Shown here: positions 1 through 64,000 of the stretch, one piece after another
How positions within the stretch are numbered: the stretch's first letter is position 1
How the letters are laid out: each line of letters begins with the position of its first letter
Origin: a virus
Lineage: Duplodnaviria; Heunggongvirae; Uroviricota; Caudoviricetes
Virus record (IMG/VR): IMGVR_UViG_3300008987_000001
Length of the DNA stretch: 64,000 nt
Reading direction: 5' to 3' (one strand)
Translations under genes and position numbers: made by a program
The notes under the pieces: model-generated
Told to the model about the DNA's origin: nothing
Databases searched by the model: none
What the model saw: the letters and a program-made list of their open reading frames with translations, nothing else

Positions 1-2059
1 AACCATTACAGAAGTCGGAGAAGGATACGTTCAGACAAGCGAAGGCTCCAAAGTTCCGACAACCGGGTGGAAGTATTTAATTAATCAGACGGTGTTTGAT
101 GGGAACGCCGGGGCTGATGTGAGTTGTGATATAACGAGCATCGGGGGGCGGTTATTTCTGAATGGAATCACATACACGAATTCAACAACGTACGGAGTAA
201 GTACGGTTGACACACTCTGTAATATTAATTATTGTATCTTTCATACCACAAAGGCAATTACATCAAATCATGGTGCAAATTTAGTTTTAGGTAATTCGGC
301 AATTGTTTTGGGAAAATCTCAGGTAATCTCAATAAATTACGATTCTGGGTGCGTATGCGCAAATACATTAATATCTGGAGATTCTGCGACGTATTTATTG
401 ATGATAAATACGGGGAGTGAACTTAATATATATTATTGTGGTCTTTTTGGTGGTACATATGCCATTACGGATTATACACCAGAAACACTGGCGGTTATAC
501 GGTCTTGTTACATCGATTCAACATGTACAACTGGCGCTTATGGTTACAACATAACTCTCACATCATGCACCAACAATGCTGCAACACCCGTGTATAATTT
601 GACAAGTGGGGGAAGTATTGAGGAATGGGATGGTCAGGCATTACCCAGTATTGATGATGCAACAGGCGGGCAAGTGCTGGCGTTAAAGTCTGACAAATCG
701 GCACTGGAGTTTAACTCAGTTGTAACTATTGGTGATATAGGTAATATTACAATTGTTGGGCCAGAGAGCGGTGGAACTTCAAAGTCGGAGTTTGAAGGTG
801 CTCCTGACAATTCTGTTGCAGGATTTTCGTCTGTTTTGTTACGAGGCAGAGCCCTTGCAACCGAAACCCCGGCATTTATATCGTTCTATAACAGAACCGT
901 GGCAGGAGCCAGTACAAAAATTGCAGGCGTTACTGCTGTTGCCGATGAAAATAGTTATGTAAAGGGTCACCTTTCATTTAGAACCACCGCATCATCAGAG
1001 GCTGAACGTGCAACCATTTCAGAATTGGGAATTAATCTGCTGGCCGGTAGTTATCTATTAAACGGTGTGGCACTTGCAGCATCAGATGTTGGGGCGGCAT
1101 CTTCGACAACTGCAACCACGAGTATTTATGTTGATAAAGCAGCGACTGGCGCTGGGACTGGTGTTGATTGGACAAACGCATTTACAACCATTCAGGCGGC
1201 AATTACCTCTCTTCCGGCGATTATAAACCACGCGGTTACTATCTATGTTAGGAAAGGGTCTAGTGCCTATTCAGAGTCTCCGGTCCTTCAGCGTGTGGTT
1301 GCAGGAGGATCAATTACAATTCGGGGGGAGTTTGTGTGGTATGGGACAAATGCAAGCTCTAAAACCGGTAAAATCGATTTGAATGCTGCTGATCCGGGGT
1401 ATGCAGACAAGGCAAGTATTGCATCAGGAGACAAGGTTTTAATTGTTGTATACTCCGGGACGGCTGAAGCCTCTGCACCGGCTGCATCATATGAAGATAC
1501 GGTTGCTTCAGTGTCAGGAGACGAAATCACCCTGACAACCAATACCGGAGTAGCATTTACCACTGCGGCTACGTATGTGATTGCAAAAACCGCAATTGCA
1601 GGTGACATATCTGTAAATAACACCAATGGAGTTACGATCGAAGGCCTCGATATTTCCGGTGCAATTGGAATTTCCCTGTCTAATGCCAGGAATTGTGTAA
1701 TAAATGGGAATTTTATCACCGTTACGTCAAAAGGAATTTATGCTGCTGATATGGTTGCAGCAACAGCAACCCGGAATAACATAACATCAACTACTAATAA
1801 TGCAATGGGTCTCCAAATCATCCGGATGTCTAATGTCTCAACTAACTTAAACAGGATATCGTTGACTGGCACTGGAACCAGAGGGATTTATGCGCAGTTT
1901 CTTGCATACGCGACGTTCTGGTATAATCACATCGACGACGCAGTGACTGGCGTTCAGGTCGCCACAAATGCAGTCATCAATGAGGCCAGTAAAAACCTGA
2001 ATGACGCGACCACTCCGAAATCTCCTGCATCCAGCAGCGATGGGGCATATATTTCATGA
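1..2059 (+). CDS. Receptor-binding / tail-fibre-like protein with parallel beta-helix-type repeats; 5'-partial (reading frame open to window edge, the GTG at 92 is only the first in-frame start)
   Basis: Frame 2 has no stop between nt 2 and 2059. Gly/Ser/Thr/Asn-rich repeats (e.g. NITSTTNNAMGLQIIRMSNVSTNLNRISLTGTGTRGIYA) typical of right-handed beta-helix fibres. Shares a WDG.ALPS...ALEF.SV module with the fibre at 2513-4453. Confidence 0.5.
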   Translation, partial: TITEVGEGYVQTSEGSKVPTTGWKYLINQTVFDGNAGADVSCDITSIGGRLFLNGITYTNSTTYGVSTVDTLCNINYCIFHTTKAITSNHGANLVLGNSAIVLGKSQVISINYDSGCVCANTLISGDSATYLLMINTGSELNIYYCGLFGGTYAITDYTPETLAVIRSCYIDSTCTTGAYGYNITLTSCTNNAATPVYNLTSGGSIEEWDGQALPSIDDATGGQVLALKSDKSALEFNSVVTIGDIGNITIVGPESGGTSKSEFEGAPDNSVAGFSSVLLRGRALATETPAFISFYNRTVAGASTKIAGVTAVADENSYVKGHLSFRTTASSEAERATISELGINLLAGSYLLNGVALAASDVGAASSTTATTSIYVDKAATGAGTGVDWTNAFTTIQAAITSLPAIINHAVTIYVRKGSSAYSESPVLQRVVAGGSITIRGEFVWYGTNASSKTGKIDLNAADPGYADKASIASGDKVLIVVYSGTAEASAPAASYEDTVASVSGDEITLTTNTGVAFTTAATYVIAKTAIAGDISVNNTNGVTIEGLDISGAIGISLSNARNCVINGNFITVTSKGIYAADMVAATATRNNITSTTNNAMGLQIIRMSNVSTNLNRISLTGTGTRGIYAQFLAYATFWYNHIDDAVTGVQVATNAVINEASKNLNDATTPKSPASSSDGAYIS

Positions 2060-2068
2060 GGTGAAAAA

Positions 2069-2341
2069 ATGTTTATTATTTTTGATAAAACAACAAAAAT
2101 TATTTATTCGCGTGGTTCTGGGACTCCTGAAGAATCCGGGAACAAATTGTATTTGGACGGTAAACCAATCTGCAACAATTTGTCTGTGTGCGGATGGAAA
2201 TACATTGCAGATCAAAAGATTGAACAGGATAGTGAGGGGGATTGCATTTTCGACGCGGATTACTATGAGACTGTAACCCCTACTGACAGATTGGCAGATA
2301 TTGAAGCAGCACTGTTAGATCTTGCAGAGGCGATATTATGA
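2069..2341 (+). CDS. Small acidic protein, putative fibre chaperone/assembly factor (paralog of 7168-7497)
   Basis: GAGGTGA RBS 5 nt upstream of the ATG. C-terminus DRLADIEAALLDLAEAIL resembles the C-terminus ERLDAVELAILELV of ORF 7168-7497. Sits immediately after a fibre gene. Confidence 0.35.
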   Translation: MFIIFDKTTKIIYSRGSGTPEESGNKLYLDGKPICNNLSVCGWKYIADQKIEQDSEGDCIFDADYYETVTPTDRLADIEAALLDLAEAIL

Positions 2342-2469
2342 GCGAACATTGGAAAAACATCATATTTTCGCGGTATGATGCAGATGCAATTGATGCAGAA
2401 AAAGTTAGGTCATACGTGCCGAAACTGATTACGCAGGATGAGTGTGATTGGATTTTAGGGGCTGTGTGA
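2338..2469 (+). CDS. Unannotated 43-aa micro-ORF (MSEHWKNIIFSRYDADAIDAEKVRSYVPKLITQDECDWILGAV), paralog of 7497-7631
   Basis: ATGA start/stop overlap with the upstream gene. Shares the SRYDA...KITQDECD.I.G pattern with the second micro-ORF. Confidence 0.35.
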   Translation: MSEHWKNIIFSRYDADAIDAEKVRSYVPKLITQDECDWILGAV

Positions 2470-2476
2470 TCATGAC

Positions 2477-2484
2477 ATATATAA
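2477..2484 (+). promoter_or_regulatory. TATA-like box (ATATATAA) with a downstream GGTGA RBS before the 2513 fibre gene
   Basis: Member of the recurrent CTTATATA-type motif found upstream of many genes in this window. AGGTGA lies at 2501-2506, 7 nt before the ATG. Confidence 0.4.
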
Positions 2485-2512
2485 ATCACATTTTTAAACA
2501 AGGTGATACACC

Positions 2513-4453
2513 ATGACAACATATAGAGTGTGGAATGGAACATCGTGGGAATATATCGATAATCAAAATTATGATGCACGATATTTACTACGTAGTGAGT
2601 TGGGTGCAGCAGAAGGTACTTCTTCATTAGATTCATCTGGACACATACCTACTGAACAATTACCAAGTAGTATTACCGGGGCGGTGAGTTATCAGGGAAC
2701 CTTTGATCCAACAAGTGGATCCCCAACTCCTGCAGCCCAAGGATATTACTATGTAAGTGATGGAGTAGGCACAATTGATACTACATCCTTTGCAACTGGT
2801 GATTGGCTTGTATATCGTGATGATACTACATGGGATAAAATTGCCAATAGTAGTGCTAGTATTACATGGTCTAATATATCTGATAAACCTGCAGGTTATA
2901 CACCGGAATCACATGGTAATGAAGCACATGATGTAGTTTATGCCGTGACAAGTGATATCACATATGAGACGCTTAACACAAATGGAGATGTGGGGGTTAG
3001 TGCAGGACAACTCGCCATTGGTAATCATACCCATAGTGATTTACAACCAATTGATGGAGATCTCACAGCAATCGCTGCATTAAGTGGAAGTGCAGGATTA
3101 CTTCGCAAGACTGCATCTAACACATGGACACTTGATACTAACACATATATTACATCATTAACTAAAGCACCCGATTCAACCTTATGGGATGGTACTGCAT
3201 TACCATCATTTACCGACAATGAGTTGAAGTATATAAGATTGAATGCCGGTGGTGATGCTCTTGAATTTAGCAGTGTTTCCATTGCAATAAATGCCACACA
3301 ATGGGATGGAGTAGCACGTCCAGTATTAACTGATAATGCACTAAAATATCTACGTGTTAATACTGATGCAAGTGCCCTTGAATTTGCAACTGTAAGTGGG
3401 GGAGATGGAACTTGGGGTAGCATTACTGGAACCATATCAGATCAAACTGATTTATATAGTGAATTTGCAACAGTTGATGATAGCAGGTTTACTGATGCCA
3501 GAACACCAACTGCTCATAATCTAATTGATACAACCGGGCACTCTGTTAGTGGACTTACCATTGGGCATTTCCTGAAAGCGACTGGAGCAACAACCTATGC
3601 ATTTGGTGCTCATGGTTTAACTGCCAGTGATGTAGGTGCTCAACCAGTAGATGATGAATTAACGTCACTTGCCGGATTATCACTTACTGGGAATGGTGGA
3701 AAGGTTATATCTGTTAAATCTGATGTTTCTGGATTTGAATTAACAACTCCTGCAACTGGTGGAGATATCACATCTGATGGAAACTGGGTTGCTGCAGGTG
3801 ATCTCATTGTTGGAACTGGTGAAAATACTGCAGCGATTTTAACAAAAGGAACTGAAGGACAGGTTCTCAAAGTTGGATCATCAACTCTTGAATGGGGTGC
3901 AGAAACAACGTATTCTCTTCCAACTGCCGCATCAGATACTCTTGGTGGAGTAAAAATTGGAACAGGTATATCAATTGCTGCCGGAGTAATTACACCAGAT
4001 ATTAATGGACTCACATTACTTGATGAGGCTCCAGCAGATGGAGATTATTTTGCAATATATGATACATCCGGGACTGCACTCAAAAAGGTTGCTGCATCTA
4101 ATGTGGGTGGATCGTCTGGTGGGGGTATTACATGGAATGAAGTCACAGGCACTACACAGGCTGCTGCCGTTGATAATGGATATATCTGTAACAATGCAGC
4201 ATTGGTGACTGTAACGTTACCATCTACCTGTGCATTAGGAAAGACCATCAGAGTTGCTGGTAAGGGTGCTGGGGGATGGAAAATTGCCCAAAATGCAAGT
4301 CAGCAAATCCATTTCGGTGATCAGTCTACAACATCTGGAACTGGTGGATCTATATCGTCCGGGTACAAGTACGATGCGATAGAACTGATATGTATTACTG
4401 CTGACACGACATTCCTTGTCATATCCGCAGTTGGAACGATGGATGTGGTCTAA
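2513..4453 (+). CDS. Tail-fibre / receptor-binding protein (GNHTHS HxH motif, repeated WDG..LP..D..LKY...ALEF modules)
   Basis: 646 aa, Gly/Thr/Ser-rich. HxH motif as in long-tail-fibre tips. Internally repeated ~40-aa module shared with ORF 1-2059. Confidence 0.5.
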   Translation: MTTYRVWNGTSWEYIDNQNYDARYLLRSELGAAEGTSSLDSSGHIPTEQLPSSITGAVSYQGTFDPTSGSPTPAAQGYYYVSDGVGTIDTTSFATGDWLVYRDDTTWDKIANSSASITWSNISDKPAGYTPESHGNEAHDVVYAVTSDITYETLNTNGDVGVSAGQLAIGNHTHSDLQPIDGDLTAIAALSGSAGLLRKTASNTWTLDTNTYITSLTKAPDSTLWDGTALPSFTDNELKYIRLNAGGDALEFSSVSIAINATQWDGVARPVLTDNALKYLRVNTDASALEFATVSGGDGTWGSITGTISDQTDLYSEFATVDDSRFTDARTPTAHNLIDTTGHSVSGLTIGHFLKATGATTYAFGAHGLTASDVGAQPVDDELTSLAGLSLTGNGGKVISVKSDVSGFELTTPATGGDITSDGNWVAAGDLIVGTGENTAAILTKGTEGQVLKVGSSTLEWGAETTYSLPTAASDTLGGVKIGTGISIAAGVITPDINGLTLLDEAPADGDYFAIYDTSGTALKKVAASNVGGSSGGGITWNEVTGTTQAAAVDNGYICNNAALVTVTLPSTCALGKTIRVAGKGAGGWKIAQNASQQIHFGDQSTTSGTGGSISSGYKYDAIELICITADTTFLVISAVGTMDVV

Positions 4454-5413
4454 ATGGCCAAACAATCTGCTTTTTACGAACCGCCATCTGATTCCCAGAC
4501 GTATTACCGCTCAACGGGATACTGGTCAATTGGTATTGGTATTGATCGGGGTATTATCGCGGGTGGAACCACTGGATCCGTGAGCAATGTCATTGACTAC
4601 ATCACCATATCACTTGCAGGGAACGCTACTGACTTTGGTGATCTGACAGTTGCACGAAGTCAACTTGGCGGGGCAGCATCATCAACTAGGGGTATAATTT
4701 TTGGAGGAACAACTGGATCGGTAAGCGATGTAATTGACTATGTAACAATTGCTACAGTTGGTAACGCGACAGATTTCGGAGATTTGGATGCTGCACGGCG
4801 TGGTGTATCTGGGTGTTCAAATGAGACAAGAGGATTGCAGGTTGGAGGATATACCACTGAAGCAGTCAATGTAATTACCTATGTTACTATAGCAACAACG
4901 GGTAATGCAACCGATTTCGGAGATTTAAGTGCAGTAAAATATTTTACATCAAGTTTGGCATCATCTACAAGGGGGATTGCTGCGGGTGGATATGATGCAG
5001 TAGATGTTATTGAGTATGTGACTATTGCTACAACCGGAAACGTGACGAATTTTGGTGATCTATCTACTGGAAGAGATTTGTGTGCAGGGTGTAGTTCATC
5101 AGTTCGCGGATTGATTATTGGTGGATTGAATAGTGGAGACACGTATCTGGATAGCATTGAGTATGTAACAATTGCTACAACAGGCAATGCTGCGTCTTTT
5201 GGAAGTTTGAGTGCTACACGCGGGTATTCTGCAGCAACATCAAACGCATTACGTGGAATCATTGCAGGTGGATTGAATTCAAGTGCAGAATATCTGAATG
5301 TAATTGAGTATGTAACAATTGCTACAACAGGCAGTTCAACTGATTTTGGCGATTTGACAGTATCAAGAAGCATCTCTGCTGGATTATCAGATTGTCATGG
5401 TGGGCTCGTATGA
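4454..5413 (+). CDS. Repeat protein: six ~48-aa blade-like repeats (core GG..S.VIDY[IV]TIATTGNATDFGDL), possible Kelch-like beta-propeller; C-terminus SDCHGGLV
   Basis: ATG abuts the stop codon of the fibre gene. Six full repeats are visible in the translation. Tandem paralog follows. Confidence 0.55.
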   Translation: MAKQSAFYEPPSDSQTYYRSTGYWSIGIGIDRGIIAGGTTGSVSNVIDYITISLAGNATDFGDLTVARSQLGGAASSTRGIIFGGTTGSVSDVIDYVTIATVGNATDFGDLDAARRGVSGCSNETRGLQVGGYTTEAVNVITYVTIATTGNATDFGDLSAVKYFTSSLASSTRGIAAGGYDAVDVIEYVTIATTGNVTNFGDLSTGRDLCAGCSSSVRGLIIGGLNSGDTYLDSIEYVTIATTGNAASFGSLSATRGYSAATSNALRGIIAGGLNSSAEYLNVIEYVTIATTGSSTDFGDLTVSRSISAGLSDCHGGLV

Positions 5414-6330
5414 ATAAGCAATCCATAACGTATGAGGCAAATGCAGGGATACCATTGAAACGTAAGAACGGGCAATGGGGATTGACCGGGGGTATTGGCA
5501 GAGGCATCTTTGCAGGAGGATATGTATCTGCATATTCTAATGTCATTGATTACATTACGATTGCGACAACTGGCAACGCGACAGATTTCGGAGATTTGAC
5601 TGTCGCTAAGATGTTTTTAGGGTGTCCATCTTCATCAACACGGGGGTGTTTTGGTAGTGGCGATCCAAGCAATGTAATTGATTATATTACGATTGCGACA
5701 ACCGGTAATGCTACAGATTTTGGTGATTTAAGTGTATCACGATATGGACTTACTGCATGTTCCAACGAAACTCGTGGATGTTTCGCTGGTGGAAATGGGC
5801 CAAGTAACGTAATTGATTACATAACTATCGCAGTAAAAGGCAATGCTACAGATTTTGGAGATTTAACTCGATCAAACCTATATTTAGCAGGATGTGGATC
5901 GTCAACTCGTGGGGTGTTTGGTGGTGGGCATACAACAGTAAATGTCATTGATTATATTACGATTGCCACTACTGGGAATGCAGTGGATTTTGGAGATTTG
6001 ACAGTTGGTAGAGCAATAATGCAAGCGTGCTCATCATCTACCAGAGGTGTTTGGTTAGGTGGTACTAATGGATCATATCTTAACACGATCGATTACATTA
6101 CCATAGCATCTATTGGCAATGCGACCGATTTCGGAGACTTGCCCGCAACAACATTGAGTAATGATGGTGCAGCAACATCGAATGGGATTCGGGGAGTTGC
6201 ATATTTTCGCACACTTACTGGATATACTAGGTTACAATATGTAACTATAGCAATTACTGGAAACAGTTCTAATTTTGGAGAATTATCAGTAACACGATAT
6301 GGACTTGGTGCCTGCTCTGATTGTCATGGA
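4550..6330. repeat. About 12 degenerate tandem DNA repeats of ~144 bp underlying the two repeat-protein genes
   Basis: Reiterated nucleotide core gt/aattga(c/t)ta(c/t)at(a/t)ac(g/c)attgc(g/t)ac(a/t)ac(t/c)gg(c/t)aa(c/t)gc(g/t)aca/tgatttcggagatttga. Confidence 0.5.
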
Positions 6331-6342
6331 GGACTGGTCTAA
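5410..6342 (+). CDS. Second repeat protein (paralog of 4454-5413); probable ATG at 5410 overlapping the upstream stop (ATGA). The ORF track starts at a TTG at 5392.
   Basis: Same 48-aa repeat and the same C-terminal CSDCHGGLV. Confidence 0.55.
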   Translation: MNKQSITYEANAGIPLKRKNGQWGLTGGIGRGIFAGGYVSAYSNVIDYITIATTGNATDFGDLTVAKMFLGCPSSSTRGCFGSGDPSNVIDYITIATTGNATDFGDLSVSRYGLTACSNETRGCFAGGNGPSNVIDYITIAVKGNATDFGDLTRSNLYLAGCGSSTRGVFGGGHTTVNVIDYITIATTGNAVDFGDLTVGRAIMQACSSSTRGVWLGGTNGSYLNTIDYITIASIGNATDFGDLPATTLSNDGAATSNGIRGVAYFRTLTGYTRLQYVTIAITGNSSNFGELSVTRYGLGACSDCHGGLV

Positions 6343-6380
6343 ACATGACATTATATGTAGGCAATGGAGAAGTGTAAACA

Positions 6381-7199
6381 ATGAATAGTTTAGCTATTGT
6401 AGAAGAGACTGCGATGAAGTCATTGGCATCTCCCGAATATTCCGGGATGTTAGCCAAAATCGAGGAATCTGCACTGGAGATAAACCAAACTACCCAGATT
6501 TTTCAAAAGACTCAAAGTCAGTTCATGGATAACATGATGACAGTGTCTCACCCAACTCCATTTCGGAATTTACGGCAGATACTAGCTGAAATGAAAAAAT
6601 CACGGCAGGCAATGGGTGAGGCATACTTTAACATCGAAAAGAAGAAGATCAAGATTCGAAAACTCCAGAAACAACTCGAATCATATACGGATCCGCTTGA
6701 CCGGGAAGAGGTTGAACTCAAGATCCGTGAGGCTGAATGGCAGATTGAATGTATCATGGAAAATGTGGGTGGTGCAATCAGAAAACTGGCAAATTATACT
6801 GCCCAGTTTAATCTCATTAAGGGCCAGTTAACTGATTTATCCGAACAGACCTTCGAGGAGGAAGAGGAACGATACCACATTATGAAAGCCTTTGAACAGG
6901 GCATTTGTGCTGCCCGGAGTCATGGTGGATATATTGACGAAGGGAACCAGATTTATTTTACCCAGATTGGTATCAATGGAACGGTTGCACAGGTAGAGAT
7001 GACCAATTATCTGAACTGGGAAGCAACACAACTGCACAATCAACGTGAGATAACTCATGAGGACCAGATGATGTGGCTGAACGCCATGGCTGATAAGTTC
7101 AAAGGGTGTTCGAAAGCGTATGCAGAATACAAAGGGATGGATTTGAATACAGATTATGCACTATTAGGTGATCAGCGTGAGAAAACTACTCAAGTATAA
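6381..7199 (+). CDS. Hypothetical protein, coiled-coil-rich (fibre/baseplate-associated?)
   Basis: GGAG RBS 9 nt upstream. Long charged heptad-like stretches. Lies inside the fibre cassette. Confidence 0.35.
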   Translation: MNSLAIVEETAMKSLASPEYSGMLAKIEESALEINQTTQIFQKTQSQFMDNMMTVSHPTPFRNLRQILAEMKKSRQAMGEAYFNIEKKKIKIRKLQKQLESYTDPLDREEVELKIREAEWQIECIMENVGGAIRKLANYTAQFNLIKGQLTDLSEQTFEEEEERYHIMKAFEQGICAARSHGGYIDEGNQIYFTQIGINGTVAQVEMTNYLNWEATQLHNQREITHEDQMMWLNAMADKFKGCSKAYAEYKGMDLNTDYALLGDQREKTTQV

Positions 7200-7497
7200 A
7201 TTAATTAATGGACGGGTTCCGGATTACATTGAGGACGGTGGCTATTTTGCAGATGGAGACTGGCTCATCGGAGTTTCCAAACCTCTTGATGAGATTGAAG
7301 TGCCAACTGGAACCACATGGGTATCGCAGGCAGAACTCGAATCAATGATAACTGCGGCAAACGAAAATCTCGAAGAAGGCATGGAACCTCTAACCCGTGA
7401 GATATTTGAGGACGATAAGAGGATGTATCGGTATTACGGGCTTACAAAGGATGAACGGCTCGATGCGGTCGAACTTGCCATACTGGAGTTGGTCTGA
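7168..7497 (+). CDS. Small acidic protein, paralog of 2069-2341 (putative fibre chaperone)
   Basis: C-terminal similarity RL.A.ELA.L.L to ORF 2069-2341. Confidence 0.35.
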   Translation: MISVRKLLKYKLINGRVPDYIEDGGYFADGDWLIGVSKPLDEIEVPTGTTWVSQAELESMITAANENLEEGMEPLTREIFEDDKRMYRYYGLTKDERLDAVELAILELV

Positions 7498-7631
7498 TGC
7501 CTGAACCATGGGTGACAATTTTACAGTCACGGTATGATGCAAAAGTGATTAATGAAACATATGTAAAGTCGTTTGTGGTGAAAGGAAAGATCACACAGGA
7601 TGAGTGTGATGAGATTATCGGTACGAGTTAG
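7497..7631 (+). CDS. Unannotated 44-aa micro-ORF (MPEPWVTILQSRYDAKVINETYVKSFVVKGKITQDECDEIIGTS)
   Basis: TGATG overlap with the upstream stop. Paralog of 2338-2469. Confidence 0.35.
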   Translation: MPEPWVTILQSRYDAKVINETYVKSFVVKGKITQDECDEIIGTS

Positions 7632-7680
7632 GATTTGAAAAGTTAACGTCATTAAACTTATATAGAAGTAGAACATATAT

Positions 7681-7745
7681 TATGGTGCCCAACGGCGAAA
7701 ATGCATAGGGAGGAATCTTTTCCTTCTTTCATTTTTGTCAAGAGT
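7681..7745 (+). repeat. Intergenic structured repeat, copy A (TATGGTGCCCAAC box, hairpin GGAGGAA/TTCCTTC, T tract, TCAAGAG)
   Basis: See findings. Partial 3' copies at 8033-8056 and 8143-8166. Confidence 0.5.
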
Positions 7746-8136
7746 AAATGTAATGTCTTGCTCTATTTTTAATCGTCCCACTCTAATTCATCGTTAATTT
7801 GGAAAATCAGCCAAATGGTGAAGGCGCTGACAACCGCTGCAATTAAAAAAGATATTATCATGGCTTCAACAATCATAGTTTAGTCTTGTGTATCCATAGA
7901 ATGTTCATTGCGATAAGCAGTCCTATTTCAAAATAAAAAATGTCAGGGATCATGTTAATCTTTTAATTGTCCACCACACTATTGTTCCGGCTGCAAATCC
8001 ATAAATAAACCATTAGATGTCCATAATTAATAATTCCTCATTTTTGTCAAGAGTAAAATTGTTTTTATCGTAAATTTGTGGCCCACCATAAAATGCATAT
8101 ATACAATACTATTATGAATGCCATAAATAGTATCAT

Positions 8137-8895
8137 TTAGTAGTTCCTCACTTTTGCAAAGAAGTACTTTGGCACTTTGAATATATTGTAGTTCCAAGTA
8201 TAGTCTGACCCTTCAATGTTAAATAGAACATACCCGTTATCTGGGCGCTTTTGGCTTTTGGTCATGATATAGCCATCCATGCCTTTCCAGCACGGTGTTG
8301 TCATAGCGATGTAGTTTGGCCCACCGGCATATTTGAATGTGTGACTATGTGATTTGATGTATATATCTGCATCGTCGCCATCGAGCCTCAACTGATCAAT
8401 TGAACCAATCATACTGCTGAAGGCCCCATCATTACGGGAACTGTATGGTCCATAATGCTGCACGTTCATCTTAATGTTATCAAACAGTATGTCACCAAAG
8501 TAATCGTACCATTCTCCACGAAGCATTGTACAAACAATTTCATCAGCACTTGGGTTATCATTGGTGTGATATGTTGAGCCCTGCGTGAATATATAACGCT
8601 TCGTATTGATCATTGAAAGTAACTGCTTCGCAATATCACATTGAACCATCATGTCAGTAACGAGGATATCCTTGCCCTTACTCTTACTATTGAGACCATC
8701 TACAATATCACCATTGCAAATTACGGCATCAACTTCACCTACACTCATTACCATGTTTTCCCATTGCTCATAAAGGAATTCCTGGACTTTGGATTGTGTG
8801 AGGTGTAAATCGCGATCTGCATTATAATAATTACGTGGCAGCATACCACTTGATCCCCCACAATGCAAATCACTAACAACTAGTACTTTCTTCAT
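8137..8895 (-). CDS. Calcineurin-like metallophosphoesterase (Mre11/SbcD- or lambda-PPase-like)
   Basis: VVSDLHCG ... NGDIVDG ... GSTYHTND motif series (D.H / GD..D / GNH-like). Confidence 0.55.
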   Translation of the reverse strand: MKKVLVVSDLHCGGSSGMLPRNYYNADRDLHLTQSKVQEFLYEQWENMVMSVGEVDAVICNGDIVDGLNSKSKGKDILVTDMMVQCDIAKQLLSMINTKRYIFTQGSTYHTNDNPSADEIVCTMLRGEWYDYFGDILFDNIKMNVQHYGPYSSRNDGAFSSMIGSIDQLRLDGDDADIYIKSHSHTFKYAGGPNYIAMTTPCWKGMDGYIMTKSQKRPDNGYVLFNIEGSDYTWNYNIFKVPKYFFAKVRNY

Positions 8896-9418
8896 GAGTG
8901 ATGATACCTCATTAATATATTACCAATTAATATCACAACATCAGAATAACTAATGCAATACATCTCACACTACCTCATCATCAACAATCCATAACCACTG
9001 TATGCCATACTCTGGGAATGATGAGATTTTACCATCCTCATTGATTACTTTGAATACTGCTCTATACATGCCACCAGTGTCGGTTTCCCCAGTTGCCCAT
9101 GCATATTCAACAAGTCCTTCAGATTCACTCACTATGCTACATGGTTGATCTTCAATAGCCCATGTTTCTGCATTAACTCCACGCATAGAGAATGTAACTG
9201 ACATTCCATCGAGATCGTATGGTTCAACTCCTTGGGTATCAATGTTCCACTCTTCAATGGAATACTGCAATGGAATGGTGTCACCTTTCTTGTATCTAAT
9301 GGTAACCGTCATATTATATACAAGTGATTACATTATATATAAATGTTTAGAAAGAGATTATATATTGCAAGTAATGAATTGAGTAGTTAAAAGTTATAAT
9401 ATCAGAACAATACACTAC

Positions 9419-9949
9419 TTATTTTTTTCGTCTCTTGTTTATTCTTTTGGTCAGTGGATCCATTCCATTTAACTGTTCAATCTTGTTAATTACTTTTCGT
9501 TGTCGCGTTGGCATGTATCGCAGACGTATCATGTTATCTATGTATGTGCGAAGATTAAAGTCTGGATCTTTCTTCTTGATATCGTCGATTAACAGGCAAT
9601 AGAACTTTGCAATCCGTTCTTCATTAAAGTTGTTCTCTACTACTGCAATGGATAATCGTTTCATGTAATACTCTAGGGAGAACATTGGGAGGGTGTGCTG
9701 ATAGCGTTGATACATACGGGTCTTGAAGTCACGAAGTATCTCATAGGATAGGTACTTTTTAACTATTTCAAGTTCTTCTGGGGTAGGTTCTAATCGTGAT
9801 AATGCACGATCAATAAGAATATTTTCGTATTCTGCATATTTCCAAGGATAAAAATGTTGGTCGAGTAGTTTATTGACGAATTGTTCTGGGATGATACCTT
9901 TTGCGACCATATCATACACATATTCGTCTTTAATGTTAACCATACTCAC
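9419..9949 (-). CDS. Hypothetical protein
   Basis: 176-aa ORF in an operon-like array. No recognisable motif. Confidence 0.3.
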   Translation of the reverse strand: MSMVNIKDEYVYDMVAKGIIPEQFVNKLLDQHFYPWKYAEYENILIDRALSRLEPTPEELEIVKKYLSYEILRDFKTRMYQRYQHTLPMFSLEYYMKRLSIAVVENNFNEERIAKFYCLLIDDIKKKDPDFNLRTYIDNMIRLRYMPTRQRKVINKIEQLNGMDPLTKRINKRRKK

Positions 9950-9954
9950 GACTG

Positions 9955-11196
9955 TTATGCCCCCTCATAGCATAGCATACCTTTGGTAATTGTACTCACC
10001 ATATTATACTTCTTCATTTCCTCAATCTTATCATGGACCTGTGAGATGCTCATTTGACAAGTGTGGCATATATCATTGAGCGTTGATACTTTGATATACC
10101 ATCGTGATGGGTCACTCTCATCCTGAAATCCATAATCCTTAATTAGTTCTACGACTTGAATGAGATCTGGGCCCCTGTCAATATCCATTCTCCATTTATA
10201 CTCCTGCATAATAAGGTCATATAGTGCTTTGTCTTCCACATCCATTACCATGGTTGGTTCAACATGTCCCTTTGCTAGATGATATCCAAGGATCAATCGA
10301 TCATAACATGTATACATGTATGGAGCAATATCCAAGTCGGTATACATCTCAAATACACTGTAGTCATATTCGATCTTGTTTACTCTATCAAAGGTCGATG
10401 ACCAATCATTAATGGTTTCTGTCAATAATGTGGTTTTTTCCATATCTGGTCTTTTATTTCTTGAATCCCATATTGCTTTGCCAAGTTTCTTTTTTTGTTC
10501 TTTATTTGGAATATTAAGAAGGAAGCAGAGCCGACGACCAAGTCCATCTGCAAGATCGAACTTTGCTGGCTGAATTCCTCCCCAAAGAGTAAAGTATGTT
10601 TTATATGATATTGTAGGTCCACCAACTACGTCCTTGGCCAGATTCCCGTGATCCAGACCATTGAGTAACTGGGTTCCGAATTGTGTGTTAAAGTTTGATT
10701 TGAGTGCATCCATTAACGCTCTGAACTCATCAATAAGGATGAAATCCTGTGAATGCTTACGTGCTTCTCCTTCCCTCTCCACATACCTACCTTGCTGTGG
10801 AACATAAGAGCCTACGAATGTTGCTTCATTCATATTACTCTTCATGTTCATTGAATGGTTGGCATTGGCAAAGATCGCATACTCATCGCCACCCATTTGT
10901 GACAAAAAATATGATTTCATTCCACCGGGAGGTGCTACAAACACAATGTGTAGCCGTAAGTTAGGCAAACGTTTAGATTCCCAGTATACTTTACGGCCCT
11001 GATTCATTAGATTGAATGCATGCATTGCATAACTACATACATAGTATGGTGCATAGGTCTCGTAAGCGAGCGTTTCACGGGACTTCAACTCATCGAGAAC
11101 CATTTGCATGATATCAGGGTTATCTTCCAAAAAAATCGACCTCGGGATAAAGGTTGGTATTGAAGATATATATAAGTGATGGATCGTGTGATTCAT
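9955..11196 (-). CDS. P-loop-NTPase-like protein with a deviant Walker A (APPGGMKS) and Walker B (FILIDEF)
   Basis: Motif inspection only. Function unknown (helicase/packaging-like?). Confidence 0.3.
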   Translation of the reverse strand: MNHTIHHLYISSIPTFIPRSIFLEDNPDIMQMVLDELKSRETLAYETYAPYYVCSYAMHAFNLMNQGRKVYWESKRLPNLRLHIVFVAPPGGMKSYFLSQMGGDEYAIFANANHSMNMKSNMNEATFVGSYVPQQGRYVEREGEARKHSQDFILIDEFRALMDALKSNFNTQFGTQLLNGLDHGNLAKDVVGGPTISYKTYFTLWGGIQPAKFDLADGLGRRLCFLLNIPNKEQKKKLGKAIWDSRNKRPDMEKTTLLTETINDWSSTFDRVNKIEYDYSVFEMYTDLDIAPYMYTCYDRLILGYHLAKGHVEPTMVMDVEDKALYDLIMQEYKWRMDIDRGPDLIQVVELIKDYGFQDESDPSRWYIKVSTLNDICHTCQMSISQVHDKIEEMKKYNMVSTITKGMLCYEGA

Positions 11197-11250
11197 TATA
11201 TAAAAGTGGAGAGTAAAGATTTTACAATTTTGAAAAATAGAAGTGAGGTA

Positions 11251-12159
11251 TTATACGGTGGATTGGATGGGTGTAGCACTGGTTATTGGCATGTTTCCTA
11301 CCAATGGGAGACCATTGCTACCAACTGGAATAAAGTATGTATCACCGGCACGTTCCTTCATCATTTCAATGGTATACCATTCGATATATGAAGGTGTAAT
11401 ACTGTTACTGATGATACAATTTGCATCAGCGATACCATTTGCTTCCGCAACCTTACGCTGTGCTTCCATCTGTTCTTTCTGGACTTCAAAGGACTTCTGT
11501 TGAATCTGCTGTTCCATTTGCTGTTTTGCTTCAATAGCATCAATCACTTTCTGGGGTAATGTAGTTGAGCGCAACAATACCGTTTCAACTATGATACCAC
11601 GTTCTAACAATGGAACTTCAATAGCACGCTGAATCTTTGAACTGATGTTTGTACGGTCACCAGAGTAGATAGATTTTGCATCATAAGTGGCAATTACATC
11701 ACGAATAGCAGAACGCACTTCCGGATCAATGATAACATCTTTGTATCCAAGTCCAATTGTTTTGTAGATTTCTGGGGCTTTAGATGGATCAATACGATAG
11801 TTAAGTGACATATCACATGCACAAGATAGCCCTTCGGCGGTTAATACTTGTGCTTGCTGTGTATCAACCTGAGTTTTTACATCAAATGGAATAATACCAG
11901 TGATAAATGGTGTCACAACGTGGATACCTGCTTGGAGTGGCTGATCATTAACGGTACCAAATATGTTTACTACACCTACTTCGCCGGGATTAATGATAAC
12001 AAAGCAATTGGTGATAAATAGCAGAATCAATCCACCAATTCCAATAAGAAACAGTTTCATAGCAAGGTCTTTGGAGCCGTCAAAAAGTGCCATAAATCCA
12101 AGACCAATTCCTAAGATTAACATAAGAACCGCAATTATTTCAAGTATAAATAACAACAT
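11251..12159 (-). CDS. SPFH / band-7 (prohibitin-stomatin-like) membrane protein
   Basis: Two N-terminal TM helices followed by an SPFH-like core and a Q/E-rich coiled coil (AIEAKQQMEQQIQQKSFEVQKEQMEAQRKVAEA). Confidence 0.55.
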   Translation of the reverse strand: MLLFILEIIAVLMLILGIGLGFMALFDGSKDLAMKLFLIGIGGLILLFITNCFVIINPGEVGVVNIFGTVNDQPLQAGIHVVTPFITGIIPFDVKTQVDTQQAQVLTAEGLSCACDMSLNYRIDPSKAPEIYKTIGLGYKDVIIDPEVRSAIRDVIATYDAKSIYSGDRTNISSKIQRAIEVPLLERGIIVETVLLRSTTLPQKVIDAIEAKQQMEQQIQQKSFEVQKEQMEAQRKVAEANGIADANCIISNSITPSYIEWYTIEMMKERAGDTYFIPVGSNGLPLVGNMPITSATPIQSTV

Positions 12160-12495
12160 ATTAAATCATGAGTTGTATATAATAACAACTCGACATTATA
12201 ATAAGTTAAAATAGTAAATAAAGGTATCTGAACATTGAAATTTACAAAATTAAATGGATGAAATTTTATTGTAGTGATCCTTTGCATCAGTTGTACACAA
12301 GTTCATACGAGTGATCTTGTTACGTACCGATCCTTTGTCTCGATACATTATCTGTGCAATGTCTGGGGCAGTGCATCGATTAATCAAGTATAGTTTTGAT
12401 AATAATTGTTCATCTTCTTTTGTCCACTTCATACATATATATTGGATTTATTGAGTTATATAATGTGTGATTGGTTAATTTCTAAAAAAATAGTG

Positions 12496-13185
12496 TTATA
12501 CCATCCAGTCATTTGATGTGCCCTTTATCATGTCTTTGATTCGTCGTTCCTTAACTTTTCCAATGCCTTTGATACATGATAAATCAGCACTTGCGATGTA
12601 TGTTAAATCTGTACCATATGCATCGCGGATTGCACGCCACTGGACCAGTGTAATGTTTAAGAATCGTGCCATCAGTGCATCACAATTTCGATGTGCAACT
12701 AAATCCAAGTTACCTTCACACACCTTCATGCCTACCTTGATAGATCTCTTGAGCCCATTATATTTATCTGTATCAATGAGAACCCGAATATTGTAACGAG
12801 TCATGACACTTGCAATAATCCCATCGAACACATCAGGATCAATGTGCATCTTCTTATACTTCTTCATCTTGTTAACATAGTCAGTAACTGACCCAGTAAT
12901 GAGAAGCACTACAACGCTATCTGTTTCATGGGTAATAAGCCTTGAACATTGTGCGGGGAATCTGCCGGGTTTACCCTTCGATCCCATAACACTCCCATAG
13001 AGGTCGCCAATATCTTTCCTTTCAATAATGACCTTTGTATTTTTGTCATTTTCGCAACAAATGAGGATGTCGCCTTCCTTGAGGGCTTTCTGTTCAATGG
13101 TAAGTTTTGGAAACTGTTTAATTATCCAGTTACGGAGTTCCTGTGGTTCACGTGTATCAAGTGTGATGATCAAATAGTCACCCAC
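12496..13185 (-). CDS. Short-form XPF/Mus81-type ERCC4 nuclease with C-terminal helix-hairpin-helix
   Basis: GDIL-x10-VIIERKDIGDL matches the GDxn-ERKxxxD signature. C-terminal LSCIKGIGKVKERRI is an HhH. 229 aa like crenarchaeal short XPF. Confidence 0.55.
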   Translation of the reverse strand: MGDYLIITLDTREPQELRNWIIKQFPKLTIEQKALKEGDILICCENDKNTKVIIERKDIGDLYGSVMGSKGKPGRFPAQCSRLITHETDSVVVLLITGSVTDYVNKMKKYKKMHIDPDVFDGIIASVMTRYNIRVLIDTDKYNGLKRSIKVGMKVCEGNLDLVAHRNCDALMARFLNITLVQWRAIRDAYGTDLTYIASADLSCIKGIGKVKERRIKDMIKGTSNDWMV

Positions 13186-13500
13186 TTATATATTGCTTGA
13201 CAAGTGCCAATTGATCGAACTGACTCATCCAATCTACCCACAATCCCATATCTTGTAACCATCTAACCAGATCAATAAGAATTACTGGTGGTGCATATCC
13301 ATCCAAAAGATATTGCCTATGATATACAATGTCTACATCGATTTCATCTGAAATCCACATGCCATTCTCGAAGTGTCCAACATATTGATCTATAAAATCA
13401 TTCACACACATGGAACAGGTTTTTTGTTTAAAATAGTTTGAAGATTCAGTAATAATGTGTAATACATATATGGGAGAATCCATATAACGTATTTGGGTTG

Positions 13501-13513
13501 CTTATATATAAGG
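13501..13513 (-). promoter_or_regulatory. TATA-like box CTTATATATAAGG about 20-30 nt upstream of ORF 13178-13483
   Basis: Recurrent motif; see findings. Confidence 0.4.
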
Positions 13514-13514
13514 G

Positions 13515-13985
13515 TTATGGGTAATGTTGATCGGTAGTATATAATGATGATACATAACTTTCATATAATTCATGTGGATCAAATATTGTGTATCTTGTTA
13601 TAACTTTTTCGATTCCAGCATTAATAAGTAACTTGGTACATTGGAAACATGGCCTTGGAATTATTTCACGCATGCCTTTAACATCCCACCCATATAAATA
13701 CATAACACACCCATATGATAGTCTCCCCGCTTGAATCAGAGCATTAGCTTCGCCGTGATTCGATTTACAAAGTAGATAATCGCTTCCTTGTGGAATATTT
13801 AACTCATCACGTAAGCACTTACCGTACACATCACAATGTATTTTACCAGTTGGTACTCCATTATAACCAGTACTCAATATATGACGATGGGAATCGACGA
13901 TAACAGCACCATAACGTCTCCTTAAACAAGTTGATTGTCGGGCACATGCTTCGGCCACTTCAAGGAAGAATTGACTATCATTCAT
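13515..13985 (-). CDS. dCMP deaminase (zinc-dependent cytidine/deoxycytidylate deaminase family)
   Basis: HGEANAL ... PCFQC zinc-ligand motifs. 156 aa. Confidence 0.7.
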   Translation of the reverse strand: MNDSQFFLEVAEACARQSTCLRRRYGAVIVDSHRHILSTGYNGVPTGKIHCDVYGKCLRDELNIPQGSDYLLCKSNHGEANALIQAGRLSYGCVMYLYGWDVKGMREIIPRPCFQCTKLLINAGIEKVITRYTIFDPHELYESYVSSLYTTDQHYP

Positions 13986-14061
13986 CGAGATATATGCGTT
14001 ATGCCAATATAAAATATTATCGTTACATTTAAAAATATAAAAGTGTATAGGTCATTCAAAC

Positions 14062-14538
14062 TTATTGATATTTCTCAACTTCTTCGTCGATCCATTGATA
14101 AATGCCCTGCTGATCTACCTGACTATCGTTGAAGTCTTTTGGTGACATATCCAGCCCCTCATTCCAATGATTCCCTGGTATATAACTTGGGTGATACTGA
14201 AGATGCCAATATGATACATTATTCACATTCACACCCATCATACGATTAAAGTAACATAACTTACGATGCCACCATGAATTCGTTGCAATGAGATACATCA
14301 TCCATTTAATCAGGTTGTTAAAGGCAATGTAATTTGGATTCTCTGGATCATTCTCATAACATCGTACATTACCAAGGATCTCCTTCAGAATAAATAGATC
14401 AGTTGCCCTGTAATACTTGTCATACTTCTCTTGTGACTGGGCACATGAATCCAATTCACGAAGTAAATCATCAGATATAGTAATTGTTGAGAGGAATTTG
14501 ACTATGGGATCAATAGATACATCATTATCATCATTCAC
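14062..14538 (-). CDS. Hypothetical protein
   Basis: 158-aa ORF with no recognisable motif. Confidence 0.3.
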   Translation of the reverse strand: MNDDNDVSIDPIVKFLSTITISDDLLRELDSCAQSQEKYDKYYRATDLFILKEILGNVRCYENDPENPNYIAFNNLIKWMMYLIATNSWWHRKLCYFNRMMGVNVNNVSYWHLQYHPSYIPGNHWNEGLDMSPKDFNDSQVDQQGIYQWIDEEVEKYQ

Positions 14539-14754
14539 AAGTCTTCACCTTGGCATCTACAAATATAGTAAGATTTACACTATCTGGTGCAGTTATGTCT
14601 ATATTATTTATAATAACTGTACGCTCAACTTTGTCAAAAATATGATCTATATAAAATGTATTTATGAGATTCTCACCAATATATAAATTTACAATCTTCT
14701 CATCTGGTATAATTTCATATCTTGTTTTCATTACAACTCTCCATTATATACTAT

Positions 14755-15453
14755 TCAAAATCTCCAGCCGAACATTGCATTACAAAATTTGCCACGTTTC
14801 TTTGGGAACCAATTATTCGGATTAAATGTTTCATCATCTTTCCAGTGATCAGCATTATTTGCAATAAATATCAGGCACATATTGATAGTGCGTCTAACAA
14901 ACATATCAGTTTTATATCTCTTGATTGCAATTCTAAATGCCCCATCAATCCATACTTTCGATCTCAATCGCTTATCATTGACCTTCCACCATCGATACAG
15001 ACCTTCCAATATCGCTGAATGCTCCTGATCAACAGTTTTGACTTTCCGTAACTTATCAACGTTAGATACAAGAAATGAGACCATGCCACCAAGTCGTTCA
15101 AAATAAGCACTATCATTACGATATACTGCAATGGCCATAAGAGCAGCATTCTCTACATTTTTAATGGCTTTCTCATCCTTTGCCTTGTCATTGTATACAC
15201 CGGTGAGATACTTTGCACTCATACCTCTCCAGTTATTGAGCATGGCCATGAGAAAGTCCTCACCCTTAACATACCCACCATCACCGGGTTCACAAATCGC
15301 CCATTTCTCATTTACAGGAAGTTCCGACAGTTCATCGAGTAAGCCCCCAGTTTTGTCCACATCACCTTCGATAATGCCCCTAATTTTATCCTTGGTAGTA
15401 ATGTGAAATAGAAAGGCTTCCTTCTCTACCCATTTACCATCAGAAAACTTCAT
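14755..15453 (-). CDS. Hypothetical protein (232 aa)
   Basis: Long ORF, no recognisable motif. Confidence 0.3.
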   Translation of the reverse strand: MKFSDGKWVEKEAFLFHITTKDKIRGIIEGDVDKTGGLLDELSELPVNEKWAICEPGDGGYVKGEDFLMAMLNNWRGMSAKYLTGVYNDKAKDEKAIKNVENAALMAIAVYRNDSAYFERLGGMVSFLVSNVDKLRKVKTVDQEHSAILEGLYRWWKVNDKRLRSKVWIDGAFRIAIKRYKTDMFVRRTINMCLIFIANNADHWKDDETFNPNNWFPKKRGKFCNAMFGWRF

Positions 15454-15544
15454 CTAATATAAACCTCTCGCATTGATTTATATATAAGATTGAAGATGTA
15501 TATATAAGTTTTGTTAAAAAAAGAATGTTATGGGAATGCTACAA

Positions 15545-15832
15545 TTACTCACTTACCCCATACTTATCAAACACCCTATCTAATTTCATTAGCATCACTT
15601 GTTCAATCTCACCAGTATCTATTCCATACATAAGTTCGATCTGCTTAAGTAGTAAGTATACATCGCTTATCTCTTCAGTGATCTCGCTATTAGTGCGCTT
15701 ATATCCATTCTCATAGTTTAATATTGCTTTATTTAGTTCACCAACTTCCTCACCAAGTTTTACCACCTGATGAAGTCTGCCAAAATGTTCAATGATCTTA
15801 TACAATTTGCTGGTTACGGATGGAATAGTCAT
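15545..15832 (-). CDS. MazG-like nucleoside triphosphate pyrophosphohydrolase
   Basis: EEVGELNKAI (E-E-x-x-E-L motif) in a 95-aa all-alpha protein. Confidence 0.5.
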   Translation of the reverse strand: MTIPSVTSKLYKIIEHFGRLHQVVKLGEEVGELNKAILNYENGYKRTNSEITEEISDVYLLLKQIELMYGIDTGEIEQVMLMKLDRVFDKYGVSE

Positions 15833-16043
15833 GTTAATAATTGGTTAGGTTACGATGGATCAAGTCCTCAAATATCATCTCGATATGCACATCATTTCGA
15901 TCAGATACACGTTTAGCATGCTCATACAATGAAAAAAGGTCATCTCGGTACTCCGGAGTGTGATATGTGTATAATGCCATTAGTATGGACTCCTCCCAGA
16001 GGCTATACAATATACAATTCATTACCTTATATAATAGTGGTGT

Positions 16044-16454
16044 TCAGATGTATTCAAACACCTTGAGAATTATTGCAGCAACAGCACTGGCCAGACTAAC
16101 AAGAACTGCTGCAATCTTTGCTTTTGCTCCATTTGACATCTCACTCTGTTGTTTAATGAGTTCAATTTCCTGACATTGAGCAGCATCAGCCGCATGCATC
16201 TGTTCTTTTATCTCGCCCTTTAACTCTGACATTTCAGTACGTAGATTTGCCATCTCTGTTCGTGATAACATAATATCAGCATGAGATGCATTCATCTCCT
16301 GCCTGAATGTATTGAGGTCTTCCCGAAGTGCTGCTATATCACCACAGACCTTATCATTTTCACGTTTCGCATTCTCATCTACACCCTTTATGGTATCACT
16401 AACCATATCAATGAGATCTTTCCATGATGGTTGTTCAGGCATTTTTAACTCCAA
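16044..16454 (-). CDS. Coiled-coil protein with C-terminal transmembrane anchor
   Basis: Charged heptads then AKIAAVLVSLASAVAAIILKVF. Confidence 0.35.
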   Translation of the reverse strand: MELKMPEQPSWKDLIDMVSDTIKGVDENAKRENDKVCGDIAALREDLNTFRQEMNASHADIMLSRTEMANLRTEMSELKGEIKEQMHAADAAQCQEIELIKQQSEMSNGAKAKIAAVLVSLASAVAAIILKVFEYI

Positions 16455-16516
16455 CCGAGTGCATTTTTATTTTATTAAATGGATAATTATCAACCATACA
16501 TTTCACACCAATTCAA

Positions 16517-17560
16517 TCATGTAATCGCAGTTATTACCTCACGAGCGACATGATAAAACACTTCCTTGCCATCCCACAGACCCTTAATCACCCTACTATC
16601 AACTCGAATGGATTCACCTTTACTACTAACCAATTTTGTCATACAGTGGTATCGTTCATCACGAATCATGTCACCAAGCACCTGTATAATACTTGAACAA
16701 TCACCTACCTCATGGACAATAGTAATTGACTGACCAATCAGATTCCCATTAGGATAGCCAAGCCTCATTCTCACCGCATCATTTATTGCAAGTATACTAC
16801 CTTCAAGACCCACAACAAAAATCATATCGGTCATTTTATTAAAAAGAGTGCGAAAGTTTTCACGTTCAAGATCCAACTGTTGTTGTGATGATTCAAGTGA
16901 TGAGATTGTATGCATTAAACTATCATTTGAAGTTCTCAATTCTTCTCCATGAACTTCAAGATCCATGACCTTTGCTTCTAATTCCTGCTCAACTTCGAAT
17001 CTATATAATACATGCCCGAGATGTTTTCCAAGGGTTCTTAATATATCACATACATCATCAGAGATTTCAATATCATTAAATGCCCCAATATTGATACAAC
17101 CCTTTACTGCATTATTATACAGAATTGGAACAGATATTAGTGTTTTAATACCACCGAGCAATGATGCAGTTTCCTGATACTTCTGATCATAATGCTTAAC
17201 ATAAACTGGTTTTCCAAACTGAAATAATTCACGGAGTTCCGGACGCTCTATACATATTCGATTCAACGTTTCAATAGCATGAACAGGAACAAACTTTGTT
17301 GCCACGACCTCTGCTCTACGTTCATGAATTAAGTAGATGCCCCCAATATCAAAATTGACAAAATCTATTGCTGCTTCTAGTATACCCTGAACCAACTCTT
17401 TTTGAGTCTTTGATTCATTCGCCTTGACAATAATCCCATTAAATACTTTAAGACGACGATGTTCACGAGATATAACAGAATCCTTCTCATACAATTGATG
17501 AGACAGGCTTTTTATATTATTTATTTGTTCCGCAATCGCCATCGACATTAGCAAAGACAT
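16517..17560 (-). CDS. GAF + PAS sensor-domain protein lacking an obvious output domain
   Basis: N-terminal GAF-like region and a C-terminal PAS-like segment (MTDMIFVVGLEGSILAINDAVRMRLGYPNGNLIGQSITIVHE...). Confidence 0.5.
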   Translation of the reverse strand: MSLLMSMAIAEQINNIKSLSHQLYEKDSVISREHRRLKVFNGIIVKANESKTQKELVQGILEAAIDFVNFDIGGIYLIHERRAEVVATKFVPVHAIETLNRICIERPELRELFQFGKPVYVKHYDQKYQETASLLGGIKTLISVPILYNNAVKGCINIGAFNDIEISDDVCDILRTLGKHLGHVLYRFEVEQELEAKVMDLEVHGEELRTSNDSLMHTISSLESSQQQLDLERENFRTLFNKMTDMIFVVGLEGSILAINDAVRMRLGYPNGNLIGQSITIVHEVGDCSSIIQVLGDMIRDERYHCMTKLVSSKGESIRVDSRVIKGLWDGKEVFYHVAREVITAIT

Positions 17561-17632
17561 ACCGATTTGCAGTATATAAAATGTATGGGTTCACTGTTAC
17601 ACACAATAATTATATAGAAGGAGGATCAATCT

Positions 17633-17697
17633 TATGGTGCCCAAACGGTAAGAATAACCAGGGGAAGAAATCCTTCTCCTGTTGTTTTTATCAAGCA
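17633..17697 (+). repeat. Intergenic structured repeat, copy B (TTATGGTGCCCAAACGG ... hairpin ... TTGTTTTTATCAAGCAT), antisense to both flanking genes
   Basis: See findings. Confidence 0.5.
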
Positions 17698-17758
17698 TCC
17701 AAGGTGGGCCTGTTTTAATCTGTTATTTGCGTAAAAAAAGAAAATATTAGTAGAATCA

Positions 17759-18508
17759 TTATGCTATCTGTTTTGTAACAGTTCCAATTATTTGATTTCG
17801 TTTTCTATTACAAAGTTCGGTCAACTTTTCAAATCTCTGATCGTAATTTAACCCGGCTTCTATTAATCCAGAATCCATCCGTTGTAAGTATTCAATTAAT
17901 TGAAGTTCCGTAGATGATGCAAAGTCTCTTTGGTTTCCACCAAAATCCATAGCACGCTTTCCGAATACAATTAAGTTTAACATATCCGCTTCTTCGGTAA
18001 ATGCATAGTATGGATTCTTTTTATTTGCTTCAAATTCAGGGACTATCTTTTCTTTTACGGATTCTACAAGGAATTTATATCCATTTGCTGCCATAATTCT
18101 CTGAATATCCCATGCTTCTTTCCGCTCCACTCCATTTTCATATGCTTTGATAACTTCGAGCTCAAATTCTGGAGAAAGCCACATTGCAAATTTCATTGCA
18201 ACATACTTATGTGCATATGTACCACCACCGTATCTACCACGCTTTGTTTTGATTGCTAGGTAGAACCGTCTTGGATCTAATTCCCACCTCTGGGTGGTAT
18301 TTACATCATCATGATTTAGCATAGATTCTACCACAGTTAAAAATTCTTTCGTCTGTGGAGTTTTCATCCAAACGTCAATTCTGCGTCCTGGAAAAAATGA
18401 TACCATATCATTTAAGTTGAAATATCCATCTGGATCAATGTGGATCCTATTGATAAAATTTTGATACTCAACTTGAACTTCTAGTGCTTTCTTCAAGTTC
18501 ATATACAT
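17759..18508 (-). CDS. KilA-N (APSES-type) DNA-binding domain protein
   Basis: N-terminal DPDGYFNLNDMVSFFPGRRIDVWMKTPQTKEFL resembles the KilA-N core (GY.N.. .C...G.....W......L). Confidence 0.45.
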   Translation of the reverse strand: MYMNLKKALEVQVEYQNFINRIHIDPDGYFNLNDMVSFFPGRRIDVWMKTPQTKEFLTVVESMLNHDDVNTTQRWELDPRRFYLAIKTKRGRYGGGTYAHKYVAMKFAMWLSPEFELEVIKAYENGVERKEAWDIQRIMAANGYKFLVESVKEKIVPEFEANKKNPYYAFTEEADMLNLIVFGKRAMDFGGNQRDFASSTELQLIEYLQRMDSGLIEAGLNYDQRFEKLTELCNRKRNQIIGTVTKQIA

Positions 18509-18571
18509 GAAGAAAAATTACCTATATTTAAAAGTAGTGTGTAAATAGTATTTAAAAAATATATTTACTAA

Positions 18572-18946
18572 CTAGTCTCTAAACATCCAAGTCATGTCGT
18601 ACGATCTGCCGTCCAAGTAATCCTCGCAGAATTGGGCTGCTTCTACTGGTTCGTAGCCTTTGCAACTGAATATGTCGATGAAGGTGCGGCCATCAAACTC
18701 ACTGAAATGCATGGTTATTGATGATGTGTGGATGAATTGCATGGCGCTATAACCGACCAGATCGCCTTCGCCAAAACGTTCAATGTAGGGCTCACCATGT
18801 GGTTCCATGTCAATATATTCAACCAGATCGAGGACAAAATCTCGAATGAATGATGCATCTGTTATCTTATCAAGATCGCAATCGTGAATGGTGAGCATTG
18901 TTGAAAGGCCCCAATGTCCTTCGTCATAAAACTGTTTGGTAATCAT
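18572..18946 (-). CDS. S-adenosylmethionine decarboxylase proenzyme (small pyruvoyl-dependent SpeH/SpeD-like class)
   Basis: LTIHDCD near the N-terminus and GYSAMQFIHTSSITMHFSEF...FIDIFSCKGY match the LAESHISIHTWPE...VDVFTCG pattern. 124 aa. Confidence 0.5.
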   Translation of the reverse strand: MITKQFYDEGHWGLSTMLTIHDCDLDKITDASFIRDFVLDLVEYIDMEPHGEPYIERFGEGDLVGYSAMQFIHTSSITMHFSEFDGRTFIDIFSCKGYEPVEAAQFCEDYLDGRSYDMTWMFRD

Positions 18947-18994
18947 TAGGACGAATTATATCCACATATATATAAAAGTAATGTGTGTTATGAT

Positions 18995-19252
18995 CTAATT
19001 ATATTTTTTATGCGTATCATAGATCATTTTCCATGTAGCGTACTCATCATGCATTCCAATGGCATTGAATATGAAGTAGCCACCAAACAAAATCAGGTAT
19101 GAGATATTTGCAGTGCAGATCCCAAGGGTTAGCCAGCCAATGTTACCAAGTATTGAGATGTAGAAACCCGTGAATCGCATCTCATGACGGGATACACATG
19201 CCATACCAAGAATACTGATGGCTGACAATACCAGTTCGATCATCAGAACCAC
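18995..19252 (-). CDS. Small membrane protein (2-3 TM), holin-like?
   Basis: Hydrophobic 85-aa ORF. An adjacent 61-aa two-TM ORF lies at 19243-19428. Confidence 0.25.
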   Translation of the reverse strand: MVLMIELVLSAISILGMACVSRHEMRFTGFYISILGNIGWLTLGICTANISYLILFGGYFIFNAIGMHDEYATWKMIYDTHKKYN

Positions 19253-19654
19253 ACAGCATATTTATGGAGGATGTAGAGGTTTCGCATAAATGAATAGATA
19301 ATAAGAGCGAGCCAAAATATCCCAGGAATAAGCATGGCTCCGCATAATGCTGCGAGGAATATAATCAGGGCAACTTCCATACAAGACAGCCCAAAAGAAA
19401 TGATGATGGTTAAAATATGATCAAGCATGAATGATCCACTCCTTTACATTTTATATAACCCGCATTTACACCGACCCGTCTCAACGTGTTCTTTACATGG
19501 ACATACATTATCAGGGATGCGTTCAACCTTACATGGGCAATATGCAGCACCATACTTCTTATAATTACGACGAAGTGCTTCAATTATGCGCAATACCCGT
19601 GCCCCATCATCATTTAGTGCCCAGTCAGTCACCTTAAAATTGAAAAAATCATAT

Positions 19655-22600
19655 TCAATATCGTCTGTATCCATTATTACACACCGTAAAATCTCTTGTA
19701 AATGCAAAGTAGCCTAAATTAGTTGACTTGCAAATCTTTAGGGTCATGTCCATAAGACCGCGAGGATCTGGTTTCTGCTCACCGAGGTAAATGTTGCAAA
19801 TGTTTCCACCGTCGAGTATCGGGAAGAATGCCTGCTCAATACGAATCTTTTCAGCGATTTGAATATCAGCATCTACCGGGACGTGCGTACCATTTGTATA
19901 GTAAATTGGCAAATCGCGTGATCCGGTCTCGGCATACTTTTTAATGGCAGCACGAACATCGCCTTTAACAAACTTATGAGCATCGCCATAGTTAAGTAGA
20001 TCAAGCACCGCGAACCTTTGTGCTGTCGTTTCTGCTGGAGTTCTTGAAAATGATAACTTAATATCTTGTTCGGTGGTCATTTTTTTGCAATATTTATTGA
20101 GTTCATTGCATATCTTCAATGTAAACATATGTGCTCCATTATCAGAATACAATGGTTTACCAAGCATAATCTCGCATACCTCATTCATACCAACGATTCC
20201 GATAGTGAATACGTAATCTGATAGGTCTAGGAATGGTGGAATTAATTTTCCAGTGATAGAATCTCGTTTTATATGTGTTGGAAATGGGAGCATGCCATTA
20301 TCTATACACTCGGTTATCCAACCGCGTTTAATTTTAAAAATCTCAATGGCTAATTGAATGTTTTGTTTGCACAATTCTATGAAAGTATCTATGTTACCAG
20401 TGGATTCATATGCATATCGTGGCATGTTGAGCGTTATTACCTGCGCAGAACCCATGGTAAAGTGCTTTCCATCTCTAAAGTATAGTTTGTTATCGAAATC
20501 TGGATCTCCTTCCTCGCCGCTTGAAAACGAAAATGCGCAATTCGAAGATACCATTCCTTGGGCAGTAATAAATAAATGATCTGTTACTTCTACTGGATCA
20601 TATACATCCCCATCATACGGAGATGTTTCTATCTTAACAATTGGTGATTCCCATTTACACTCTTTATTAATACACGCGAAGAAAGATTTAACTTCTTCTT
20701 GTTTATTAAGGGTTAATATATGTCTAGTTTTTCTGTTTGGTCGTTTATCTTCAACGATTGAATACTTAAAATCATATCCAAGGCTACCTGTCAATAACAA
20801 TACCCCTTCAGCTAATGGTTTTGAAATTGTATTCATTTCAATACGAAGAATTTTTGATTTTGTTCCATTCTTACGAAGGCATCCATCGCCACGATAATAT
20901 CCATTTATAAATGCCCATTTACATTTAATTGGGGCATTAAGAATGAATGTCGGAACTGTCATATCGCGACCTTTCATCGCAACACCAATTTCAATAAACC
21001 AATCATGAATCTTATTGCTGTGAATGAATACCGATGTTCCAGCACCCTTATTTACAGACTGTAATTTGGCATCATATCCAAACACATTTTTGATTATAGA
21101 AACGGTTTTATTTATTAAATCAACCTCATGTGATCCATAGCACCACATTAAATGTCTATTTGTTCCATTTGGACTGATCGTGCTACTTCCTTCTGCAGCA
21201 AATAAACCAAGTAAATAACAAAATTCAACATCATTTTGTTCTGATAAAAACTTTGGTATTTTACCATTCGTTGGTAATTCACAATTTATAAAGGCTACAT
21301 CGCCAATAGATAAATTCTTTAATTCTAATATTCCACGATTCTTTATCGGAATTTTATGATCAAATGTACCACATATTCTTCTTCCACCATCTATTTTAAT
21401 AGTATACACATATTCGTTTATATGGTGTATCATAACATGACTGAATCCATGATGTCCAGATGGTGTAACAACAACATCATCATGTTTGAGTTCTGATATT
21501 GGTATGATACGAACCATTCCATTGTCAACAATCTGAATTAACGTATCTGGTAACAACGAACACTGCATGCACGAAATGCCTTTTCCGGCCCCACGATACT
21601 GTGGAATCATGTTATCAAAATATGGGGTTCCAAATTTACTTGCTAATTGAAATGCTGAAAGATATAATTCCCGAATACTTGGGTAATCACCAGACACCCC
21701 ATGCTCATCCTCATATTCCATCTTTGCTATGTATTCGGGTTCGAACGCAATCTCTGGTTTTGGGAAGTAAAATGGTTTGCCTGCGTAATCACCTGCGAGC
21801 ATCACATCCATAAATGCCTTGAATAGCAAACGATTCTCGCGTTCGAACTCTCCATAAGTTTCTGGACCAACATTGCCCTTATAAATCGCAGGCTTGTCGT
21901 TCCACATTTCAGGTATTGAAGGCGATAACTGTACGGAACTGAAAATCTGCTGGCCGCCTCTCGAAGTAAGCATCTGCGTCATTTCAAAGATAAAACATTG
22001 CATATTCTGTTTAATTTCTTTATATGTACAATCTTTGAAATATGGTGACAAAAAGCACAGGAAATTATAGAATCCCTCGCCCCCGGCAAAGTTAACTTGC
22101 CCACTGCCTAAAGTCTTTGATGCGTGGAGTATTGCAACTTCTGGGCGCATTGCCGGTCCTGCAACTGATGTGTGCTCTCCTGTACCATCTCCTGTGAATC
22201 CATAATAAAATACATACCGTAGATCCCAATCAGCACAAAAGTATCTACTTGTGATGTATTCTAAATCATGAATGTGTAAATTACCATTAAGGTGTGCTTC
22301 AGATAAATGCTCTGGGAGCATTAAAAGTGCTTGTTCCTTTGCCAGTTGATCGGCTTTTCTTTTGTGTACGGTTTCTGGGGAACGTTGTAAATTGGCGTTA
22401 TCTCCCTTTCCACCACCAATATCAGTCATTCTCGCATCATACACTGGCATCCCAACACGAGTATATTTGCGCCGACATTCATTCATATCACGTTCTAAAA
22501 ACTTGGTATTAACAAACTCCCTAATAAGTGGGCCTGTTACTGGATCGATTTTTAGAACACTTAATGTATTATATACATCATCAACTATATCTTCAATTGC

Positions 22601-22696
22601 TTTTCCGGTGCACCCAGTTTCTTTACGCACAGAATCGATAACTTTATTTCTATCAAATGATTCAATAGATCCATCATCCTTCCTTACTCTTACCAA
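19655..22696 (-). CDS. Ribonucleotide reductase catalytic body with N-terminal ATP cone, interrupted by an intein; lacks its own glycyl-radical C-terminus (see 22923-23228)
   Basis: ATP-cone motif VRKDDGSIESFDRNKVIDSV. Extein is 672 aa after removing the 341-aa intein. A glutaredoxin and an NrdD-type GRD are encoded directly upstream on the same strand. Confidence 0.6.
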   Translation of the reverse strand: MVRVRKDDGSIESFDRNKVIDSVRKETGCTGKAIEDIVDDVYNTLSVLKIDPVTGPLIREFVNTKFLERDMNECRRKYTRVGMPVYDARMTDIGGGKGDNANLQRSPETVHKRKADQLAKEQALLMLPEHLSEAHLNGNLHIHDLEYITSRYFCADWDLRYVFYYGFTGDGTGEHTSVAGPAMRPEVAILHASKTLGSGQVNFAGGEGFYNFLCFLSPYFKDCTYKEIKQNMQCFIFEMTQMLTSRGGQQIFSSVQLSPSIPEMWNDKPAIYKGNVGPETYGEFERENRLLFKAFMDVMLAGDYAGKPFYFPKPEIAFEPEYIAKMEYEDEHGVSGDYPSIRELYLSAFQLASKFGTPYFDNMIPQYRGAGKGISCMQCSLLPDTLIQIVDNGMVRIIPISELKHDDVVVTPSGHHGFSHVMIHHINEYVYTIKIDGGRRICGTFDHKIPIKNRGILELKNLSIGDVAFINCELPTNGKIPKFLSEQNDVEFCYLLGLFAAEGSSTISPNGTNRHLMWCYGSHEVDLINKTVSIIKNVFGYDAKLQSVNKGAGTSVFIHSNKIHDWFIEIGVAMKGRDMTVPTFILNAPIKCKWAFINGYYRGDGCLRKNGTKSKILRIEMNTISKPLAEGVLLLTGSLGYDFKYSIVEDKRPNRKTRHILTLNKQEEVKSFFACINKECKWESPIVKIETSPYDGDVYDPVEVTDHLFITAQGMVSSNCAFSFSSGEEGDPDFDNKLYFRDGKHFTMGSAQVITLNMPRYAYESTGNIDTFIELCKQNIQLAIEIFKIKRGWITECIDNGMLPFPTHIKRDSITGKLIPPFLDLSDYVFTIGIVGMNEVCEIMLGKPLYSDNGAHMFTLKICNELNKYCKKMTTEQDIKLSFSRTPAETTAQRFAVLDLLNYGDAHKFVKGDVRAAIKKYAETGSRDLPIYYTNGTHVPVDADIQIAEKIRIEQAFFPILDGGNICNIYLGEQKPDPRGLMDMTLKICKSTNLGYFAFTRDFTVCNNGYRRY
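20540..21562 (-). mobile_element. Intein with LAGLIDADG homing-endonuclease domain inside the RNR gene (aa 379-719)
   Basis: N-terminal Cys (CSLLPDTLIQIVDNG block A). LAGLIDADG motifs FCYLLGLFAAEGS and KWAFINGYYRGDGC. C-terminal GMVSSN followed by +1 Cys. Confidence 0.6.
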
Positions 22697-22911
22697 ATTC
22701 CCAACTCCTTGATAGCACCAGACTTGTCATAGTATTCCCCATCAATATCAACGATTGGTGCTTCTACTAATGTTACAGATTTCATCAATAATTCCATTCT
22801 AACATCATCATCCTCAAGATCGCGTGTTATATATTTTATGTCTTTCGATTTTAATAAATTCTTTAAATCGTCACAGTTTGGACAAATTGGTAATGTATAT
22901 ATAATAATCAT
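22690..22911 (-). CDS. Glutaredoxin / NrdH-like redoxin
   Basis: CPNC active-site motif at residues 10-13. About 73 aa thioredoxin fold with PIVDIDGEYY. Confidence 0.55.
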   Translation of the reverse strand: MIIIYTLPICPNCDDLKNLLKSKDIKYITRDLEDDDVRMELLMKSVTLVEAPIVDIDGEYYDKSGAIKELGIW

Positions 22912-22922
22912 ACTATTTCCAT

Positions 22923-23228
22923 TTATAATGAATCATAACGAACGCGGCGTTTTAACTCTTCAACCTTAGCAGAATTCCAAGATCCATTTCCTACTGGACT
23001 ATAGTATCCTGTTATTCGTGATAATACCTGCACATCATGCGCACCACATTCCGGGCACATAAATTCACCACATTCCTCACAGACTTTTATACCATCAACA
23101 ACACCATGACTACATGAACCTGTATCTTGTGAACACATCGTTTCTGGAACCCGTTTACATTCTGGACAACAACCATCTATCAGGTCAGTGTCTGCTAAAA
23201 TAAGTTTACATGTCTGACACTTGAACAT
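22923..23228 (-). CDS. Stand-alone NrdD-type Zn-ribbon + glycyl-radical domain (probable ATG at 23228; the ORF track starts at a TTG at 23243)
   Basis: CxxC pairs (CQTC, CCPEC, CEEC, CPECGAHD) followed by VLSRITGYYSPVGNGSWNSAKVEELKRRVRY. The same layout as the C-terminus of anaerobic RNR as I remember it (RRVCGYLGSPDARPFNAGKQEEVKRRVKH). Confidence 0.6.
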   Translation of the reverse strand: MFKCQTCKLILADTDLIDGCCPECKRVPETMCSQDTGSCSHGVVDGIKVCEECGEFMCPECGAHDVQVLSRITGYYSPVGNGSWNSAKVEELKRRVRYDSL

Positions 23229-23250
23229 ATCATACAGGTGCAATTTGCTA

Positions 23251-23261
23251 ATATATAAGTG
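23251..23261 (-). promoter_or_regulatory. TATA-like box (CACTTATATAT in gene orientation) about 25 nt upstream of the GRD ATG
   Basis: Recurrent motif. Spacing fits an archaeal leaderless transcript. Confidence 0.4.
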
Positions 23262-23285
23262 TAGCGAAGGACGCCCACGACCATC

Positions 23286-23353
23286 ATGCTTGACAAAAGA
23301 AAAGGAAGAAGAAGATCTTCAACCTTTGTATTCTTTAGTCGGGGGGTACCATA
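23286..23353 (-). repeat. Intergenic structured repeat, copy E (between the PCNA gene and the GRD gene)
   Basis: TTATGGTACCCCCC ... GAAGATCTTC palindrome ... TTTTCTTTTGTCAAGCATG. Confidence 0.5.
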
Positions 23354-23395
23354 ATATACAATTTATCAATATATAAGGATTGTGTAGAACGAAGA

Positions 23396-24172
23396 TCATG
23401 TCTCCTTATCGATCATTGGGGCTACTAAGTATGCTAGGTTTAACCATGTGCATTCATATTCCACTTTAAATGGGGTATCATTACCAAGTATGATGTTACA
23501 TCCACTGAAATGCTTTGGGGCTGTAAAGATATCAGTAATGTAGTCTCCATGGATTCTGGTGCTATAGGATCCATCGACTTCTACTTCTACATGGTATGCC
23601 CGGTTATTATCGGTTGCATCATTTATAGTGAGGGTGTGATCTTGTAAGGTGATATCGTATTTGTTTTTGGAATTAACCATAGTGAGGATCTTTTTAATGT
23701 GTTCTGATGTGAGCGGTATGATTACATGTTCCCATTTTACTTCAGGGCCTTCGCGATCACGACGGTCCACATTAGGATCTGATAATGACGCGCAGTTGTA
23801 TACAAGTCCATCATCATGAAATACCAAGGAATTGTTGTTGTGATATATCTGCACCACATCAGATTTAATCCCTTTGATGTTTACTAGGTCGATTGCAATG
23901 GATAGGGGTGTTGCAATGGTTGTTTTATAATTCAGGACAATGAATGCAACATTTGCTGTATCAGTTGAATGTATGATAATTCCATCTTCAGTAAAGTGTA
24001 TTTTTGTAGATGATATGATACCCAGTGCATTGATAAATGATTGGAATTGTGAGAGTTCACAAATGAGTGTACCAAGTGATTTCATGTAAGTAATGTACGT
24101 TGCACTAGTATATTTATTTATTCGACAATTCCAACCATATGATATCTTCCTTGGTAGGCTTACCATACCCAC
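23396..24172 (-). CDS. PCNA-like DNA sliding clamp
   Basis: 258 aa with the two-domain pattern (IHFTEDGIIIHSTDTANVAFIVL...; second half ...ITLQDHTLTINDATDNNRAYHVEVEV...). Confidence 0.55.
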   Translation of the reverse strand: MGMVSLPRKISYGWNCRINKYTSATYITYMKSLGTLICELSQFQSFINALGIISSTKIHFTEDGIIIHSTDTANVAFIVLNYKTTIATPLSIAIDLVNIKGIKSDVVQIYHNNNSLVFHDDGLVYNCASLSDPNVDRRDREGPEVKWEHVIIPLTSEHIKKILTMVNSKNKYDITLQDHTLTINDATDNNRAYHVEVEVDGSYSTRIHGDYITDIFTAPKHFSGCNIILGNDTPFKVEYECTWLNLAYLVAPMIDKET

Positions 24173-24727
24173 AGTGAAGGCAGTATGATATACCCAACTT
24201 AAAATCTGGAAACATATATTGATGACAGCGTGGGCACTTCAACTTTGCCATAGAGTTATATACTTTATGGCTCTTGTATAAAAAAGTATAGGGTTACTTT
24301 ATTAGATAGTTAGTAAGGCTTGCAATCCTTCTTCGTCAAATATATTTGTGGATTCAACTGTAATCATGAGATCATAAGTGACACCTGTTGCATAGATACA
24401 TCCTTCAGCAACATGAGGATATGTAGCATCATAGTCATTCATGAGTTCAACAATTGACTGTTTAATTTCATTAAGATCCCGAGCAAAAAAGTGATCAGTA
24501 AAGGAATGATCTTCACCAATAACTGTATAATTTATACGATAGACACCAATCAAAACATCACCAACAATATATATAATACCATTATTAATCACTCACCACT
24601 AATACTTTTGATGGGCCGACTACTGCCACTTGTATCGTGTTGTATGGCTCTATACATTTACATTCAACTCCTTCTCTACTAATCAATGCTTCAACCAAAT
24701 CATACGTCGAAACTGCTGTCAGATCCA

Positions 24728-25450
24728 TTATTGTAACCACCTCTTTAGATAATTACCATCACGCTTGTAGTATATATGGGCATCAACATTGATGTCTTCG
24801 TAAAAGCCGACCTCACATTGGCACCTTGCTGCTATTGCAGTATGAAGGAAATGTATAGCATAGATGTTAGCACCCATACCCAGTAACACATCACGTGATC
24901 GCCAGAGTGTAAACATATTCAATTTACCATCAACTATCTCACATTTGAGCCACTGGAGACAGGGAGGACTTCTGATGTTTGTATAATTCTCATCATATGG
25001 GCGCCATGTAATTGCACAGGCACGGCGAGTTGATTTGGAAGCATTAAGTCGCTTTACTATCTCATCAATCTGATCAATTTTATACTGACGAGTATAATAT
25101 CGCTTGACCCCATCAGATGAGATACGCTCTTCATTACGTAAGACTTCATATTCACACAGTCGTTCAAAATAGGTGTAAACGAAGTCATCTGACGTATTTT
25201 TAACTTCCCGAGTATCTTGTCCTAGTATTTCATCAACATAACTGTCAAGTGATTGTATGCCCATTGGATAATAATCTGCTAACTTGGCAATGTCTCTGGA
25301 TGGGTCAGAAACGTGCAATACTAATGTGTCCTTTGATCTCCAGACCAATTCTTCATCTTCGGTTTCAAACTCGCGGTGATTCCAAATAATGTATTGAATG
25401 GCTTGTTTATATGCTTCAGCCAATGTAGGTGTCTCAATCCCTTTAACCAT
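24728..25450 (-). CDS. Thymidylate synthase (ThyA) superfamily enzyme: thymidylate synthase or dUMP/dCMP hydroxymethyltransferase
   Basis: SPPCLQW (active-site Cys) and RSRDVLLGMGANIYA align with ThyA LPPCH ... QRSxDxxLGxPFNIASY. Only 240 aa and lacks the canonical ThyA N-terminal LLWFL region. Confidence 0.55.
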   Translation of the reverse strand: MVKGIETPTLAEAYKQAIQYIIWNHREFETEDEELVWRSKDTLVLHVSDPSRDIAKLADYYPMGIQSLDSYVDEILGQDTREVKNTSDDFVYTYFERLCEYEVLRNEERISSDGVKRYYTRQYKIDQIDEIVKRLNASKSTRRACAITWRPYDENYTNIRSPPCLQWLKCEIVDGKLNMFTLWRSRDVLLGMGANIYAIHFLHTAIAARCQCEVGFYEDINVDAHIYYKRDGNYLKRWLQ

Positions 25451-26260
25451 CTAAATAGTCTCCTCAATTATGTTATATTATACTTATCTTATTAATTCGT
25501 CCAGATCTTCTTGGAGATCGATAAGGTGCATTCGAAATAACTCAAGATCCACATCATTTACATCTGGATCATGAGATGCTTCATAAATTATACGGTGCAT
25601 TCGTTCCTTAAACTTAACATAATCCTCATCTGCCATACAGCGATAAGTTTCTATAATCATAGAAAGTAGTGAGTTTTACAATTATATATAATTGATGGGA
25701 AGATTATATGTTATGATCCCCTTTGATCTTCTCAATTCGTTCATCGATGTAATCAAGCACATCGTAATATGTTTCAGATATTATATACAATGTCTCGATC
25801 TTTTCACGAGGATCAATATCAGATCGTAAGAGGAAGGATTCAACATCAGCAAAGGTCTTGATTTTATACAATCCCATGGCTTCTTTATATGTCCCGAGTC
25901 GTTCGAAGTCTATCATTATATTTCCAGACAGGTAAAATATTCACAGTTGAACTCTTTACTTACGGGTAAATTATGAATTTCACACCACCCATCATCATTG
26001 AATGGCGCACAGTATAAACAGTTAGTACAGATAGGATCAATGTTATCAGAGCACATTGTGTAAAAAGTTATCTATCCATTATATATACGTTGTGAATGGT
26101 ACAACCTTTATACAATGATCTATTTCCTCAACTGTATATCCACAATGTGCACAATACAAAAAATGAATAATTGGATCTTTATGTGTAAATGACAATACCA
26201 TTTCATCATTGCACTTTGGACAAATGTATATAATCATGGTTATTACTTAATATTTCAATC

Positions 26261-26776
26261 TTAATTATATAGATTTAACCCTATACAATAGCAATCTTCC
26301 CAACTATCAGGAATATCCGTTGTATGATATGCTTTTGTTACTTCAGTATATTCGCATTCTAAACATGCCCATTCACACAATGCTCTCATTCCATCTGGAT
26401 AGAATCTATAACAATCAACCGGATATTTATGTTCTTCCCATACAGCGGGTGCAACAATACAAAAACACCCATTGCATTTAAGAACACGTTGAATTTCTCT
26501 GAATGTTAACCATGGATATTTTGCATGTTCAATCACGCTTGCACATATTACAATGTCGATGCTCGATGTTTCAATCTCATTCCAGTGATATGGATCCTTA
26601 ACTACTATATCTACATTTGGTCCATCTTCAATATCCATCCCAATATACTTACAATTTGTAAATAAATGTTTATGACTTCCATTTATATCGCACGAACCTA
26701 TTTCAAGGACCACATCATTATCACCCACATAATCCTTTGCGAAGTTACTAACTATGTCATATGAACTCTGATGCAT
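26261..26776 (-). CDS. SAM-dependent methyltransferase (class I)
   Basis: VLEIGSCDINGS motif I. Confidence 0.45.
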   Translation of the reverse strand: MHQSSYDIVSNFAKDYVGDNDVVLEIGSCDINGSHKHLFTNCKYIGMDIEDGPNVDIVVKDPYHWNEIETSSIDIVICASVIEHAKYPWLTFREIQRVLKCNGCFCIVAPAVWEEHKYPVDCYRFYPDGMRALCEWACLECEYTEVTKAYHTTDIPDSWEDCYCIGLNLYN

Positions 26777-26807
26777 TAATATATAATGAGGATTAAGTGA
26801 TATATAA

Positions 26808-27410
26808 ATGTATTTATGTGGTTTTTGTGGAAATGAAATAGATTTGCATCACAGAGATCAATTATGTTCATGTGGTGTCCCATTTAGACAAGGAATAATA
26901 TACAAACATGTGATAAATTATAACAATCTATCTATATACAATACATCATCAACTGATATTATACATCAAAAATTTAAAGATCTCCAACAATACACTTGCT
27001 CAGAATATTATGATGATGCAACAGATCATGAAGTTATGCATCAAGATTTATGTAACTTAACATTCGAAAATGAATCATTCGACATGGTAATTACACAAGA
27101 TATTATCGAACATGTAATTGATCCATTTAAAGCACTCAATGAAATAAATAGAGTATTGAGACCTAATGGATTTCATTTATGGACAATTCCAATTGACGAA
27201 GATATTGAAACAGCATCATGTACATATGAACTTTATCATGGAGATCCATTAAGGGAATGTGGTATAAAGGTATATACACTATTTGGATTTGATATAATTG
27301 ATATGATACCAAACACATCAATAATTGAAAAATATATTATATTTGAAAAAGTAGAAAATTTAAATTACAATTTATATATTTTAAAAACTATAAAAACTCC
27401 TTGTGAATGA
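26808..27410 (+). CDS. SAM-dependent methyltransferase (Methyltransf_11/23-like)
   Basis: DMVITQDIIEHVIDPFKALNEINRVLRPNGFHLWTIP. Confidence 0.45.
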   Translation: MYLCGFCGNEIDLHHRDQLCSCGVPFRQGIIYKHVINYNNLSIYNTSSTDIIHQKFKDLQQYTCSEYYDDATDHEVMHQDLCNLTFENESFDMVITQDIIEHVIDPFKALNEINRVLRPNGFHLWTIPIDEDIETASCTYELYHGDPLRECGIKVYTLFGFDIIDMIPNTSIIEKYIIFEKVENLNYNLYILKTIKTPCE

Positions 27411-28401
27411 TGTCCTGGCATACTCCATCCAATGCTCTATTTATTGCATCATTGCGACAAAACTGTGGGCAGTCATTGTTGGGTACAGTATTAAACACTT
27501 CATACATTTGCTCACTTTTTAGCACATCAGTAATACTTTGCTCATTTAGATTACCAATGTGATATGCTTTGTTTTGTCTATGGTGGATACATGCCCACAT
27601 TTGATTATCTGCAGTAATGACCGTGTTAAAGTACATGCCATGACACCGTGTATAGGGACGTTCAATCTCACCTACATGATCATACTTGTGGGTTGATGCA
27701 CGGATATTCAGTTTTGGGAATAAATCTTGTCCTTGCTTTATATATTCACTTACATCATTACATTCGCCAGTGAATGGTCGTAATTGAGCAAAATCAACAT
27801 GTAGACTATCAGCACGCTCAAAGAAATCCATGATGCCTGATAAAGTAGATTCACCAGTCAAGTATCCAAGACCAACAGATGTAATAGATTCGCTCACTGC
27901 ACGTAGTTGCATTAACTCATCAACATTATCAATTACATGCCAAAACTCTTCTTCCTCCATGCCATGGGTTAACTTATACATTGCAGGTGTTCCAGCATCT
28001 AATGATACTCTAAAGTATGTACAGCAATCAAGTATAGCACATCGAACATAATCATTGCACATAGCAAGTCCATTAGAGTTAAGTCCAATACTGATACCTG
28101 CATTCTTGAACATGTATAGTGCTTTGACAAAGTGAGGACTCATCATTGGCTCTCCCCCACCACTAATAACCACTGACTGAACATTCAAATTGCTCATTTG
28201 ATCAACAATTGAAGTGATTTGTTCAAGAGTTAACTCTGCGCCATTCTCCTTTACTCCCACACATTTTGGACATCGATTGTTACACTTGTTAGTTAAATCT
28301 AACTCGAATGATATGAGGGTTTCATGACCATGCACATAATTGTGGATTTTATCCTGATACTGTAGGATTTTCTCATTGGCATTGAAGTTGTTTAATTTCA
28401 T
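27388..28401 (-). CDS. Radical-SAM enzyme (probably sugar-modifying; not NrdG-like)
   Basis: CNNRCPKC = CxxxCxxC at residues 39-46. 337 aa, embedded in the glycan cluster. Confidence 0.55.
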   Translation of the reverse strand: MKLNNFNANEKILQYQDKIHNYVHGHETLISFELDLTNKCNNRCPKCVGVKENGAELTLEQITSIVDQMSNLNVQSVVISGGGEPMMSPHFVKALYMFKNAGISIGLNSNGLAMCNDYVRCAILDCCTYFRVSLDAGTPAMYKLTHGMEEEEFWHVIDNVDELMQLRAVSESITSVGLGYLTGESTLSGIMDFFERADSLHVDFAQLRPFTGECNDVSEYIKQGQDLFPKLNIRASTHKYDHVGEIERPYTRCHGMYFNTVITADNQMWACIHHRQNKAYHIGNLNEQSITDVLKSEQMYEVFNTVPNNDCPQFCRNDAINRALDGVCQDIIHKEFL

Positions 28402-28934
28402 GAAAAATACACCGCATTGTCAAAATTTGGCCATGCTTTATCCTTTTCACTTAATTGCGGGGATGTTTCAAACTCAATACATGATAAGGGATTCACTCCA
28501 CGCTCATGAGTTGGCGCATACACATTATCCACCTTATATATAATCTCGGTATCATCCTCAAGAATATGAATGCCATGAGCAAATCCTCTTGGAACCCATA
28601 GAAGGGGTCCATCAGCAGTTAGTTTATATGAGCCGATTTCACCAAATGTTTTGGAATATTGTCGCATGTCCATGAAGTAATCAGTAAGGGAGCCACGTGT
28701 GCAACGAACCAACTTCCCCTGATCATATGGGTAGCGCTGATAATGCATACCACGGAATACACCTGCTTGTGAACGTGAATGATTTTCCTGGATGAAGTCA
28801 AGTCGAATTCCATTATTTAGGAATTCCTTCTCGACATATGATTCCATGAACCACCCACGATCATCACCAATCCGCTTTGGATAAATGATCTTAATATCAG
28901 GCAACTCTTCATGCCTATAAAAAGTGAAAGCCAT
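28398..28934 (-). CDS. rmlC: dTDP-4-dehydrorhamnose 3,5-epimerase (RmlC-type cupin)
   Basis: FRGMHYQ ... LWVPRGFAHGI cupin motifs. 178 aa. Confidence 0.6.
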   Translation of the reverse strand: MAFTFYRHEELPDIKIIYPKRIGDDRGWFMESYVEKEFLNNGIRLDFIQENHSRSQAGVFRGMHYQRYPYDQGKLVRCTRGSLTDYFMDMRQYSKTFGEIGSYKLTADGPLLWVPRGFAHGIHILEDDTEIIYKVDNVYAPTHERGVNPLSCIEFETSPQLSEKDKAWPNFDNAVYFS

Positions 28935-28955
28935 TATATAGTATATAAGTTAGAT

Positions 28956-30101
28956 CTATATAATTCTTCGTATCCAGTTAAGTCTTGTAACAATCTGTTT
29001 ATTTAATACTCGTTGATTAAAATTATTTAGAATATGCTCTTTACATTTATTTCCAAGCATTCTGGCGTATTGTTTATCATTCACCAATGATAGCATGTGC
29101 ATTGAAGCATGACCAATTATTGGATCTGCCCATAAAGATACTGGGTTATATAAACATTGTGATGTCATTGTTTTTATCATATTATAATCGACAAGCAATG
29201 CACATGAACTATCAGTAAATTCCATGGATCCTCCATAAGATGTGACAATAACAGGTTTCCCAAGATACATGGCTTCCATCATTCCAATACCCAGACCTTC
29301 AGATCGATGTAATGATACATAACAATCAGATGCATTTATAAGACCTAAAAATTCTGATTTATCTACAACACCTCGTATATACTTTATATTATTGTAACGC
29401 TTTATGTAATGTATAAATGGTGCTTCTTCAAATGCGAACATTTCACCAAACATTGATTTTATCACTAATTGCACATCTGCTCTATTCCCAAAAGCACTTA
29501 TGAACGAATCAACTACAGCATAAGGATTCTTTCTATCAATAGATCCATAATAATCAAAAGAATAAAAGAATGTAAATTTATTTGAATCCAGTCCATATTT
29601 TTTGTATATTGTGGGTGGTGAGCAAACATCAATTATATTTGTCTCTGGTGCATATGCAAGTTTATGTATTGGGATCCCACGGTGATCAAACTTTTTGAAT
29701 ACATCATAACAGAATTGTGAAAAGCACCATATCTCATCTACATAATTATATGCATCGGTCCATGGGAAATAATCTTCAAGTTCCCAGAACCATACTCCGA
29801 TTGTATACTCATCCTCAGAAATTTGATGGTGATTCACTATACTTATAGCAGATTCAGCCCCGCCAAGAATAACATTTATAGGATAATGATTTGGTTCAAT
29901 AAATGTTAATGTTGATTTAAATGGAGTTACGGTATGTGGAATATCATTATCAATGAGAGATTTATGAAGCACCCTTGCAATTTCCCCCATTCCATTATCA
30001 TGAAGAACTCCAGCGTATAAATCAACTCCGAATGAATTCCATTTATGTTTATTAAAAATAGAATTAGAAATTACAGAAATTGATTTATTTAAATGTAGCA
30101 T
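28956..30101 (-). CDS. Glycosyltransferase, GT-B fold (GT4-like)
   Basis: EGLGIGMMEAMYLGKPVIVTSYGGSMEF (E-x7-E motif region). Confidence 0.5.
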   Translation of the reverse strand: MLHLNKSISVISNSIFNKHKWNSFGVDLYAGVLHDNGMGEIARVLHKSLIDNDIPHTVTPFKSTLTFIEPNHYPINVILGGAESAISIVNHHQISEDEYTIGVWFWELEDYFPWTDAYNYVDEIWCFSQFCYDVFKKFDHRGIPIHKLAYAPETNIIDVCSPPTIYKKYGLDSNKFTFFYSFDYYGSIDRKNPYAVVDSFISAFGNRADVQLVIKSMFGEMFAFEEAPFIHYIKRYNNIKYIRGVVDKSEFLGLINASDCYVSLHRSEGLGIGMMEAMYLGKPVIVTSYGGSMEFTDSSCALLVDYNMIKTMTSQCLYNPVSLWADPIIGHASMHMLSLVNDKQYARMLGNKCKEHILNNFNQRVLNKQIVTRLNWIRRII

Positions 30102-31080
30102 TTATGAATCCACCCCACTTATTAATAAAATAACAACGTTCATTGTATTCTATGAGTTGCTTTTCAAGCGTTGTGTCATATCCACGGGTCTTTGATTCGT
30201 AATGATATAACTTGGCATATGGCGTATATAAAACCTTATAATTTGCCTGATTCACTTTCATGCACAGATCAATATCATTATATGCAATTGGTAAATTATC
30301 ATCCATTCCACCAAGATCCAAATATAATTCACGCTTTATTGCAACACATGCTCCAGTAACCGCTGGATATATCATTGGCTCATTTGTCCGAGGATAAATG
30401 TCACACTTATGAGAATTTACATGCATAAATCCACCAATCACTTCACTATATACAACCCCACAGTGCTGTATAGTATGGTCAGCAAATAACAATTTAGCAC
30501 CAGTCATTCCAATAGTTGGATCGTCTATCATTGGACCAACCAATTGTTCAATCCATGTAGGTTCAATAATTTCAGTATCATTATTCAGCATGATAATATA
30601 TTCACCAGAACAATGAGGTATCACGGCATTATGAATTGCTGCATAATTATACTCCAATGGATAATCAAATACCAGTATGTTATATGGGCAGTTATCAAGC
30701 CAATCAACGGTATATTCATCACTCTGATTATTCACCACTATAATTTCATAATTGTTATGGGTTGATGACGTTACTATAGATCCAATACACTTGTTTAGAT
30801 CTTTAAGATGATCTCTTGTTGGAATAACAATAGTGACTAGTGTATCATTTAGATCATATGATGGTACATTTTCAAATTTATACAACTCGCAATTCATAGG
30901 TATACTTCTAACTTTATATGCAATGTGATTCGAGATGTCAATCCATTCTTGTTTTTTAAATAATGGTCCAAGTAATCCTAATACAAATCCTCCAATTAAC
31001 ATTTTATTTTTCTGTGAAAATATATAATGTGTAAAGTACAATGACAATACTCCGTTAATATAATTCAACTTACTTATCAT
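30085..31080 (-). CDS. Glycosyltransferase family 2 (GT-A), N-terminal TM
   Basis: VTIVIPTRDHLKDLNKCIGSI ... IIMLNNDTEII (DxD). Confidence 0.5.
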   Translation of the reverse strand: MISKLNYINGVLSLYFTHYIFSQKNKMLIGGFVLGLLGPLFKKQEWIDISNHIAYKVRSIPMNCELYKFENVPSYDLNDTLVTIVIPTRDHLKDLNKCIGSIVTSSTHNNYEIIVVNNQSDEYTVDWLDNCPYNILVFDYPLEYNYAAIHNAVIPHCSGEYIIMLNNDTEIIEPTWIEQLVGPMIDDPTIGMTGAKLLFADHTIQHCGVVYSEVIGGFMHVNSHKCDIYPRTNEPMIYPAVTGACVAIKRELYLDLGGMDDNLPIAYNDIDLCMKVNQANYKVLYTPYAKLYHYESKTRGYDTTLEKQLIEYNERCYFINKWGGFINATFK

Positions 31081-31921
31081 GATTTATATAGTCCTTTAAT
31101 GCTCGTTCCCAATATGGTGTATATATAATATGCGATGCCATTGATGTATTACATTGTCCATTCGGTGACTCAAATGGTTCAATTTCTATAGATAAATTTG
31201 CTAATTCTTTTATTTTACAAGCAAACTCATACCAGGAACAAGATCCGGCATTATTTAAATGAAATGTTCCTCTAAAATTATTACGTACAAGTAAATTCAA
31301 CGCACCAGTTGCATCCCGACAATACGTTGGACTCATAATAATATTATCTGGTATCGAAAGATCATCTATAGCATGCAACACTTTCTCTATGAAATTTGGA
31401 CCCTTGTTACTTGATCCTTTGAGACCGAAGAGACTGGACACTCTCCCAATAATATAATTGTCAGTGACATCCATTATGGCTTGTTCACCACACACCTTAC
31501 TCCTCCCATATTCATTGAGAGGTGCTACAGGATCGTCCTCATAATATGGAGAGCCTTTCCTTCCATCAAATACATAGTCAGTGGAGAAGTGAATAAATGT
31601 AGCATCAATATCATTACAAGTGTATGCCATGGACTTTGGCACCTCACAGTTCATTAGGTGTGCTAACCGTGGGTTATTCTCACACCCATCAACATCATGA
31701 TATGCTGTACAATTAATCACAATGGATGGCCCCACTTCACTTATATATTTATATACAACTTCAGCATCCCTGACATCAAGATCGTGGTGACTTGGAGCAA
31801 TTGCATCAAATGCCTTGACAATCTCACACCCCAATTGTCCCGAACCACCAAATACCAAAACACGTGACATTATATAATAGTTAGTTTTCGTATATATAAA
31901 TCTAATTGTTATACAACCCAC
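31070..31921 (-). CDS. rmlD: dTDP-4-dehydrorhamnose reductase (RmlD-type short-chain reductase)
   Basis: VLVFGGSGQLG Rossmann motif. Family-typical length 283 aa. Confidence 0.55.
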   Translation of the reverse strand: MGCITIRFIYTKTNYYIMSRVLVFGGSGQLGCEIVKAFDAIAPSHHDLDVRDAEVVYKYISEVGPSIVINCTAYHDVDGCENNPRLAHLMNCEVPKSMAYTCNDIDATFIHFSTDYVFDGRKGSPYYEDDPVAPLNEYGRSKVCGEQAIMDVTDNYIIGRVSSLFGLKGSSNKGPNFIEKVLHAIDDLSIPDNIIMSPTYCRDATGALNLLVRNNFRGTFHLNNAGSCSWYEFACKIKELANLSIEIEPFESPNGQCNTSMASHIIYTPYWERALKDYINHDK

Positions 31922-31950
31922 TTATATATTATGCTGGATAATGTGTTAAG

Positions 31951-32385
31951 GTGAAACGAAACCCAGTGGTTGATGCAGTGCTCACTCCTGACATGCGTAA
32001 GTGGTTGTTACATGGCATTAAACCATCAACATTTGATAATGAAATCAACACTACACCTGCTCAAGTTATTAGACCATCGACCCACCGATCCGGCTATATG
32101 GTCGTGAAGGCCACAGTCGCCAGTGAAACAGCAAAGGCATATAATTTGAAAGTGGAGTTAGATCAAAATAAGTATCAAGTTCGATTCCCATTCAACCCAT
32201 CACTATACATTTGGATGCCAAAGAAATGCTGTAACAAAATAGATCACAACTATTGGGAAGTATTAAGTCTCTTTGCAAATGAAAATTTAAATAAAGCAAT
32301 GATACAGTTAAAAAAGAAGTTGATCGAGTCCTATCACTTTGAATCCACTGATATAATAAAGATCAATGGAATTCACTTACTTTAA
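31951..32385 (+). CDS. Hypothetical protein (probable leaderless GTG start 26 nt after a TATA box at 31920-31929)
   Basis: ACTTATATATT box upstream. Confidence 0.3.
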   Translation: MKRNPVVDAVLTPDMRKWLLHGIKPSTFDNEINTTPAQVIRPSTHRSGYMVVKATVASETAKAYNLKVELDQNKYQVRFPFNPSLYIWMPKKCCNKIDHNYWEVLSLFANENLNKAMIQLKKKLIESYHFESTDIIKINGIHLL

Positions 32386-32736
32386 GAATCCTGATATAAA
32401 GGAAGGAGTACTCACCATATCACTTGGCATTGGTTCAGTCTTATCAACCACAACACTCTTCTTCTTCTTTGGATACTCATTAATTGATTTATATGACACT
32501 GTACCCTTAATCTTTCTTGTAATGTACTCGGTATCACATGACCCAATGTAAATTAATTTCTTTCCTGATGTACGGATATCCATTGCAACACTCTTAAGCA
32601 TCGTAGGATCTTCCCCAACATACACAATGGTATCATACTGCACAATATCTGAAATGAAAGTCTCTCTATTATACTTTAGATATTTCCCTTCAATCTCACG
32701 GCTGACATCCTTACCAATGATTGCGATCATATGCAA
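32377..32736 (-). CDS. Hypothetical protein
   Basis: 119-aa ORF. Confidence 0.3.
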   Translation of the reverse strand: MHMIAIIGKDVSREIEGKYLKYNRETFISDIVQYDTIVYVGEDPTMLKSVAMDIRTSGKKLIYIGSCDTEYITRKIKGTVSYKSINEYPKKKKSVVVDKTEPMPSDMVSTPSFISGFLK

Positions 32737-32785
32737 TGATCCATCCTACCAATATATAATAGTTTTATATACTATGGGATCCAAT

Positions 32786-32856
32786 ATTATAGTCCCCCCA
32801 AAACACAAAGAACATGAGAAGGAAGATCATCTTCTTTCTGTGTTTTTTGTTAAGAG
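32786..32856 (+). repeat. Intergenic structured repeat, copy D
   Basis: TTATAGTCCCCCCAAAAC ... GAAGGAAGAT-C-ATCTTCTTTC hairpin ... TGTTTTTTGTTAAGAG. The overlapping 83-aa ORF 32627-32878 is probably spurious. Confidence 0.5.
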
Positions 32857-33106
32857 ATGCTGGCGGGTTGCGTTATAATTATCTTCTTTTGTTCCAGTTG
32901 GATGGCTTACAACTTGTTTAATATTTACTATAAGTTAATCATTACTTATACTGTAACAACTAATATATACTTATAAATCAATTATATTATACCAATAGGA
33001 TATGAATGGTTGCAGCCACCCATATCAGAAGAAATAGAAACGACATACATATGTTGTCTTTTCTTCGATATAAATGTTGTGATTGTGATCCTATTGCGAG
33101 GTATAG

Positions 33107-33907
33107 ATGACAGACATAAATGAAATTGTTAGTACGTTCTCTGGTAAAGATATCAGAGTAATAGAGTGTGATTCAGAACTATGGTTACCCATTGTAGATA
33201 TTGCCAACGCTATTGGATATGGCAACGATCAATTGACTAGATTGATAAGGAATAATAGTGAACTTTTTGAAGGATTTAACCGAACGACAAGCACTGTCGC
33301 CCGGCAAGATAAACCACCAGTGACACTTTCATGCGTTAATGAACAAGGTTTATACATGCTGCTTTCCAAGATAAGCCTTAACCAAGTTCAAGACCCAACA
33401 GTTAAACAAAACATAATCACATTCAACCGATGGATGGTTAATGAAATCAGACGTATACGTGAAGAGCGTTCTGTGAAACTTACACCAATGCAAACCCCCG
33501 GAGAAGTTCTTAAGGATGAAATGTCAATTGCCATGATGATTCAAGAATACCTTGGACTTGACAAAACCTTACTCATGGTAACTGCCATCACGCGAACAGA
33601 GAAACAGACTGGTACATCCCTAGTTGAGTATAAAAATCTGTTACCACCGGTAGTTGGGCCAGTAGCGATCCTAACTGCAACTGAAATTGGTAAACAGATA
33701 GATATGCAAGCATCGAAGGTTAACATCAAGTTAGCAGAACTCGGGCTTCATGAAAAGAAAGGTGGTATATGGACACTTACTGAAGCAGGTAAAGAGTATG
33801 GTGCCCCGTTCTATGAAAATGTGAATCATGGTTCTGGTTCCACTTGGCAGGGTGTTATTAACAAATGGTCTCCAAAAGTTATTGAATTGATTAAGGATAG
33901 CGTATAA
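33107..33907 (+). CDS. Bro-N domain protein (phage antirepressor-like)
   Basis: FSGKDIRVIECDSELWLPIVDIANAIGYGNDQLTRLI matches the Bro-N core. GAGGT RBS. Confidence 0.55.
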   Translation: MTDINEIVSTFSGKDIRVIECDSELWLPIVDIANAIGYGNDQLTRLIRNNSELFEGFNRTTSTVARQDKPPVTLSCVNEQGLYMLLSKISLNQVQDPTVKQNIITFNRWMVNEIRRIREERSVKLTPMQTPGEVLKDEMSIAMMIQEYLGLDKTLLMVTAITRTEKQTGTSLVEYKNLLPPVVGPVAILTATEIGKQIDMQASKVNIKLAELGLHEKKGGIWTLTEAGKEYGAPFYENVNHGSGSTWQGVINKWSPKVIELIKDSV

Positions 33908-34769
33908 TAAGTTATATATACTGTCAATACCAATGTTATGATCTAATTGGTGACAAGATACTTTTCAGCATCAACATTTTTCATTGGGCAGGTCACCAGG
34001 CCCAAAACAATTATGTTTAATAACATCCAAACCAAATTTTAAACTTAATATACATCCATAACAATGAACTGATCATTTTGTGCATATGCTTTCTGCACAT
34101 TTACCACGTATAAAAAAGTGGTTGCCTTAACAACAGTCATGGTCACAGAATATCATCGAGCCCTAATACTACATTTATCCGGTTTCTCAACTTGATAAGG
34201 TCATGTTTACTGATTTGAAAATTATAAGTATCGAGCCTAACGAAATATACACGTTATGAGTCTTCAGTTTCAATACTAAATACAGCACAATCAGCAGTAT
34301 TCTGGGGCCACGGATCTTCTACTAATTTAATCATTGTATCACCAGCATTCATAATTACTAATATCTTCTTCTGCTTTGCATCCTTCGCAGCATATAATTA
34401 CAACCACTCCAATACCAGTGAACCATACTTTGTAATATATCTTACCACAATGTCGTGCTTTAAATTCATCAGCACGTTGCTGTTCTATATCATTTAAATT
34501 TAATCCAGTTGACATAACATACTCCTCACGTTGTAATATTAATTAGATTTTGGATCATTTCAGCCTTTTCCCATTCATGACATAAGAATGGTGGCACTTC
34601 TGCTTCCATAAATACACATATGACTGTATTTGGTTTATCTCCCCATTCAAGGAAGTATAAACATCGCTCATCACAGTATTGTTCCATGATAAATAGTGCG
34701 TGGAAGAGTCGAACTTCCCTCAATTGGGCCAAAACCAATTATGGTTACCGATACACTAACGCACTACAG

Positions 34770-34800
34770 TCCCAATTGAAGGACTCGAACCTTCGAACCT
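34770..34800 (-). ncRNA. tRNA-like 3' fragment (T arm GAAGG-TTCGAGT-CCTTC + acceptor 3' strand) without an identifiable 5' half
   Basis: Reverse complement reads GGTTCGAAGGTTCGAGTCCTTCAATTGGGA. Confidence 0.3.
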
Positions 34801-35185
34801 ATAATGCTCGTGGGGGTTTTGATCATTGCATTATAGCACATGGTTTCACAGGGTAATACAGTGAGTAATTCACCATACACACTCCATGTGGTCAGGCCAT
34901 CTGACTTAAACTGGGTTGGTGATTTGATACACTGGTGATTTAGGTGAAACCCTTGGTGGGAATTTAACCCACATACTTGCGTCTATCACCAGTTCTGTGA
35001 CGTTGCTGCAGTATTCTTTCACATGCTTAATTACAAGGGCATGTGGATTGTCAATGTGATTCCTTGTCTATGCTCCTACGGGTGGAATCAACCCTGCGAG
35101 TCACAGCCATAGACCGCCGTATCCCGCCGAGTCGTTTCACGGGATAATTACACACTCCAACTGAATGGACTAGCGACAGTGTGGA

Positions 35186-35266
35186 TAATCGGTGCAGGAA
35201 TCGAACCTGCGACCCAATTCGGGATGACCTTTTCAGTCACGACTTTACCAATTCATCCAACCGATT
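35186..35266 (-). tRNA. tRNA-like gene, 81 nt, class-II architecture (perfect 7-bp acceptor stem AATCGGT/ACCGATT, T arm GCAGG-TTCGATT-CCTGC, variable-arm hairpin CCC-GAATT-GGG); anticodon not confidently assigned
   Basis: Hand folding of the reverse complement. Followed by a TCCA trailer. Confidence 0.5.
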
Positions 35267-35527
35267 ATTGCATTTTTTATCTGTCACTACCTAGGATAAC
35301 AGTCCTGTTATGCTTCAGGATAACCGACGGTTGGAATTGAACCAACTTTGCACCCTACTTGTCTCATCGATTACATATTATGGTGTGACCCATAAACATG
35401 TCAGACCTATCGTGGTTAGGCCAAGTTTGGTTTCGACCAACACCGTTGATCCCCTGTTTTCCTTCAGGGAGGCTTCTGGAGGTTGTTTTCACCTCTTTTA
35501 AGTTTGTTTATACCAGCCACGATCTGG

Positions 35528-35608
35528 ATGACAGCAACCGGATTCGAACCGGTGAAGGACTAACCACAGGATTTTGAGTCGTGCCTCGTTTCCACTTGAG
35601 TATACTGT
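35528..35608 (-). tRNA. tRNA, class II, probably tRNA-Leu(CAA): acceptor GACAGTA/TGCTGTC, 3-bp D stem CTC/GAG, anticodon loop CTCAAAA, T arm ACCGG-TTCGAAT-CCGGT
   Basis: Hand folding of the reverse complement. 81 nt. Followed by a TCCA trailer. Confidence 0.55.
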
Positions 35609-35827
35609 CGGGTGTTTATAATGTATTTGCATCGACATAAAGATATACATGGTTTGACCCATAGTATACCTCCCACACATTTTCGCAAACTACATATATC
35701 AGTCACAATGACATATCACTGTGCTATATACATATAAGTTGTATAGACATAAATGTGTATCGGTTACAATAGTGGTCAGGCCATGCCACAGCACCCAACC
35801 AAAAGGAGGAACTAACATGAACACCAC

Positions 35828-35900
35828 CTGCCTTGACAAAATAGAAAGGAAGAAGATCCTCCTTTCATACTATATGTCGTTTAGGGGGGTACCCAATATG
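35828..35900 (-). repeat. Intergenic structured repeat, copy G, directly upstream of the tRNA cluster
   Basis: TTGGGTACCCCCCCTAAAC ... AAAGGAGGATCTTCTTCCTTTC ... TATTTTGTCAAGGCAGG. Confidence 0.45.
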
Positions 35901-35934
35901 TATGTAGCAACTTATATATAATGGTGATGTTATA

Positions 35935-36357
35935 ATGATTTTATATATGAAGATATACTGCCCACATACAATTGGGAGCACTAAACCAGTTGTTTGTGAT
36001 CATGGGATGATACATGACACACGCTGTCCGTTTTGGCAACAGGATGGTCAATATGTCCATGTAGAGAATCTTATGGATAGTCCAATGGTGCTAGAGAGTG
36101 CTCTATGTAAATATATACCCAATATAATTCGTGATTTTGAAGTTGTGGGTAACTATAGATGGTACTGCACACAGTGGCCTGGAATCCGTGAGAAGGGGTA
36201 TGTGTGTATGTTGCAGGATGGACTAGGTAACAAGTTCACTGTGAGTGAAGTGGTATCACGTTATGCAAAGGATGAAGATTGTAATGAAATGATTAAGGAG
36301 GTGACAATTACTAATGATGGAGAAGGAGAGATCCAAGGATATAACATGTACCATTAA
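35935..36357 (+). CDS. Hypothetical protein
   Basis: TATA box AACTTATATATAA at 35910-35922. Confidence 0.3.
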   Translation: MILYMKIYCPHTIGSTKPVVCDHGMIHDTRCPFWQQDGQYVHVENLMDSPMVLESALCKYIPNIIRDFEVVGNYRWYCTQWPGIREKGYVCMLQDGLGNKFTVSEVVSRYAKDEDCNEMIKEVTITNDGEGEIQGYNMYH

Positions 36358-36594
36358 AGGTACGGTGTATGATATTGATGAAGTATATTTTGAGCACATA
36401 ATGAGGCAGTTAGGTGAGTTCTTATGTGAGCGCTATAAGCATGTTGATGTCGTAAGTCCATTGGAAGTTATGAGTCAGATTGCTTACATTGATGATCTCA
36501 CAATTCATGCCAAAATGTACATGGCATTCTGGATAGGTAAGCATAGCGAAAATTTAGAATATGAAGGATATATTTTGGCATGTATGAATAACGA

Positions 36595-38994
36595 TTAGAA
36601 CCAAGCCTCCAGTGTATTTTGGCCATTGATTGCTGATTCCCAGTTAAGGCCAATGCTCCACATATAACTTTCCATTTTATCCTTTATACATTTATCTGCC
36701 ATAAGTTTCCAATCAACATCATGAATTATTTTCGAAGTATCAAATCCATCATCAATACAGATTACTCGATCTTCTTTGAGATATACTAAACGGGGCTTCT
36801 CTCCTTCCTGGATAATATATCCATACTCATTCTTTGCATATTCTTTACCATCTAGCCATGAATTCTTCTTATCATATTTCAACTTACGTAGTTCCTTTGG
36901 TAATGATATATCATATATATCTACTTCACCATTTCGAACTCGTTGGTATAGATTCTTTACATGGTTTGTAGCCTTATTCACATCACCTTCAATAATTGCA
37001 GTTTCTAGGAAGTATAGTAGGCATTCCTTTATTATTTTCGGATTATCAGAACGTTTGATTTCAAGACCCATGAACTTTAATTCACTGCATTCAGTTCCTT
37101 CTTCCCAAATTAAGTGTCCTGCATACTTCTTTTTCCCAGTCTTGTTTCGATCTGTTGTTTTGGATTTGAATAATAGACGTCTAAATAACTTCTCCGCTTT
37201 GAGTTTGAAATGAACAGACGAACCTTTTTCATCTGACCACTTTACCAGTTCTTCATTAAGGTATTTTTCTAACTCTAAACATTCGGAGCCAGTAAAAACC
37301 TCAGATATGAAAACGGAGTCAGTATCTCCGTAGATTATCGATTTGGAGCGATTAGAACAAAGTTTCTGTATATGCCTATTGAGGTCTTGTCCAGTTTGGG
37401 TAATGAATTCAGCTTTCTCACGATCATATAATCGAGCAGATGGAGCCCCCATAATACCAAACACACTATTTACAAGACTCTTTGCAGAACTGTCGCGTGC
37501 TCCTGCTCCCAATAGTCCTTGTTTTTTCTGTTCTCTATACATCTCGCGAAGATCCATAAGCTTCTTGGTTGATTTTGCCACAACTCCATCTATATCGGGC
37601 GAAACAGAAAATCCAACGATCACATGTGGATAAAGGGCATTTAAATCCACTGTAGAAACCCATTCGTGAATTCCGAACGTTGGCTCGACTACAAGGGCAC
37701 CCTTGAACTTATCTTTTTCTCCTCCATACTTCTTACGGGGCATTGGCTTAATTCCTTCATGCATGACATACATTTCAATAACAAGTGAATTATGTAAACC
37801 ATCCATTATTTTATTCCCTGCAATCGATCTTGTAGTCTCAAAGAAATTATACAGACCAAGTTTCTTATCAATTACTTGTAGTGCTATAACATCATTCTTA
37901 CAATATTCAATGAATTCATCAAATCGTTCTTCATTGATAATCTGATCGAGGATTGGTGCAATATCTTTATAACTAAATGCAGCATCTTCTAATAATTCTT
38001 CATCAGATATAACTGATTTGAGTCCATTAGATTCGCGTTGTCCCTTTCCAATATTATATTTCTTAAATGCTTCCATCTCATCAAGAACTGCTCTACCAGG
38101 AATATATGAGCGAAACTTTCCATAAGTTGGATCATATTTAATTGAACAAGATCCATATCGTGGAATTCCTTTAAGATTTGTTCCAATATTAATAGAACGG
38201 TTAATTAAGTATGGTATATCATACTGATCTGAATTCCAAGCAGCTAAAATGTCTGGATTTATTTCATGCACATATGCGCAGAATAATTTAAACAACTCTT
38301 TTTCAGTCTCACAACATATTTGGCATGGGTCACCAGTCTCGCCAATTTGATAAGTAAATACTGCAATCTTTTCAGTATACGAATCCATGACTTGAATACT
38401 TACTACTGGATACTCTACATCCTTTGCATTTGGAAATATACCTTCCGGAGCACGAGTTTCAATATCAAAATATACAATACGTGGATCCATTACATGTTCT
38501 ATGTCAATTGGAGAAGGAATTCCATCTATAAGTGTATATGCATAACGGATTTTATGATCTACAAGAAATCGTTTATCAAACAAAACATCACTTTCATCAG
38601 TCCATGAATAGATATCACGGACTTTTGATACATCACTTGGTATCTTGACATTTACACGTTGAATTTCTCTACCTTTCGCATCAATTATTATTTCTGGATC
38701 TACATTTGTAATTAGTTCATGTATACGATGAGATTCATTAACAGGACAATAGAAGTATGGATTATATTGAAATGAATGTGTAACAGTCTCAAACTTATCA
38801 TTATAATTTCGCGAATACAAATCTACATATGGGACTCCATATTGTAAATGGTATCCACTTTCCATGACAACCCATATTTGATCATCAGACATGTATACTA
38901 TATACAACTGCAATGTATAAAAAAGATGTGAGTTATACCCACATGATACCAAGGAAGAACCCAATAATAAGTCCAATGATAACCATGAGGACAC
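36595..38994 (-). CDS. polB: Family B DNA polymerase
   Basis: Exo I FDIET. Motif A DLNALYP. Motif C IIYGDTDSVFI. 799 aa. Confidence 0.8.
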   Translation of the reverse strand: MSSWLSLDLLLGSSLVSCGYNSHLFYTLQLYIVYMSDDQIWVVMESGYHLQYGVPYVDLYSRNYNDKFETVTHSFQYNPYFYCPVNESHRIHELITNVDPEIIIDAKGREIQRVNVKIPSDVSKVRDIYSWTDESDVLFDKRFLVDHKIRYAYTLIDGIPSPIDIEHVMDPRIVYFDIETRAPEGIFPNAKDVEYPVVSIQVMDSYTEKIAVFTYQIGETGDPCQICCETEKELFKLFCAYVHEINPDILAAWNSDQYDIPYLINRSINIGTNLKGIPRYGSCSIKYDPTYGKFRSYIPGRAVLDEMEAFKKYNIGKGQRESNGLKSVISDEELLEDAAFSYKDIAPILDQIINEERFDEFIEYCKNDVIALQVIDKKLGLYNFFETTRSIAGNKIMDGLHNSLVIEMYVMHEGIKPMPRKKYGGEKDKFKGALVVEPTFGIHEWVSTVDLNALYPHVIVGFSVSPDIDGVVAKSTKKLMDLREMYREQKKQGLLGAGARDSSAKSLVNSVFGIMGAPSARLYDREKAEFITQTGQDLNRHIQKLCSNRSKSIIYGDTDSVFISEVFTGSECLELEKYLNEELVKWSDEKGSSVHFKLKAEKLFRRLLFKSKTTDRNKTGKKKYAGHLIWEEGTECSELKFMGLEIKRSDNPKIIKECLLYFLETAIIEGDVNKATNHVKNLYQRVRNGEVDIYDISLPKELRKLKYDKKNSWLDGKEYAKNEYGYIIQEGEKPRLVYLKEDRVICIDDGFDTSKIIHDVDWKLMADKCIKDKMESYMWSIGLNWESAINGQNTLEAWF

Positions 38995-39226
38995 TTAACA
39001 TCGTAGACATATAATTGAGATCATTGGTATCATGACATAGACATTTACAGGGAGATGGATCGTGCCATGCAATTAACTTACCGGTCATAACAGGTTCATC
39101 AACACTAACAAATTTATATATAGGTTTTAAGTGAGGTCCATCAATGACATCTACACTCACCTTATTGAACTGACCATCAAACCACTCACCATTTACAAAG
39201 TATCCATCATCATATTGCTTTACCAT
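38933..39226 (-). CDS. Small membrane protein (C-terminal TM)
   Basis: TATA box 24-34 nt upstream. Hydrophobic tail MSTMLSVLMVIIGLIIGFFLGIMWV. Confidence 0.3.
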   Translation of the reverse strand: MVKQYDDGYFVNGEWFDGQFNKVSVDVIDGPHLKPIYKFVSVDEPVMTGKLIAWHDPSPCKCLCHDTNDLNYMSTMLSVLMVIIGLIIGFFLGIMWV

Positions 39227-39282
39227 GTAACGTAATGGTTTGATGCAATTATATATAAGTGTAATGCTAAAAAAGTATGGGA

Positions 39283-40185
39283 TTAGTTTCTAATGATTGA
39301 CTGTCCTGAAATTTCAGCCAACCCCTTTGACTCACCATGTGTTTGATTCACTGGTTCTTCAAACTCAATAATTGATTCTTTGACTGTTTCGTTGACACGC
39401 TCTGCGCTGATGGTTGTAATGGATTGATTGTCCGTTTCAGCCTCAATCACATCATCAAATGCATCAGCAATACTTGTATATTTAGATACAACTTTTGCAT
39501 GGACTTCTGTTTCATCACCTTTAATTGCTGTACGAATGATCGTATTCATGGTTTCAGATGTATCAAGATTCATTGTGGTTGCGTTCTTATCAAATCCTTT
39601 CTTGGATGTCACAATCTTTGATTGATAGAGGTATCCTTTTTCTGGGATATCAGCAGCACCAGATAGATGTACATCCCCATCGTTGAGTCCTACTTCTGAC
39701 TGGTATGCTCCACCAGCATGTAATATAACACCTGTGCGTCCTTCAAATGACTCACTGTATGGATAGGATCCACTTGTTGCTCCACTTCCAATGGTCAAAT
39801 CTCCCTGATCACACATGTTTTCTGGTTCATTTGGCTGAATATTGATCATACCTGCTGTGTCTTCAGCATTGATCATGTAATCACCAGTAACGGTAGTGAG
39901 TCCTGCAATGTAATTTGATGATGTCTGATCAATCACCACTTCTCTTTCAAGAGTTGTATGTCCTGATGTCAACACACTTGCCTGACTTCCATCATATGTA
40001 TAGGACGTTTGATTATTACCAAATACTGGCCACTGTAATCCATCTCCAGATGTTTCCAATGATGTAGCATGACTATAGGTTAATGAACCTGATGCTGATA
40101 CATCTATGGTGGTGGTTGATACAGCAGGAGCAGTTCCTACCAGTATACAAATAATAATTATGCAAAAAATAAATTTCCGGATCAT
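39283..40185 (-). CDS. Secreted/structural protein with N-terminal signal peptide, Ser/Thr-rich
   Basis: MIRKFIFCIIIICILVGTAPAVSTT signal-like N-terminus. Confidence 0.35.
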   Translation of the reverse strand: MIRKFIFCIIIICILVGTAPAVSTTTIDVSASGSLTYSHATSLETSGDGLQWPVFGNNQTSYTYDGSQASVLTSGHTTLEREVVIDQTSSNYIAGLTTVTGDYMINAEDTAGMINIQPNEPENMCDQGDLTIGSGATSGSYPYSESFEGRTGVILHAGGAYQSEVGLNDGDVHLSGAADIPEKGYLYQSKIVTSKKGFDKNATTMNLDTSETMNTIIRTAIKGDETEVHAKVVSKYTSIADAFDDVIEAETDNQSITTISAERVNETVKESIIEFEEPVNQTHGESKGLAEISGQSIIRN

Positions 40186-41147
40186 ATGATCACTTACTTA
40201 AGAAGTTGCACATATTTTTAATCTTACGAATTGCCCGAGTATGGATTGCTGCAGATTCTTTCTTCTTCTTTTCCCAAGCCTTCATGAAGTCTGGATTATC
40301 CTCGATCATTTTACCAGTCATAGCGTCATATATACAACACACTAGTATATAATGATTATGTGATCCAATATAGTATAATCATTCCTAATATGGATAAACT
40401 ATGTTATCCAATTTGTAACTACATTATATCGCTGCGTTCTGATTTGCATATAACTTGTACACTTCTTACACCTGCCTTTTATACGAATCATACCTTCATC
40501 ATGGAGTGGTTCAAAATCAATAGGAATGTATCCATCACAAAATGAACAGCGAGTATAGATACAATTCCCATCACGTTCAAGAACAATCTTATGCATGACC
40601 TCTCCAATGTGCTAATGTCGCTACATTAAAGTTACATTCATGAAACTTATCATATAATGCACCCTGTTCTTCCATGAGTTTAAACCACTCAAGCATTTCC
40701 ATAACCTCTATATCACGCGAAGATACCGCATCACAATAATTTACTTTCCACATATTACACAACCTTTATTAAACTCCCAATTATCAGGGGGCATGATCTT
40801 GGAAATGTTGTAACTTCACTGATGTCCCGATAATGGAGATCTGTATCAAGTACACCACAGTGAAATATACTTGAATTCTTTCTCTGATGTTCCAAACATG
40901 ATACACAATTTTCGATTTCTATTTCAAGAATGCGAGTTTGTTTGAAAGTATTGACATCTAGTTCCATGTGCAACTCATCGGTATTGCACTTATATAAGTC
41001 ACATGGGATCATCAGATCGCAGCAATAATATCCCACTTCATCAACAAATTTCAATCTCTTTTCAAACGCTTCCTGATTAGCAATACAATAAGAATCCTGT
41101 GGTTCAAAGTATCGACAAGTTGAGCACGATGGCATAGTATGATCCAC

Positions 41148-41615
41148 CTACCGATAATCTACCCATACGCATTGAATTGGATAAATTGCATTACTAAATA
41201 CTATAATGGCACTTGGAAATGGTGCAGAGTTTGTATGACCAGAAAATTTCAGTCGTCCTTTCAAGAATCGTATCTGCGCTGCCTTGGACACATAATCAAA
41301 CCAAGAAATTGTCTCTGGTCTTGCTGGAAGTAACATAACAGATGTAACATTGTTGTTTATCCACTCATCATGGGCTTTCTGAATCCATGCTTTTGAATCA
41401 CTATATGGTGGATTTATATAGCAAGTTTCGCCAGTCCATTCTTGTATAAGCCCATTTGTTTCAGACGTATAATACTTATCACATAAATGATTAGTATCAT
41501 CCGCACATGGATCCAAGGTGAATTTAAACTCTGAATTCAATTTAGCATATAATTCTGGGGGCGTACGCCAATCCTGGGCATTACTCGTCATTAATGGTTG
41601 AAGAGTGTCCTTCAT
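41148..41615 (-). CDS. Phage-type DNA N6-adenine methyltransferase (Dam-like, NPPY motif)
   Basis: DWRTPPELYAKLNSEFKFTLDPCA ... YINPPYSD. Confidence 0.55.
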   Translation of the reverse strand: MKDTLQPLMTSNAQDWRTPPELYAKLNSEFKFTLDPCADDTNHLCDKYYTSETNGLIQEWTGETCYINPPYSDSKAWIQKAHDEWINNNVTSVMLLPARPETISWFDYVSKAAQIRFLKGRLKFSGHTNSAPFPSAIIVFSNAIYPIQCVWVDYR

Positions 41616-43218
41616 CAGTATATGTATACAACTGATGGTATAAAATAGGTGGGTTAGTTAGAATCTTCTTCTTTGATCCAACGTGACAAACTAACTTGCT
41701 GATCGGTTGTAAAAAGTTCTGGTAAATAATCAATTAAACTCTTCTGCATATTAGATCACATCATCCATTCTAAATACTTCATCTTCTGGTAACTCACAGA
41801 ATGCTGCAATATCACGATCACTTTCGAATTTACAGTCGTGCCCGTTCGAGTTGAATATTCGCTTTGGTGGATCAAAGTACTTACAATACATGGGGCTCCC
41901 AAGTGAACGACCTCCACTATGATATGGGCACTCATGGCATGAATCGAAAGTCTTGATCATTGCAACACGTTTCATTGCCCACCATTCAATCTTATGCACC
42001 CATTATCTTTCCAAGCACCACAACGATACTCGCATTTAATTTTACTTGGGAGTAATATCATGTAGCCATTCTCACACCCAATGAAATACGGGTTACTTGG
42101 CATGTATGGACAGATAAATATCTCACTCGCCATGCATTGCTCCTTTGATCCATTTGGTTCTATACAATGATTGCAGATACATTTCAACCACTTCAATATG
42201 TATGTCAAAATCGTCAATGGATACATCATCATGCAATATTTCCAGTAATAATTGTTTATTCCATTCAATGTTCTCAAACATCTTCTTCATTACATTACTT
42301 CGATTCATAAATATCTCCTAATATATGATAGCCACTCTGGTAATTGTATATTTACGTTGTTCTTGGATTTACCCAATTGTAGTCCAAGATAGAACCCAAC
42401 TGCCATGAAAAGTAGTGATAGAATAACCATCATGATGAACCTACTTTATATCCAAGTATAATACCAAGCACAAATGATCCCATCAATACAATCACAATCC
42501 ACCACATGTTATGACCTTTGGTTGAGCATCCCTACAACAAATGTCACTATCACAATGAATGTCGGGAATATCAATTGCCAATACTCCATATTGAGATTCA
42601 TCCATGCATTTACTATAAACATCGCACACTGAATGTATAATAATATGAACATGGGCCCACCACTTGCAGTAGCAGAATTGTTCGTATTATATACATAGGA
42701 GACTGCTGGAACAACTTCTTCAGTCATCAGAATAAGTGGATCTGATAAGTATATAAATAATTCGACAAAAAATAGTTATGCGGTTGCCTGTTCTGGCTCA
42801 ACCACTTCAATGGTATTCAGATCTGCTGCTTGATCTTCGCCCTCTTTCATGAGGCCAATGCGAAGTTCTTCAAGTTTATCAACCATTGACTTCATCTGAT
42901 TATCGGTAATGGCTTGCATCATGGCAATGGATCTATAGTATTCAAGTTCCATGTCCTTCTTTTTCTGTGCATCGGTTACCGACTCCAGATCCTGAATAGA
43001 AGTAAAAAGGTAGTTCATACACGTTAACAGAGCGAGGCCCTCTTCGTTGTTAAATTCAATAGATACCAATACAATTCACCTATTTGATAAGTAGTGTAGT
43101 CTTTGTGTGTATATAAAGGTTATGGATGATATCATATCAAGTGGTATAATATTATGATATAAGCATCAACAATATATTTTCTTTTTAAACTAAAGATATA
43201 TCTGTGACCTAATGATAT

Positions 43219-44007
43219 TTATCCCACTCGATAGTTTACCAACCCATTATATTCAGCAATCTCTTCAAGAGTACAAATGGTGCAGAAATTAGTTGAATAT
43301 CCTACTTGAAAGGTATCAACATCGATTCCACACAGTGGTTTGAATTCCCCGGTTTCAAGTGCATTTTTAATTTTGTCAATTCTCCTTTGGATTGTAGATT
43401 TCCTTGATGGATTAAATGATACAACACGCTGAAGTCTTGGATTAATCACTGTGTATATCCGTTTATACGGCTTGAGCACTTCTATACTATCAAGTAGTAT
43501 ATCATAGAATCCAAACTCCAATTGTAATTTTGATTTGTTTATGCTTTTAGTTGTCTTATACTCGATAACATTTATGGTATCTTCATCTAATATGTCAATC
43601 CTATCGATGATACCACGCAGTTGATTCCCATAATCAATAATTTGGTATTCAGTAGCAATTGGTGACCAGAATTCAGGTGATTTGTTGTATCGTTCAATCT
43701 CCAGATTTATTGTCCACTCAAGCATTGGTCGTTCTTCTTCAATGAAATCCGGATGAATAAATGACATCCACTTATCAGTTGGATACTCGTGCGCAACTTG
43801 CATAAATATTTCAAAGAATCGATGATACCGTGACCCAACACTTGATGCATGGGACGTCTCGTATGGTAGGCACTTATCAACATACTGCTTGCGATACTTG
43901 ATTTCACAAAAATCCATCAGAACTAGGCGTGATTTACTCAAATGATCAGAAGAGTTGGCCCAATCTTCTTCAGTAAAAATAGGGAGTTCTATAATTGGTC
44001 TACTCAT
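43219..44007 (-). CDS. Cas4/RecB-like PD-(D/E)xK nuclease with C-terminal Cys cluster
   Basis: IDRIDIL ... VIEYKTTKS (D ... ExK) and C-terminal C-x7-C-x2-C. Confidence 0.5.
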   Translation of the reverse strand: MSRPIIELPIFTEEDWANSSDHLSKSRLVLMDFCEIKYRKQYVDKCLPYETSHASSVGSRYHRFFEIFMQVAHEYPTDKWMSFIHPDFIEEERPMLEWTINLEIERYNKSPEFWSPIATEYQIIDYGNQLRGIIDRIDILDEDTINVIEYKTTKSINKSKLQLEFGFYDILLDSIEVLKPYKRIYTVINPRLQRVVSFNPSRKSTIQRRIDKIKNALETGEFKPLCGIDVDTFQVGYSTNFCTICTLEEIAEYNGLVNYRVG

Positions 44008-44009
44008 AC

Positions 44010-44861
44010 TTATACTTCAGCAATGACATCCCTGGCACGCTTTCCAGTGATATTGTATACACCATCAGGATACTTATCAGGGATCTTGGAGCCTTCGACC
44101 TTCGCAATAAAGACCTTCTTGTTGTTCTCGAATTTTGATTCTGCGTGTATTACCACATCAGTCTCCTCCATGACACTACCAATCCACTTTGGCACATCGA
44201 CCTTCTTAGTTACGGTCCCATCATTATCAATGATCTCATCCTTGGTAGAGTACATTGTATAGATAACACCTTTCTTTGCAATATCCATAGCCTTCATATG
44301 GATGTCATCTATGTACTGCCTACGTTCTCTCCACAGTGATCGGTTTGCAATGCCTTGATATGGCTTGAGGTTGTTCTTGGAACGCATTACAAGTTCCATG
44401 ATACCACTCATAACTTCAGTGCCATCGAACATAACCCAGTCTGGTGCAAACTTACTTCTTGACTGCTCAAGGATCGATAGAATGAATGCATGAGTCACAG
44501 CACTACTCTCAAGGTATCGCTGTTCATTAGACTTGTCAAGATACTTGATTGCATTAATAACCTTAATCTCAAGATTCCCAGCCTTCACATACGTTGCATC
44601 CTTTGGTCGTGTACTCTTGTTATCAAAGGAGAATACAAGGATCTTATCACCTTTATGTGGAATACCATAGGAGATGGTCGTCTTCCCATCATTCTTGTGA
44701 CCATAGATAGTGAAGATCTCCTTCTTCTCACCAACATCCTCTGCCTCATCAAAGTCAAATGAGTAATCAGAGGAAGAATCAACATCATTACTTTCTAACT
44801 GTACGTCAGGTTTAAATTGTTCTACAACTGCTTCAGGTTCTTCCCAAGTCAAAAAGATCAA
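44010..44861 (-). CDS. P-loop ATPase (RecA/Sak4-like?)
   Basis: Walker A GHKNDGKTT after an acidic N-terminus. Confidence 0.4.
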   Translation of the reverse strand: MIFLTWEEPEAVVEQFKPDVQLESNDVDSSSDYSFDFDEAEDVGEKKEIFTIYGHKNDGKTTISYGIPHKGDKILVFSFDNKSTRPKDATYVKAGNLEIKVINAIKYLDKSNEQRYLESSAVTHAFILSILEQSRSKFAPDWVMFDGTEVMSGIMELVMRSKNNLKPYQGIANRSLWRERRQYIDDIHMKAMDIAKKGVIYTMYSTKDEIIDNDGTVTKKVDVPKWIGSVMEETDVVIHAESKFENNKKVFIAKVEGSKIPDKYPDGVYNITGKRARDVIAEV

Positions 44862-44973
44862 CTCTCGATAGTTTTTTAGACATAAATGTAGGTTTTACAA
44901 TTATATATAAGTAATGGGTGGGTAAATATAGCAAATGAAATCATATATATCTTAATAAAATAAATATACCCCT

Positions 44974-45384
44974 ATGTATTACGGATACTGTGACGGTGGT
45001 AGCCAATGTAGCAATACACATGCTGCCTGTGCATGGATCATAACTGATGAGAATGAAAAGGTGCTCCATAGCAATTCTACTTATTTAGGGGGCGTTTCAT
45101 CGAATGCCGCAGAATATCATGCATTGATACTGTTATTAACTTCTGCGTGGGCTGGTGGTATCAAAGAACTAACTGTCTATCAGGACTCTGAATTGGTATC
45201 ACGCCAAATGACTGGTCAGTATCAGGTAAAGGCTGAACATCTCAAACCATTATATGCAACAGCAAAGCATCTCGCCAATCAATTCGACACCATTGTATTC
45301 AAGAATGTACCACGAGAACACCACATAATCAGTAAATGTGACGCATTATGTAATGTGGTAATAATGTTATATAAAAAAGAATAA
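44974..45384 (+). CDS. rnhA: Ribonuclease H (type 1)
   Basis: CDGGS ... SNAAEYHAL ... YQDSELV ... KCDALCN motif series (D-E-D-D). Confidence 0.6.
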   Translation: MYYGYCDGGSQCSNTHAACAWIITDENEKVLHSNSTYLGGVSSNAAEYHALILLLTSAWAGGIKELTVYQDSELVSRQMTGQYQVKAEHLKPLYATAKHLANQFDTIVFKNVPREHHIISKCDALCNVVIMLYKKE

Positions 45385-46330
45385 TTCTTTATTTTTCTTG
45401 GGTTACTTTAATTGGTGGTTTAACTTCTTTTGGTGACTCAACTTCTTTTTTTTCTTCCCAATTTGATGCACACCAATGATCTTGTGGAAAACCATCCCAC
45501 CATTCTGATGGATCACGTGGAATTGCCGTGCACCTAAAACGTCTTACATTTCCACCCATGAAACAGTGGATACAATTCCCACAATTTTTCTCTCTCTTAA
45601 CTACTGCCATAAGTTGCATTGCGTGAAAATTTACAATATAAAAAAGGGATGTATGCTTTTAGTATCTAGGCATTATATTAACGTATGTTCCGTTGATCCA
45701 TACGCGATGCCATTCACTGTTACTAAACCGTTTGATCTTGTTTACCATCTCATTATGTTCATGGATATCTGTAGTTTTACCTTCACGTACCCACCGATTA
45801 TCAAGATCACGCTTCTTGAATACTACAGTTCTAGTCGTATCATCATCCATTGGGGTATGAATAACAACAGTATCAACCCCAGTAATTTCAACATTATCGA
45901 GTTTCATAATAAGCACGCCTTTGTTATAATAATTACTCTTTCTGCATTAAGTAGTCTGGTAACATCTCATACAATTGGAATACATTCATGTGGTACATTT
46001 CAGCAACAGAACGAAAAGATAGGGCAAGATTTTTTAACTCAATATCGAGTTCGTTAAATCGTCCCATAGTTACATACTCACGCTGTTGTGCTTGAAGTCA
46101 TAGATTATTGCCTTTGCGATATCAATCACGCAATACATGAATACTGCTCCAACAATTGCTGACCACATACTAAATCCTTCAGCCTTGTCAATCATCGCAG
46201 CGAGAAGGATAGACATCATAATTCCTGTTCCGGACAGGATAGTTGTTAGTTCCATACAAATAATGGGTTGTATAAGTATATAATAATAGTGTATAACACA
46301 TATTATGTATCAATCTATAAAATGGTGGGT

Positions 46331-47500
46331 TTAAATGAGGCCCTTTGCACGGAGCCGTTCCATGACCTTATCATGCTCACTGTCGAATGCCTTGATAACA
46401 CCCCACAACTCATAGTATGGGACCATGATCTTGTTACCATCTTCATCGAGCACTGGATTCTTATTGTTATCGGTCTTTGCGAATGACTTCTTACATCCAA
46501 CTACAATAACATCATCACCAGTCTGAATGTTATCAGAGATGTATGCCACGGTATTCTCATAGGAACTTCCAAGGTTGATACCATTCACAACATCAACATT
46601 CCCAATACGAAGTTTGGCCTTCAGATATTTGTTCCCGCTGTATGAAGTCTGTTCATTAATGTCAACCTTCTGAACATTTCCAGAGGTAATGAACTTGGTG
46701 TACACATTCTTACGATTCCCATCAACAACCTCGATCACCGGAGTAGATACAACCTCTATGAGATCCATCCATAGATCTGTGGAAGGGAGCACTCTCATGG
46801 CCACATCATATGACTTCTGATAGATATCATTGCCTTCGTATGCATCCTTACTCACGGTAAAGTACTCACCATTTTCACGACCATACACAGTTGACTTCTT
46901 TCCAATGTCAGGATGATTTACAATCTCTTTGTCCCACGACATAGAGGCCATCTTGAACTCTGCCTTTGCATCACCATTAATTCCAGTAATGATCATTGGG
47001 ATTGAAACTTTAAATGCATCAGGGATATCCTTACCAAAGTTTGGATTTGCTTCCTCTACATTGTTTCCATCCTTGTCCTTACGCTTGATCATTGGTTCGT
47101 TATCAAGGGGGATTGGATACACATTACCATTCTTGCTGGTTGCTTCCCGAACTTTGCTAGCCTTTACTGCACCCTTTGGATCCTTCTTATATTCTTCACG
47201 AAGTTGCCATTTCTTATATGAGTTTCTATCATCTGGTGGACTGACTCCAAGGATAATTGCATTAACCGTGCTGATGAGTCCCTTTTCAGCCTGGTCCTTT
47301 GCATAAGCAAGCCCACTTAATCTAAACAGTTTTCCAATGTTATTCCCAACAATCTTCTCGACTTCAGCATCAATTTCATCTGCTTCATATATACCAGTGA
47401 GTTCAGCCTTAACTTCGGCGGCAAATTTCTCCACCTTTGCCTTGACTTCGGATGGATCTTTCTTTAGTTTTTCTGCTAATTTATCGTAATCAAATGCCAT
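46331..47500 (-). CDS. Hypothetical protein (389 aa), possibly structural or ssDNA-binding
   Basis: Long ORF with an acidic coiled N-terminus. No firm motif. Confidence 0.3.
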   Translation of the reverse strand: MAFDYDKLAEKLKKDPSEVKAKVEKFAAEVKAELTGIYEADEIDAEVEKIVGNNIGKLFRLSGLAYAKDQAEKGLISTVNAIILGVSPPDDRNSYKKWQLREEYKKDPKGAVKASKVREATSKNGNVYPIPLDNEPMIKRKDKDGNNVEEANPNFGKDIPDAFKVSIPMIITGINGDAKAEFKMASMSWDKEIVNHPDIGKKSTVYGRENGEYFTVSKDAYEGNDIYQKSYDVAMRVLPSTDLWMDLIEVVSTPVIEVVDGNRKNVYTKFITSGNVQKVDINEQTSYSGNKYLKAKLRIGNVDVVNGINLGSSYENTVAYISDNIQTGDDVIVVGCKKSFAKTDNNKNPVLDEDGNKIMVPYYELWGVIKAFDSEHDKVMERLRAKGLI

Positions 47501-47834
47501 GGTAGGTTACCTACTAGTTTTTTGTGGACCCAATAAGGTGAGTTACCATTGTATATAAGTATTGCGGGAGAATATCCGCTATTAAAATCAAAAAAGAGGT
47601 CAGGTAATTAAACCTTGTGATCAACTGCATACCAATCGCATGCTGGTCGCCGTGCTCTACATATCACCTCATGCTTATCACAATAAATAATTGGCTCTAA
47701 ATCATCATCACATGTATACAATTTCATATGCAACTCATGAGCAAACTTACATTGGTCACATACAACATCATTAAATAAGAACACATGAGTAATACCACCT
47801 ACTGTCAAAATCTTACCACTTGACATTTTTCCAC

Positions 47835-48257
47835 CTACTTATCAATCCTGATTTTGAGTCCATCTTTTTTGAGTTGTTCTGCCTGAGTTAAGGCATCATA
47901 TACTCCATTAGGATTCGGATACTCTGGGATCACATATTTACATGATCGTTTTATATAATAAGATTTGTTGTGCTTCTTATATCTGAACACCTTATGTTCC
48001 TGTAAAGTAAGGATCTCGTATAGATAGTGACGGGCCAAGTGTCGTGAAATACTGAATACATCCACAAAATCAGTAGTTTGATACACTCCATCTTCTACCC
48101 ATTCCTCGTTATAAAACTTGATAAACTTGTGATAAAGTGATGGTGCATAATGTATACAAGTTGGTTGAACTATTTCGGTAATTGCTTTGCGCTTCCTCTT
48201 GCACATATCATCTTCCCGAAATTTACATATCTCACAATTCTTTTCAGACGCACTCAT
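47835..48257 (-). CDS. Cys-rich zinc-binding protein
   Basis: CEICKF ... CIHY and further Cys/His clusters. Confidence 0.3.
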   Translation of the reverse strand: MSASEKNCEICKFREDDMCKRKRKAITEIVQPTCIHYAPSLYHKFIKFYNEEWVEDGVYQTTDFVDVFSISRHLARHYLYEILTLQEHKVFRYKKHNKSYYIKRSCKYVIPEYPNPNGVYDALTQAEQLKKDGLKIRIDK

Positions 48258-48335
48258 TATTATATAGGATGTTATTCAACTATATAAAGGTTTATATATA
48301 CACACAAATTATATATAACATTAGGAACATATCTT

Positions 48336-48403
48336 ATGGTCCCCCCAAACAACAAGAACACACCAAGGAAGATATTTTCCTTCCTTTGTTTTTGTTAAGC
48401 ATC
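48336..48403 (+). repeat. Intergenic structured repeat, copy C
   Basis: TTATGGTCCCCCCAAAC ... AAGGAAG-ATATTTTC-CTTCCTT ... TGTTTTTGTTAAGCATC. Confidence 0.5.
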
Positions 48404-49517
48404 AGGGCTGTTTTTGTTTAAGTGGTTCGCAATTTACGCAGTAATATTCGCCGGCGACAAGGTATATCCGGTCCTCGTTCGTTAATAGTCGTTTACAAGT
48501 TCGACATTTGACGAATGACAGTTTGTCCAGAACCCTCATTAATATATCAATCATTTAAGGAATTCCAATTTTATATAGGCATATTACTAACAATTATATA
48601 TCTATGCTTTTCGTTTTCGTTGTTTGATGTCACGGACCAATTTGCTGTCTATCCAGGTTTTATTGGTGTCATCTGTATAGCATTTGAATCCACGGCTGCA
48701 TACGGTGTGGAAGTAATTGCGCGACACTTCAATGCTTGGAAATTCTGAAAGGAATGCATTATATACTGCGTATTCAACGAGGTGGCGTTCTCCGAGAATT
48801 TCTGACAGATCCATCACAAAGTCGCGGATCTTAACAGACTTGTATCCTATATTGACATATTGTGAGGCTTCCTCGGCTTGCTCCCTATAAAAATCGGCTA
48901 TATTCTCCATGGTATATTATATATAGGGATAACTCTTCCATTATATAAAGTTATCGGATACCAATATATAAAGGTGTGTGAATAGTGTGTGGGTGTGAAT
49001 TGTTATGAAAGGGTTGAATTGATAAAAAAGGATATAGTCTATGTAATTATTGGCACTACATGGCACATATGATCGAGGCCCCAGCGTTTAGATCCATCAG
49101 TGTATTGGTGGACCCGTGCCTTAAATTGGATGTTGGTGCCACTCGGGGTTTCGCGCAGTAACTCTAGGGTGTTCGGGCTAACATCGGTTATATAAGCATG
49201 ATTGGTAATGATACCTTCGATATTGCTCCGAATGTTTTCGACAAGTACGAAGGTCTTGCCTTGTTTATAATGGAGGTTCCCAACTTTGCGGAATCGCCCA
49301 ACGAAGACATTTACACCCTTGAGTTCGGCCAGATTGTCCCGCCGCTTAAATGCCCGGTATTCAACCCCATGGGCCACCGATCCGCATGATGAGAGCACCC
49401 AGTTAAATAATACTCGTCCTCAAGTGTTGATTTGCCGCACTTCGTGCATTTAATGAATGGTAATTGCATAATAGATATAGGGCGGCCACGGATATAAATG
49501 CTACGATATACAATTGA

Positions 49518-49586
49518 GTGCTTGATAAAACAAAGGGAAGGAAGAAGATCCTTACCCATTCGTTCTACTTTGTTGGCACAGTTATA
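49518..49586 (-). repeat. Intergenic structured repeat, copy F (the overlapping ORF 49311-49559 is probably spurious)
   Basis: CTGTGCCAACAAAG ... GGGTAAGGATCTTCTTCCTTCCC ... TTTGTTTTATCAAGCACTC. Confidence 0.45.
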
Positions 49587-50427
49587 TATGTGTTACCTGT
49601 ATATAATTGTTACGTGTTAAGCCAAGTGGATAAATTGTAAACAATAGTCATCTTTGAAGACTCTTGGCCATGGTGGGGGTAACAAATGACATGTGCTGGT
49701 TGATGAGTCATACGCTTCACATAACTGACAACGGCCTGATACTTTAGGAATCTCGGTTATGTGGTTGGATATTCCACCACGTTTAAATATAATCCCAGTT
49801 TCATTGGCATCTATAACACATGAACTTTTAAAGGCCACATCATCTGGGTTATATTGGGGTGGTGGGATTACCTTTTTACGTCTTGTATTACGCCTTGCAT
49901 TATCACAAGTTTTGCAGATCCAATCGTGCTTCTTAAAGTTGCTTGGATAGATGTTGTCTAGTGTAAGTGGTTGCTTACAAACTCTACAATTGTGTGTCAT
50001 GAATAATACTTACCTTACTGTTTTTCTATGAACCATAATGACAATGCATTCCCAACATTGCGAATTTTTTCTGACATTTCACATAATACAAATGGTCTAT
50101 TGTCATATGGATGCGAGTCTTTACCAAATTCTAATGCAATTTCCCATAATTTATCTGCTAATTTTATAAGTTCGTTTACATCATATTGTGTAATATCAGT
50201 ATAATTCATGTATAATACTTGTAATCAGCCTTGAGGAGTTCTTTTGCTAGGAATTTCATAGAGAATGTAACTTGGACCTCTGTTTCATTATAAGTTATGG
50301 TCTCGGTTAGTTCTTTGGATATGATTTCCAGGAGGAATTCTTTGGGGTAGGTATGGGTGGAGTCAAGGCCCCAGATGTTACCAAAGCGGGTTCGTTGTAC
50401 TTTTAGAACTTTCTCTTCATTGTTCAT

Positions 50428-50564
50428 GATGTAGACCTCTTGAGGTATGCAAGGAGTTCATTGTTTTGACGAATGATGTGGTTGTTCTGTTCTATTATGA
50501 GGGCCAATAGATCCTCATCATACTTTGGAGTTTCATTGAATGTGTTATGAGTTGTATATTCCAT
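50428..50564 (-). CDS. Unannotated 46-aa micro-ORF (MEYTTHNTFNETPKYDEDLLALIIEQNNHIIRQNNELLAYLKRSTS) coupled by ATGA to ORF 50206-50427
   Basis: TATA-like boxes at 50566-50578 and 50588-50598 upstream. Stop overlaps the next start. Confidence 0.3.
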
Positions 50565-50657
50565 TTATATATAATTGTGGATGGTAATATATAAAGGTTA
50601 CTTATGATCTAATCAAGATGAAATGTAAGTAAACAATATAAAGAAAGGTTATACTCT

Positions 50658-51224
50658 TTATAGGTTACTTATGATTCTTGAGATGTTACTGTGTATGGGG
50701 GTTGAGGTGGTGTCTATCATGAGGACATTGAGATTGAATAGTTTAAATATTAGATCGTAACGGGATTGGATGCATTGGATCTGGCTGATTGATAGGTGGT
50801 GTTCTTCACTTCTTTCTGATAATCTGTGATGTATAATTGATGGTTCGGCATATACATAGATTACGAGGGCTGGTGGAAACACTGCTAACTGACTACTGTA
50901 TACTTGGTTTATTGCGCAGAATGGTGGCCAGTGATGTTTGGTTTCAATCTCTATTGATTGGTATACAAGGCTACATATGAAAGATCTGTCGCTTATGAGA
51001 TGGGTTGTGAGTGGAAATTCAATGTCTTTATATAATAAATATCTATCGTGGGCAAATAGGTCAATCTGTTTAAATACATCATTGGTTTCTTTGATTTGCT
51101 TGATGAAGGTATCATTGTGGGGTTCTTTGATGTAAGTGGCTGGATATTGTTGTTTTAGGTGTTCTAGGATAGTAGATTTTCCTGAACCATCACACCCACA
51201 AATGTTAATAATGCATGGATCCAT
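50658..51224 (-). CDS. Thymidylate (dTMP)/deoxynucleoside kinase-like P-loop kinase; probable start at the internal Met (51224). The ORF track extends to 51296 across a TATA-like box.
   Basis: MDPCIINICGCDGSGKST Walker A typical of thymidylate kinases. Confidence 0.5.
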   Translation of the reverse strand: MDPCIINICGCDGSGKSTILEHLKQQYPATYIKEPHNDTFIKQIKETNDVFKQIDLFAHDRYLLYKDIEFPLTTHLISDRSFICSLVYQSIEIETKHHWPPFCAINQVYSSQLAVFPPALVIYVYAEPSIIHHRLSERSEEHHLSISQIQCIQSRYDLIFKLFNLNVLMIDTTSTPIHSNISRIISNL

Positions 51225-51302
51225 TAGTAATGGTTGGGTGTTAATGTATATATAAGGTTGGGTAAAAATAGATGTGGTTAATATATCCCCTGCCAAGGAT
51301 TA

Positions 51303-51668
51303 TTAACCTGATGCTTGGATTGTTCTAATAGACTTTTTAATTATTTCATGGCGATCGATGTATTCTTCTTTGAGATCGCGAGCAATTTTTGTTGGGCTGG
51401 CCTTTAACTGGTAGATGTTTTCAGGTCTACCAAAGACACCAGGTTCTTTCAGTTTCATTGAAACATCGACCCAGTCATGGTGCTCAAGGGTTCGCAGGGC
51501 TGCTGACACGTATGGCTGGCGGAGTTGTAAGGCTCGTTCGATGTCCCATTGTGAGACTGGGGTGTCTTGGTTCTTCATAAGAAATGCAAGTACAGATGCT
51601 TCCTTGGATTTCAGACCGAGAGTTTTCAGTGCCTCGGTTATATCACTGGGGCTAGTATATTGCTTCAT
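51303..51668 (-). CDS. Winged-helix transcription regulator (TrmB/MarR-like)
   Basis: LGLKSKEASVLAFLMKNQDTPVSQWDIERALQLRQPYVSAALRTLEHHDWV. Confidence 0.4.
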   Translation of the reverse strand: MKQYTSPSDITEALKTLGLKSKEASVLAFLMKNQDTPVSQWDIERALQLRQPYVSAALRTLEHHDWVDVSMKLKEPGVFGRPENIYQLKASPTKIARDLKEEYIDRHEIIKKSIRTIQASG

Positions 51669-54411
51669 ACAATCTAATAGTCAACTGCGTGGTATATAAA
51701 TGTTTCTACTTGGGATTTGAGAAACGTGCTTTACGCAATTATATAATTCGTATTATAAATTTGATAAGGGTGTTTATAGATATGGGTAATATACATTTAA
51801 AGGTGTCGAATTGATATTTGGACAAAGTGGAGTGGATAGTTAATACACAGTGAGATATATGGTGTGCGCAGAGGGTTATAACCAATCAATAAAGGTGATC
51901 TTGTTTGTGTCGGGCATAAAGTGTATGTGCAATGTAGTCAACTTTTCACGGATATCTTCAATATAACTAGACAATTCGGTTATAAGCATACTAGTTACTT
52001 GTCCTTCGATATTAATCAATGGTGGATTTGGTGTTAAATATATCTCCGTTGGTACGTTTAGATATTCAAGATCTCGTGTAATATATGGTGTGTTGTCATC
52101 TGTACACCATTCAATTTTAAATTTCATAATATATTGACTCCAATTGTTTATGATCAGGGAACTTTTTCTAACCAACAGCCGTTGATACTTGTTCCATAGT
52201 TTAAAATACCTTTACGATTGAATTTAAAAAGCGATGCATAAATTTGCTTATCAACTACATTATATGTTTTACAGATATACTCTAAATGAGATGGTATCCA
52301 TACAACATTATATAATCCAGCATCGATATATAAACTTAATAAATATTGTTCTGCATCTGGATTCATTTTATGTAACCCCACATTTTAGTATAATCACGTT
52401 CAAATAAATCACAAGGAATTGTTAAATCACAACTAAATATATTTGCACTTTCATGATATTCAATACGTCGCTTAACAACTTCTGGATTTATTAAACAAAG
52501 ATTATCCAAGTTACTTGTAAAATGCTTACAAATGGAACATGAATGTTTTTCAACACTTGGTCGTATAGAGGGTGTGAATGGCATATTATCATCAATATGC
52601 TCTTCTCCTCCAAAATGCCACATTCCCATGGTTACACCCCCATTAAATTTTGTGAAAGTTCTAATGAATGTTGTCGTTCCAATAGTTTTAATCGTTCGTT
52701 TAATTCATTTACATTTGTTGCCAATTCTCTAAATGCGGGTGCTATTTGTGTGTTAATATGTTCAACTATTTGGTTAATGGATTTTGTATGTGGGTCTTCG
52801 TATTTTCCACCAATTTTAAATCCAAATAATTGTTCAATTATATCGAACTCTTCCACATATTTACCTTTTTCAAAGTGTCCCATGGTTATACCTCTATATC
52901 TTTAAACATATTTGGATTTAATACTATTAAACTACTTCCTTGGGTATAAACTCGTCCACATGAACATTTGGTATTTTCACGACAGATAAATATACGGGTT
53001 TCACATTTTGAACAGGTAACAGTATATGGTTCAACCCATACCATCTCATAAGGTATTTGTGCAACCTTCATCCAATCATTGATGTTTTTAAATTTCATAA
53101 TCGATCTACCCTACTTAATACAGGAACATCTCGCCATCAGATACACAGTGGATTAAGATTGGTTTATTAACAAGTCGAATTAATAGATCTTTAAGCCACA
53201 TTGTTGCGTGATATGTAGCATCTCCCTTTGCATCATCCATAGTTATATCATCAAACATATAATCCGTGTATATAAATTGTGGACTGATGTCTATGTAATC
53301 ACTTGAACCACGATATCGAGGTGTTTGTACCACTGCATATGTCGGTCCACTATATACTAAATAGAATTGATTATCATCAACTGATATAGCATTGTTGTCA
53401 GGAGTAATTAGGTATGTCATAATGTAATTCCTTTGTTATTACTTTCATCACATTTCATCATCTCTGGCATAAGTATATGTTACTACTTTATTACAGTTTA
53501 TGCATCTTGGTTCTTCACCATATACATGGATTGCATCAACGATTCCACAGGTAGGACACGTATAGACTCGATGTGCTGACTGAGCACCACGAGCCAAAGT
53601 TTGAAATAAATCATGATTAGTGATCATATACATAATAATGATTTAATTTCTTCATATCCTTCCATTTGCCATGCAAATGAATCTACTACACGACGACCCT
53701 TTTTAGTAAATTGCCATTTGTTATACCGACGATTATGACTCATCCCATCACCGAGGTAAAATTCTCCAGATGGTTCAAGGATGTTTTGAGTAGTAAGCAT
53801 AGTTATACGTTGTGGTGGAAACACGTGGTTAATGTCCCGTGTATAAAACGGGTTATTACCAACAGTTCTGTATAACTTTACTAACTCATCTTTATAATTG
53901 TCAAGCTTCTTTCTACATCTTCCCATGGTTATATATTAGGTGGGATTGAATTTATACTTGATCATTCATCAGTATCATCCTTATCATTACCATAGAAATA
54001 CTTACAATGTATTGATTTATCATCGATTCCAGAGTGGAATTTGCATGCTCTACATAATCGCAATGGAACATGTAATTCTGCTAAAACACACCAAATAAAT
54101 GGTTCAATTGGTTCAGCATGATATATTGTATTAGTTGTCATACATTATCACATTTCATTTGGCAAAAATCATCTGGATCTTCATCAATGTATATATCTCT
54201 GCCAATTGCAAGGCATCTCCCAACTGGTTCATTTTCATCATTATCATAAATTTTATAATGTAAACAATTAATACATATCATTCTACATCATCCTTTAATA
54301 TCCATTCTAAAATAGATAATTGTCCTCTTAATACTTTGATATCTGATTTCTTTTGGACATTGCCATATAATAGTGCAAATTTAATAAGTTCTAATTTGGG
54401 TTTCATAATGA

Positions 54412-54906
54412 TCACTCATTCCACTCTATATACTTGCCATCGGGGGTTACTCGTTCATTAAAGAATGTTAAGTATTCTTCATGAGGTAATGGGGTGTTGG
54501 TTGTGGTGATATGTTCATGTTCATGTAGGGCAAATTCTTTACAGGCGTCAATCCACTGTTTAACTTCTTCACTATCATTCTGCCATTCCATCTTGCGAAT
54601 CATTTGATTAATGCTATGATTCATTCGCTTAAAGAATGAAAGATAGATCTCGTAATTTGGATCACCAGTGTTAAGTGTTACTTGGATTGGTTTGTTTACT
54701 TCATCAGTGGCCATAAACTCATCGTAATCAACAGTCCAGCCACCTAGAGGGTTAGAATACCAAGCGAGTTGATTTCTAATCTTTTGTTTCATATCCCAGA
54801 GTGTACGTGCATCATTTGAGATTCGAGTGTTGTATATGCCCCAATATGCACACCATCCTTCATGAAAGAATGGACATGGATTGTGATCACAAAAGTAATT
54901 ACGCAT
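54412..54906 (-). CDS. Hypothetical protein (164 aa)
   Basis: ORF only. Confidence 0.25.
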   Translation of the reverse strand: MRNYFCDHNPCPFFHEGWCAYWGIYNTRISNDARTLWDMKQKIRNQLAWYSNPLGGWTVDYDEFMATDEVNKPIQVTLNTGDPNYEIYLSFFKRMNHSINQMIRKMEWQNDSEEVKQWIDACKEFALHEHEHITTTNTPLPHEEYLTFFNERVTPDGKYIEWNE

Positions 54907-56846
54907 GATTATCTATTCCCACTTTAAACTCCACTTTGAATGATTTTTACAACCATGATATTCATCAATTGATAATGGTATGATATACCTGCTACATATG
55001 CATGGATGAACACCTAATCCATCAGAATATAAACAGGTGTCACATGTAACCAGACCCTCTTTATAATTGATAATCCATTTAATAAATGATTCTAACATAA
55101 TATATCACCTTCATGGTAATGGATCCTCATATAGATAATCAACTCGATCAGTTAATATGTTAATTTGTTTTTCCAACTCGGTAATACGCTTGTTTAATTT
55201 ATTAAGTTGTGTGGATACCTGCTCAAAATTTTTATCTACTATTTGCAGTGCTTCACTCATTTTCACTTCTAAAGCCATTGCTTCAAACATATTAATTACA
55301 CCACCACTGTACATTCTGCATCTATAATTTTATCTCCATCCATTTTAAGGCAGTAATGAATCTCAAATTTTTCACCATCTTTAATTGTGATTGGATCCTT
55401 TGCAATAAATCTAATACAATTTTCCATTATATACCTCGGAGGATGCCAGTTGTTTTGTCATATACCACTTTTGCCACACTATTATTCCATGCATGGAACT
55501 CATCTTCCTTGCCAACAATATACCCAGTAACAAATGATGGAAGTGATACATGTGTACCATCTGCAAAATACCGATCATAACCATCTGATGCCATACGATG
55601 CGTAGAGTATACTTCCATGTATGGTTGATCATCATTATGTCCAAATTGGTAATATATGCTCCAACCACATTGTAAAATGTGAGTGTATTGCTTGAGTTCG
55701 AAGGTTGTCATGTCAAATTTAATCTTCCAATGACTGAATTGTTCTGTTAATTTGTCATGGAAGTAACATGCGATGTGATAATCTTCGTCAGTTGAGATGG
55801 GGTTTATTGATTGCTCATTAGTCACGATTTTCACACCTAACAACACCATTATCAATAATCATTTAACACCAAATAATACACAATATGAATCATCTACCAA
55901 ATGTAACTTATCTAAATATTCATATCCTAGTGCAATTGGTTCAGAATATGCACTACAAATATCACCATTTTCAAGATATCCATGATCACAATGTTGACCA
56001 GTCAATGGACAAAATACCATGATGCATCACCCCAATGGACATTTCAATGGTTGAATCGTGATATCATCAATGATCATTGCTCTGAATAGTATAGTTGATT
56101 CTTCAAGCATTGCCATGTATGGACGTCGTGATGCCTTACAATAGTAAATGATACCTGGAACATTGCTTTCTTTTCCACTATACATTCGTTCACTTCCTAA
56201 ATGATCACAGAGTTTGCAACAAGTATCAATCATATATACCTCTCAACGTTTAATAGATGCCCCATTATTGCTGTACGTTTTTGTTTCTTTAAGTCTTTTA
56301 TTTTTAACTCAATCAACTTAACAATTTCAACATCAGATAGGTCATCCATTTGTAATATTTTCACAACAGATACTTTAATTCCATCTACAATGATTGATAC
56401 TTCTTGAGCAAAATGAGTTTTTGTAATTACTAAAACAAGATTCGGCCATTTAGATTGTAAATATTCAACGAGTTTTTCACGATGTATCTGTGTATGATAC
56501 TGCGCTTCCAACCTACGATATTCAGGGGTATCAAATAATGACATTATGTGGGCTCCTTAATGTTTAGATGTGTTCCATCACTATGTTAGATACTCTTCCA
56601 ATTTTAAACATATCATAGGTAAAATGATAATTTGGATCAATTGTGTAAATATAATACATATCCTCCCCGTAAATTGGAAAATGTGCAATTGATGCTTTTA
56701 TCGCAGCAGTGGTTCTAAATAATTTAGCATCTAAAATATTTTTAGAGAAATTATTACTACCTTTACTATAATATTGTTCACCGTTATAATCAATATATAA
56801 TATGTATCGATGTAATTGCGAATCATTAACCATGATATTACACTCC

Positions 56847-57326
56847 TTAACGTTCAGTTGTACTCCACCTTTCTGGATATGGACAATTCATTGGCTCTAC
56901 TGTTGGATCCTCAATGATAGTGTAGGTAAATGTGATAAATTGCCTATGATCATCAATTGATGGATATTGCAGAGGCTTCTTACAATAATGACATTCCTTG
57001 TAATCATCCTTGTAATGAGTGTATAGGTAACAACCCACACACCCGTGATTTCCATCTACACGTTTTATAGTGCTCTTGGCATTTTTCAATCGTTTTTCAA
57101 GTTCGTCATTTGAGATTGTGCCATATTTAGGGCTAGCACATTTGATTATTGGTATATTATCTAAACATTCTTCGGGCATATAATCATCTGCAGAATTAAG
57201 TAAATTTTCCCAATCTTTACGTTTAATCACTTCAAATTTCGGACTTCCACTTATTATAGGTATGTTATATTCTCCATCACACATAATTAGATCTCCTTTA
57301 ATAGTGGATATCCCTGTTCTTTCCAT
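56847..57326 (-). CDS. Cys/His-rich zinc-binding protein
   Basis: GCVGCYLYTHYKDDYKECHYCKK. Confidence 0.3.
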   Translation of the reverse strand: MERTGISTIKGDLIMCDGEYNIPIISGSPKFEVIKRKDWENLLNSADDYMPEECLDNIPIIKCASPKYGTISNDELEKRLKNAKSTIKRVDGNHGCVGCYLYTHYKDDYKECHYCKKPLQYPSIDDHRQFITFTYTIIEDPTVEPMNCPYPERWSTTER

Positions 57327-58110
57327 TTTTGATCTACATAACTGATCACATCATCGGGGATTTTTGTTTCATCTTCTACATAACGAGTCCTACAGATATA
57401 TTTCAATCTAAAAAGTGTTTTTGTCTCAAAATCTTCAGTCTCATCATTAGATATACAAATAGTAAACAATTCATCTACATCTTTAGGGTGCTTCCATATC
57501 AACCGTGTAAATTGTTTGTATCGTGAATCAAAGGATTCAGTAATCACATACCAATAAGAATATTTACGTTTAGGCATAATACATCACTCTAATTCTCCTA
57601 TACAATCATGTTTAGGTTTATGCATCCAATCAGACCATGGAAGTGATTCAGGGAGTAGTAAACTCAATATATGTGGATAGATTTTTTCTCTGAAACATTT
57701 AGAACAGATATCAGGTTCAAAGTAATATATCGAACTATCATCCGGCCACGATTCACCATGTTCATAAGAGATAGTTACATCACGAATTAACACTGGCATT
57801 GATGAATATCTGGTTTCTTTGTATATGTTTTCGCCACAAATATCACACGCGGTAAGTGTTTTTTCCTTTGCAGTTTTAGTAACTTCTATATAATGATCCA
57901 TAATTCATTCCTTATATATCTGATAAATGTTATAATCAACAAATAATCCAATTATGATACCAATTAATAATCCAAACCACGGTAATCCAATATTCGATAA
58001 TACAATTTCTAACATCAATCCTATACCAATAACTGATGCAACAAATACAAGTAACATTGTAAAAATTGTATATACTATAAAACTATAATCATCACACATA
58101 GTATACACCG

Positions 58111-59127
58111 TTAAACATATTGATCTACCTCATAAATATAATCATACTTTTTTGCTTTATACATAGACCAGTCGATGTTATCTTTAATCATTGAACGAAA
58201 TATCGTACTACTTACATGTGGATATTCTGTCATTAAATACATGATATCGCAAGTTAATCCCATATCACGATAGATGCTTGCAAGGTTCTTTTCATATGTT
58301 AGATCATTCTGATCACGGATACCCCGAACAAGTGTTATGTCTCCACCATTTTGACACTGAAATGTTTTAATTAAGTCTGTAAGTGATCCTGTAAACACAA
58401 CTATCCGGTGAAATGGTAAGGCTCTACGAAGTTCTTTAATATCAGTGCCTTCTGGAACTGCTACTATTAATTGATCAAAGTGTTTATCGGCTTGCTCTAA
58501 TACTGATAGATGACCAATGTGGAATGGATTAAATGAACCAGCATACACACCAATATGGGGTTTATAAGATTGAAAGAATTCAATGTTATGTTGAAATATC
58601 TGATTATCCAGTTGAAGATCTGTTACACCATCTCGAATTAGGTTACGTAAGAAATCATTACGATTTGAAACTAACTCACCCCATGGAACAAATTGATATT
58701 CCTTAAGAATTCTAATCCCATCTGAAATTGATCTACCCCCATCATGGATGAAATACCATAAGTCGAGAGTTCGGATAACTTGAACTGCTTCCCAGATAGA
58801 ATCATCTACTTTACAGGTATATGTTTTAGGATCAGTATAATGAATTAATGATTTGATAATTGACTTATCATCCTCATTCATTTGTGGGCATAGCGTATCT
58901 ACTAGGTCTGCTGATCGTGCTTCGTTATTAGATTTTCTCGGATCGTATATTGCATCGTGTAAATCTACTGCAATACGAATAAGATGCCAATAGCGTTCAG
59001 ATACATTCCATTCATGGGACATAAGCATAGTATTCATAAATGATACATGCATGATGTTATGATAGTATCTATGTGGTTCATGATAACGATCTATAACATC
59101 AGGGACATCTTTTAATGTAACTATCAT
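58111..59127 (-). CDS. HD-domain phosphohydrolase fused to a nicotinamide/nicotinate mononucleotide adenylyltransferase (NMNAT/NadD-like) domain
   Basis: N-terminal H...HD (IMHVSF ... AVDLHDAIYD). C-terminal VYAGSFNPFHIGHLSVL, the GxFxPxHxGH nucleotidyltransferase motif. Confidence 0.5.
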   Translation of the reverse strand: MIVTLKDVPDVIDRYHEPHRYYHNIMHVSFMNTMLMSHEWNVSERYWHLIRIAVDLHDAIYDPRKSNNEARSADLVDTLCPQMNEDDKSIIKSLIHYTDPKTYTCKVDDSIWEAVQVIRTLDLWYFIHDGGRSISDGIRILKEYQFVPWGELVSNRNDFLRNLIRDGVTDLQLDNQIFQHNIEFFQSYKPHIGVYAGSFNPFHIGHLSVLEQADKHFDQLIVAVPEGTDIKELRRALPFHRIVVFTGSLTDLIKTFQCQNGGDITLVRGIRDQNDLTYEKNLASIYRDMGLTCDIMYLMTEYPHVSSTIFRSMIKDNIDWSMYKAKKYDYIYEVDQYV

Positions 59128-60219
59128 ATCATCATTCCATAAAATACGGATCCAATATCATTTTCAATTCATCATATTTCATGTGGAAACGACATGGGCA
59201 TTTTTGTACAATTGGATGTGTCAATGGATATGACCAGAGTTCCTTTGCAGTTCGTTCTCCATATATTACATAATCCATGGCAGCCATTGTACAACTATAA
59301 TTATCATTTGTCCATACACAGGTGTTACAGGGTCGATGATATCGTTCTGCAATAGGCAATATCTCAATCATAATATTACATCCTATCAATTAATAAGAAT
59401 AATATGAGCATCAATGTAGCACCAATGGCAATACCAAGTCCAAATGCACTACCTACGGCACCATATACATTGACACCCTCACATAACCACACACCAGTAT
59501 CTGTCAAGTGACAATAGTAACAACTATCACTGACACTGGTATAAATTGGATTTGTAATATTCATAAGGTAGCCACCCCGAGTTTAATCAATGATATCATA
59601 ATGATGAATGTCATGCAACATACTAACCAAAATCGGCGGGGATCCCACCATTCGAGGGTGATATCAGTGAGTGAATCTAATATACATGCCACACTATATA
59701 ATGGACTTGATAGTTAAAAAAGGTTAGTATACAAGATCAGATATAGTTCTTCACTTTACCATCTTCAATATCATAGCGTTTATTGTCTATTGTAATGTCT
59801 CCTGTTGCATCTTGATACATATCACGGATAAGTTCATTGATATAATCTTCATCAAGATCATCATCAATAGTATAGTTCACGTACATTTCAATTAATACAT
59901 GTTTAAGTGTCATGATTGGATACCTTCTTTAAGTTTAATTATCTCATCAATTGTGGTGTAATACTTGCACTTTGGATAATCAATTGGGTAGGCTGGTAGC
60001 ATTGCTTTTCCTGGCCAGTGTGCAAGTGTCGGCATTCTATGTGCTCTACATGAATAATCTGGACATCTATCATATAATATGCAATTATTACAGCACTCCG
60101 ATGGCTCAATAATGGTATAGCCTTCGGGTATTGGGTTAATAGATAGATCGAGGTGTGAAGGATCTACATACTTATACTTCCCTGATTGTGGGGGTGTAAA
60201 GATGTAGTTTAGGATCTTA

Positions 60220-61599
60220 TCAAACATATGACATTATCCTATTACGAATAGTATCTAAATCCTCTTCGATTAGTAATTTACCATTTTCATAGACTAATGG
60301 TAAATTAAACTTACCAGGTTTACTTTCCTTCCCAATAGTAGTTTTGTTTACATCTATCCACTCATTGTTTCGTTTGATGCAACTTGCTTTGATTGCCCAA
60401 CGATTCGTATCACGATTATGTTTTTGGAGTAATGATCCACCACTACCAAAGATAATGTTACTTGGTGCAAAGTGATGAATACTCACTACCTCATGGAGTA
60501 TTTGACTTATCGTATGGGCATCTATACCATCACCATAGATGACGCCGACACGTGAATTTAATACTTTGTAACCACGTTCATTTTTACTCCCACCATATGC
60601 ATCCCATAGATAGTTGAGAATTTTTACAGATACTTTAACTGGATTCCCAGTATCTGGCCTGATTACGCACTTGTCCCGACGATTAAGGATCAATTCTTTG
60701 AGATCGTTGCAGAAATATTGCTTCACTGCATGTTCCCAGTCATACGAATCACATACTAGACTAATTACTGTTGCATTACCAAATCGCTTATCAGATTCTT
60801 CAATTATATGTCTATAGGCTTCGCATTCATGTTCTTGACCCCAACTAGTAATTGTGCTATGTTCTGCAGCAATAACCGATCCACCACAAACATCACTATT
60901 GTAATACCAACGGGCTTTTTCTATAGATGGAATATTATCTGTACCTTGGAAGATTAATAAATGACCTAGCCCACATAATTCGGCACTGGTTAAACTTGAT
61001 GCACCACGAAGTCCAAAGTCATTTAAGTGAAATGGACTTACCTGTTCACCTGCTACATCTGCATACTTTTTGATTCGTTTGTATATATCATAAGATATGG
61101 TTGCAGTATTGGACATAGCATAACAATGCATGAGTAATGACTCTACGTAATTAGTTAACCATGGAACTTGTTCATCTGTATTCTCAATTGCCAACACTGG
61201 AGTTCCTGGTTTAACTATAGTTCCTTCTGGTAATGCATAAATACGCAGGGGTAATGATCCACTATGTTCATTAATAATGTGATTCCAACCATCACGATTG
61301 AAAAAGTTATTACTGCCCATAGAATTTATTACATGTTCAGCCTCTGATACCATTTCACGAGTTAGATAGGTGTGTATAAAATTGTAATGTTTTAATATGA
61401 ATTGTAATCCACACCATACAATGTCCTCATACTGTGCTCCAACACGCGGTTCCATGTAACTATACACTACTTGAGTATCTGGGGGATACTGAAAATAGTG
61501 GGTTGCTTTGTAATAATCAGTTAGAGTTATAAAATTTCTATCTCTCATACGTCTCATCAACTTGTGATTGTGTAAGGGATTACATAGAGTATTACTCAT
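60220..61599 (-). CDS. Nicotinamide phosphoribosyltransferase (NAMPT/NadV family)
   Basis: N-terminal LTDYYKATHYFQYP ... VYSYMEPR typical of NAMPT/PncB. 459 aa. Confidence 0.55.
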   Translation of the reverse strand: MSNTLCNPLHNHKLMRRMRDRNFITLTDYYKATHYFQYPPDTQVVYSYMEPRVGAQYEDIVWCGLQFILKHYNFIHTYLTREMVSEAEHVINSMGSNNFFNRDGWNHIINEHSGSLPLRIYALPEGTIVKPGTPVLAIENTDEQVPWLTNYVESLLMHCYAMSNTATISYDIYKRIKKYADVAGEQVSPFHLNDFGLRGASSLTSAELCGLGHLLIFQGTDNIPSIEKARWYYNSDVCGGSVIAAEHSTITSWGQEHECEAYRHIIEESDKRFGNATVISLVCDSYDWEHAVKQYFCNDLKELILNRRDKCVIRPDTGNPVKVSVKILNYLWDAYGGSKNERGYKVLNSRVGVIYGDGIDAHTISQILHEVVSIHHFAPSNIIFGSGGSLLQKHNRDTNRWAIKASCIKRNNEWIDVNKTTIGKESKPGKFNLPLVYENGKLLIEEDLDTIRNRIMSYV

Positions 61600-62123
61600 T
61601 TATACAGTTCCTTATCATAATGATTGCAAATAATTTGCTCTAATAAATTTCTACTATCAGTAGTGAAGTGCATTTTATCCTTGTTCTTTATATAATAGTC
61701 ATACACACTTATCCATCCTCCAGTTGGATTTGTACCTTGTGCTCTACCTGCACCGCGCCAATCGCATAACATTTCATGAATATATACTAATGGTATGTCA
61801 AGATATCGAACTTCACCTTTATCAGTTACCATAGTCCAATATTGCCAATGATGTTTGTTGGTATGTTGATGGTGAAGCCATGCAAGATCAAATGCTAAAT
61901 CTCCAGTTTGAGCAGCATCATAATAACCAGAGTTATCACGTACAAATTTACCCTTACCGTTTTTTAGGTAAAAGTATCGAGCATATGCTTTGATACTTGA
62001 AAGAGTGAATTTGTTAATGTCATGGACTAACCCACGCCAATATAATTTTTCCTTGAAACAGTAATACATTACCCAAAACTTATGTTTAGTTAAATATGAT
62101 AGATATTTAACATAGTGATTCAT
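61596..62123 (-). CDS. Hypothetical protein translationally coupled to NAMPT
   Basis: Four-nucleotide overlap with the NAMPT start. Confidence 0.3.
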   Translation of the reverse strand: MNHYVKYLSYLTKHKFWVMYYCFKEKLYWRGLVHDINKFTLSSIKAYARYFYLKNGKGKFVRDNSGYYDAAQTGDLAFDLAWLHHQHTNKHHWQYWTMVTDKGEVRYLDIPLVYIHEMLCDWRGAGRAQGTNPTGGWISVYDYYIKNKDKMHFTTDSRNLLEQIICNHYDKELYK

Positions 62124-64000
62124 ATATAAAAATGGATGTTAAAGTAATTATATGTTACGGAATGTAAAGATATGATTTAAGGATTTCACTAACCAATCAA
62201 TCACCCTTGTTGGATATTCGCTTGCAAAATTGCACTGGTAATGATTCATATTGTTTATCATTCAGAATATTCTCTTCGATGTGTTTGAGAACATTTGCTT
62301 TGCATTCATCCAATACTTCCCATTTAATGGGATTGTAAGTTATTAATGTATGATCAAATGCATTTTGATGATATACAGTTGTGTTGCAAATAACGAGTTT
62401 TCGAATACTATCTTCACTAGTATTTATTTTACCTTTTATCATAATATAACTAGTAAAATTATTAGATTCAATCATTAATTCAATGTATTCATCATTATAT
62501 ATTATTTTACTACATTTTATGGATAATCTACTATCTCCATTATCATACATGATGTTAAGTTGATTATAGATACGCTCAATATACTCCATATCGGATTTAA
62601 CCTGTGGTGGAATGATATCTTTTGGTGATTCTGTTACTTTCTTTTTAAAAATATTAAACATGATAAGTCCTCATAAATTAATTAATCACCTAGACTTGCT
62701 TAATCAATGGCATTATTTAATGGACACCATTCAGGTATTTCATTTAATGGATCTACTCCTCTACCCGGATACATACTATAGGGAATATATGCACCTTTAA
62801 TGAATTGTCCATCGTATCCTACCCCTTTATGTCTACACACTCTGCCAAACTCACAATACTTACAATCATAACAGGATGAAATTTGTAATAGTTTAATCAT
62901 GCTGCATTACATACTCCATAGATAATACATTAATATGCTAAATGCTATAGTTAATGTGATGATTATTCCAAATAAACGAATAATATCATCCATAGCGTCG
63001 ATCCCTGACATTCTTTGCATCATTGATTCGTTTAGCGATCTCATTGATACGTTGGATATCCTCAGGAGTTAGATCACCTATACTTGATTCATCCACAGCA
63101 TCACATGATAAATCATCATTCATTTATTTCATCCCTAAACAATCATCAGTCCAATCATCATTGATGACACGATTGTAATCATCATATGCACACTCACAGG
63201 TTGCTACATGTTTACATCGATCACAAAGATAATTTACTTTAGTTGTATCATCTAACATGATTAACTCTCTTTACATTCAATGCAACATTGTTTCATATAT
63301 TCAAAAGGAGTAGTAAGATCTATCCCTCTGGGATCAATTCCACTCTTACGAAATGTTTCTGCCATACGCCAATCTTTAGATATTCTATCAATCATTTCAA
63401 CTAATTGTTTTCGTGAATATTTATATTTAGACATGTTTAACACCCATTAATGTTATTACTCATAACTCATTACACATCCCATTTTTAAGATATCATTTCC
63501 TTTTAAGGTTCGCACAACACCTGTATAATTACATCTTACATATACCCCCGGACCATCTCGAAAATAATTACTAGCATTATAAAACCGTTCAACACAATAA
63601 ATACAATCTTCACATACATTCAAAACATCAATCATTATACACCACACTTGTGGATCATATTCTTACTTCTTACGTAATTTGGCACTACCTTACCACACCT
63701 TTCACATCTATGATGTCCATCCATTCCATCGGACCAAAATATTTCACTAAATGTTGGAGACCGTGGATGATAATAACAGTTAAATGGATCACATTGCATG
63801 GTGTACTCCTAATGATGCTATAACTTTATCAATGAATCGATCATTTCTCCATGCCATAATAAAATTAAATAAAAATAATAATATATTCATTATTGTACAT
63901 CCAATAATTAGTCCTTCAGATAACCACATTATTATTATACTCCTAACATTTTTTGCATTTCTTCATCAGTATAACGGGCTTTACATGGTGTAGTTGGATA

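Follow-up and report, generated by a model that had tools for sequence, protein, structure and literature searches.

The window, a 64,000-nucleotide stretch of phage DNA, carries two sets of tail-fibre genes at the end of a structural operon. Each set closes with an accessory gene pair common among phages and tailocins of PBSX, SPbeta, SPP1 or staphylococcal siphovirus type. The first gene of each pair encodes a small acidic protein (p90 or p109) ending in an amphipathic helix. The second is a micro-ORF (m1 or m2) that, judged by profile comparison, is a divergent member of the catalogued phage XkdX/SPP1 gp23.1 family.

One architecture used twice

On re-checking, all ORF coordinates, start/stop overlaps (ATGA and TGATG) and motifs of the initial annotation proved correct, as did its observation that the micro-ORFs close fibre-associated gene sets (Table 1). 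The frame of fibre 1 runs open as far as position 2, so the window edge truncates the gene. Beyond the terminator-like hairpin the genes lie on the minus strand. There are only two XkdX-like ORFs in the whole window.

Table 1. Features of the two fibre gene sets, with positions in the window
Feature	Position	Strand	Remarks
Fibre/tailspike 1	2..2059	+	left part cut by window edge; C-terminal part is a right-handed beta-helix
p90, 90-aa acidic accessory protein	2069..2341	+	all-beta N-domain, C-terminal helix
p90 C-terminal amphipathic heptad helix	2282..2338	+	TDRLADIEAALLDLAEAIL
m1, 43-aa XkdX-family protein	2338..2469	+	ATG overlaps p90 stop (ATGA)
Fibre 2, 646 aa	2513..4453	+	
Two paralogous six-repeat proteins, 4454-5413 and 5392-6342	4454..6342	+	
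272-aa protein, function unknown	6381..7199	+	directly 5' of p109
p109/p106, acidic accessory protein	7177..7497	+	probable start GTG 7177
p109 C-terminal amphipathic helix	7447..7494	+	KDERLDAVELAILELV
m2, 44-aa XkdX-family protein	7497..7631	+	ATG overlaps p109 stop (TGATG)
Terminator-like hairpin with T-run	7707..7728	+	end of plus-strand structural operon

The two sets had been described as duplicated cassettes. This holds for the terminal helix and the XkdX gene, which are homologous between the sets; nothing else is. Fibres 1 and 2 have only a ~30-aa repeat unit in common, so neither cassette is a duplicate of the other. Rather, the same modular architecture is used twice, as also follows from the published order of fibre, ~100-aa protein and XkdX. 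That order can be read from published annotations, with three tandem copies in a B. pumilus PBSX-like element (PMC8347963). The same order is found in SPbetaL2, 268TH008, SPP1, the B. pumilus element, an S. aureus phage and L. rhamnosus phage BH1. Each XkdX gene in the window sits in the family's usual place, after a fibre and an acidic helix-ended protein, and the arrangement is therefore ordinary.

Fibre 1 matches the Pfam NosD beta-helix model (E=5e-5) with 23.2 bits, slightly under the 23.6-bit cut-off. Homologues of its C-terminal ~320 aa lie directly 5' of p90 homologues in about 12 relatives, and across relatives fibre 1, p90 and m1 keep together as a set. The N-terminus of fibre 2 matches PHROG 1446 and PHROG 14, both 'minor tail protein'. 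The six-repeat proteins, 53% identical to each other, match PHROG 19111 and 27227 (both function unknown) and are probably beta-propeller tail proteins; their homologues are found directly 5' of p109-like genes in two relatives (L038 and L039). The 272-aa protein matches PHROG 1409, with no match in the PDB. Its homologue is syntenic with a p109 homologue in L034-36; in L001 it is followed not by a p109 homologue but by an unrelated 83-aa helix protein.

Micro-ORFs of the XkdX family

Against the Pfam model PF09693 (Phage_XkdX; gathering cut-off 23.5 bits), m2 scores 26.7 bits (E=5.9e-6), above the cut-off. The score of m1, 18.2 bits, is below it, yet m1 is a paralogue of m2 at 53% identity (BLASTP E=1e-13). 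PHROG 134 matches both, m2 at E=6e-8, and m2 has five relatives at 77–88% identity. The NCBIfam equivalog TIGR01669 has a curated cut-off of 28.2 bits that neither micro-ORF reaches (m2, 23 bits; m1, no match), and PGAP would therefore name neither of them XkdX. In hhalign, a profile of window-type micro-ORFs aligns over its full length (42 columns; 95.9% probability, E=6e-9) with an XkdX/gp23.1 profile made from SPP1 gp23.1 and two canonical XkdX proteins. A broader micro-ORF profile matches PDB entries 2XF5, 2XF6 and 2XF7 at E=1.1e-4; a narrow profile of window-type sequences alone does not reach SPP1 gp23.1 by hmmsearch (E=1.3).

By these matches, m1 and m2 are almost certainly XkdX-family genes. 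The suggestion that their family was undescribed is refuted: it is the XkdX family of PF09693/TIGR01669 and PHROG 134, homologous to SPP1 gp23.1. The micro-ORFs were called unannotated, which is true of an ORF track with a 60-aa cutoff but not otherwise, since gene calls for m1, m2 and p90 already exist on a 133,370-bp JGI contig, where m2 has PF09693 assigned.

Moreover, m1 and m2 are real, conserved genes under selection. Synteny of the micro-ORFs is conserved in about 20 metagenomic relatives. At about 20 of 24 readable loci, an ORF of 42–46 aa lies 3' of the p90 homologue, at or overlapping the upstream stop, and these ORFs fall into several diverged sequence types. The dN/dS of the micro-ORF is 0.16–0.18 (purifying selection), and a Shine-Dalgarno sequence (GAGG/GGAG) stands 7–8 nt 5' of both the m1 and m2 starts. 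Loss or disruption of the micro-ORFs in relatives had been named beforehand as evidence that would speak against them; a search by synteny did not reveal such a pattern. In the L009/L030 lineage the fibre and helix protein are kept with no adjacent XkdX gene.

Could the micro-ORFs be chance open frames without a product? They are short, and one gene caller overlooked the orthologue in L034-36. However, the BLASTP homology between m1 and m2, the family HMM matches, the synteny kept across diverged sequences, the dN/dS values, and the ribosome-binding sites with start/stop coupling all argue against it. We reject this reading, whose probability we consider negligible.

Small acidic proteins with a common helix

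Both ~100-aa proteins are acidic, as first noted, with a computed pI of 4.18 for p90 and 4.35 for p109. They had been paired as one conserved protein, and a C-terminal helix of ~25 residues is indeed common to them. The rest is not homologous: BLASTP gives no alignment at E<=100, and hhalign aligns the last 25 columns only (78% probability, E=1.8e-5). The start of p109 is probably GTG 7177, with AGGTGA 5 nt upstream, giving a product of 106 aa, the length also called by JGI. AF2 models place the C-terminal helix at residues 76–89 of p90 and, in a model with pLDDT 72, at residues 91–105 of p109.

The N-domains are two separate unannotated families that we did not find in the literature searchable here. 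The p90 family comprises about 60 clusters at 90% identity; the p109 N-domain family comprises 125 representative clusters, with no Pfam or PHROG match. In sequence neither protein matches XkdW or DUF2977, nor does either match any known chaperone family or fold. For PF09636 (XkdW), p109 has no Pfam match, p90 gives noise only at E<=1, and none of 50 p109 relatives matches; for the DUF2977 Pfam model, neither protein matches at E<=1. Comparison with Tfa (Mu/lambda/P2), T4 gp38 and gp57A yielded no sequence or fold match, and fold comparison gave no significant match, receptor-binding domains included. Nevertheless, p90 and p109 fit an XkdW-like positional class: ~100-aa acidic proteins from the fibre–XkdX interval with a C-terminal heptad helix.

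Nowhere in the cassette is constraint stronger than in this helix. The C-termini of p90 and p109 carry hydrophobic residues in heptad spacing, and the p90 helix is nearly invariant across its family, with dN/dS 0.041 at dS 0.64; the constraint is thus on the protein, not on the DNA. The shared C-terminal motif reported earlier is specific, in that a regular expression written post hoc, after the sequences had been seen, matches just two, p90 and p109, among the window's 267 stop-to-stop segments of 60 aa or more. Sixteen C-termini encoded upstream of XkdX were compared, including those of SPbetaL2, 268TH008 and SPP1 gp23. The post-hoc motif matches 10 of them, and 15 end in an amphipathic stretch; in SPP1 gp23 the stretch is internal and is followed by a Ser/Gly-rich tail. 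A comparable helix lies 5' of XkdX genes in SPbeta-like phages and SPP1. Stand-alone helix-only mini-ORFs (35–54 aa in some relatives) are found 5' of XkdX in L039 and L022, and L038 has a p109-like protein without the helix and no XkdX after it.

We tentatively propose, at less than even odds, that the helix binds XkdX. A stronger version, on balance rather unlikely, is that amphipathic helix and XkdX form an obligate two-part docking module in which a universal XkdX oligomer would bind the helix. The helix may then be fused to interchangeable fibre-specific N-domains or exist as a solo peptide of 35–54 aa (SPP1 gp23, L039, L022). If this is true, one conserved hub could serve many unrelated fibres, and tandem arrays of helix-plus-XkdX pairs would be possible. 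We did not find a helix–XkdX pairing rule in the literature searchable here, and the pairing is the sole part of the cassettes that merits follow-up.

Helix type and XkdX type are encoded on adjacent DNA, and their co-occurrence may reflect linkage alone.

The accessory pair and its known counterparts

An accessory role of the pair in association with the fibre is likely. The best explanation, which we consider reasonably probable as a whole, is a fibre-specific accessory pair for assembly or attachment. The first gene supplies a small acidic protein with a variable, fibre-specific N-terminal domain and a short amphipathic heptad helix; the second, translationally coupled to it, supplies an XkdX/gp23.1-family protein of ~45 aa. 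The N-domain would recognise its own fibre or tailspike, and the C-terminal helix would dock onto XkdX in oligomeric form (crystals of SPP1 gp23.1 contain a hexamer). Together they would help the cognate fibre to fold, trimerise or attach during tail assembly, and most likely they would not be kept in the virion. We lean only slightly towards a transient chaperone over a virion component.

The helix-ended protein and XkdX could instead be lasting components of the virion, capping or bridging the fibre or tailspike at its distal end, and the variable N-domain may, by extension, contribute to receptor binding. The N-domains are diverse and co-vary with fibre type. In SPP1, the fold of gp22, encoded upstream of gp23, resembles a receptor-binding protein's shoulder domain, and gp22 is regarded as a likely tail component; the initial annotation too named the small protein an adaptor. 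Yet neither purified F-pyocin particles nor the purified C. difficile receptor-binding complex contain similar small downstream proteins, a 109-aa protein and XkdX were not found in the part of the Lactobacillus phage BH1 virion proteome covered, and p90 and p109 lack fold similarity to receptor-binding domains. We consider such a structural adaptor unlikely, if the strongest competitor. Less probable again is that the helix-coding segment and XkdX are mainly shared DNA for swapping fibre modules, with protein function secondary. Synonymous divergence is roughly halved in the helix (dS 0.64) and the micro-ORF (0.70) relative to the p90 N-domain (1.24), which suggests a more recent shared ancestry of that segment. 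Moreover, p90-family members with N-domains only ~50% identical have identical helices, in L002 a different gene lies upstream and the helix-coding DNA persists out of frame with it, and in L001 another protein takes the middle place between the 272-aa homologue and XkdX. However, synonymous changes accrue while the amino acids stay fixed (dN/dS 0.04 for the helix, 0.16 for the micro-ORF), so that selection acts on the proteins; the window's two copies share identical runs of 12–15 nt only, too little for efficient homologous exchange; and a recombination joint is compatible with a protein function alongside.

Very improbable, in our estimate, is a role as lysis-module or regulatory peptides. 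XkdX genes often adjoin holin/endolysin genes, XkdX lies just 5' of lysis genes in 268TH008, SPP1 and BH1, its place in a lysis cassette has been the subject of speculation (PMC8347963), and no gene separates m2 from the operon terminator. But m1 is flanked by fibre genes on both sides, with no lysis gene close to it, relatives have the pair in tandem arrays inside fibre clusters, and both proteins are acidic, with no hydrophobic segment long enough to cross a membrane.

The fibre-specific accessory pair that we favour has counterparts elsewhere. In the F-type pyocin (PA0643-0645, PA0646-0648), each of two fibre genes has two small putative chaperone genes behind it, and the particles lack their products (bioRxiv 10.64898/2026.02.24.707460). 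A small ORF 3' of the C. difficile receptor-binding protein raises its solubility and binding and helps it to fold, without co-purifying (PMC9615553). The small ORFs of the F-pyocin and of C. difficile PtsM have no sequence similarity to the window genes, and the analogy is one of order and proposed role only. Also comparable are the XkdW-like proteins (PF09636; Bacillus phage Sam46 gp25) and staphylococcal DUF2977. Like p90 and p109 they are acidic proteins of about 100–125 aa whose genes stand between those for the fibre and XkdX, and they end in an alpha-helix of heptad character (in DUF2977 a C-terminal coil, pI 4.5). Mutations in the C-terminal coiled-coil helix of the Sam46 XkdW-like protein alter plaque type (PMC8190038).

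The XkdX family is named after xkdX of Bacillus subtilis PBSX; S. aureus and Bacillus phage annotations call it a 'putative chaperone'. The window's micro-ORFs resemble it in size (43–44 aa, against about 40–60 aa for the XkdX/gp23.1 superfamily), in the signature W..I...Y......V...V..GkIT..E.d.I.G, in their site at the structural module end after a ~100-aa protein that follows a fibre, and in their overlapping start and stop codons. Several copies per element are also known, with three in the B. pumilus PBSX-like region and two here. They differ in having Cys where Tyr or Phe is usual (ITQDECD vs ITxEEY), and their host is a large anaerobic-digester phage with NrdD, PolB and NAMPT, not a temperate phage of Bacillus or Staphylococcus. 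The hexameric 'putative chaperone' SPP1 gp23.1 (Pfam PF20787; PDB 2XF5, 2XF6, 2XF7) is homologous to m1 and m2 over their full length. According to two reviews, no firm conclusion could be drawn from the hexamer structure, nor is it known whether gp23.1 is present in the virion (PMC6316719, PMC7291167). In SPP1, gp23.1 is preceded by gp23, essentially an amphipathic helix, and gp23 in turn by gp22, which is small and globular with a proline-rich tail. Globular domain and helix are thus separate genes in SPP1, whereas in p90 and p109 they are fused.

XkdX identity of two fibre-linked micro-ORFs

The end of a structural operon occupies window 1-7631 on the + strand and carries two micro-ORFs, m1 and m2, each directly downstream of an acidic ~100-aa protein (p90 and p109, respectively). 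The initial annotation considered the micro-ORF proteins an undescribed family. However, m1 and m2 are new, divergent members of a family already described, XkdX (PF09693, PHROG 134). Both match PHROG 134; against PF09693 (Phage_XkdX), m2 scores 26.7 bits, above the Pfam gathering cut-off of 23.5 bits, and m1 scores 18.2 bits, below it. The TIGR01669 cut-off (28.2 bits) is not reached by m2, which scores 23. Profile-profile comparison matched window-type micro-ORFs to SPP1 gp23.1 and two canonical XkdX proteins over the full length (95.9% probability, E=6e-9). A broader profile reaches the crystal structures of gp23.1 (2XF5, 2XF6 and 2XF7) with E=1e-4; a narrow profile of window-type sequences alone does not reach them. 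With m2 as the query, tblastn gave no match at E<=1e-3 and only weak matches at E<=10, which pointed to useful reference loci, and phmmer against the PDB returned noise only.

Both micro-ORFs are real genes. Their coordinates and motifs had been recorded accurately, including the overlaps with the upstream stop (ATGA for p90/m1, TGATG for p109/m2), and GAGG or GGAG lies 7-8 nt 5' of each start. The two proteins are 53% identical (E=1e-13) and are exactly the copies that an HMM built from relatives detects in a six-frame search of the window. JGI gene calls on the 133,370-bp contig already include the exact m1, m2 and p90 proteins. Synteny in relatives is conserved although the sequences have diverged: of 24 readable loci with p90 homologues (36-79% identical), about 20 have a 42-46-aa ORF, of several diverged sequence types, whose start is at the p90 stop or overlaps it, and p109 homologues likewise precede such a micro-ORF (loci L034-37, L039). 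The exceptions are a frameshifted, low-coverage contig and a lineage (L009/L030) in which a 482-aa gene directly follows the p90 homologue. The m2 orthologue of L034 (1495-1632), and also of L035 and L036, starts with TTG and was not called by the source's gene caller, so annotation does at times really overlook XkdX-type genes. The dN/dS of m1-like micro-ORFs is 0.16-0.18 (11-12 loci). The pattern of loss or disruption in relatives that was to refute the initial annotation is therefore not the one seen, and the chance-ORF reading is rejected.

In its original form the finding matters little: it contributes divergent XkdX members, from a large uncultured phage, and sets right the claim of an undescribed family.

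Features of the window (strands relative to the window)
Feature	Coordinates	Strand	Remark
Fibre/tailspike 1	2-2059	+	frame open to position 2
p90	2069-2341	+	
m1, 43 aa	2338-2469	+	
Fibre 2	2513-4453	+	
Two paralogous six-repeat proteins	4454-5413 and 5392-6342	+	mutual identity 53%
272-aa protein	6381-7199	+	PHROG 1409
p109	7168 or 7177 to 7497	+	
m2, 44 aa	7497-7631	+	
Terminator-like hairpin	7707-7728		downstream of m2
Identical 20-mers TTTACTCTTGACAAAAATGA	7729-7748 and 8038-8057	-	chance expectation none
GAF-PAS sensor protein, radical-SAM/SPASM enzyme, NAMPT, cytidylyltransferase-like protein	16517-17560, 27388-28401, 58111-61599	-	
NrdD (anaerobic ribonucleotide reductase)	19655-22696	-	split by intein with LAGLIDADG homing-endonuclease domain

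Fibre 1 is truncated by the window edge, where its frame is still open. Beyond the hairpin, transcription changes to the - strand. The 20-mers hold a TTGACA box and lie ahead of small - strand ORFs, and for these reasons are probably a repeated promoter element. Elsewhere the window encodes NrdD with its intein, NAMPT and a family-B DNA polymerase, and it has radical-SAM and glycosyltransferase genes; in the relative L005 an intein sits in a class I/II RNR instead. The GAF-PAS, radical-SAM/SPASM, NAMPT and cytidylyltransferase-like genes are auxiliary or regulatory and unrelated to the cassettes. The source is a large phage. No close relative was matched in INPHARED (megablast, window 1-8000), and its relatives were recovered from metagenomes of anaerobic digesters and sludge.

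The ~100-aa proteins and their fibre partners

The proteins p90 (pI 4.18) and p109 (pI 4.35) had been taken for a conserved pair. This was overstated: the two are non-homologous over their length. BLASTP gives no alignment between them at E<=100, and hhalign aligns the last 25 columns only (DYYETVTPTDRLADIEAALLDLAEA versus YRYYGLTKDERLDAVELAILELV; 78% probability, E=1.8e-5). Of the window's 267 long open frames, those of p90 and p109 alone end in the shared C-terminal motif, as defined by a regular expression written post hoc, after the sequences were known. The p90 family comprises about 60 clusters, with only 2 loci from IMG/VR, and the AF2 model of p90 has an all-beta N-domain (pLDDT about 90) plus a terminal helix. 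The p109 N-domain family is wider (125 representative clusters), and the majority lack the terminal helix. Neither family gives anything significant in Pfam, PHROG, NCBIfam, PDB sequences or fold searches; phmmer of p90, p109 and an 83-aa protein of locus L001 against the PDB returned noise only, as did profiles A2 and A5 (the latter of the p109 family). The start of p109, in window 7168-7199 (+), is most likely GTG 7177, which makes the protein 106 aa long: this codon has AGGTGA 5 nt upstream, is the start in the JGI call and is where alignment A5 starts. The gene then shares 23 nt with the end of the 272-aa gene.

The cassettes had also been called duplicated, which again goes too far. Fibres 1 and 2 have only a ~30-aa repeat unit in common, the cassette ends align at the DNA level in identical runs of 12-15 nt only, so that a recent duplication was rejected, and no tandem repeats were found in window 1-8000. 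Because so little is shared, we see one architecture present twice and not a duplicated cassette. Of the proposed modular host-range cassettes, the fibre-associated modules stand, and the duplication and the conserved ~100-aa proteins were overstated.

A GWKY(I/L)..Q or W.YIDNQ motif occurs on the + strand in fibre 1 (62-91), p90 (2192-2215) and the fibre 2 N-terminus (2540-2566). The p90 copy (residues 42-49) is nearly invariant in its family; alone, the motif lacks statistical significance.

In about a dozen loci, homologues of the fibre 1 C-terminal beta-helix lie directly upstream of p90 homologues, so fibre 1, p90 and m1 form a conserved trio. In cassette 2, p109 follows the 272-aa protein, as in L034-36; in L038 and L039, p109-like genes follow six-repeat proteins, which may therefore be the real binding partners of the p109-like family. 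The six-repeat proteins match only PHROGs without known function. Both contain six ~50-aa repeats (VIDYITIATTGNATDFGDL...), with CHGGLV at the C-terminus, a pattern that suggests a beta-propeller. The 272-aa protein has no Pfam or PDB match (phmmer against the PDB gave noise only), and phmmer of fibre 2 against the PDB likewise gave noise only. In L001 its homologue precedes the unrelated, helix-ended 83-aa protein and an XkdX gene.

The C-terminal helix and its XkdX neighbour

The pairing of the C-terminal amphipathic heptad helix with XkdX is the one observation here that adds to the textbook picture. No other element of the cassette is as constrained as the helix, and the constraint is on the protein level: dN/dS is 0.041 over the last 20 codons of the p90 family (dS 0.64), compared with 0.195 for the N-domain (dS 1.24) and 0.16 for the adjacent micro-ORF (dS 0.70). 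Even at an N-domain identity of only ~50%, p90-family members have the identical helix. We compiled the C-termini of 16 ORFs upstream of XkdX, including those of SPbetaL2, 268TH008 and SPP1 gp23. The amphipathic stretch is terminal in 15 of the 16, mostly after a Pro/Thr/Glu-rich linker, and 10 match the post-hoc motif; in SPP1 gp23 the stretch is internal, ahead of a Ser/Gly-rich tail. In the single case examined of a p109-like protein without the helix, no XkdX follows. Linkage of adjacent DNA is an obvious confounder of this co-occurrence.

The helix can also be encoded alone. In L039 (1153-1266) and L022 (about 1075-1182), the helix has a ~35-aa ORF to itself, and a second copy of XkdX comes after it. 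Such ORFs, in essence no more than the helix motif, span 35-54 aa, SPP1 gene 23 (L043 2930-3094) included; each precedes an XkdX-like gene, yielding tandem helix-plus-XkdX pairs. In L002 (about 700-760), DNA encoding RLDAVELAILELV is kept right before XkdX, in a different frame from the 121-aa ORF upstream; this reflects either a misassembly or a scar of recombination. This relic and the lower dS of the helix/XkdX segment point to module exchange there.

Proposed role and known systems

The micro-ORFs are XkdX proteins, and the pair that each forms with its ~100-aa neighbour is linked to fibres. We propose that the N-domain of the ~100-aa protein would recognise its own fibre and that the helix would dock onto an XkdX oligomer, a complex that could aid fibre folding, trimerisation or attachment. 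The ~100-aa protein and XkdX are possibly permanent adaptors. We favour a transient chaperone role by analogy with C. difficile, where PtsM is followed by a small ORF that improves PtsM solubility and binding and does not co-purify (PMC9615553), and with F-pyocins, in which small proteins encoded downstream of fibres are missing from particles (bioRxiv 10.64898/2026.02.24.707460). A role of the micro-ORF proteins in lysis is unlikely and was rejected, because m1 has a fibre gene on either side and the two proteins, which are acidic, lack a membrane-spanning segment.

No function has been demonstrated for any XkdX or gp23.1 protein, as reviews point out (PMC6316719, PMC7291167), and the family is among the commonest phage small-protein families lacking an assigned one. 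Receptor-binding protein engineering in Gram-positive phages and tailocins routinely carries 'downstream small ORFs' along for reasons not understood. A helix that is the most constrained element, nearly always beside XkdX in the cases examined and sometimes a separate peptide, offers a concrete and cheaply testable hypothesis.

The order of fibre, ~100-aa protein and XkdX can already be read from published annotations. A PBSX-like element of B. pumilus has it in three tandem copies (PMC8347963), and we confirmed it in SPP1 and two Bacillus phages, SPbetaL2 and 268TH008. A S. aureus phage has FibL, DUF2977 (125 aa, pI 4.5, C-terminal coil) and an XkdX 'putative chaperone' (PMC12323379); the small ORFs receive no discussion in the paper on the S. 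aureus 80alpha baseplate. L. rhamnosus phage BH1 has a 109-aa protein of pI 4.4, then XkdX, with a 4-nt overlap (PMC6950654). By sequence match, p90 and p109 are not members of XkdW or DUF2977. [quoted passage not shown] Finally, gp23 and gp23.1 of SPP1 have the same arrangement as the stand-alone helix and XkdX of L039 and L022.

Follow-up and report, generated by a model that had tools for sequence, protein, structure and literature searches.

Results

TATA-like boxes precede many viral genes

The window, the whole 64-kb stretch of DNA analysed, is part of a virus genome of ~133 kb in which A/T-rich octamers lie upstream of many genes. On the minus strand, the PolB gene, whose ATG at 38892 coincides with an independent JGI gene call (P0001, 765 aa), has the box TTTTATAC 30 nt upstream (38915..38922). 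A 97-aa ORF has CTTATATA 33 nt upstream of its ATG at 39226 (39252..39259, minus); the box is preceded by a T6 run (39269..39274, minus), an example of a terminator-like oligo-T tract, 8 nt past the stop of gene 39283-40185. Another CTTATATA (23252..23259, minus) stands 31 nt upstream of ATG 23228, the start of what would be a leaderless gene heading the NrdD operon; the genes behind it are separated from the preceding gene by 11 nt or overlap it by 7 and 20 nt, and the NrdD gene carries an AGGAG site. For RmlC (ATG 28934; JGI call P0257, 178 aa), ATTATATA lies 30 nt upstream (28957..28964, minus), and a second box at 28942-28949 is merely 15 nt off. Further minus-strand boxes precede the genes for AdoMet decarboxylase (TTTATATA, 18969..18976, 30 nt upstream of ATG 18946), thymidylate kinase (CTTATATA, 51249..51256, 32 nt upstream of ATG 51224) and a MarR/TrmB-like winged helix (TTTATATA, 51693..51700, 32 nt upstream of ATG 51668). 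The same arrangement is found at ATG 48257 (TTTATATA, 48281..48288, minus, 31 nt upstream, one of four TATA-like elements grouped at 48260-48319) and at ATG 13483, where the box (13505..13512, minus, 29 nt upstream) is inside the palindrome CTTATATATAAG.

Divergent genes can carry back-to-back boxes. The pair at 31893..31928 has one on each strand: TTTATATA (31893-31900, minus) 30 nt before the RmlD ATG at 31870, and CTTATATA (31921-31928, plus) 30 nt before GTG 31951. At 26801..26808 (minus), TTTATATA lies 32 nt upstream of ATG 26776 and overlaps the start codon of the divergent plus-strand gene 26808-27410, whose own box, TTAATATATAAT, adjoins 26776; both promoters have the 31-nt gap in common.

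Octamers of the forms NTTATATA and TTTATATN occur 158 times, strand-specifically, in the window. The non-coding 15% holds 83 of them (binomial p=4e-28), and the other 75 fall inside ORFs, where they may be non-functional or may serve as internal promoters. Intergenic DNA contains 79 octamers; shuffling the intergenic segments with their composition preserved yields 15±4. The TTATATA core is present in 131 copies (38±7 expected), and TTATATAT, ATTATATA, CTTATATA and TTTATATA are among the top over-represented 8-mers relative to a third-order Markov model. The recurrent box of the original prediction is therefore real and enriched, but its literal 11-mer, CTTATATAYAA, is too narrow: with 8 copies (0.28 expected), it covers only 5 of the 12 boxes then listed. 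Similarly, the proposed extended form, TTATATANAATGG, exists in only two exact copies, yet has 13 matches at one mismatch (1.6 expected); the variant TTATATATAATTG is more frequent (n=5), and the 19-mer TTATATATAATTGTAAAAC is present identically at 25673 and 44892. The core is almost palindromic (TTATATATAA), so the strand of each box was assigned from the downstream gene; where an intergenic region has two to four boxes, as several do, the one in use was picked by spacing alone.

Boxes lie at a fixed distance from start codons

We measured spacing from ORF-opening ATGs, which are independent of start calls. In the window, 29 distinct ATGs have a TATA-like heptamer beginning 28-34 nt upstream, whereas other 7-nt offset windows average 6.1 and reach at most 11 (Poisson p=2e-11). 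Counted from the start codon, the octamer falls at -31 to -24. It would be conceivable that chance TA-rich words in AT-rich intergenic DNA sit near starts merely by being intergenic, given an A+T content of 67% in intergenic and 62.5% in coding sequence and a GC content of 36% for the genome as a whole. The shuffled controls speak against this, as does the peak itself, which is only 7 nt wide, stands 4-5x above adjacent offsets that are intergenic too, and is repeated in several relatives whose genes were called independently. Such a compositional artefact, to which we assign almost no probability, is largely refuted.

The prediction that boxes usually lie 20-35 nt before the first start codon proved right for half of the listed sites. 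Six are at 29-33 nt (13501, 23251, 31920, 39250, 50588 and, through the neighbouring box at 28957-28964, 28937). Five (2477, 43107, 44899, 47544 and 48936) are 36-59 nt away, so those genes have leaders; 35912 is ambiguous, at 24 or 36 nt, with a GGTGAT site also there. The listed coordinates were off by 1-8 nt, and most boxes are on the minus strand. Two of the more distant boxes illustrate leadered genes. CTTATATACAATGG (47552..47559, minus) lies 59 nt upstream of ATG 47500 (389-aa gene), implying a leader of ~29 nt with a weak AGGT site, and TTTATATA (43110..43117, minus) lies 48 nt upstream of TTG 43069, with AGGTGA in the leader 6 nt before the start. The claim that first genes are leaderless thus agrees with the 28-34-nt spacing and the lack of Shine-Dalgarno (SD) sites there, but fails for four or five of the listed genes.

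Ribosome-binding sites mark a different set of genes

Because the box itself helped to decide the refined start calls in the window, the following class counts are circular: matches to AGGAGGTGATC placed 4-11 nt before the start are at least 5 nt long in 28 genes and 4 nt long in a further 25, and GTG or TTG starts, foreseen as occasional, do occur in the TATA class but are rare (3/29). Genes of the TATA class have a median gap of 76 nt to the upstream gene, those of the SD classes one of 11-13 nt. The longest SD match, AGGAGGTGA (36296..36304, plus), belongs to an internal gene and lies 9 nt before its ATG at 36314. Seven gene junctions are 4-nt ATGA overlaps, among them that of RmlC and a radical-SAM gene (28398..28401, minus). 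Internal genes thus carry GGAGGTGA-type sites or overlaps, as anticipated. The tightly packed small genes at 52000..64000 (minus) have few correctly spaced boxes and mostly SD-type or overlapping starts; they probably form long operons, some of which may start outside the window edge. T5+ runs follow 27 genes, compared with 11 for A5+ runs.

Spacing and SD exclusion recur in related viral contigs

The spacing peak is found again in relatives, with TTTTATAA as the box. Matches at the peak number 9 in contig L001 and 13 in L002, against ~1 expected in each, and the peak is also present in L086, L088, L089, L090 and L094. The PolB promoter stays at 30 nt in three genomes while its sequence drifts from TTTTATAC to TTTTATAA (L001, L002). 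In a pooled logo of 62 promoters, a T/A block spans -31 to -23, G is nearly absent from -45 to -1 and an SD motif is absent; the segment at the position of the B recognition element (BRE) gives a weak, A/C-rich signal (C at -37; A at -39, -36 and -35).

This drift bears on whether the boxes are mainly sites for a virus-encoded regulator, or replication-related repeats, with the basal promoter elsewhere. The virus encodes several DNA-binding proteins (MarR/TrmB winged helix, KilA-N and Bro-N candidates), a near-palindromic core suits a dimer, 13501-13512 is a perfect 12-mer palindrome, and the tandem boxes of many regions and shared extended forms (five copies of TTATATATAATTG, two of the 19-mer) fit as well. 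A sequence-specific regulator would not, however, tolerate the switch to TTTTATAA that relatives make while holding position. The constant 28-33 nt to start codons is the geometry of TBP/TFB, and the box agrees with the general TATA consensus of methanogens. We therefore regard this explanation as unlikely, although regulator sites may well overlap some boxes, in which case it would add to a promoter function more than compete with it.

Third-party gene calls for L001, L002 and L083 (102 genes) allowed SD exclusion to be assessed free of the start-call circularity, as does the ORF-opening-ATG test for spacing. In this set, a box stands 27-33 nt before 24 genes. SD matches of at least 5 nt occur in 0/24 boxed genes and 21/78 others (p=0.003), and matches of at least 4 nt in 4/24 and 45/78 (p=4e-4). 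These numbers count against a bacterial origin, in which a phage of a CPR or other low-GC bacterium would have TATAAT-like -10 elements of sigma-70 promoters as its boxes, with short leaders behind them. Many boxes do contain TATAAT, and bacteria also use GGAGGTGA-type sites. Were a -10 box to lie 28-31 nt from the ATG, however, the leader would be ~17 nt long and should contain an SD site; in bacterial leaderless genes the box is ~10 nt from the start (PMC6028130). Moreover, there is no conservation 17 nt upstream of the box, and neither bipartite sigma-70-type promoters (84 vs 103±9 expected) nor hairpin terminators (8 vs 9.6 expected) are enriched in the window. The closest genomic relatives of PolB do lie in metagenome-assembled genomes (MAGs) labelled Saccharibacteria, Syntrophaceae, Paceibacterota and Babeliales; we read these labels as mis-binning, though formally they are contrary host evidence. 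With a PCNA rather than a beta-clamp, an ERCC4 nuclease, a Methanoregulaceae-like NrdD and a haloarchaeal-virus-like PolB, the gene content points to archaea, and we consider a phage very unlikely.

Gene content points to an archaeal, probably methanogen, host

The replication module that had been taken as a sign of an archaeal host was recovered as PolB, ERCC4, an RNase H-like protein and a PD-(D/E)XK nuclease; PCNA is weakly supported (E=1e-3 to Archaeoglobus PCNA, full length), with archaeal PCNAs as its best PDB matches. The TrmB-like winged helix was likewise found, as a MarR/TrmB protein, together with KilA-N and Bro-N proteins. RNA polymerase, TBP and TFB had no match among the ~80 ORFs scanned. 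The best cultured relatives of PolB are those of haloarchaeal tailed viruses and its best cellular relatives those of Methanomicrobiales and Halobacteriales; a PolB cluster 55% identical to it has four members, all from Methanospirillum MAG or RefSeq records. For NrdD, the nearest named cellular relatives belong to Methanoregula, Methanolinea and other Methanomicrobiales (53-56% identity). The FTR-like gene, NrdD and Grx are of Methanomicrobiales type, and the Grx-NrdD pair also occurs in M. boonei, where its promoter, the only one read, has a leader with an SD site.

A eukaryotic large DNA virus with Pol II-like TATA promoters would also place its box at about -30, and PolB, PCNA, ERCC4, KilA-N and Bro-N occur in nucleocytoplasmic viruses too. 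SD sites 4-11 nt upstream of internal genes and ATGA-overlap operons contradict such an origin, as do the predicted absence of an untranslated leader, the Methanomicrobiales-type NrdD, Grx and FTR-like genes, and haloarchaeal tailed viruses being nearest by PolB; we judge it exceedingly improbable.

Methanomicrobiales, specifically Methanoregulaceae or Methanospirillaceae, are the most likely host lineage, which we favour at somewhat better than even chances. When 550 kb of Methanomicrobiales loci were scanned crudely, at low power with few TTTAWA matches, the 28-31-nt peak did not appear, and these sampled loci have 46-66% GC compared with 36% for the virus. The earlier argument from AT-richness against a haloarchaeal host holds in part: a non-halophile is plausible given ~36% GC and the affinity of NrdD to methanogens, but low GC alone is weak.

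Discussion

The signals predicted as archaeal in style showed archaeal box geometry, SD exclusion and a match to the methanogen TATA consensus. We consider it very likely that the boxes are archaeal TATA-box promoters of a virus that infects an archaeon, its first genes probably being leaderless; judged from spacing, a 1-5 nt leader would look identical. Under this model, host TBP would bind the A/T octamers (consensus N-TTATATA), with TFB contacting the G-poor, A/C-rich segment directly upstream. RNA polymerase would start ~23-25 nt downstream of the box, which in about 25-30 transcription units would be the A of the start codon, and the first gene would be translated from a leaderless mRNA with a 5'-terminal AUG. 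Downstream operon genes would be reached by pairing of GGAGGTGA-type sites with the 16S rRNA 3' end or, alternatively, by termination-reinitiation where genes overlap through ATGA or in a similar way. Leaders of 10-30 nt would be present on a minority of first genes (boxes at 43117, 44911, 47559 and 48949), and oligo-T tracts past terminal genes would act as intrinsic archaeal terminators. Transcription and translation would depend on the machinery of the archaeal host.

This layout resembles that of group D archaeal genomes as defined with GeneMarkS-2 (Lomsadze et al. 2018, PMC6028130) and mapped in Halobacterium, Haloferax and Sulfolobus, a group that includes 40 of 42 Methanomicrobia (PMC6028130). 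Like the virus, they have a box at a fixed distance of ~22-26 nt (~26 nt upstream of leaderless first genes in group D, 22-24 nt in H. salinarum; PMC6028130), SD-type sites on internal and leadered first genes (PMC6028130), and two mutually exclusive start signals. Group D genomes are cellular, whereas the genome here is viral and its layout was read from spacing, with a correctly spaced box at about one-quarter of all ORFs and leaders on a minority of first genes. The viral N-TTATATA also fits the M. jannaschii TATA consensus TWTATATA, which is accompanied by BRE, PPE and Inr elements (Zhang et al. 2009, PMC2699501), and would lie at about -31 to -24 if transcription starts at the ATG; both have an A/T-rich, often second-TATA-like proximal region near -12 to -2. 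In contrast, M. jannaschii transcripts are mostly leadered (three-quarters at most 80 nt), the relatives of the virus prefer TTTTATAA, and the viral BRE-position segment, weak and A/C-rich with C at -37, differs from the purine-rich BRE of well-studied archaea.

Among archaeal Caudoviricetes, HF1, HF2, HRTV, HCTV and HJTV-1 are the best cultured matches for PolB, at 24-25% identity over 93% of the protein (E about 1e-40), and are likewise large double-stranded DNA viruses that encode replication genes of their own. Kinship to these haloarchaeal viruses is very remote, and no similarity was found at the nucleotide level. They are GC-rich, have halophile hosts and span ~75 kb, whereas the ~133-kb virus has 36% GC and a Methanomicrobiales-type anaerobic ribonucleotide reductase. 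Aoguangviridae (magroviruses) and other large uncultured archaeal viruses are similarly known only from metagenomes, with large genomes and near-complete replication modules of PolB and accessory proteins (PMC10768690); unlike this virus, they have marine, aerobic hosts, and PolB searches found no homology link to them. The expression mechanism proposed here is a known one, and the novelty is its occurrence in a new uncultured virus.

A TATA-like box at a fixed distance from start codons

A TATA-like A/T octamer (the box) recurs throughout the window at well above its expected frequency. The literal motif CTTATATAYAA occurs in 8 copies against 0.28 expected and TTATATA in 131 against 38 ± 7, and under a third-order Markov model 8-mers containing TTATATA rank among the most over-represented words. 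There are 158 strand-specific octamers (NTTATATA or TTTATATN), of which 83 fall in the non-coding 15% of the window (p = 4e-28). Intergenic matches total 79, compared with 15 ± 4 after shuffling each intergenic segment. The enrichment of the motif is thus real. The original prediction listed twelve box positions and an extended form shared by several. Five of the twelve match the literal 11-mer; most boxes lie on the minus strand, and the coordinates were 1–8 nt off. The extended form as first written, CTTATATAnAATGG, exists in only two exact copies, TTATATATAATTG being commoner, and one exact 19-mer is common to two promoters.

We measured spacing independently of chosen gene starts, from each TATA-like heptamer to any ATG opening an ORF of at least 40–50 codons. 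Distances from box start to start codon peak at 28–31 nt, with 29 matches in that 4-nt bin versus 0–10 elsewhere. Counted as distinct ORF-opening ATGs with a box 28–34 nt upstream, there are again 29, whereas other 7-nt offsets average 6.1 and reach at most 11 (Poisson p = 2e-11); the spacer between box and start at these 29 ATGs is 20–25 nt. This spacing is real and is the key result of the analysis. Together, the intergenic shuffles and the narrowness of the spacing peak exclude a compositional artefact. An octamer starting 30 nt upstream spans −30 to −23, with a spacer of 22 nt; archaeal TATA boxes stand in this position relative to the transcription start. Given a TATA-like geometry at −30, we infer that transcription begins at or next to the start codon. 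Box-derived starts agree with two JGI gene calls for the window's own contig, PolB (765 aa) and RmlC (178 aa).

Spacing at the originally listed sites was less uniform than had been proposed. Six lie 29–33 nt from a start and 35912 is ambiguous, while the boxes at 2477, 43107, 44899, 47544 and 48936 stand 36–59 nt away, and therefore belong to leadered genes, some with a Shine–Dalgarno (SD) site.

A bacterial reading would take the box for a sigma-70 −10 element, and it fails on four counts. Bipartite −35/−10 sites are not enriched (84 versus 102.7 ± 9.4 expected), nor are terminators made of a GC-hairpin and T-run (8 versus 9.6 ± 3.4 expected); no conservation appears at the −35 position; and the implied leader of ~17 nt lacks an SD site, though SD sites are clearly used elsewhere. 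Bacterial leaderless initiation is likewise rejected: leaderless genes carry their box ~10 nt from the start in bacteria and ~22–26 nt in archaea (PMC6028130), and the box-to-ATG distance here is 28–33 nt.

Promoter spacing in related viral contigs

The strict TTATATA octamer is not enriched in the closest relatives, whose upstream regions carry a TTTTATAA variant at the same position. Because relatives use TTTTATAA, we widened the motif pattern. With this broader A/T heptamer set, the 28–31 nt peak emerges in the related viral contigs L001 (9 versus ~1) and L002 (13 versus ~1), and also in L086, L088, L089, L090 and L094; it fades in relatives whose PolB identity is ~36% or below. The PolB promoter illustrates the pattern: its box is TTTTATAC in the window and, in both L001 and L002, TTTTATAA, in every case exactly 30 nt before the ATG.

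Exclusion between box and SD site was tested on gene starts called by others, using the relatives' calls in place of calls for the window's own contig (102 genes from L001, L002 and L083). A box lies 27–33 nt upstream of 24 of the 102 genes. SD matches of at least 5 nt occur in 0/24 box genes versus 21/78 others (p = 0.003), and matches of at least 4 nt in 4/24 versus 45/78 (p = 4e-4).

Promoter anatomy

In an ATG-anchored logo pooled from 62 promoters of four genomes, T predominates from −31 to −26, and A at positions −25 and −23. The signal upstream of the box is weak, poor in G and rich in A and C: 31 of the 62 promoters have C at −37, and A recurs at −39, −36 and −35. This segment occupies the position of the BRE (TFB recognition element) but is unlike the canonical purine-rich BRE. 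Between −45 and −1, G is almost absent; A is enriched at positions −17 and −10, and −1 favours T. No SD site appears in the pooled logo. Many promoters have a further TATA-like stretch near −12 to −2, which fits the A/T-rich proximal promoter element of methanogens, and the window's box consensus fits the methanogen TATA consensus, TWTATATA (PMC2699501).

Several promoters have unusual layouts. In a divergent pair at 26776–26808, the gap is 31 nt and the TATA box of either gene abuts or overlaps its neighbour's start codon, so two initiation complexes should exclude each other. Two back-to-back boxes at 31870–31951 each lie 30 nt from their own start. Judging by the L001 ortholog, the AAA_24 ATPase gene downstream of the box at 44911 starts at TTG 44852, 59 nt away. 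This strong box, CTTATATATAATTGTAAAAC (region 44835–44911, minus strand), precedes by 28 nt an ATG whose ORF, at 44883, has just 16 codons; that ORF overlaps the probable TTG start and could represent a leaderless upstream ORF with coupling to the AAA_24 gene. The 19-mer promoter of this region has an identical copy at 25673–25691. Elsewhere, TTTATATA stands directly against the first ATG of minus-strand ORFs 9955–11196 and 61596–62123, at a distance of 7–8 nt, and neither ORF has an in-frame start 28–33 nt downstream of it (regions 9955–11204 and 61596–62130).

The palindromic core, common extended forms and tandem boxes would suit virus-encoded regulators, which may bind sites overlapping the boxes. 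Yet position is conserved across relatives while sequence drifts, which argues that TBP is the primary reader of the box. It is possible that viral regulators define temporal classes of promoter, recognisable by extended variants such as TTATATATAATTG(TAAAAC), by tandem boxes and by interleaved divergent boxes.

Gene classes and operons

Because the box was one of the criteria for refining starts within the window, the class counts serve only as description: 29 ORFs are TATA-proximal (median upstream gap 76 nt), 28 have an SD match of at least 5 nt (13 nt), 25 an SD match of 4 nt (11 nt) and 28 neither signal (35 nt). The proposal that internal genes carry SD sites or overlap their upstream neighbour was borne out, with SD-class gaps of 11–13 nt versus 76 nt in the TATA class and ATGA overlaps at seven junctions; other junctions overlap by 1, 7, 8 or more nt. 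Operons, overlaps and SD sites also exclude the reading of this genome as a eukaryotic virus. Runs of five or more T follow the stop codon within 60 nt in 27 genes, and runs of five or more A in 11. The T-runs often sit just ahead of the next box, as with T6 at 39269–39274 before the box at 39252–39259.

The NrdD operon offers a clean example. Its first ORF, predicted to be leaderless, starts at 23228, downstream of a box at 23252–23259. After an 11-nt gap comes the glutaredoxin gene, then the NrdD gene, which overlaps it by 7 nt and carries an AGGAG site; the FTR-like gene overlaps NrdD downstream.

Genome and gene content

The window has a GC content of ~36%, and its genes run on the plus strand at 1–7500 and almost all on the minus strand beyond. 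Its PolB product exactly matches P0001, a JGI gene call on a 133,370-bp metagenome contig; the window thus covers roughly half of a ~133-kb element. PolB relatives at 72%, 60%, 48% and 42% identity lie on contigs of 135, 64.6, 91–130 and 127 kb, several of which are IMG/VR UViGs. Searching IMG/VR with the single PolB sequence gave no match, and recovering relatives there required the PolB alignment A1. A nucleotide search against cultured phages and archaeal viruses was also without a match.

The replication module and winged helix named in the original prediction were recovered: PolB (36595–38892, minus), an ERCC4 nuclease (12496–13185), an RNase H-like protein (44974–45384, plus), a PD-(D/E)XK nuclease (43219–44007) and a MarR/TrmB winged helix (51303–51668). 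The PCNA (23396–24172, minus) is a weak but full-length match (E = 1e-3 to A. fulgidus PCNA), and its top PDB matches are all PCNAs. Also encoded are the AAA_24 ATPase (44010–44861), a Dam methyltransferase (41148–41615), KilA-N and Bro-N proteins (17759–18508 and 33107–33907), and a dCMP deaminase, a ThyA-like protein and a thymidylate kinase (13515–13985, 24728–25450 and 50658–51296). Among ~80 ORFs scanned, we recognised no RNA polymerase, TBP or TFB. No HK97-fold major capsid protein, large terminase or portal was recognised within the window, ~69 kb of the contig lying outside it. Tail-type matches are weak only (phrog_1446 minor tail, E = 1e-4; NosD beta-helix). PHROGs and PDB searches returned no match for the ERCC4 protein or for four large proteins of unknown type (46331–47500, 9955–11196, 39283–40185 and 14755–15453).

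An anaerobic ribonucleotide reductase (RNR) module (19444–23243, minus) is split. A 101-aa ORF (22923–23228), which supplies a Zn-ribbon and the RITGY glycyl-radical motif, is followed downstream by a glutaredoxin/NrdH-like ORF (22690–22911, minus) and the main NrdD body (19655–22696, minus), which is interrupted by an intein with a LAGLIDADG endonuclease; a ferredoxin-thioredoxin-reductase beta-like ORF follows (19444–19707, minus). The RxxGY motif is absent from the main NrdD body and from its Methanoregula homologs (~727 aa). Gene order is the same in L083 (19225–21992), without the intein. The split module resembles the NrdD3/NrdH/ferredoxin-disulfide-reductase system reportedly found in Methanosarcina barkeri.

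An NAD-salvage-like cluster (58111–62123, minus) comprises NAMPT (60220–61599), DUF5662 (61596–62123) and a cytidylyltransferase-like protein (58111–59127; together with NAMPT, 58111–61599), and L002 keeps the NAMPT–DUF5662 pair (3461–5355). A glycan-modification island (26261–31921) holds RmlC, RmlD, GT1 and GT2 glycosyltransferases, a radical-SAM/SPASM protein and two methyltransferases; the corresponding region of L001 has glycosyltransferases and TylF-type methyltransferases instead. Three minus-strand auxiliary genes unusual for a virus, each with its own TATA box, encode a GAF-PAS sensor-domain protein (16517–17560), a pyruvoyl-type AdoMet decarboxylase (18572–18946) and an SPFH/Band-7 protein (11251–12159). 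A tRNA cluster (34690–35610, minus) occupies a ~2-kb ORF-poor region. Rfam and ARAGORN together identify three tRNAs (Gln-UUG, Leu-CAA and an odd 86-nt 'Phe-AAA'), and the region has at least four further T-arm-like GGTTCGA(A/T)TCC segments and a marginal 93-nt Val-AAC call; these could represent tRNAs that are degenerate or non-canonical. The window has 9 copies of the 8-mer AGGCTGAA (reverse complement TTCAGCCT) versus 1.1 expected, scattered and mostly inside genes, at 999, 6730, 34559, 39436, 45230, 46178, 47285, 47402 and 61336.

Host

The best cultured matches of PolB are haloarchaeal tailed viruses, at 24–25% identity over 93% of the protein. Across 185,579 species genomes, the closest matches (34–47%) are virus-like contigs binned as Saccharibacteria, Syntrophaceae, Paceibacterota and Babeliales MAGs (L003, L004, L005 and L006, the last being the same contig as IMG/VR UViG L103), and the next are cellular PolBs of Methanomicrobiales and Halobacteriales (25–28%). 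These bacterial bins likely reflect mis-binning of low-GC viral contigs, that is, MAG contamination. All four members of a PolB cluster at 55% identity come from Methanospirillum sp. MAG or RefSeq records. For the NrdD N-extein, the first ~30 matches are viral-type proteins, and the named matches after them are almost exclusively Methanoregula, Methanoregulaceae, Methanolinea and other Methanomicrobiales (53–56% identity). M. boonei 6A8 is among the NrdD matches, and its genome has the same glutaredoxin–NrdD pair. We set aside RmlC (P0257) as a host marker, its type being archaeal but without lineage specificity.

Haloarchaea are leaderless. Methanomicrobiales loci showed no spacing peak in a low-power scan (~550 kb), and such scans of host DNA are uninformative because TTTAWA matches are too few, even in ~550 kb of Halobacteriales. 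The single M. boonei promoter inspected is leadered. GeneMarkS-2 assigns 40 of 42 Methanomicrobia to group D, the class combining leaderless first genes that have a promoter box with SD-led internal genes (PMC6028130). We consider an archaeal host very probable; the narrower assignment to Methanomicrobiales is plausible, and we lean towards it.

Discussion

The arrangement in the window is the known archaeal core promoter combined with the dual leaderless/SD start architecture of group D (PMC2699501, PMC6028130). Of its five defining features, three were found: A/T-octamer enrichment, fixed spacing and SD exclusion; at the BRE position the signal is weak. As the arrangement matches a known archaeal pattern, the mechanism is not new. 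The new element is the uncultured virus, whose clade is catalogued in IMG/VR; a literature search found no description of this clade.

We tentatively raise the possibility of an undescribed, family-level clade of unusually large (~127–136 kb) viruses of Methanomicrobiales (Methanoregula or Methanospirillum). Its members are catalogued only as IMG/VR UViGs, and CPR and other bacterial MAGs have repeatedly taken them in, probably through mis-binning. They appear wholly dependent on host TBP, TFB and RNA polymerase, with operons that appear mostly leaderless, and appear to carry a host-type NrdD/NrdH/ferredoxin-disulfide-reductase-like module together with genes for NAD salvage and dTDP-rhamnose glycosylation.

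The signals are textbook archaeal biology, and their value is diagnostic, providing a homology-independent call of an archaeal host for an uncultured ~133-kb virus clade. They mark as probable contaminants the related contigs binned in Saccharibacteria, Paceibacterota, Babeliales and Syntrophaceae MAGs, and they correct many start errors of longest-ORF calling, including those of PolB, RmlD, Tmk, PCNA and the NrdD C-terminal ORF. The analysis supplies 25–30 predicted promoters ready for in vitro or metatranscriptome tests, and an initial operon map of a virus whose hosts are probably methanogens of global importance.

Follow-up and report, generated by a model that had tools for sequence, protein, structure and literature searches.

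Positions 4454-6342 of the window (the whole 64-kb stretch of viral DNA that was analysed) hold two adjacent genes, A and B, whose products are predicted to be Kelch-like six-bladed β-propellers and are probably, though by no means certainly, interchangeable receptor-binding (adhesin) modules of phage tail fibres that act with a dedicated partner protein, C2. An adhesin or receptor-binding role had already been proposed in a preliminary description of this DNA, and it gains support from the position of the genes at the end of a tail-fibre operon, from the fusion of related propellers to fibre proteins, from variability on one face of the propeller, and from a divergence that stands out against that of the flanking genes. 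Taken as a whole, the observations in that description were partly confirmed and its interpretation was partly supported.

Gene A (4454-5413, + strand) encodes 319 aa, of which an N-terminal segment of 31 aa precedes the six blades and LSDCHGGLV forms the closing tail. Gene B (5410-6342, + strand) encodes 310 aa in the same order, with 30 aa ahead of its six blades and the tail CSDCHGGLV, which means that the CSDCHGGLV ending originally assigned to both proteins is right for B and wrong for A. The open reading frame list starts B at a TTG at 5392. Because the ATG at 5410 overlaps the stop codon of A as ATGA, and because the N-terminus read from it (MNKQS..YE) matches those of A (MAKQS..YE) and of the homologue from the related locus L114 (MKQSS.YE), ATG 5410 and not TTG 5392 is almost certainly the true start. 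An antisense open reading frame at 4879-5373 (164 aa) lies inside gene A and was rejected as a gene, similar antisense frames recurring in relatives only through conservation of the sense strand.

Delimited by their RG anchors, blades A1-A6 span 4547-5410 (4547-4687, 4688-4828, 4829-4969, 4970-5104, 5105-5251 and 5252-5410) and blades B1-B6 span 5500-6339 (5500-5640, 5641-5772, 5773-5907, 5908-6042, 6043-6189 and 6190-6339), all on the + strand. In both proteins the repeat follows the pattern RG-h-h-x-GG ... NVIDY(I/V)TIATTGNATDFGDL. A blade HMM finds six matches in A, where residues 32-315 are covered, and six in B, and the two proteins are 53% identical over their full length, in agreement with the earlier proposal of two adjacent + strand paralogues of six repeats each. 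At the protein level the original observation thus holds, the uniform 48-aa blade giving way to lengths of 44-49 aa. Within A and B the blades are 51% identical, with a near-invariant core of TIA(S/T)TGNATDFGDL. Blade 5 has a longer loop and an AATSN linker in both proteins, which points to duplication of the whole gene. As a side observation, the NAT in GNATDFG could speculatively be read as an N-glycosylation site; its Thr is only 60% conserved in the blade logo.

The suggestion that these repeats form a Kelch-type propeller fared well in structure prediction. The AF2 model of B is a six-bladed propeller (pLDDT 89.9, pTM 0.88) with at least 24 strands in a repeating four-strand pattern, and it has the features by which the Kelch fold is recognised, namely a closed propeller of about six blades built from repeats of 44-56 aa. 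When searched against the PDB with Foldseek, the top 50 matches of the model were Kelch propellers, the best being KEAP1, KLHL12 and the designed protein SAKe6 (E 3.7e-16 to 1e-14, TM 0.75-0.87), at a sequence identity of only 10-16%. Structural matches in BFVD included proteins of uncultured Caudovirales (39% identity, TM 0.86), the ‘Kelch-motif protein’ of BcepSaruman, ‘virion structural proteins’ of PhiPA3, Phabio and Noxifer, and poxvirus Kelch proteins. At the level of sequence, by which Kelch repeats are defined through curated HMMs and a GG/Y/W signature, the family falls outside: none of 44 members matched the Pfam Kelch models (Kelch_1-6) even at E<=1, A and B likewise gave no match, and the blade logo shows a GG doublet in 87-92% and Tyr in 89% of blades, with Phe in 99% at the position of the Kelch Trp. 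Searches of Pfam and NCBIfam yielded no genuine family for A and B, for C2 or for the fibres, a recurring sub-threshold match to PF12573 (OxoDH_E1alpha_N) being a spurious product of the DFGDL motif, and sequence searches of the PDB with single sequences and with profiles of the propeller family and C2 returned nothing significant.

In the window the propeller genes close a tail-fibre operon; their starts are coupled, and two fibre genes precede them. The first of these (92-2059, + strand) encodes a 655-aa fibre- or tailspike-like protein with a β-helix (Pfam NosD/beta-helix, residues 473-626, E 5e-5), which shares a WDG..ALPS..ALEF motif with the second and for which no homologue was found in 81 related loci. 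The second (2513-4453, + strand) encodes a 646-aa tail-fibre protein with weak N-terminal matches to PHROG ‘minor tail protein’ families, and its TAA stop (4451-4453) directly abuts the ATG of A; together with the ATGA overlap of A and B this bears out the tight coupling to the fibre gene noted at the outset. Fibre and A also share a frame across the TAA, and stop-codon read-through joining the two is unsupported, a frame match being a one-in-three chance. The C-terminal 135 aa of the 646-aa fibre were considered as a docking site for the propellers, a candidate that was rejected because this domain recurs at 59-65% identity in five further viral contigs, none of which has a propeller or C2 close to it. 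Beyond the window, in locus L001 and 80 IMG/VR loci, propellers are found among genes for capsid, SU10-adaptor, β-helix and virion structural proteins.

Directly downstream lies the gene for C2 (6381-7199, + strand), a 272-aa all-helical protein whose only family match is phrog_1409, of unknown function. C2 is an almost obligate neighbour of the propeller gene or genes: it lies downstream of them in 62 of 81 viral loci and adjoins a propeller in 17 of 25 loci from the genome collection (with the order flipped in 3), and reciprocally 10 of 11 loci found through C2 alone have a propeller alongside. It follows the propeller even when the latter is fused to a fibre (L096, L008). Its AF2 model (pLDDT 85.8) is a long helical hairpin for which Foldseek found no significant match in the PDB, the best being generic helical hairpins (E ~0.1, TM ~0.3). 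Set against what defines a tail-fibre chaperone, C2 strongly shows the adjacency, and no similarity to the Tfa, gp38 or gp57A families was detectable by Pfam, NCBIfam, PDB sequence or Foldseek searches. The operon ends with a 109-aa open reading frame immediately after C2 (7168-7497, + strand) that has no family match and is kept in the closest relatives (90% identical in L113, 75% in L108 and 55% in L114).

Between one and nine propeller genes are present per locus, and 143 of the 168 complete open reading frames in related loci encode 6 blades, 24 encode 12 and one encodes 18. The multi-propeller proteins are complete units strung together, each closing in CSDxHGGL. In several loci the propeller is joined to a recognisable tail protein and occupies its C-terminus, which is where the receptor-binding domain of a tail fibre is placed: in L096 it closes a 1144-aa λ J-like central tail fibre (phrog_31 at E 3.6e-66, PF13550, PF09327), and in L008 it follows the N-terminal anchor of a T7-type fibre or spike (E 7e-39). 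A third arrangement (L071) runs from a tail-fibre segment through Laminin_G_3 and fn3 to the propeller, and many other members carry an fn3 domain at the N-terminus. A and B themselves are free-standing, with only about 30 aa before blade 1 and no recognisable fibre-anchor domain; as these residues can be aligned with those found ahead of the propeller in fused homologues, they may simply belong to the propeller domain.

According to a conservation logo built from 1,110 blades, variation is concentrated in the B-C loops (6-14 residues after GG) and the D-A loops (6 residues after FGDL), while the A-B loops (SSST) and C-D loops (A-S/T-T-G-N-A-T-D) show almost no variation in over 1,000 blades. 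By β-meander topology and Kelch convention, the two variable loop types are expected to lie on one face of the propeller, opposite the two invariant ones.

Divergence of the propellers contrasts sharply with that of their surroundings. In the four closest relatives C2 is 92%, 89%, 79% and 74% identical to its counterpart in the window, yet the adjacent propeller is only 42-51% identical. Across 1,373 locus pairs, propeller identity stays flat at 50-55% as C2 ranges over 35-99%, a plateau near 50% that reflects replacement or saturation and is not by itself a sign of positive selection for host range. Replacement can be seen directly between loci L040 and L078, whose flanks are 97% identical in nucleotide sequence and enclose three and one propeller genes, respectively, that are unrelated, with the right breakpoint ~15 nt ahead of the stop codon that ends the last propeller gene. 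A breakpoint is shared at the corresponding place in the window, where the codons of the unit-closing motif SDCHGGLV and the stop occupy 6316-6342 (+ strand): nucleotide homology with L108, L109 and L113 (75-77% identity across C2) starts exactly at 6316, with no more than scattered matches to the blade motif upstream of that point. The propellers thus diverge or are replaced much faster than the neighbouring structural genes, which is a further hallmark of tail-fibre receptor-binding domains, and what varies is the whole propeller unit and the number of propeller genes, not the number of blades.

These data are consistent with a model in which A and B are two copies of a self-contained module of ~290 aa bounded by ‘..GIGRG’ at its start and ‘CS(D/N)xHGGL’ at its end. 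The invariant A-B/C-D face would provide the fold and probably a docking surface, and the variable, substitution-saturated B-C/D-A face, which corresponds to the substrate-binding face of KEAP1-type domains, would be the likely ligand-binding surface, the ligand being probably a surface glycan or protein. Specificity would change by replacement of whole units or blocks of units with breakpoints at the conserved unit ends, and several different units are carried at once, either as tandem genes, as with A and B, or as fused beads on a string. C2, present once per cassette, would be the dedicated partner; most probably it serves in assembly or attachment and recognises those parts of the propeller that do not vary. 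On this reading the free-standing A and B would be located in the virion and attached there. A broader possibility, tentative and in our view doubtful, is that propellers and C2 constitute a combinatorial system of host recognition that is widespread among uncultured phages and has hitherto escaped notice, with C2 as the universal loader or anchor; C2 would then recognise any propeller unit by its invariant face and its CSDxHGGL end, and mixed sets of exchangeable lectin-like propellers (1-9 genes, or 18 and more blades per chain) would hedge across hosts.

It is also conceivable, though unlikely, that the propellers are virion decorations or ‘sticky’ accessory lectins on capsid, neck or fibre shafts that give generic adhesion to mucus, particles or cells. 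An fn3 domain combined with a propeller is typical of accessory adhesion domains, and many members have that arrangement; A and B are free-standing behind a fibre that already has its own tip domain; the fibre-propeller-C2 block of L110 and L111 directly follows the portal gene; and up to nine paralogues per locus exceed the need of a single tail tip. However, the fusions at the C-terminus of J-like central and T7-type fibres put the propeller in the position of a specific receptor-binding domain, and the wholesale exchange seen between near-identical phages would be expected if the propellers determine host specificity and less so if they give generic adhesion, which favours the receptor-binding reading.

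The pattern of conservation bears on whether the propellers are instead enzymes acting on host surface polymers, as mutarotase, oxidase or depolymerase (cf. NanM, galactose oxidase, endosialidase), a proposal that we regard as improbable. Six-bladed propellers do include glycan-active enzymes, and the neighbours in related loci include pectate-lyase-type β-helix proteins and a GT-A-like gene after C2. Conservation in this family is nevertheless blade-symmetric, falling on the same residues in every blade, and the asymmetric positions that a single active site would need are the most variable; nor did Pfam, NCBIfam or PDB sequence searches find a match to any enzyme family, and in structure the propeller comes closest to Kelch domains that bind proteins.

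That same likeness to substrate-adaptor Kelch domains would suit non-structural effectors that capture host proteins inside the cell in the manner of poxvirus BTB-Kelch proteins, as would the poxvirus Kelch proteins among the BFVD matches, and the presence of the propellers in virions is presumptive. Intracellular effectors are still very improbable here, as the genes always lie inside structural or tail modules, members are fused to tail-fibre anchors, and no BTB or other effector partner domain was found.

At the DNA level the preliminary description had seen a regular 144-bp tandem repeat, and this does not hold. The start-to-start spacing of the blades is 132-147 nt, their pairwise nucleotide identity averages 55% and reaches at most 65%, and Tandem Repeats Finder detected no array even with a minimum score of 30. 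Where two blades have an identical amino acid, its codon is also identical 41.2% of the time, as against 41.8% predicted from codon usage alone, so that synonymous codons between blades are fully randomised and the periodicity of the DNA merely follows from conservation of the protein. The sole exception is a 31-nt exact match between A5 and A6 (22 of 27 codons the same), which looks like a local conversion tract. Recent amplification of blades was ruled out because synonymous sites are saturated, and DGR-type hypermutation because neither blastn nor tblastn found a template-like second copy of any stretch of 4454-6342 elsewhere in the 64-kb window. A comparison of repeat copy number among relatives, proposed as a way to reveal variation, gave blade counts that were always 6, 12 or 18, and the associated idea that the array is a recombination hotspot for host range is not supported in that form, blade number being fixed and the DNA not a regular array; it is whole units that are swapped. 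A contingency locus in which a 144-bp repeat alters blade number by slippage or unequal recombination is hardly credible and, as to blade number, already refuted: the A5/A6 match may suggest occasional short conversion tracts, but the near-identical head-to-tail units in varying number that characterise VNTR-like loci are not seen, the blades being only 55% identical with randomised synonymous sites and no array detected, and all 168 complete open reading frames having exactly 6, 12 or 18 blades.

The propeller family is large, with ~12,000 clusters at 50% identity in public metagenomes and at least 567 matching stretches in IMG/VR, and it is nearly virus-only, as 185,579 species genomes yielded just 25 loci, mostly on MAG or SAG contigs from unrelated phyla. 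In tblastn searches of 50,697 phage records A and C2 had no match, and B and a consensus propeller matched only cyanophage S-SKS1 and one marine single-virus genome. S-SKS1, a Synechococcus phage, is the only cultured relative (31-35% identity), and its protein is annotated as hypothetical. An exact look-up of A in an assembly index gave no record, and a literature search for the motif ATDFGDL gave no papers. As no Pfam or NCBIfam model describes the family, its PHROGs bear the label ‘unknown function’ and cultured members are all but lacking, it is invisible to routine annotation. If these are indeed host-specificity modules of a large share of aquatic and sediment phages, the blade signature together with C2 would be a simple marker for receptor-binding genes in viromes. 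The clean bounds (GIGRG to CSDxHGGL) and natural swaps also suggest a ready-made scaffold for host-range prediction and engineered binders, made more attractive by having one conserved and one hypervariable face.

With the Kelch domains of KEAP1, KLHL12 and SAKe6 the family has in common repeats of 44-49 aa, six four-stranded blades and a shared motif logic (an Arg opening the repeat, hydrophobics followed by GG, Tyr in the next strand and an aromatic residue in the outer strand), and its variable B-C and D-A loops match the ligand-binding face of Kelch domains. It differs in its Phe for Trp, in the failure of the Pfam Kelch models to match and in the 10-16% identity; moreover, its blades are far more alike than those of ordinary Kelch proteins, it is without a BTB/BACK partner domain, and it is essentially viral. 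Closer in setting are the Kelch-like proteins of jumbo phages (CBB_550/552/554, BcepSaruman, PhiPA3, Phabio and Noxifer), which are likewise phage-encoded Kelch-type propellers and neighbours in BFVD. The CBB genes form small clusters, as do the propeller genes here, and CBB_552 was detected in the phage CBB virion by mass spectrometry (PMC5259590). These proteins, however, are only 11-21% identical to the present family and are recognised by InterPro Kelch signatures that do not recognise it, and they have not been described as having a C2 partner, as forming modular cassettes of six blades or as exchanging such cassettes.

A six-bladed propeller is also found in a phage tail protein in the case of the K1F endosialidase. 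In staphylococcal phages a propeller domain is the receptor-binding platform, and the proteins of 80α and φ11 have been suggested to bind the GlcNAc of wall teichoic acid (PMC7048315). The five-bladed platform of φ11 Gp45 and the 80α protein shares with our propellers a place on a trimeric fibre or receptor-binding protein for host recognition, distally as in the J-like and T7-type fusions. The φ11/80α and K1F propellers are nonetheless of another blade number or class (not Kelch-like) with no sequence relationship, and are embedded in one receptor-binding protein, in contrast to the free-standing tandem units A and B.

C2 recalls the pairs λ stf-tfa, T4 gp37-gp38, Mu S-U and P2 H-G, in which the gene that comes right after the receptor-binding part of the fibre encodes a small dedicated partner and the linkage outlasts fibre swapping. 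It differs in that its conservation greatly exceeds that of its client, contrary to the co-variation usually seen, and in that one C2 would serve up to three or more different propellers, its partner role being suggested by linkage only. In concept, and by analogy only, the propeller cassette may also be likened to the Streptomyces umbrella toxin as a set of diversified propellers giving target specificity. In the latter, UmbA carries diversified propeller lectins on a common scaffold that bind hypervariable surface glycoconjugates, and toxin particles display several different lectins at once as a form of bet-hedging (PMC13274773); the umbrella toxin is bacterial and not of phage origin, and its domains belong to different families (5-, 6- and 7-bladed). 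Swappable receptor-binding domains of tail fibres, propellers included, are well established, and the propeller family extends this known principle rather than introducing a new one.

The plus strand from 92 to 7497 was found to form a single operon, the genes downstream of it lying on the minus strand. It encodes a 655-aa beta-helix protein (92-2059; Pfam NosD, E 5e-5), a 90-aa ORF, a 646-aa fibre protein (2513-4453) with weak N-terminal matches to PHROG 'minor tail protein' families, the Kelch-like propeller proteins A (4454-5413, 319 aa) and B (5410-6342, 310 aa), the helical partner C2 (6381-7199, 272 aa) and lastly a 109-aa ORF (7168-7497). The preliminary description had proposed tight coupling to the fibre gene, and the ATG of A does directly abut the TAA stop of that gene. 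For B we dropped the listed TTG start at 5392 in favour of ATG 5410, because the latter overlaps the stop of A as ATGA and yields an N-terminus (MNKQS.TYE) that parallels those of A (MAKQS.FYE) and of the second propeller of L114, a related locus (MKQSSTYE). Gene A is also in frame with the fibre gene across one TAA stop (4451-4456), where read-through would give a fibre-propeller fusion resembling those of other phages; we found no support for such a fusion, and a shared frame is expected by chance in one case of three.

Both upstream fibre proteins carry the short repeated motif WDG.ALPS..D....L......ALEF..V (residues 179-210 of the first versus 225-255 of the second, 47% identity), of which a second, weaker copy is also present, and no homologue of either protein was found in the 81 propeller loci compared here. 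The G+C content of the structural operon (92-7199) is 42-43%, versus 36.8% for the whole 64-kb window. A 164-aa antisense ORF wholly within gene A (4879-5373, minus strand) was rejected as a by-product of sense-strand conservation; comparable ORFs, antisense or in another frame, form clusters in other loci (c1, c3, c6, c9 and partly c10) for this reason only, and are a trap for gene callers. The window belongs to a fairly large phage genome, encoding an NrdD-type anaerobic ribonucleotide reductase (19655-22696), a DNA polymerase, a radical-SAM protein (27388-28401), glycosyltransferases (28956-31080, on the strand opposite to the operon) and a nicotinamide phosphoribosyltransferase (NAMPT, 60220-61599). 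The reductase, radical-SAM and NAMPT genes hint at an anaerobic or facultative host.

As first described, A and B each consist of six repeats, here of 44-49 aa, and the two proteins are 53% identical over their full length. The accompanying claim of a regular 144-bp tandem DNA repeat did not hold up: the start-to-start spacing of blades varies from 132 to 147 nt, Tandem Repeats Finder reported no array at a minimum score of 30, and identical residues share their codon in 41.2% of cases, against 41.8% predicted from codon usage alone. Between the twelve blades identity averages 51% for amino acids but 55% for nucleotides, with a nucleotide maximum of 65%. Given this low nucleotide identity, the chance-level codon sharing and the missing array, the repeats are ancient and kept by selection at the protein level, and the DNA periodicity is a by-product of the protein repeat. 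The one exception is the pair A5/A6, which is identical over a run of 31 nt and uses the same codon at 22 of 27 identical residues (5149-5231 versus 5296-5378), every other pair lying at the random level of 41%; by a rough estimate such a match arises by chance about once per 100 such comparisons, and it probably stems from recent gene conversion over a short tract between the two neighbouring blades. In both proteins the longest loop and an AATSN linker are found in blade 5, which argues that a complete six-blade gene was duplicated and that the blades were not independently amplified.

The proposed Kelch-type propeller was borne out by structure prediction. AlphaFold2, given a 44-sequence alignment, modelled B with a pLDDT of 89.9 and a pTM of 0.88, and four strands recur in each repeat. 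The top 50 Foldseek matches in the PDB were all Kelch propellers, including the designed SAKe6, KLHL12 and KEAP1 (E 3.7e-16 to 5e-14, 10-16% identity; TM-scores of 0.74-0.77 query-normalised and 0.62-0.87 target-normalised). The best matches among viral models were proteins of uncultured Caudovirales (39% identity, TM 0.86), of Synechococcus phage S-SKS1, of Burkholderia phage BcepSaruman (a 'Kelch-motif containing protein', TM 0.81) and of PhiPA3, Phabio and Noxifer ('virion structural proteins'), together with poxvirus Kelch proteins. As in Kelch domains, the repeat opens with Arg, a GG doublet follows hydrophobic residues, and the next strand contains a Tyr and the outer strand an aromatic; unlike in Kelch domains, where this aromatic is Trp, it is here Phe (99%). 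No Pfam Kelch model matched A, B or the 44 family members at E<=1, NCBIfam holds no model for the family, PDB sequence and profile searches were empty, and the PHROG matches (19111, 27227 and 26444) are all labelled 'unknown function'. By these sequence comparisons the family falls outside the recognised Kelch families. A spurious match to PF12573 (OxoDH_E1alpha_N) on the ..TGNATDFGDL.. motif, sub-threshold at ~17-18 bits against a cut-off of 25, recurs in A, B and 13 of the 44 members and exists as a precomputed domain on the database protein P0089, and could mislead automated annotation. PF26696, precomputed for proteins P0018 and P0062, was not reproduced by hmmscan.

A blade HMM applied to all ORFs of the 81 loci, which comprise L001 and 80 loci from IMG/VR, identified 143 ORFs with exactly 6 blades, 24 with 12 and one with 18, the few other counts being due to ORFs cut at contig ends or to one sub-threshold blade. 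The longer proteins are complete propellers in series, in which each unit ends in CS(D/N)xHGGL, the closing motif already recognised in A and B, and is joined to the next through a short Gly-rich linker and '(V)GIGRG'. The A|B junction has the same boundaries split over two genes, and the building block is therefore the 'GIGRG ... CSDxHGGL' unit. Loci contain one (35 loci), two (13) or three (31) propeller genes, and up to 8-9 in L054 and L074. In three-gene cassettes, the propeller genes together with the adjacent C2, the second propeller gene has an almost invariant N-terminus of ~25 residues, MPSYSGVW(T/N)L..QYQA.G.GNWP, in front of a divergent propeller; it is found in many different phages (L007, L011, L023-L025, L031, L037-L042 and others) and may be a conserved attachment peptide. 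The starts of A and B (M.KQS..YE ... G.W) are similar to one another and distinct from it.

The closest relatives of the window were retrieved through C2. Relative to the window proteins, amino-acid identities of C2, the 109-aa ORF and the adjacent propeller are 92%, 75% and 51% in L108 and 89%, 90% and 49% in L113, which additionally matches the minus-strand gene at 8137-8400. In L110 C2 is 79% and the propeller 49-51% identical, the 109-aa ORF giving no significant match; L114 (C2 74%, 109-aa ORF 55%, two propellers of 51% and 44%) has the layout of the window, propeller-propeller-C2-108-aa ORF. The nucleotide homology of L108, L109 and L113 to the window begins exactly at 6316, in the SDCHGGL codons. 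Across 56 loci (1,373 pairs) the propeller beside C2 has a median identity of 50-55% whether C2 is 35% or 99% identical. The clearest exchange is between L040 and L078, whose flanks share 97.2% and 96.7% nucleotide identity; the intervening 3.2 kb of L040 (three propeller genes) and 1.0 kb of L078 (one) show no detectable similarity at the nucleotide level, and the breakpoints are situated within a few nt of the start codon of the first gene and ~15 nt ahead of the stop of the last. In L023 and L031 (C2 98.5% identical) the third gene has 6 blades in one and 12 in the other. Copy number and sequence therefore vary strongly, but the unit of change is always the complete six-blade propeller, never the single blade. 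The idea of a DNA repeat acting as a hotspot for blade copy number is wrong; the suggested host-range variation finds support in another form, the exchange of entire six-blade cassettes.

In related loci propeller genes lie within structural modules that also encode a Mu-gpT-like capsid protein, proteins with an SU10-adaptor domain, beta-helix proteins of the pectate-lyase type and the 'virion structural protein' phrog_3287. Several are fused to fibres. L096, a Desulfobacter vibrioformis contig, encodes a 1,144-aa protein whose first ~470 residues are a lambda-J-like central tail fibre (phrog_31, E 3.6e-66; Pfam Phage-tail_3 and Phage_Tail_Tip) and which ends in a six-blade propeller. The 662-aa protein of L008 joins the N-terminal anchor common to T7-type tail fibres and spikes (1-140, E 7e-39) to a C-terminal propeller, in L071 a tail-fibre segment is followed by Laminin_G_3, fn3 and a propeller, and many 400-aa family members consist of fn3 and a propeller. 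Fibres of this type, as established for lambda J and T7 gp17, bind the receptor through their C-terminal domain. Residues 1-30 of B align with the stretch immediately N-terminal to the propeller of the L008 fibre, and A and B therefore look like a fibre's propeller domain freed as separate genes. In L110 and L111 (30-35 kb) the order over 1-12000 is terminase, glycosyltransferase (opposite strand), portal, a 1,488-aa fibre with DUF2793, collagen and Fibritin_C, propeller and C2; the fibre-propeller-C2 block directly follows the portal gene, an unusual site for a tail-fibre module.

A profile of 1,110 distinct blades reads R-G-[LVI]-F-[GA]-G-G, six weakly conserved positions that may carry insertions of up to 8, N-[VTI]-I-[DQE]-Y-[VI]-T-I-A-[ST]-T-G-N-A-T-D-F-G-D-L-T, six further poorly conserved positions, and [AG]-[AG]-C-S-[SN]-S-T. 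With strands assigned from the model secondary structure and the Kelch convention, the variable stretches would correspond to the B-C loop and to the D-A loop with the start of strand A. By the topology of an antiparallel four-strand meander these loops should share one face, which in KEAP1-type Kelch domains is the ligand-binding face, and the nearly invariant A-B (SSST) and C-D (ASTGNATD) loops should occupy the opposite one.

C2 lies directly downstream of the propeller gene(s) in 62 of the 81 viral loci, and adjoins a propeller in 17 of 25 loci from an independent genome-collection sample, with the order flipped in three. Conversely, 10 of 11 loci retrieved with C2 alone have a propeller ORF directly upstream or within ~400 nt, the eleventh sequence ending 218 nt before C2. 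There is one C2 per cassette regardless of propeller number, and it is retained where the propeller is fused to the fibre (L096 and L008). AlphaFold2 predicts an all-helical protein (pLDDT 85.8) with a long hairpin (helices 60-101 and 105-149) and a helical bundle, for which no significant PDB match was obtained; among family models only phrog_1409, of unknown function, matched. C2 has many invariant polar residues. From its linkage, and by analogy with gene pairs of fibre and chaperone, it is a putative dedicated assembly or attachment factor that would recognise the invariant part of the propeller. In most IMG/VR cassettes the gene after C2 belongs to cluster c5 (phrog_1574, ~39 loci; e.g. 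L031 9735-10445), which is GT-A glycosyltransferase-like, has an invariant D-x-D and weakly matches the STIV A197 glycosyltransferase (2c0n, E 4.5e-4); it is absent from this position in the window.

A word-indexed search returned at least 7,998 family candidates at E<=1e-3, and an exhaustive profile search of 1.84 billion representatives at 50% identity returned 11,945 proteins at E<=1e-3, of which 8,960 passed E<=1e-10 and 4,963 passed E<=1e-30. Some giant members carry several propellers each (P0337, 3090 aa; P0247, 2575 aa; P0269, 2153 aa; P0274, 1695 aa, with five matched stretches). IMG/VR contains at least 567 matching stretches. Only 25 loci were found in 185,579 species-representative genomes, nearly all on MAG or single-cell contigs assigned to unrelated phyla (e.g. 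Patescibacteria, Methanospirillum, Pirellulales, Pelagibacteraceae and Epulonipiscium), as would be expected if phage contigs had been binned with cells. The only matches in 50,697 deposited phage records were S-SKS1 (31-35% identity) and one marine single-virus genome. These counts therefore describe a very large, essentially viral and essentially uncultured family. In S-SKS1 (NC_020851.1), the only cultured phage with relatives, tblastn placed the consensus propeller at 17 sites, the first (~93-1226) in a truncated hypothetical gene at the record start, near an annotated 'tail fiber protein' (SWZG_00006).

We consider it reasonably probable that A and B each supply a tail-fibre system with a different, exchangeable receptor-binding propeller unit, served by C2. 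Neither has a recognisable anchor, and the tip domain of the upstream fibre is also found elsewhere in the absence of propellers, which counts against this reading. The propellers could, less probably, be accessory decoration lectins. If they were enzymes, a single catalytic centre would be expected; conservation is instead blade-symmetric, with the same residues kept in every blade and the asymmetric positions being the variable ones, which argues against such a centre. Intracellular Kelch-type effectors are a further, improbable alternative. As regards blade number, a contingency repeat at the DNA level is refuted, as complete ORFs of related loci contain only 6, 12 or 18 blades.

The 80alpha/phi11 RBP is a published precedent for a propeller as receptor-binding domain (PMC7048315) and CBB_552 one for a Kelch-like protein in a phage virion (PMC5259590), and umbrella toxin particles, with their diversified propeller lectins, offer a functional analogy only (PMC13274773). 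As a modular phage receptor-binding domain the system follows a known principle; the family itself is new, very large and unannotated, with an almost obligate and uncharacterised partner in C2.

Follow-up and report, generated by a model that had tools for sequence, protein, structure and literature searches.

Intergenic promoter-hairpin repeats of an apparently archaeal virus as a predicted family of small RNA genes

The intergenic repeats of an uncultivated, apparently archaeal virus are best read as a co-regulated family of predicted small virus-encoded RNA genes. From the promoter, start-site box, and hairpin of each copy, we put at about even the chance that each repeat works as a small autonomous transcription unit. 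Our analysis covered a 64,000-nucleotide stretch of viral DNA (the window) and eight related metagenome contigs (L002, L003, L006–L010, and L012). The original prediction of an intergenic structured repeat family was borne out; of the three roles it offered, an sRNA family fits best, and neither the bidirectional terminator nor the miniature mobile element is supported.

Members of the repeat family

An nhmmer profile built from seven copies recovered exactly the same seven in the window (E 2e-24 to 3.7e-20), with no further match at E 0.003 or better. A covariance-model search, proposed earlier as a check, likewise returned only these seven matches in the window, all on the sense strand (28.8–65.8 bits); its single antisense match in the window within E ≤ 1 was copy B (16.9 bits). 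Both searches thus confirm the predicted coordinates and strands of the seven full copies. No Rfam family matched the repeats. The copies and two shorter candidates are as follows.

Copy A, 7647–7770, plus strand: full unit (nhmmer E 2e-24; covariance model 59.5 bits); TATA box 7658–7664; 5′ box TATGGTGCCCAAC 7681–7693; hairpin 7694–7739; TTTTTGTCAAG 7732–7742; second T tract 7766–7770; fold of 7687–7742 with minimum free energy −20.9 kcal/mol, z −4.46; at a convergent junction, following a plus-strand gene block that ends at 7631.
Copy B, 17597–17716, plus strand: full unit (E 4.7e-24; 62.3 bits; z −5.86); TATA box 17610–17616; 5′ box 17633–17646; hairpin 17647–17692; TTTTTATCAAG 17685–17695; GGTGGGCC; second T tract 17713–17716; antisense to both flanking genes, 16517–17560 and 17759–18508 (both minus strand).
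Copy C, 32750–32890, plus strand: full unit (E 1e-20; 56.4 bits; z −5.30); TATA box 32764–32771; 5′ box TATAGTCCCCCCAAAAC from 32788; hairpin 32806–32849; TTTTTTGTTAAG 32843–32854; second T tract 32887–32890; at a divergent junction, with a Bro-N gene (33107–33907, plus strand) ~240 nt downstream.
Copy D, 48298–48415, plus strand: full unit (E 9e-23; 65.8 bits; z −5.76); TATA box 48309–48315; 5′ box TATGGTCCCCCCAAAC from 48335; hairpin 48352–48395; TTTTTGTTAAG 48389–48399; second T tract 48411–48415; antisense to both neighbors, its 3′ flank overlapping the end of a small Zn-ribbon ORF (48402–48554, minus strand).
Copy E, 23289–23391, minus strand: full unit lacking the second T tract (E 4.6e-23; 28.8 bits; z −4.05); TATA box 23370–23376; 5′ box 23341–23353; hairpin 23292–23340; TTTTGTCAAG 23289–23298; co-oriented with both neighbors, the downstream gene having its own TTATATA at 23252–23258.
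Copy F, 35801–35934, minus strand: full unit (E 3.7e-20; 29.2 bits; z −3.96); TATA box 35915–35921; 5′ box ATTGGGTACCCCCC 35884–35897; hairpin 35835–35878; TTTTGTCAAG 35832–35841; second T tract 35801–35804; at a divergent junction, with the tRNA cluster 34693–35609 (minus strand) downstream.
Copy G, 49521–49620, minus strand: full unit lacking the second T tract (E 1.9e-22; 49.2 bits; z −5.09); TATA box 49600–49606; 5′ box variant AACTGTGCCAACAAA 49569–49583; hairpin 49525–49568; TTTTATCAAG 49521–49530; co-oriented with both neighbors, the downstream small Zn-ribbon gene having its own TTTATAT box.
8033–8056, plus strand: possible 5′-truncated remnant (3′ arm, T tract, GTCAAG).
8143–8166, plus strand: not a copy but the 3′ end of the coding sequence of the phosphoesterase gene 8137–8895 (minus strand).

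The last two had been described as partial copies, and only the first is a plausible remnant. Its nhmmer match is weak (E 1.1, not significant alone), copy A has the same CATTTTTGTCAAGAGTAAA at its 3′ end, and the candidate lies inside a ~170 bp stretch (~7925–8095) missing from the orthologous contig L003. The second was reported in the window by neither nhmmer nor the covariance model and was rejected, as it aligns with conserved coding sequence of the orthologous L003 gene.

The window and its eight relatives, whose polB is 43–100% identical, hold 25 copies, seven of them in the window. We aligned and folded 24 for the promoter and strand comparisons, and 21 entered the covariance-model alignment. 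Identity among copies averages 56% (range 39–77%), and several are syntenic in relatives with polB 48–72% identical, at sites following polB, preceding nrdD, and closing the structural block. Copy A is orthologous to L003:10976–10863, and copy F is positionally equivalent to the polB-proximal copies of L006–L010; in L006, L007, L009, and L010, a copy begins a few to ~70 nt from the polB stop codon in sense orientation.

Promoter, architecture, and fold

TATA-like boxes in the window peak sharply 25–27 nt before the ATG of ~30 ORFs, and are taken as archaeal TATA promoters of leaderless mRNAs; bacterial sigma-70-type sites show no enrichment in the window (97 found versus 102.5 expected). Among isolates, the polB of the window is closest to the haloferacalesvirus group, including halovirus HF2 (24% identity). 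The relatives' contigs fall into one archaeal and three bacterial MAGs, which weighs against small RNA genes of an archaeal virus. All 24 aligned copies have a TTATATA-type box like that before the ATG of window genes, and its position relative to the 5′ box, which it precedes, is nearly constant. The distance from the TATA box to the N of GGTNCCC is 22 nt in copies A, B, E, and G and 23–25 nt in C, D, and F; in a methanogen, mapped start sites lie ~19–22 nt from BRE and TATA boxes (PMC5378194). Since the TATA-to-5′ box distance equals the TATA-to-start-codon distance of the virus genes, the 5′ box (TATGGT|N CCCC(C) AAAC) spans the predicted start site. The archaeal-type promoter on every copy and the archaeal look of the virus had both been overlooked in the earlier reading.

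The ordered parts described originally are real, but the unit is larger. It begins ~35 nt upstream of the start given before, with an A/C-rich, ACACAA-like stretch and the TTATATA box. The supposed variable spacer and T-rich run are not separate parts; they form the lower 5′ and 3′ strands of a single long imperfect hairpin of ~20 bp that takes in spacer, hairpin, and T tract together. Purines dominate its 5′ arm and pyrimidines its 3′ arm, at whose end TTTT(T)GT is invariant; no part of the unit varies less than the T tract. The closing pairs of the hairpin involve bases 1–3 of the 3′ box (G/A-T-C/T), which covary with the CGG/CGA/CAA that ends the 5′ box. In most copies, a G-rich segment follows, with another T tract 20–35 nt downstream. 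In copies E and G, which lack this second tract, the TATA box of the next gene comes directly after, and read-through would enter that gene.

Each of the seven window hairpins outperforms its dinucleotide shuffles (z −3.96 to −5.86, with none of 200 shuffles as good), and the first 7–12 nt stay unpaired in the minimum-free-energy folds. With an unbiased midpoint split, cognate arms pair at −16.4 kcal/mol versus −11.5 for non-cognate arms, and the lower stem alone at −6.75 versus −4.76; none of 20,000 permutations equaled either value. In the covariance-model alignment of 21 copies, which was itself fitted to the structure, 81% of cells pair versus 76.7% after shuffling (0/500), the purine/pyrimidine bias of the arms leaving shuffled partners still 77% paired. 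The same alignment contains 12 double-change pairs versus 7.5 expected (2/500) and a covariation score of 0.401 versus 0.324 for shuffled partners (0/500), and slid registers all pair less (59–71%). The compensatory stem changes claimed earlier are thus upheld by arm-swap permutations and alignment alike. A further helix closing the 5′ and 3′ ends, between the C-box and the downstream G-rich segment, is weakly supported (−7.6 versus −6.8 kcal/mol, p ~0.03), and several copies lack it.

In 24 of 24 copies, the promoter-side strand gives the better fold (mean −18.6 versus −11.0 kcal/mol), so the hairpin is strand-specific, which points to RNA. Sense-strand covariance-model scores likewise far exceed antisense ones. 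This asymmetry speaks against the DNA cruciform and the bidirectional terminator that had been entertained.

For the small RNA genes proposed here, host RNA polymerase with TBP/TFB would start at or beside the N of the 5′ box. In the resulting RNA, a C-rich 5′ tail (NCCCC(C)AAAC) would be left free ahead of a long hairpin rich in G.U pairs, and a stop at the first or second oligo-T tract would give RNAs of ~50 nt and/or 80–95 nt. The predicted stop site is uncertain because the T tract is base-paired within the hairpin and, to our knowledge, a role for hairpins in archaeal termination is not established. The start-site box is common to all copies and essentially exclusive to them, and all copies are therefore probably switched on and off together by one factor binding it. 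Most speculatively, the RNAs may work in trans, either by using the single-stranded C-rich tail as a seed that targets G-rich sequences (such as GUUUGGGG or ribosome-binding sites) or by serving as U-tailed decoys or hairpins that bind proteins. Matches to the complement of the tail (GTTTGGGGG, ≤1 mismatch) are no commoner in the window than expected (7 versus 7.3), and most of them are the elements themselves.

A regulated leader or attenuator is an improbable alternative. Four segments (the 5′ box with its C-rich sequence, the two hairpin arms, purine then pyrimidine, and the G-rich stretch after them) would pair alternatively (1:2 and 3:4 versus 2:3), deciding between a stop at the T tract and reading on into downstream genes or antisense RNA. 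Most copies keep these four segments in this order, the T tract lying with the pyrimidine-rich one, copies E, G, C, and F face downstream genes or tRNAs, and the second T tract is missing from E and G. Against this, A, B, and D have no downstream gene in their own orientation, the 5′ tail is unpaired in the minimum-free-energy folds, several copies lack the G-rich segment, and we know of no established hairpin-controlled termination in archaea.

Genomic placement and competing explanations

Copy orientation is independent of the adjacent genes, the 24 copies spanning tandem-sense, tandem-antisense, convergent, and divergent junctions. The earlier placement of most copies immediately upstream of a same-orientation gene or the tRNA cluster is not supported, holding for only four of the seven in the window (E, G, C, and F); copy B is indeed antisense to both neighbors but is not the sole case, as D is too. 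At divergent junctions, there is no incoming transcript for an element to terminate.

It is possible, with a probability well short of even, that the repeats are instead cis-acting transcriptional punctuation, in which hairpin and T tracts terminate or insulate sense transcription, the promoter restarts or interferes, and a short RNA is a by-product. Every copy lies between transcription units, copy A ends a plus-strand gene block, the copies of L006, L007, L009, and L010 sit just past the polB stop codon in sense, invariance is highest in the T tract, and a simple terminator scan ranks copies B, C, and F as the best sites. Such a cassette might, with the same limited probability, be functionally like the PeSLs of T4-like phages or the promoter-bearing HF2 intergenic repeats, which are precedents (PMC2839356, PMC8707807). 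However, about 10 of the 24 copies are antisense to both neighbors or divergent, with no sense transcript to stop, and the strand-specific structure does not make a bidirectional terminator. The precisely spaced promoter and conserved start-site box of every copy are also left unexplained. At E and G, the two copies checked for this, the downstream genes carry separate TATA boxes, and the element is thus not needed there as their promoter.

We consider it unlikely that the repeats are DNA recombination or boundary sites, with inward-facing pairs bracketing exchangeable or invertible cassettes and driving modular shuffling as proposed for PeSLs. In the window and L006–L010, a polB-adjacent cassette of 1.5–5.9 kb with varying contents lies between a convergent pair, and the Bro-N/P22_AR_N gene is inverted relative to polB between window/L008/L010 and L009/L007 with collinear flanks. 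The ~170 bp indel with the truncated copy adjoins copy A, and orientations along the window run + + − + − + −. Because the sites are syntenic, however, this pattern counts as a single evolutionary observation. Pair members are no more alike than other copies (39–77%) and bear no mark of gene conversion or recent exchange. No recombinase turned up among 40 ORFs scanned against Pfam, and the strand-specific G.U pairing and compensatory changes suggest selection on RNA rather than duplex DNA. The inward-facing pairs around variable cassettes do hint at a DNA-level role.

A relic MITE-like element, a replication-origin R-loop primer site, and a short leaderless peptide gene (MVP...) are together highly improbable. 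In their favor, copies are dispersed in both orientations. Terminal inverted repeats and target-site duplications, the latter an earlier proposed check, were absent around the copies beyond chance matches of ≤6 nt; the copies are also old, divergent, and syntenic, and a recent mobile element was rejected. The predicted transcript is purine-rich behind its promoter, which resembles T4 or T7 origin-type promoters, but at least seven origins in 64 kb are implausible and would not need a covarying RNA hairpin. ATG GTN CCC occurs in four of the seven window copies; C, F, and G lack the ATG, the position of the stop varies (codons 5–20), and TATGTGCCC in place of TATGGTGCCC in relatives is a 1-nt indel in the box that breaks the frame. 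The peptide gene was rejected, in line with the original view, as was a CRISPR repeat, the copies being scattered 1–10 kb apart.

Comparison with known systems

RybB and OmrA/B of enterobacteria and RsaE/RoxS, with its C-rich seed, are trans-acting sRNAs with a 5′ seed, terminator hairpin, and U tail. The predicted RNAs share with them an unpaired C-rich 5′ tail, a hairpin with a U run, their own promoter, and an intergenic location. Those sRNAs are bacterial, single- or few-copy, and Hfq-linked, whereas here at least seven paralogues encoding predicted RNAs occur in 64 kb of an archaeal-type virus.

Intrinsic terminators combine a hairpin with a U-tract, including bidirectional A-tract/U-tract forms, and archaea have oligo-T terminators. 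The repeats resemble them in joining a hairpin to a T4–6 run, with an A-rich 5′ flank that pairs with it and a further T tract downstream. Unlike these terminators, they have a purine/pyrimidine-asymmetric, G.U-rich, strand-specific stem, a promoter ~35 nt upstream in each copy, and conserved boxes on both sides, and many are placed where no transcript needs stopping.

Class I/II intergenic repeats occur in halovirus HF2 and other haloferacalesviruses (Russ, Pfeiffer & Dyall-Smith 2021, PMC8707807). These too are intergenic units of an archaeal tailed virus with a TATA promoter (functional in HF2), extra start-site motifs, and positions conserved among related viruses, and binding by virus-encoded regulators has been proposed for them (PMC8707807). 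The HF2 units differ in being 58 or 29 bp, in driving long mRNAs, and in having no long hairpin/T-tract module; their beta, gamma, and class II motifs are absent at the elements here, and there is no sequence relationship.

The promoter-early stem-loop (PeSL) cassettes of T4-like phages (Arbiol et al. 2010, PMC2839356; Comeau et al. 2014, PMC4122927) are likewise multi-copy intergenic cassettes of ~70–100 bp in a large virus genome. Each joins a consensus promoter of the host type to a stem-loop able to terminate transcription; they are tied to variable gene cassettes, and G-T pairs have been noted in their stems. Their promoter is of the sigma-70 −35/−10 type with the stem-loop within or around it, and they end in the Shine-Dalgarno sequence and ATG of the driven gene, with which they are always co-oriented. 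The units here instead have an archaeal TATA promoter, a hairpin wholly past the predicted start followed by T tracts, an orientation independent of their neighbors, and a unique start-site box.

Upstream region of the repeats and the virus that carries them

A profile built from the seven repeat copies (A to D on the plus strand, E to G on the minus strand) with 40 nt of upstream flank returned exactly seven sites in the 64-kb window, at E-values of 2e-24 to 3.7e-20, with the next match at E 0.003. The family is therefore real, far beyond chance, and the seven sites of the original prediction came back with nothing else. Their alignment shows the parts in the proposed order within the proposed intervals, but the unit itself starts earlier, with conservation beginning ~35 nt further upstream.

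This upstream part consists of an A/C-rich ACACAA-like stretch, TTATATA, 16–19 variable nt ending AT-rich, and then the 5′ box, TATGGT-N-CCCC(C)AAAC. A TATA-type box is near-constant before the 5′ box in 24/24 aligned copies from the window and its relatives; in the lone copy of the related contig L012, GTTTAAATA lies 17 nt ahead of GTATGT. A TATA box joined to the 5′ box is a feature restricted essentially to the elements.

TATA-like boxes also precede genes of the virus, with a sharp positional peak 25–27 nt before the ATG of ~30 ORFs across the whole window. Examples of TTATATA gene promoters are as follows.

48281–48287, minus strand, TTATATA
46277–46283, minus strand, TTATATA
39252–39258, minus strand, TTATATA
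18969–18975, minus strand, TTATATA

Archaeal TATA promoters of leaderless mRNAs have this geometry; mapped start sites of a methanogen lie ~19–22 nt from BRE and TATA boxes (PMC5378194). From the end of TTATATA to the N of GGTNCCC, the repeats measure 22 nt in A, B, E, and G and 23–25 nt in C, D, and F, matching the box-to-start-codon spacing of the virus's genes. Because of this gene-like spacing, the predicted transcription start is placed at N, a purine in five of the seven window copies, or at a neighboring nucleotide. The 5′ box would span this start, with TATGGT upstream and NCCCC(C)AAAC on the predicted transcript.

A promoter at 47518–47567 (minus strand), ahead of a 389-aa gene at 46331–47500 (minus strand), has TTATATA, 17 nt, and then ATTGGGTCCACAAAAAAC, which resembles the family 5′ box. 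A short GTAGG/CCTAC hairpin and the ATG follow, without the family hairpin. Judged by this resemblance, the same control box may act here on a protein-coding gene.

The window is virus-like by gene content. The plus strand up to 7.6 kb holds tail-like genes, and the long minus-strand block after it encodes a family-B DNA polymerase, NrdD with a LAGLIDADG intein, thymidylate synthase, dCMP deaminase, a Dam methylase, an ERCC4 nuclease, KilA-N and Bro-N proteins, NAMPT, dTDP-rhamnose enzymes, glycosyltransferases, and three tRNAs. Megablast of 8 kb of the window found no close relatives among sequenced phages; among isolates, the polymerase protein is nearest to those of the haloarchaeal HF1/HF2/HRTV viruses, at 24% identity.

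The virus seems to rely on promoters of archaeal type, with first genes that are mostly leaderless. Internal genes have GGTG/GGAGG-type ribosome-binding sites, which also tend to occur at genes that lack such a TATA box. The window shows no enrichment of sigma-70-type sites (97 found vs 102.5 expected). An antisense bacterial promoter, with CTTGACA as a −35-like box and ATGCTTGA resembling a T4 MotA box, was rejected, as no −10 box was present at any spacing. For the viral RmlC, nearly all of the closest homologues with a name come from archaea (Thermococcales, Methanococcales, Thermofilum, Nitrososphaeria), at 44–48% identity.

Contigs of relatives (L014–L017) fall into public MAG bins assigned to Methanospirillum, Saccharibacteria, Syntrophaceae, and Patescibacteria. 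These bins, one Methanospirillum and three bacterial, contradict one another, so that host assignment by binning was set aside; at least some of them probably hold wrongly assigned viral contigs. Several of the features above point to an archaeal virus; because relatives fall in three bacterial MAGs as well as in Methanospirillum, we rate this as likely.

Several other features of the genome deserve mention. The anaerobic ribonucleotide reductase gene nrdD (19655–22696, minus strand) is split by its intein, which bears a LAGLIDADG homing-endonuclease domain; several relatives have inteins in polB instead (proteins of 930–1170 aa). At 58111–62123 (minus strand), NAMPT (60220–61599), a cytidylyltransferase-like protein (58111–59127) that may be an NMN adenylyltransferase, and DUF5662 (61596–62123) lie together in what looks like an NAD-salvage module; the NAMPT–DUF5662 pair is adjacent in L007 too. 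A sugar-modification block at 26261–31921 contains RmlD- and RmlC-like enzymes, GT1 and GT2 glycosyltransferases, a radical-SAM/SPASM protein, and two methyltransferases.

Folding of the hairpin and tests for selection on its stem

The original prediction had treated a variable spacer, a hairpin, and a T-rich run as separate parts. Their order holds, but by folding all three form one long imperfect hairpin. Its 5′ arm is rich in A/G and pairs with a 3′ arm rich in C/U that ends in an invariant TTTT(T)(G/A)T. The closing pairs are formed by the G/A-T-C/T of the 3′ box.

Copy A, closing pairs GGCGAAAAUG/CAUUUUUGUC
Copy B, closing pairs GGUAAGAAUAAC/GUUGUUUUUAUC
Copy D, closing pairs AACAAGAACA/UGUUUUUGUU

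The seven window hairpins have minimum free energies of −16.3 to −23.4 kcal/mol (z −3.96 to −5.86), with 0/200 dinucleotide shuffles as good, and the C-rich tail (first 7–12 nt) is unpaired in all seven folds. TTTT(T)(G/A)T closes the 3′ side of the stem in 24/24 copies. All 24 carry a stem-loop with at least four T on the sense strand, and so classify as predicted hairpin and U-tract terminators; B, C, and F are the top matches of a terminator scan of the window.

Most copies continue with a sequence resembling (C/G)A(U)GAU, followed by a G-rich segment (GGTGGGCC, GTGGGG, GTGAGGG) and a further T tract (CTNTTTTA). Neither E nor G has these downstream parts; the next gene's own TATA box comes there instead. 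The G-rich segment is able to pair with the C-rich 5′ box, and in the copy at L009:22162 both sides have changed (GCAGCACAAC/GTTGTGCAGC). Across copies, this outer helix is absent in several and gives −7.6 kcal/mol for cognate vs −6.8 kcal/mol for non-cognate partners, a marginal difference (p ~0.03), and we do not regard it as a family-wide feature, apart from striking single cases such as L009:22162.

GATC occurs at or beside the hairpin apex in 12/21 aligned copies, often as GAAGATCTTC (for example, 23313–23322, 32826–32829, 35856–35859, and 49546–49549). The virus has a gene for a Dam-type N6-adenine methyltransferase at 41148–41615 (minus strand).

With plain MAFFT alignments as input, RNAalifold recovered either no structure or just the apical helix, because the hairpin arms were misregistered in these alignments. 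For this reason we used an alignment-free arm swap and a covariance-model alignment. In the arm swap, the hairpin region was halved at its midpoint and each 5′ half was paired with each 3′ half. Cognate halves average −16.4 kcal/mol vs −11.5 kcal/mol for non-cognate halves, and 0/20,000 permutations reach the cognate mean. The lower stem alone, without the conserved GGAAGATCTTCC-like apex, gives −6.75 vs −4.76 kcal/mol (0/20,000), and the result is unchanged with arms taken from each copy's own MFE fold. Compared with shuffled alignments, the covariance-model alignment shows more compensatory change in the stem, and all six slid registers are clearly worse (59–71% paired, scores 0.16–0.25).

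Table. Covariation in the covariance-model alignment of 21 copies compared with 500 shuffles; the alignment is fitted to the model, and purine/pyrimidine bias raises the shuffled background.
Standard-pair cells: 81.0% observed; 76.7% shuffled; 0/500 shuffles as high
Pairs changed on both sides: 12/20 observed; 7.5 shuffled; 2/500 as high
Covariation score: 0.401 observed; 0.324 shuffled; 0/500 as high

The hairpin is also strand-specific. In 24/24 copies, the stabler hairpin forms on the strand predicted to be read from the element's TATA box (mean −18.6 vs −11.0 kcal/mol). Many stem pairs are G·U and become C·A on the opposite strand, and antisense scores in the covariance model are much lower (for example copy B, 62.3 bits sense vs 16.9 bits antisense). 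The strand-specific stability, the G·U pairs, and the low antisense scores speak for an RNA transcribed from the promoter within the element and against a cruciform in duplex DNA or a symmetric bidirectional terminator. Of the two structures first proposed, RNA or DNA cruciform, these data favor the former, and they do not favor the suggested bidirectional terminator.

Known identities were also considered. A conserved short peptide (MVP...) is excluded, in line with the original view, because the ATG is lost in three of the seven copies (C, F, and G), the 5′ box differs by a 1-nt indel between relatives (GTATGTGCCC or TAGGGTACCCC there, against TATGGTGCCC), and stops fall at variable positions. 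With Rfam release 15, only the three tRNAs of the window reach the gathering threshold, and at E ≤ 5 the two further, chance matches are not at the elements. An archaeal box C/D sRNA (k-turn) would have a C box RUGAUGA close to its 5′ end and a D box CUGA close to its 3′ end, with a terminal stem closing the two. It was rejected, as no conserved CUGA partner is present and C/D family matches are absent at the elements; a sequence resembling (R)UGAUGR comes after the 3′ box in E, L7a, L9a, L10b, and L10c, but it lies 3′ of the hairpin and is not universal.

Conservation and gene context

A strict pattern of TATA box, 5′ box, T tract, and 3′ box had no match in IMG/VR or the genome collection, and the polB peptides likewise had none in IMG/VR. 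The pattern did match five metagenome contigs, two of which hold true members (one copy in L002 and two in L003); in L001, L004, and L005 (25–28% GC) the matches are due to chance. Further contigs were found via polymerase homologues and then searched with the profile and the covariance model. A covariance-model search of the full genome and its relatives had been proposed with the original prediction; run on the window and the relatives' contigs, it yielded family members in the latter, and the total, with the window, is 25 copies.

Table. polB identity to the window and number of family copies in contigs found through the polymerase.
L006: 72%; 3 copies
L007: 60%; 2 copies
L008: 53%; 2 copies
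L009: 53%; 4 copies
L010: 48%; 3 copies
L012: 43%; 1 copy
L013: 41%; 0 copies by profile and covariance model

Several positions are shared as well. A copy lies directly after polB in L006, L007, L009, and L010, and two small genes later in L008 and in the window (F); just upstream of nrdD in L006, L009, L010, and the window (E); and at the close of the structural block in L003 and the window (A). Copy-to-copy identity is 39–77% (mean 56.5%). The copies are old and held by selection, not recently spread.

The suggestion of a miniature mobile element does not survive this comparison. Target-site duplications were looked for, and direct or inverted matches between boundary windows are no longer than 6 nt; no terminal inverted repeats were seen, mean identity is 56%, and sites are syntenic between genomes with polB 48–72% identical. 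There is likewise little support for a replication origin. A CRISPR repeat was correctly dismissed at the outset, and a mini-array or solitary repeat unit is likewise disfavored: window copies lie 1–10 kb apart on both strands, are 39–77% identical, and have covarying stems. A link to tRNA genes was rejected, as the relatives' loci contain no tRNAs near any copy. One of the window's tRNAs (35182–35267, minus strand; 86 nt; Rfam tRNA 39.7 bits) has an unusual length and anticodon, Phe AAA by ARAGORN, possibly reflecting an intron or a miscalled anticodon.

With respect to neighboring genes, E and G have the same orientation as both neighbors, B and D are antisense to both, A lies at a convergent junction, and C and F lie at divergent junctions; all four junction types occur in similar numbers among the 24 copies. 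A, B, and D have no downstream gene in their own orientation. Since each gene that follows E or G carries a TATA box of its own at the usual distance, the element is not simply the promoter of the next gene. Small CxxC...CxxC zinc-ribbon proteins adjoin D (48402–48554, minus strand), G (49311–49469, minus strand), and E (~23232, downstream). That after E (MFKCQTCK...) has a counterpart before nrdD in L009 at ~22290 (MFKCSGCK...). They are candidate nucleic-acid-binding partners.

These contexts bear on whether the repeat is a cis-acting punctuation cassette. Copies right after polB or closing a structural block would suit such a role, as would the invariant T tract, but at divergent and antisense sites the element cannot terminate a neighbor. 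The explanation fails in ~10/24 contexts and leaves the promoter and the strand specificity unaccounted for, and we consider it unlikely. An attenuator has little support.

Next to polB, six related genomes each have a 1.5–5.9 kb cassette of differing content between two elements that face inward as a convergent pair.

Window, 32750–35934, convergent pair C/F
L006, 12301–13959, convergent pair
L007, 12371–18504, convergent pair
L008, 12599–15390, convergent pair
L009, 12362–14120, convergent pair
L010, 12367–14483, convergent pair

A Bro-N/P22_AR_N-type gene of the cassette is inverted relative to polB between the window, L008, and L010 on the one hand and L009 and L007 on the other, with collinear flanks. 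These differences may reflect inversion or exchange between the inverted elements. In the window, B/E and D/G are convergent pairs too. Beside A, a ~170-bp stretch (7925–8095) is absent from the orthologous contig L003 and holds a 5′-truncated copy (8033–8056); small hydrophobic minus-strand ORFs lie in this region (7873–7953 and 8065–8136), and an adjoining 35-aa membrane-type ORF (7769–7876, minus strand) is kept in L003. In the T4-like cassettes discussed below, insertions, deletions, and replacements between close relatives fall at the cassettes; here the comparison shows the variable, partly inverted cassette and the indel near A, in relatives too distant for crossovers to be mapped. A recombination role at the DNA level would draw on the inward-facing pairs, the inverted gene, and the indel with its truncated copy, but members of a pair are no more alike than other copies, and we think such a role quite improbable.

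A proposed small transcription unit and its closest known counterparts

We put at about an even chance that each repeat is a small autonomous transcription unit producing a hairpin RNA; in this small-RNA-gene reading, we infer the steps from sequence to RNA. The archaeal promoter would start transcription at or beside N, and the box common to all start sites would be a likely shared control point. The product would be a ~50-nt hairpin RNA with a free C-rich 5′ tail, ended by one or two oligo-T stops, which might act downstream as a trans-acting seed, a protein-binding RNA, or a decoy. A search of the window for targets of this tail found none.

More tentatively, the units could form a regulon of at least seven paralogous small RNA genes per half-genome in a clade of large uncultivated archaeal tailed viruses, each with its own TATA promoter, a shared operator-like start-site box, a conserved single-stranded C-rich 5′ seed, and a long G·U-rich hairpin. 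Such a regulon, which we regard as possible but doubtful, could have roles in host takeover, timing of the infection program, or counter-defense. It would also be the first multi-copy family of trans-acting sRNAs (or RNA decoys) that we know of in archaeal viruses. We know of almost nothing on RNA-level regulation in these viruses beyond a few haloarchaeal and Sulfolobales models.

The conserved, covarying, multi-copy family with its built-in promoter supplies a 25-member seed alignment for a new RNA family. It also makes a prediction open to direct test, with 5′ ends falling at GGT|N and small RNAs 50–95 nt long. The family further marks a clade of ~130-kb viruses in metagenomes of wastewater, digester, and sediment type. 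Should the RNAs prove trans-acting, they would open virus-encoded riboregulators in archaea to study.

In the literature on intergenic, non-coding, or stem-loop elements of archaeal viruses, we found nothing resembling the element. The intergenic repeats of haloferacalesviruses (HF2 repeats) combine an archaeal promoter with extra motifs at conserved positions (PMC8707807). The present elements share the archaeal-type promoter, extra motifs, and positional conservation, but the HF2 repeats have no hairpin or T-tract module. The HF2 alpha, beta, and gamma motifs (e.g., TCTTTAAGTC and CGTCTNNTAGAG) and the class II motif CCCTTTAC are absent at all elements, and their few window matches lie elsewhere. 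HF2-type repeats contain an active archaeal promoter, TATA box and start site included, for the genes downstream. Here a TATA box at the correct spacing predicts a promoter in all copies; that it drives downstream genes is contradicted for A, B, and D.

The closest known system in concept is the promoter-early stem-loop (PeSL) cassette of T4-like phages. PeSLs have a strong sigma-70-like −35/−10 early promoter with an AT-rich upstream region, a stem-loop in or overlapping the promoter, and a 3′ end formed by the Shine-Dalgarno sequence and start codon of the driven gene (PMC2839356). In contrast, sigma-70 sites have no consistent place in our units, which have TTATATA ~22 nt before the predicted start; the hairpin lies wholly downstream of that start and is followed by the T tracts. 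Coupling to a downstream gene and orientation dependence differ as well, with A, B, and D lacking such a gene and E and G being followed by a separate promoter. Should the units prove cis-acting, the PeSL/HF2-repeat concept, in which promoter/terminator modules organize viral genomes and shuffle them, would gain a new promoter type and virus lineage. We regard the element as a form of virus intergenic promoter/stem-loop cassette or, alternatively, a new sRNA family.
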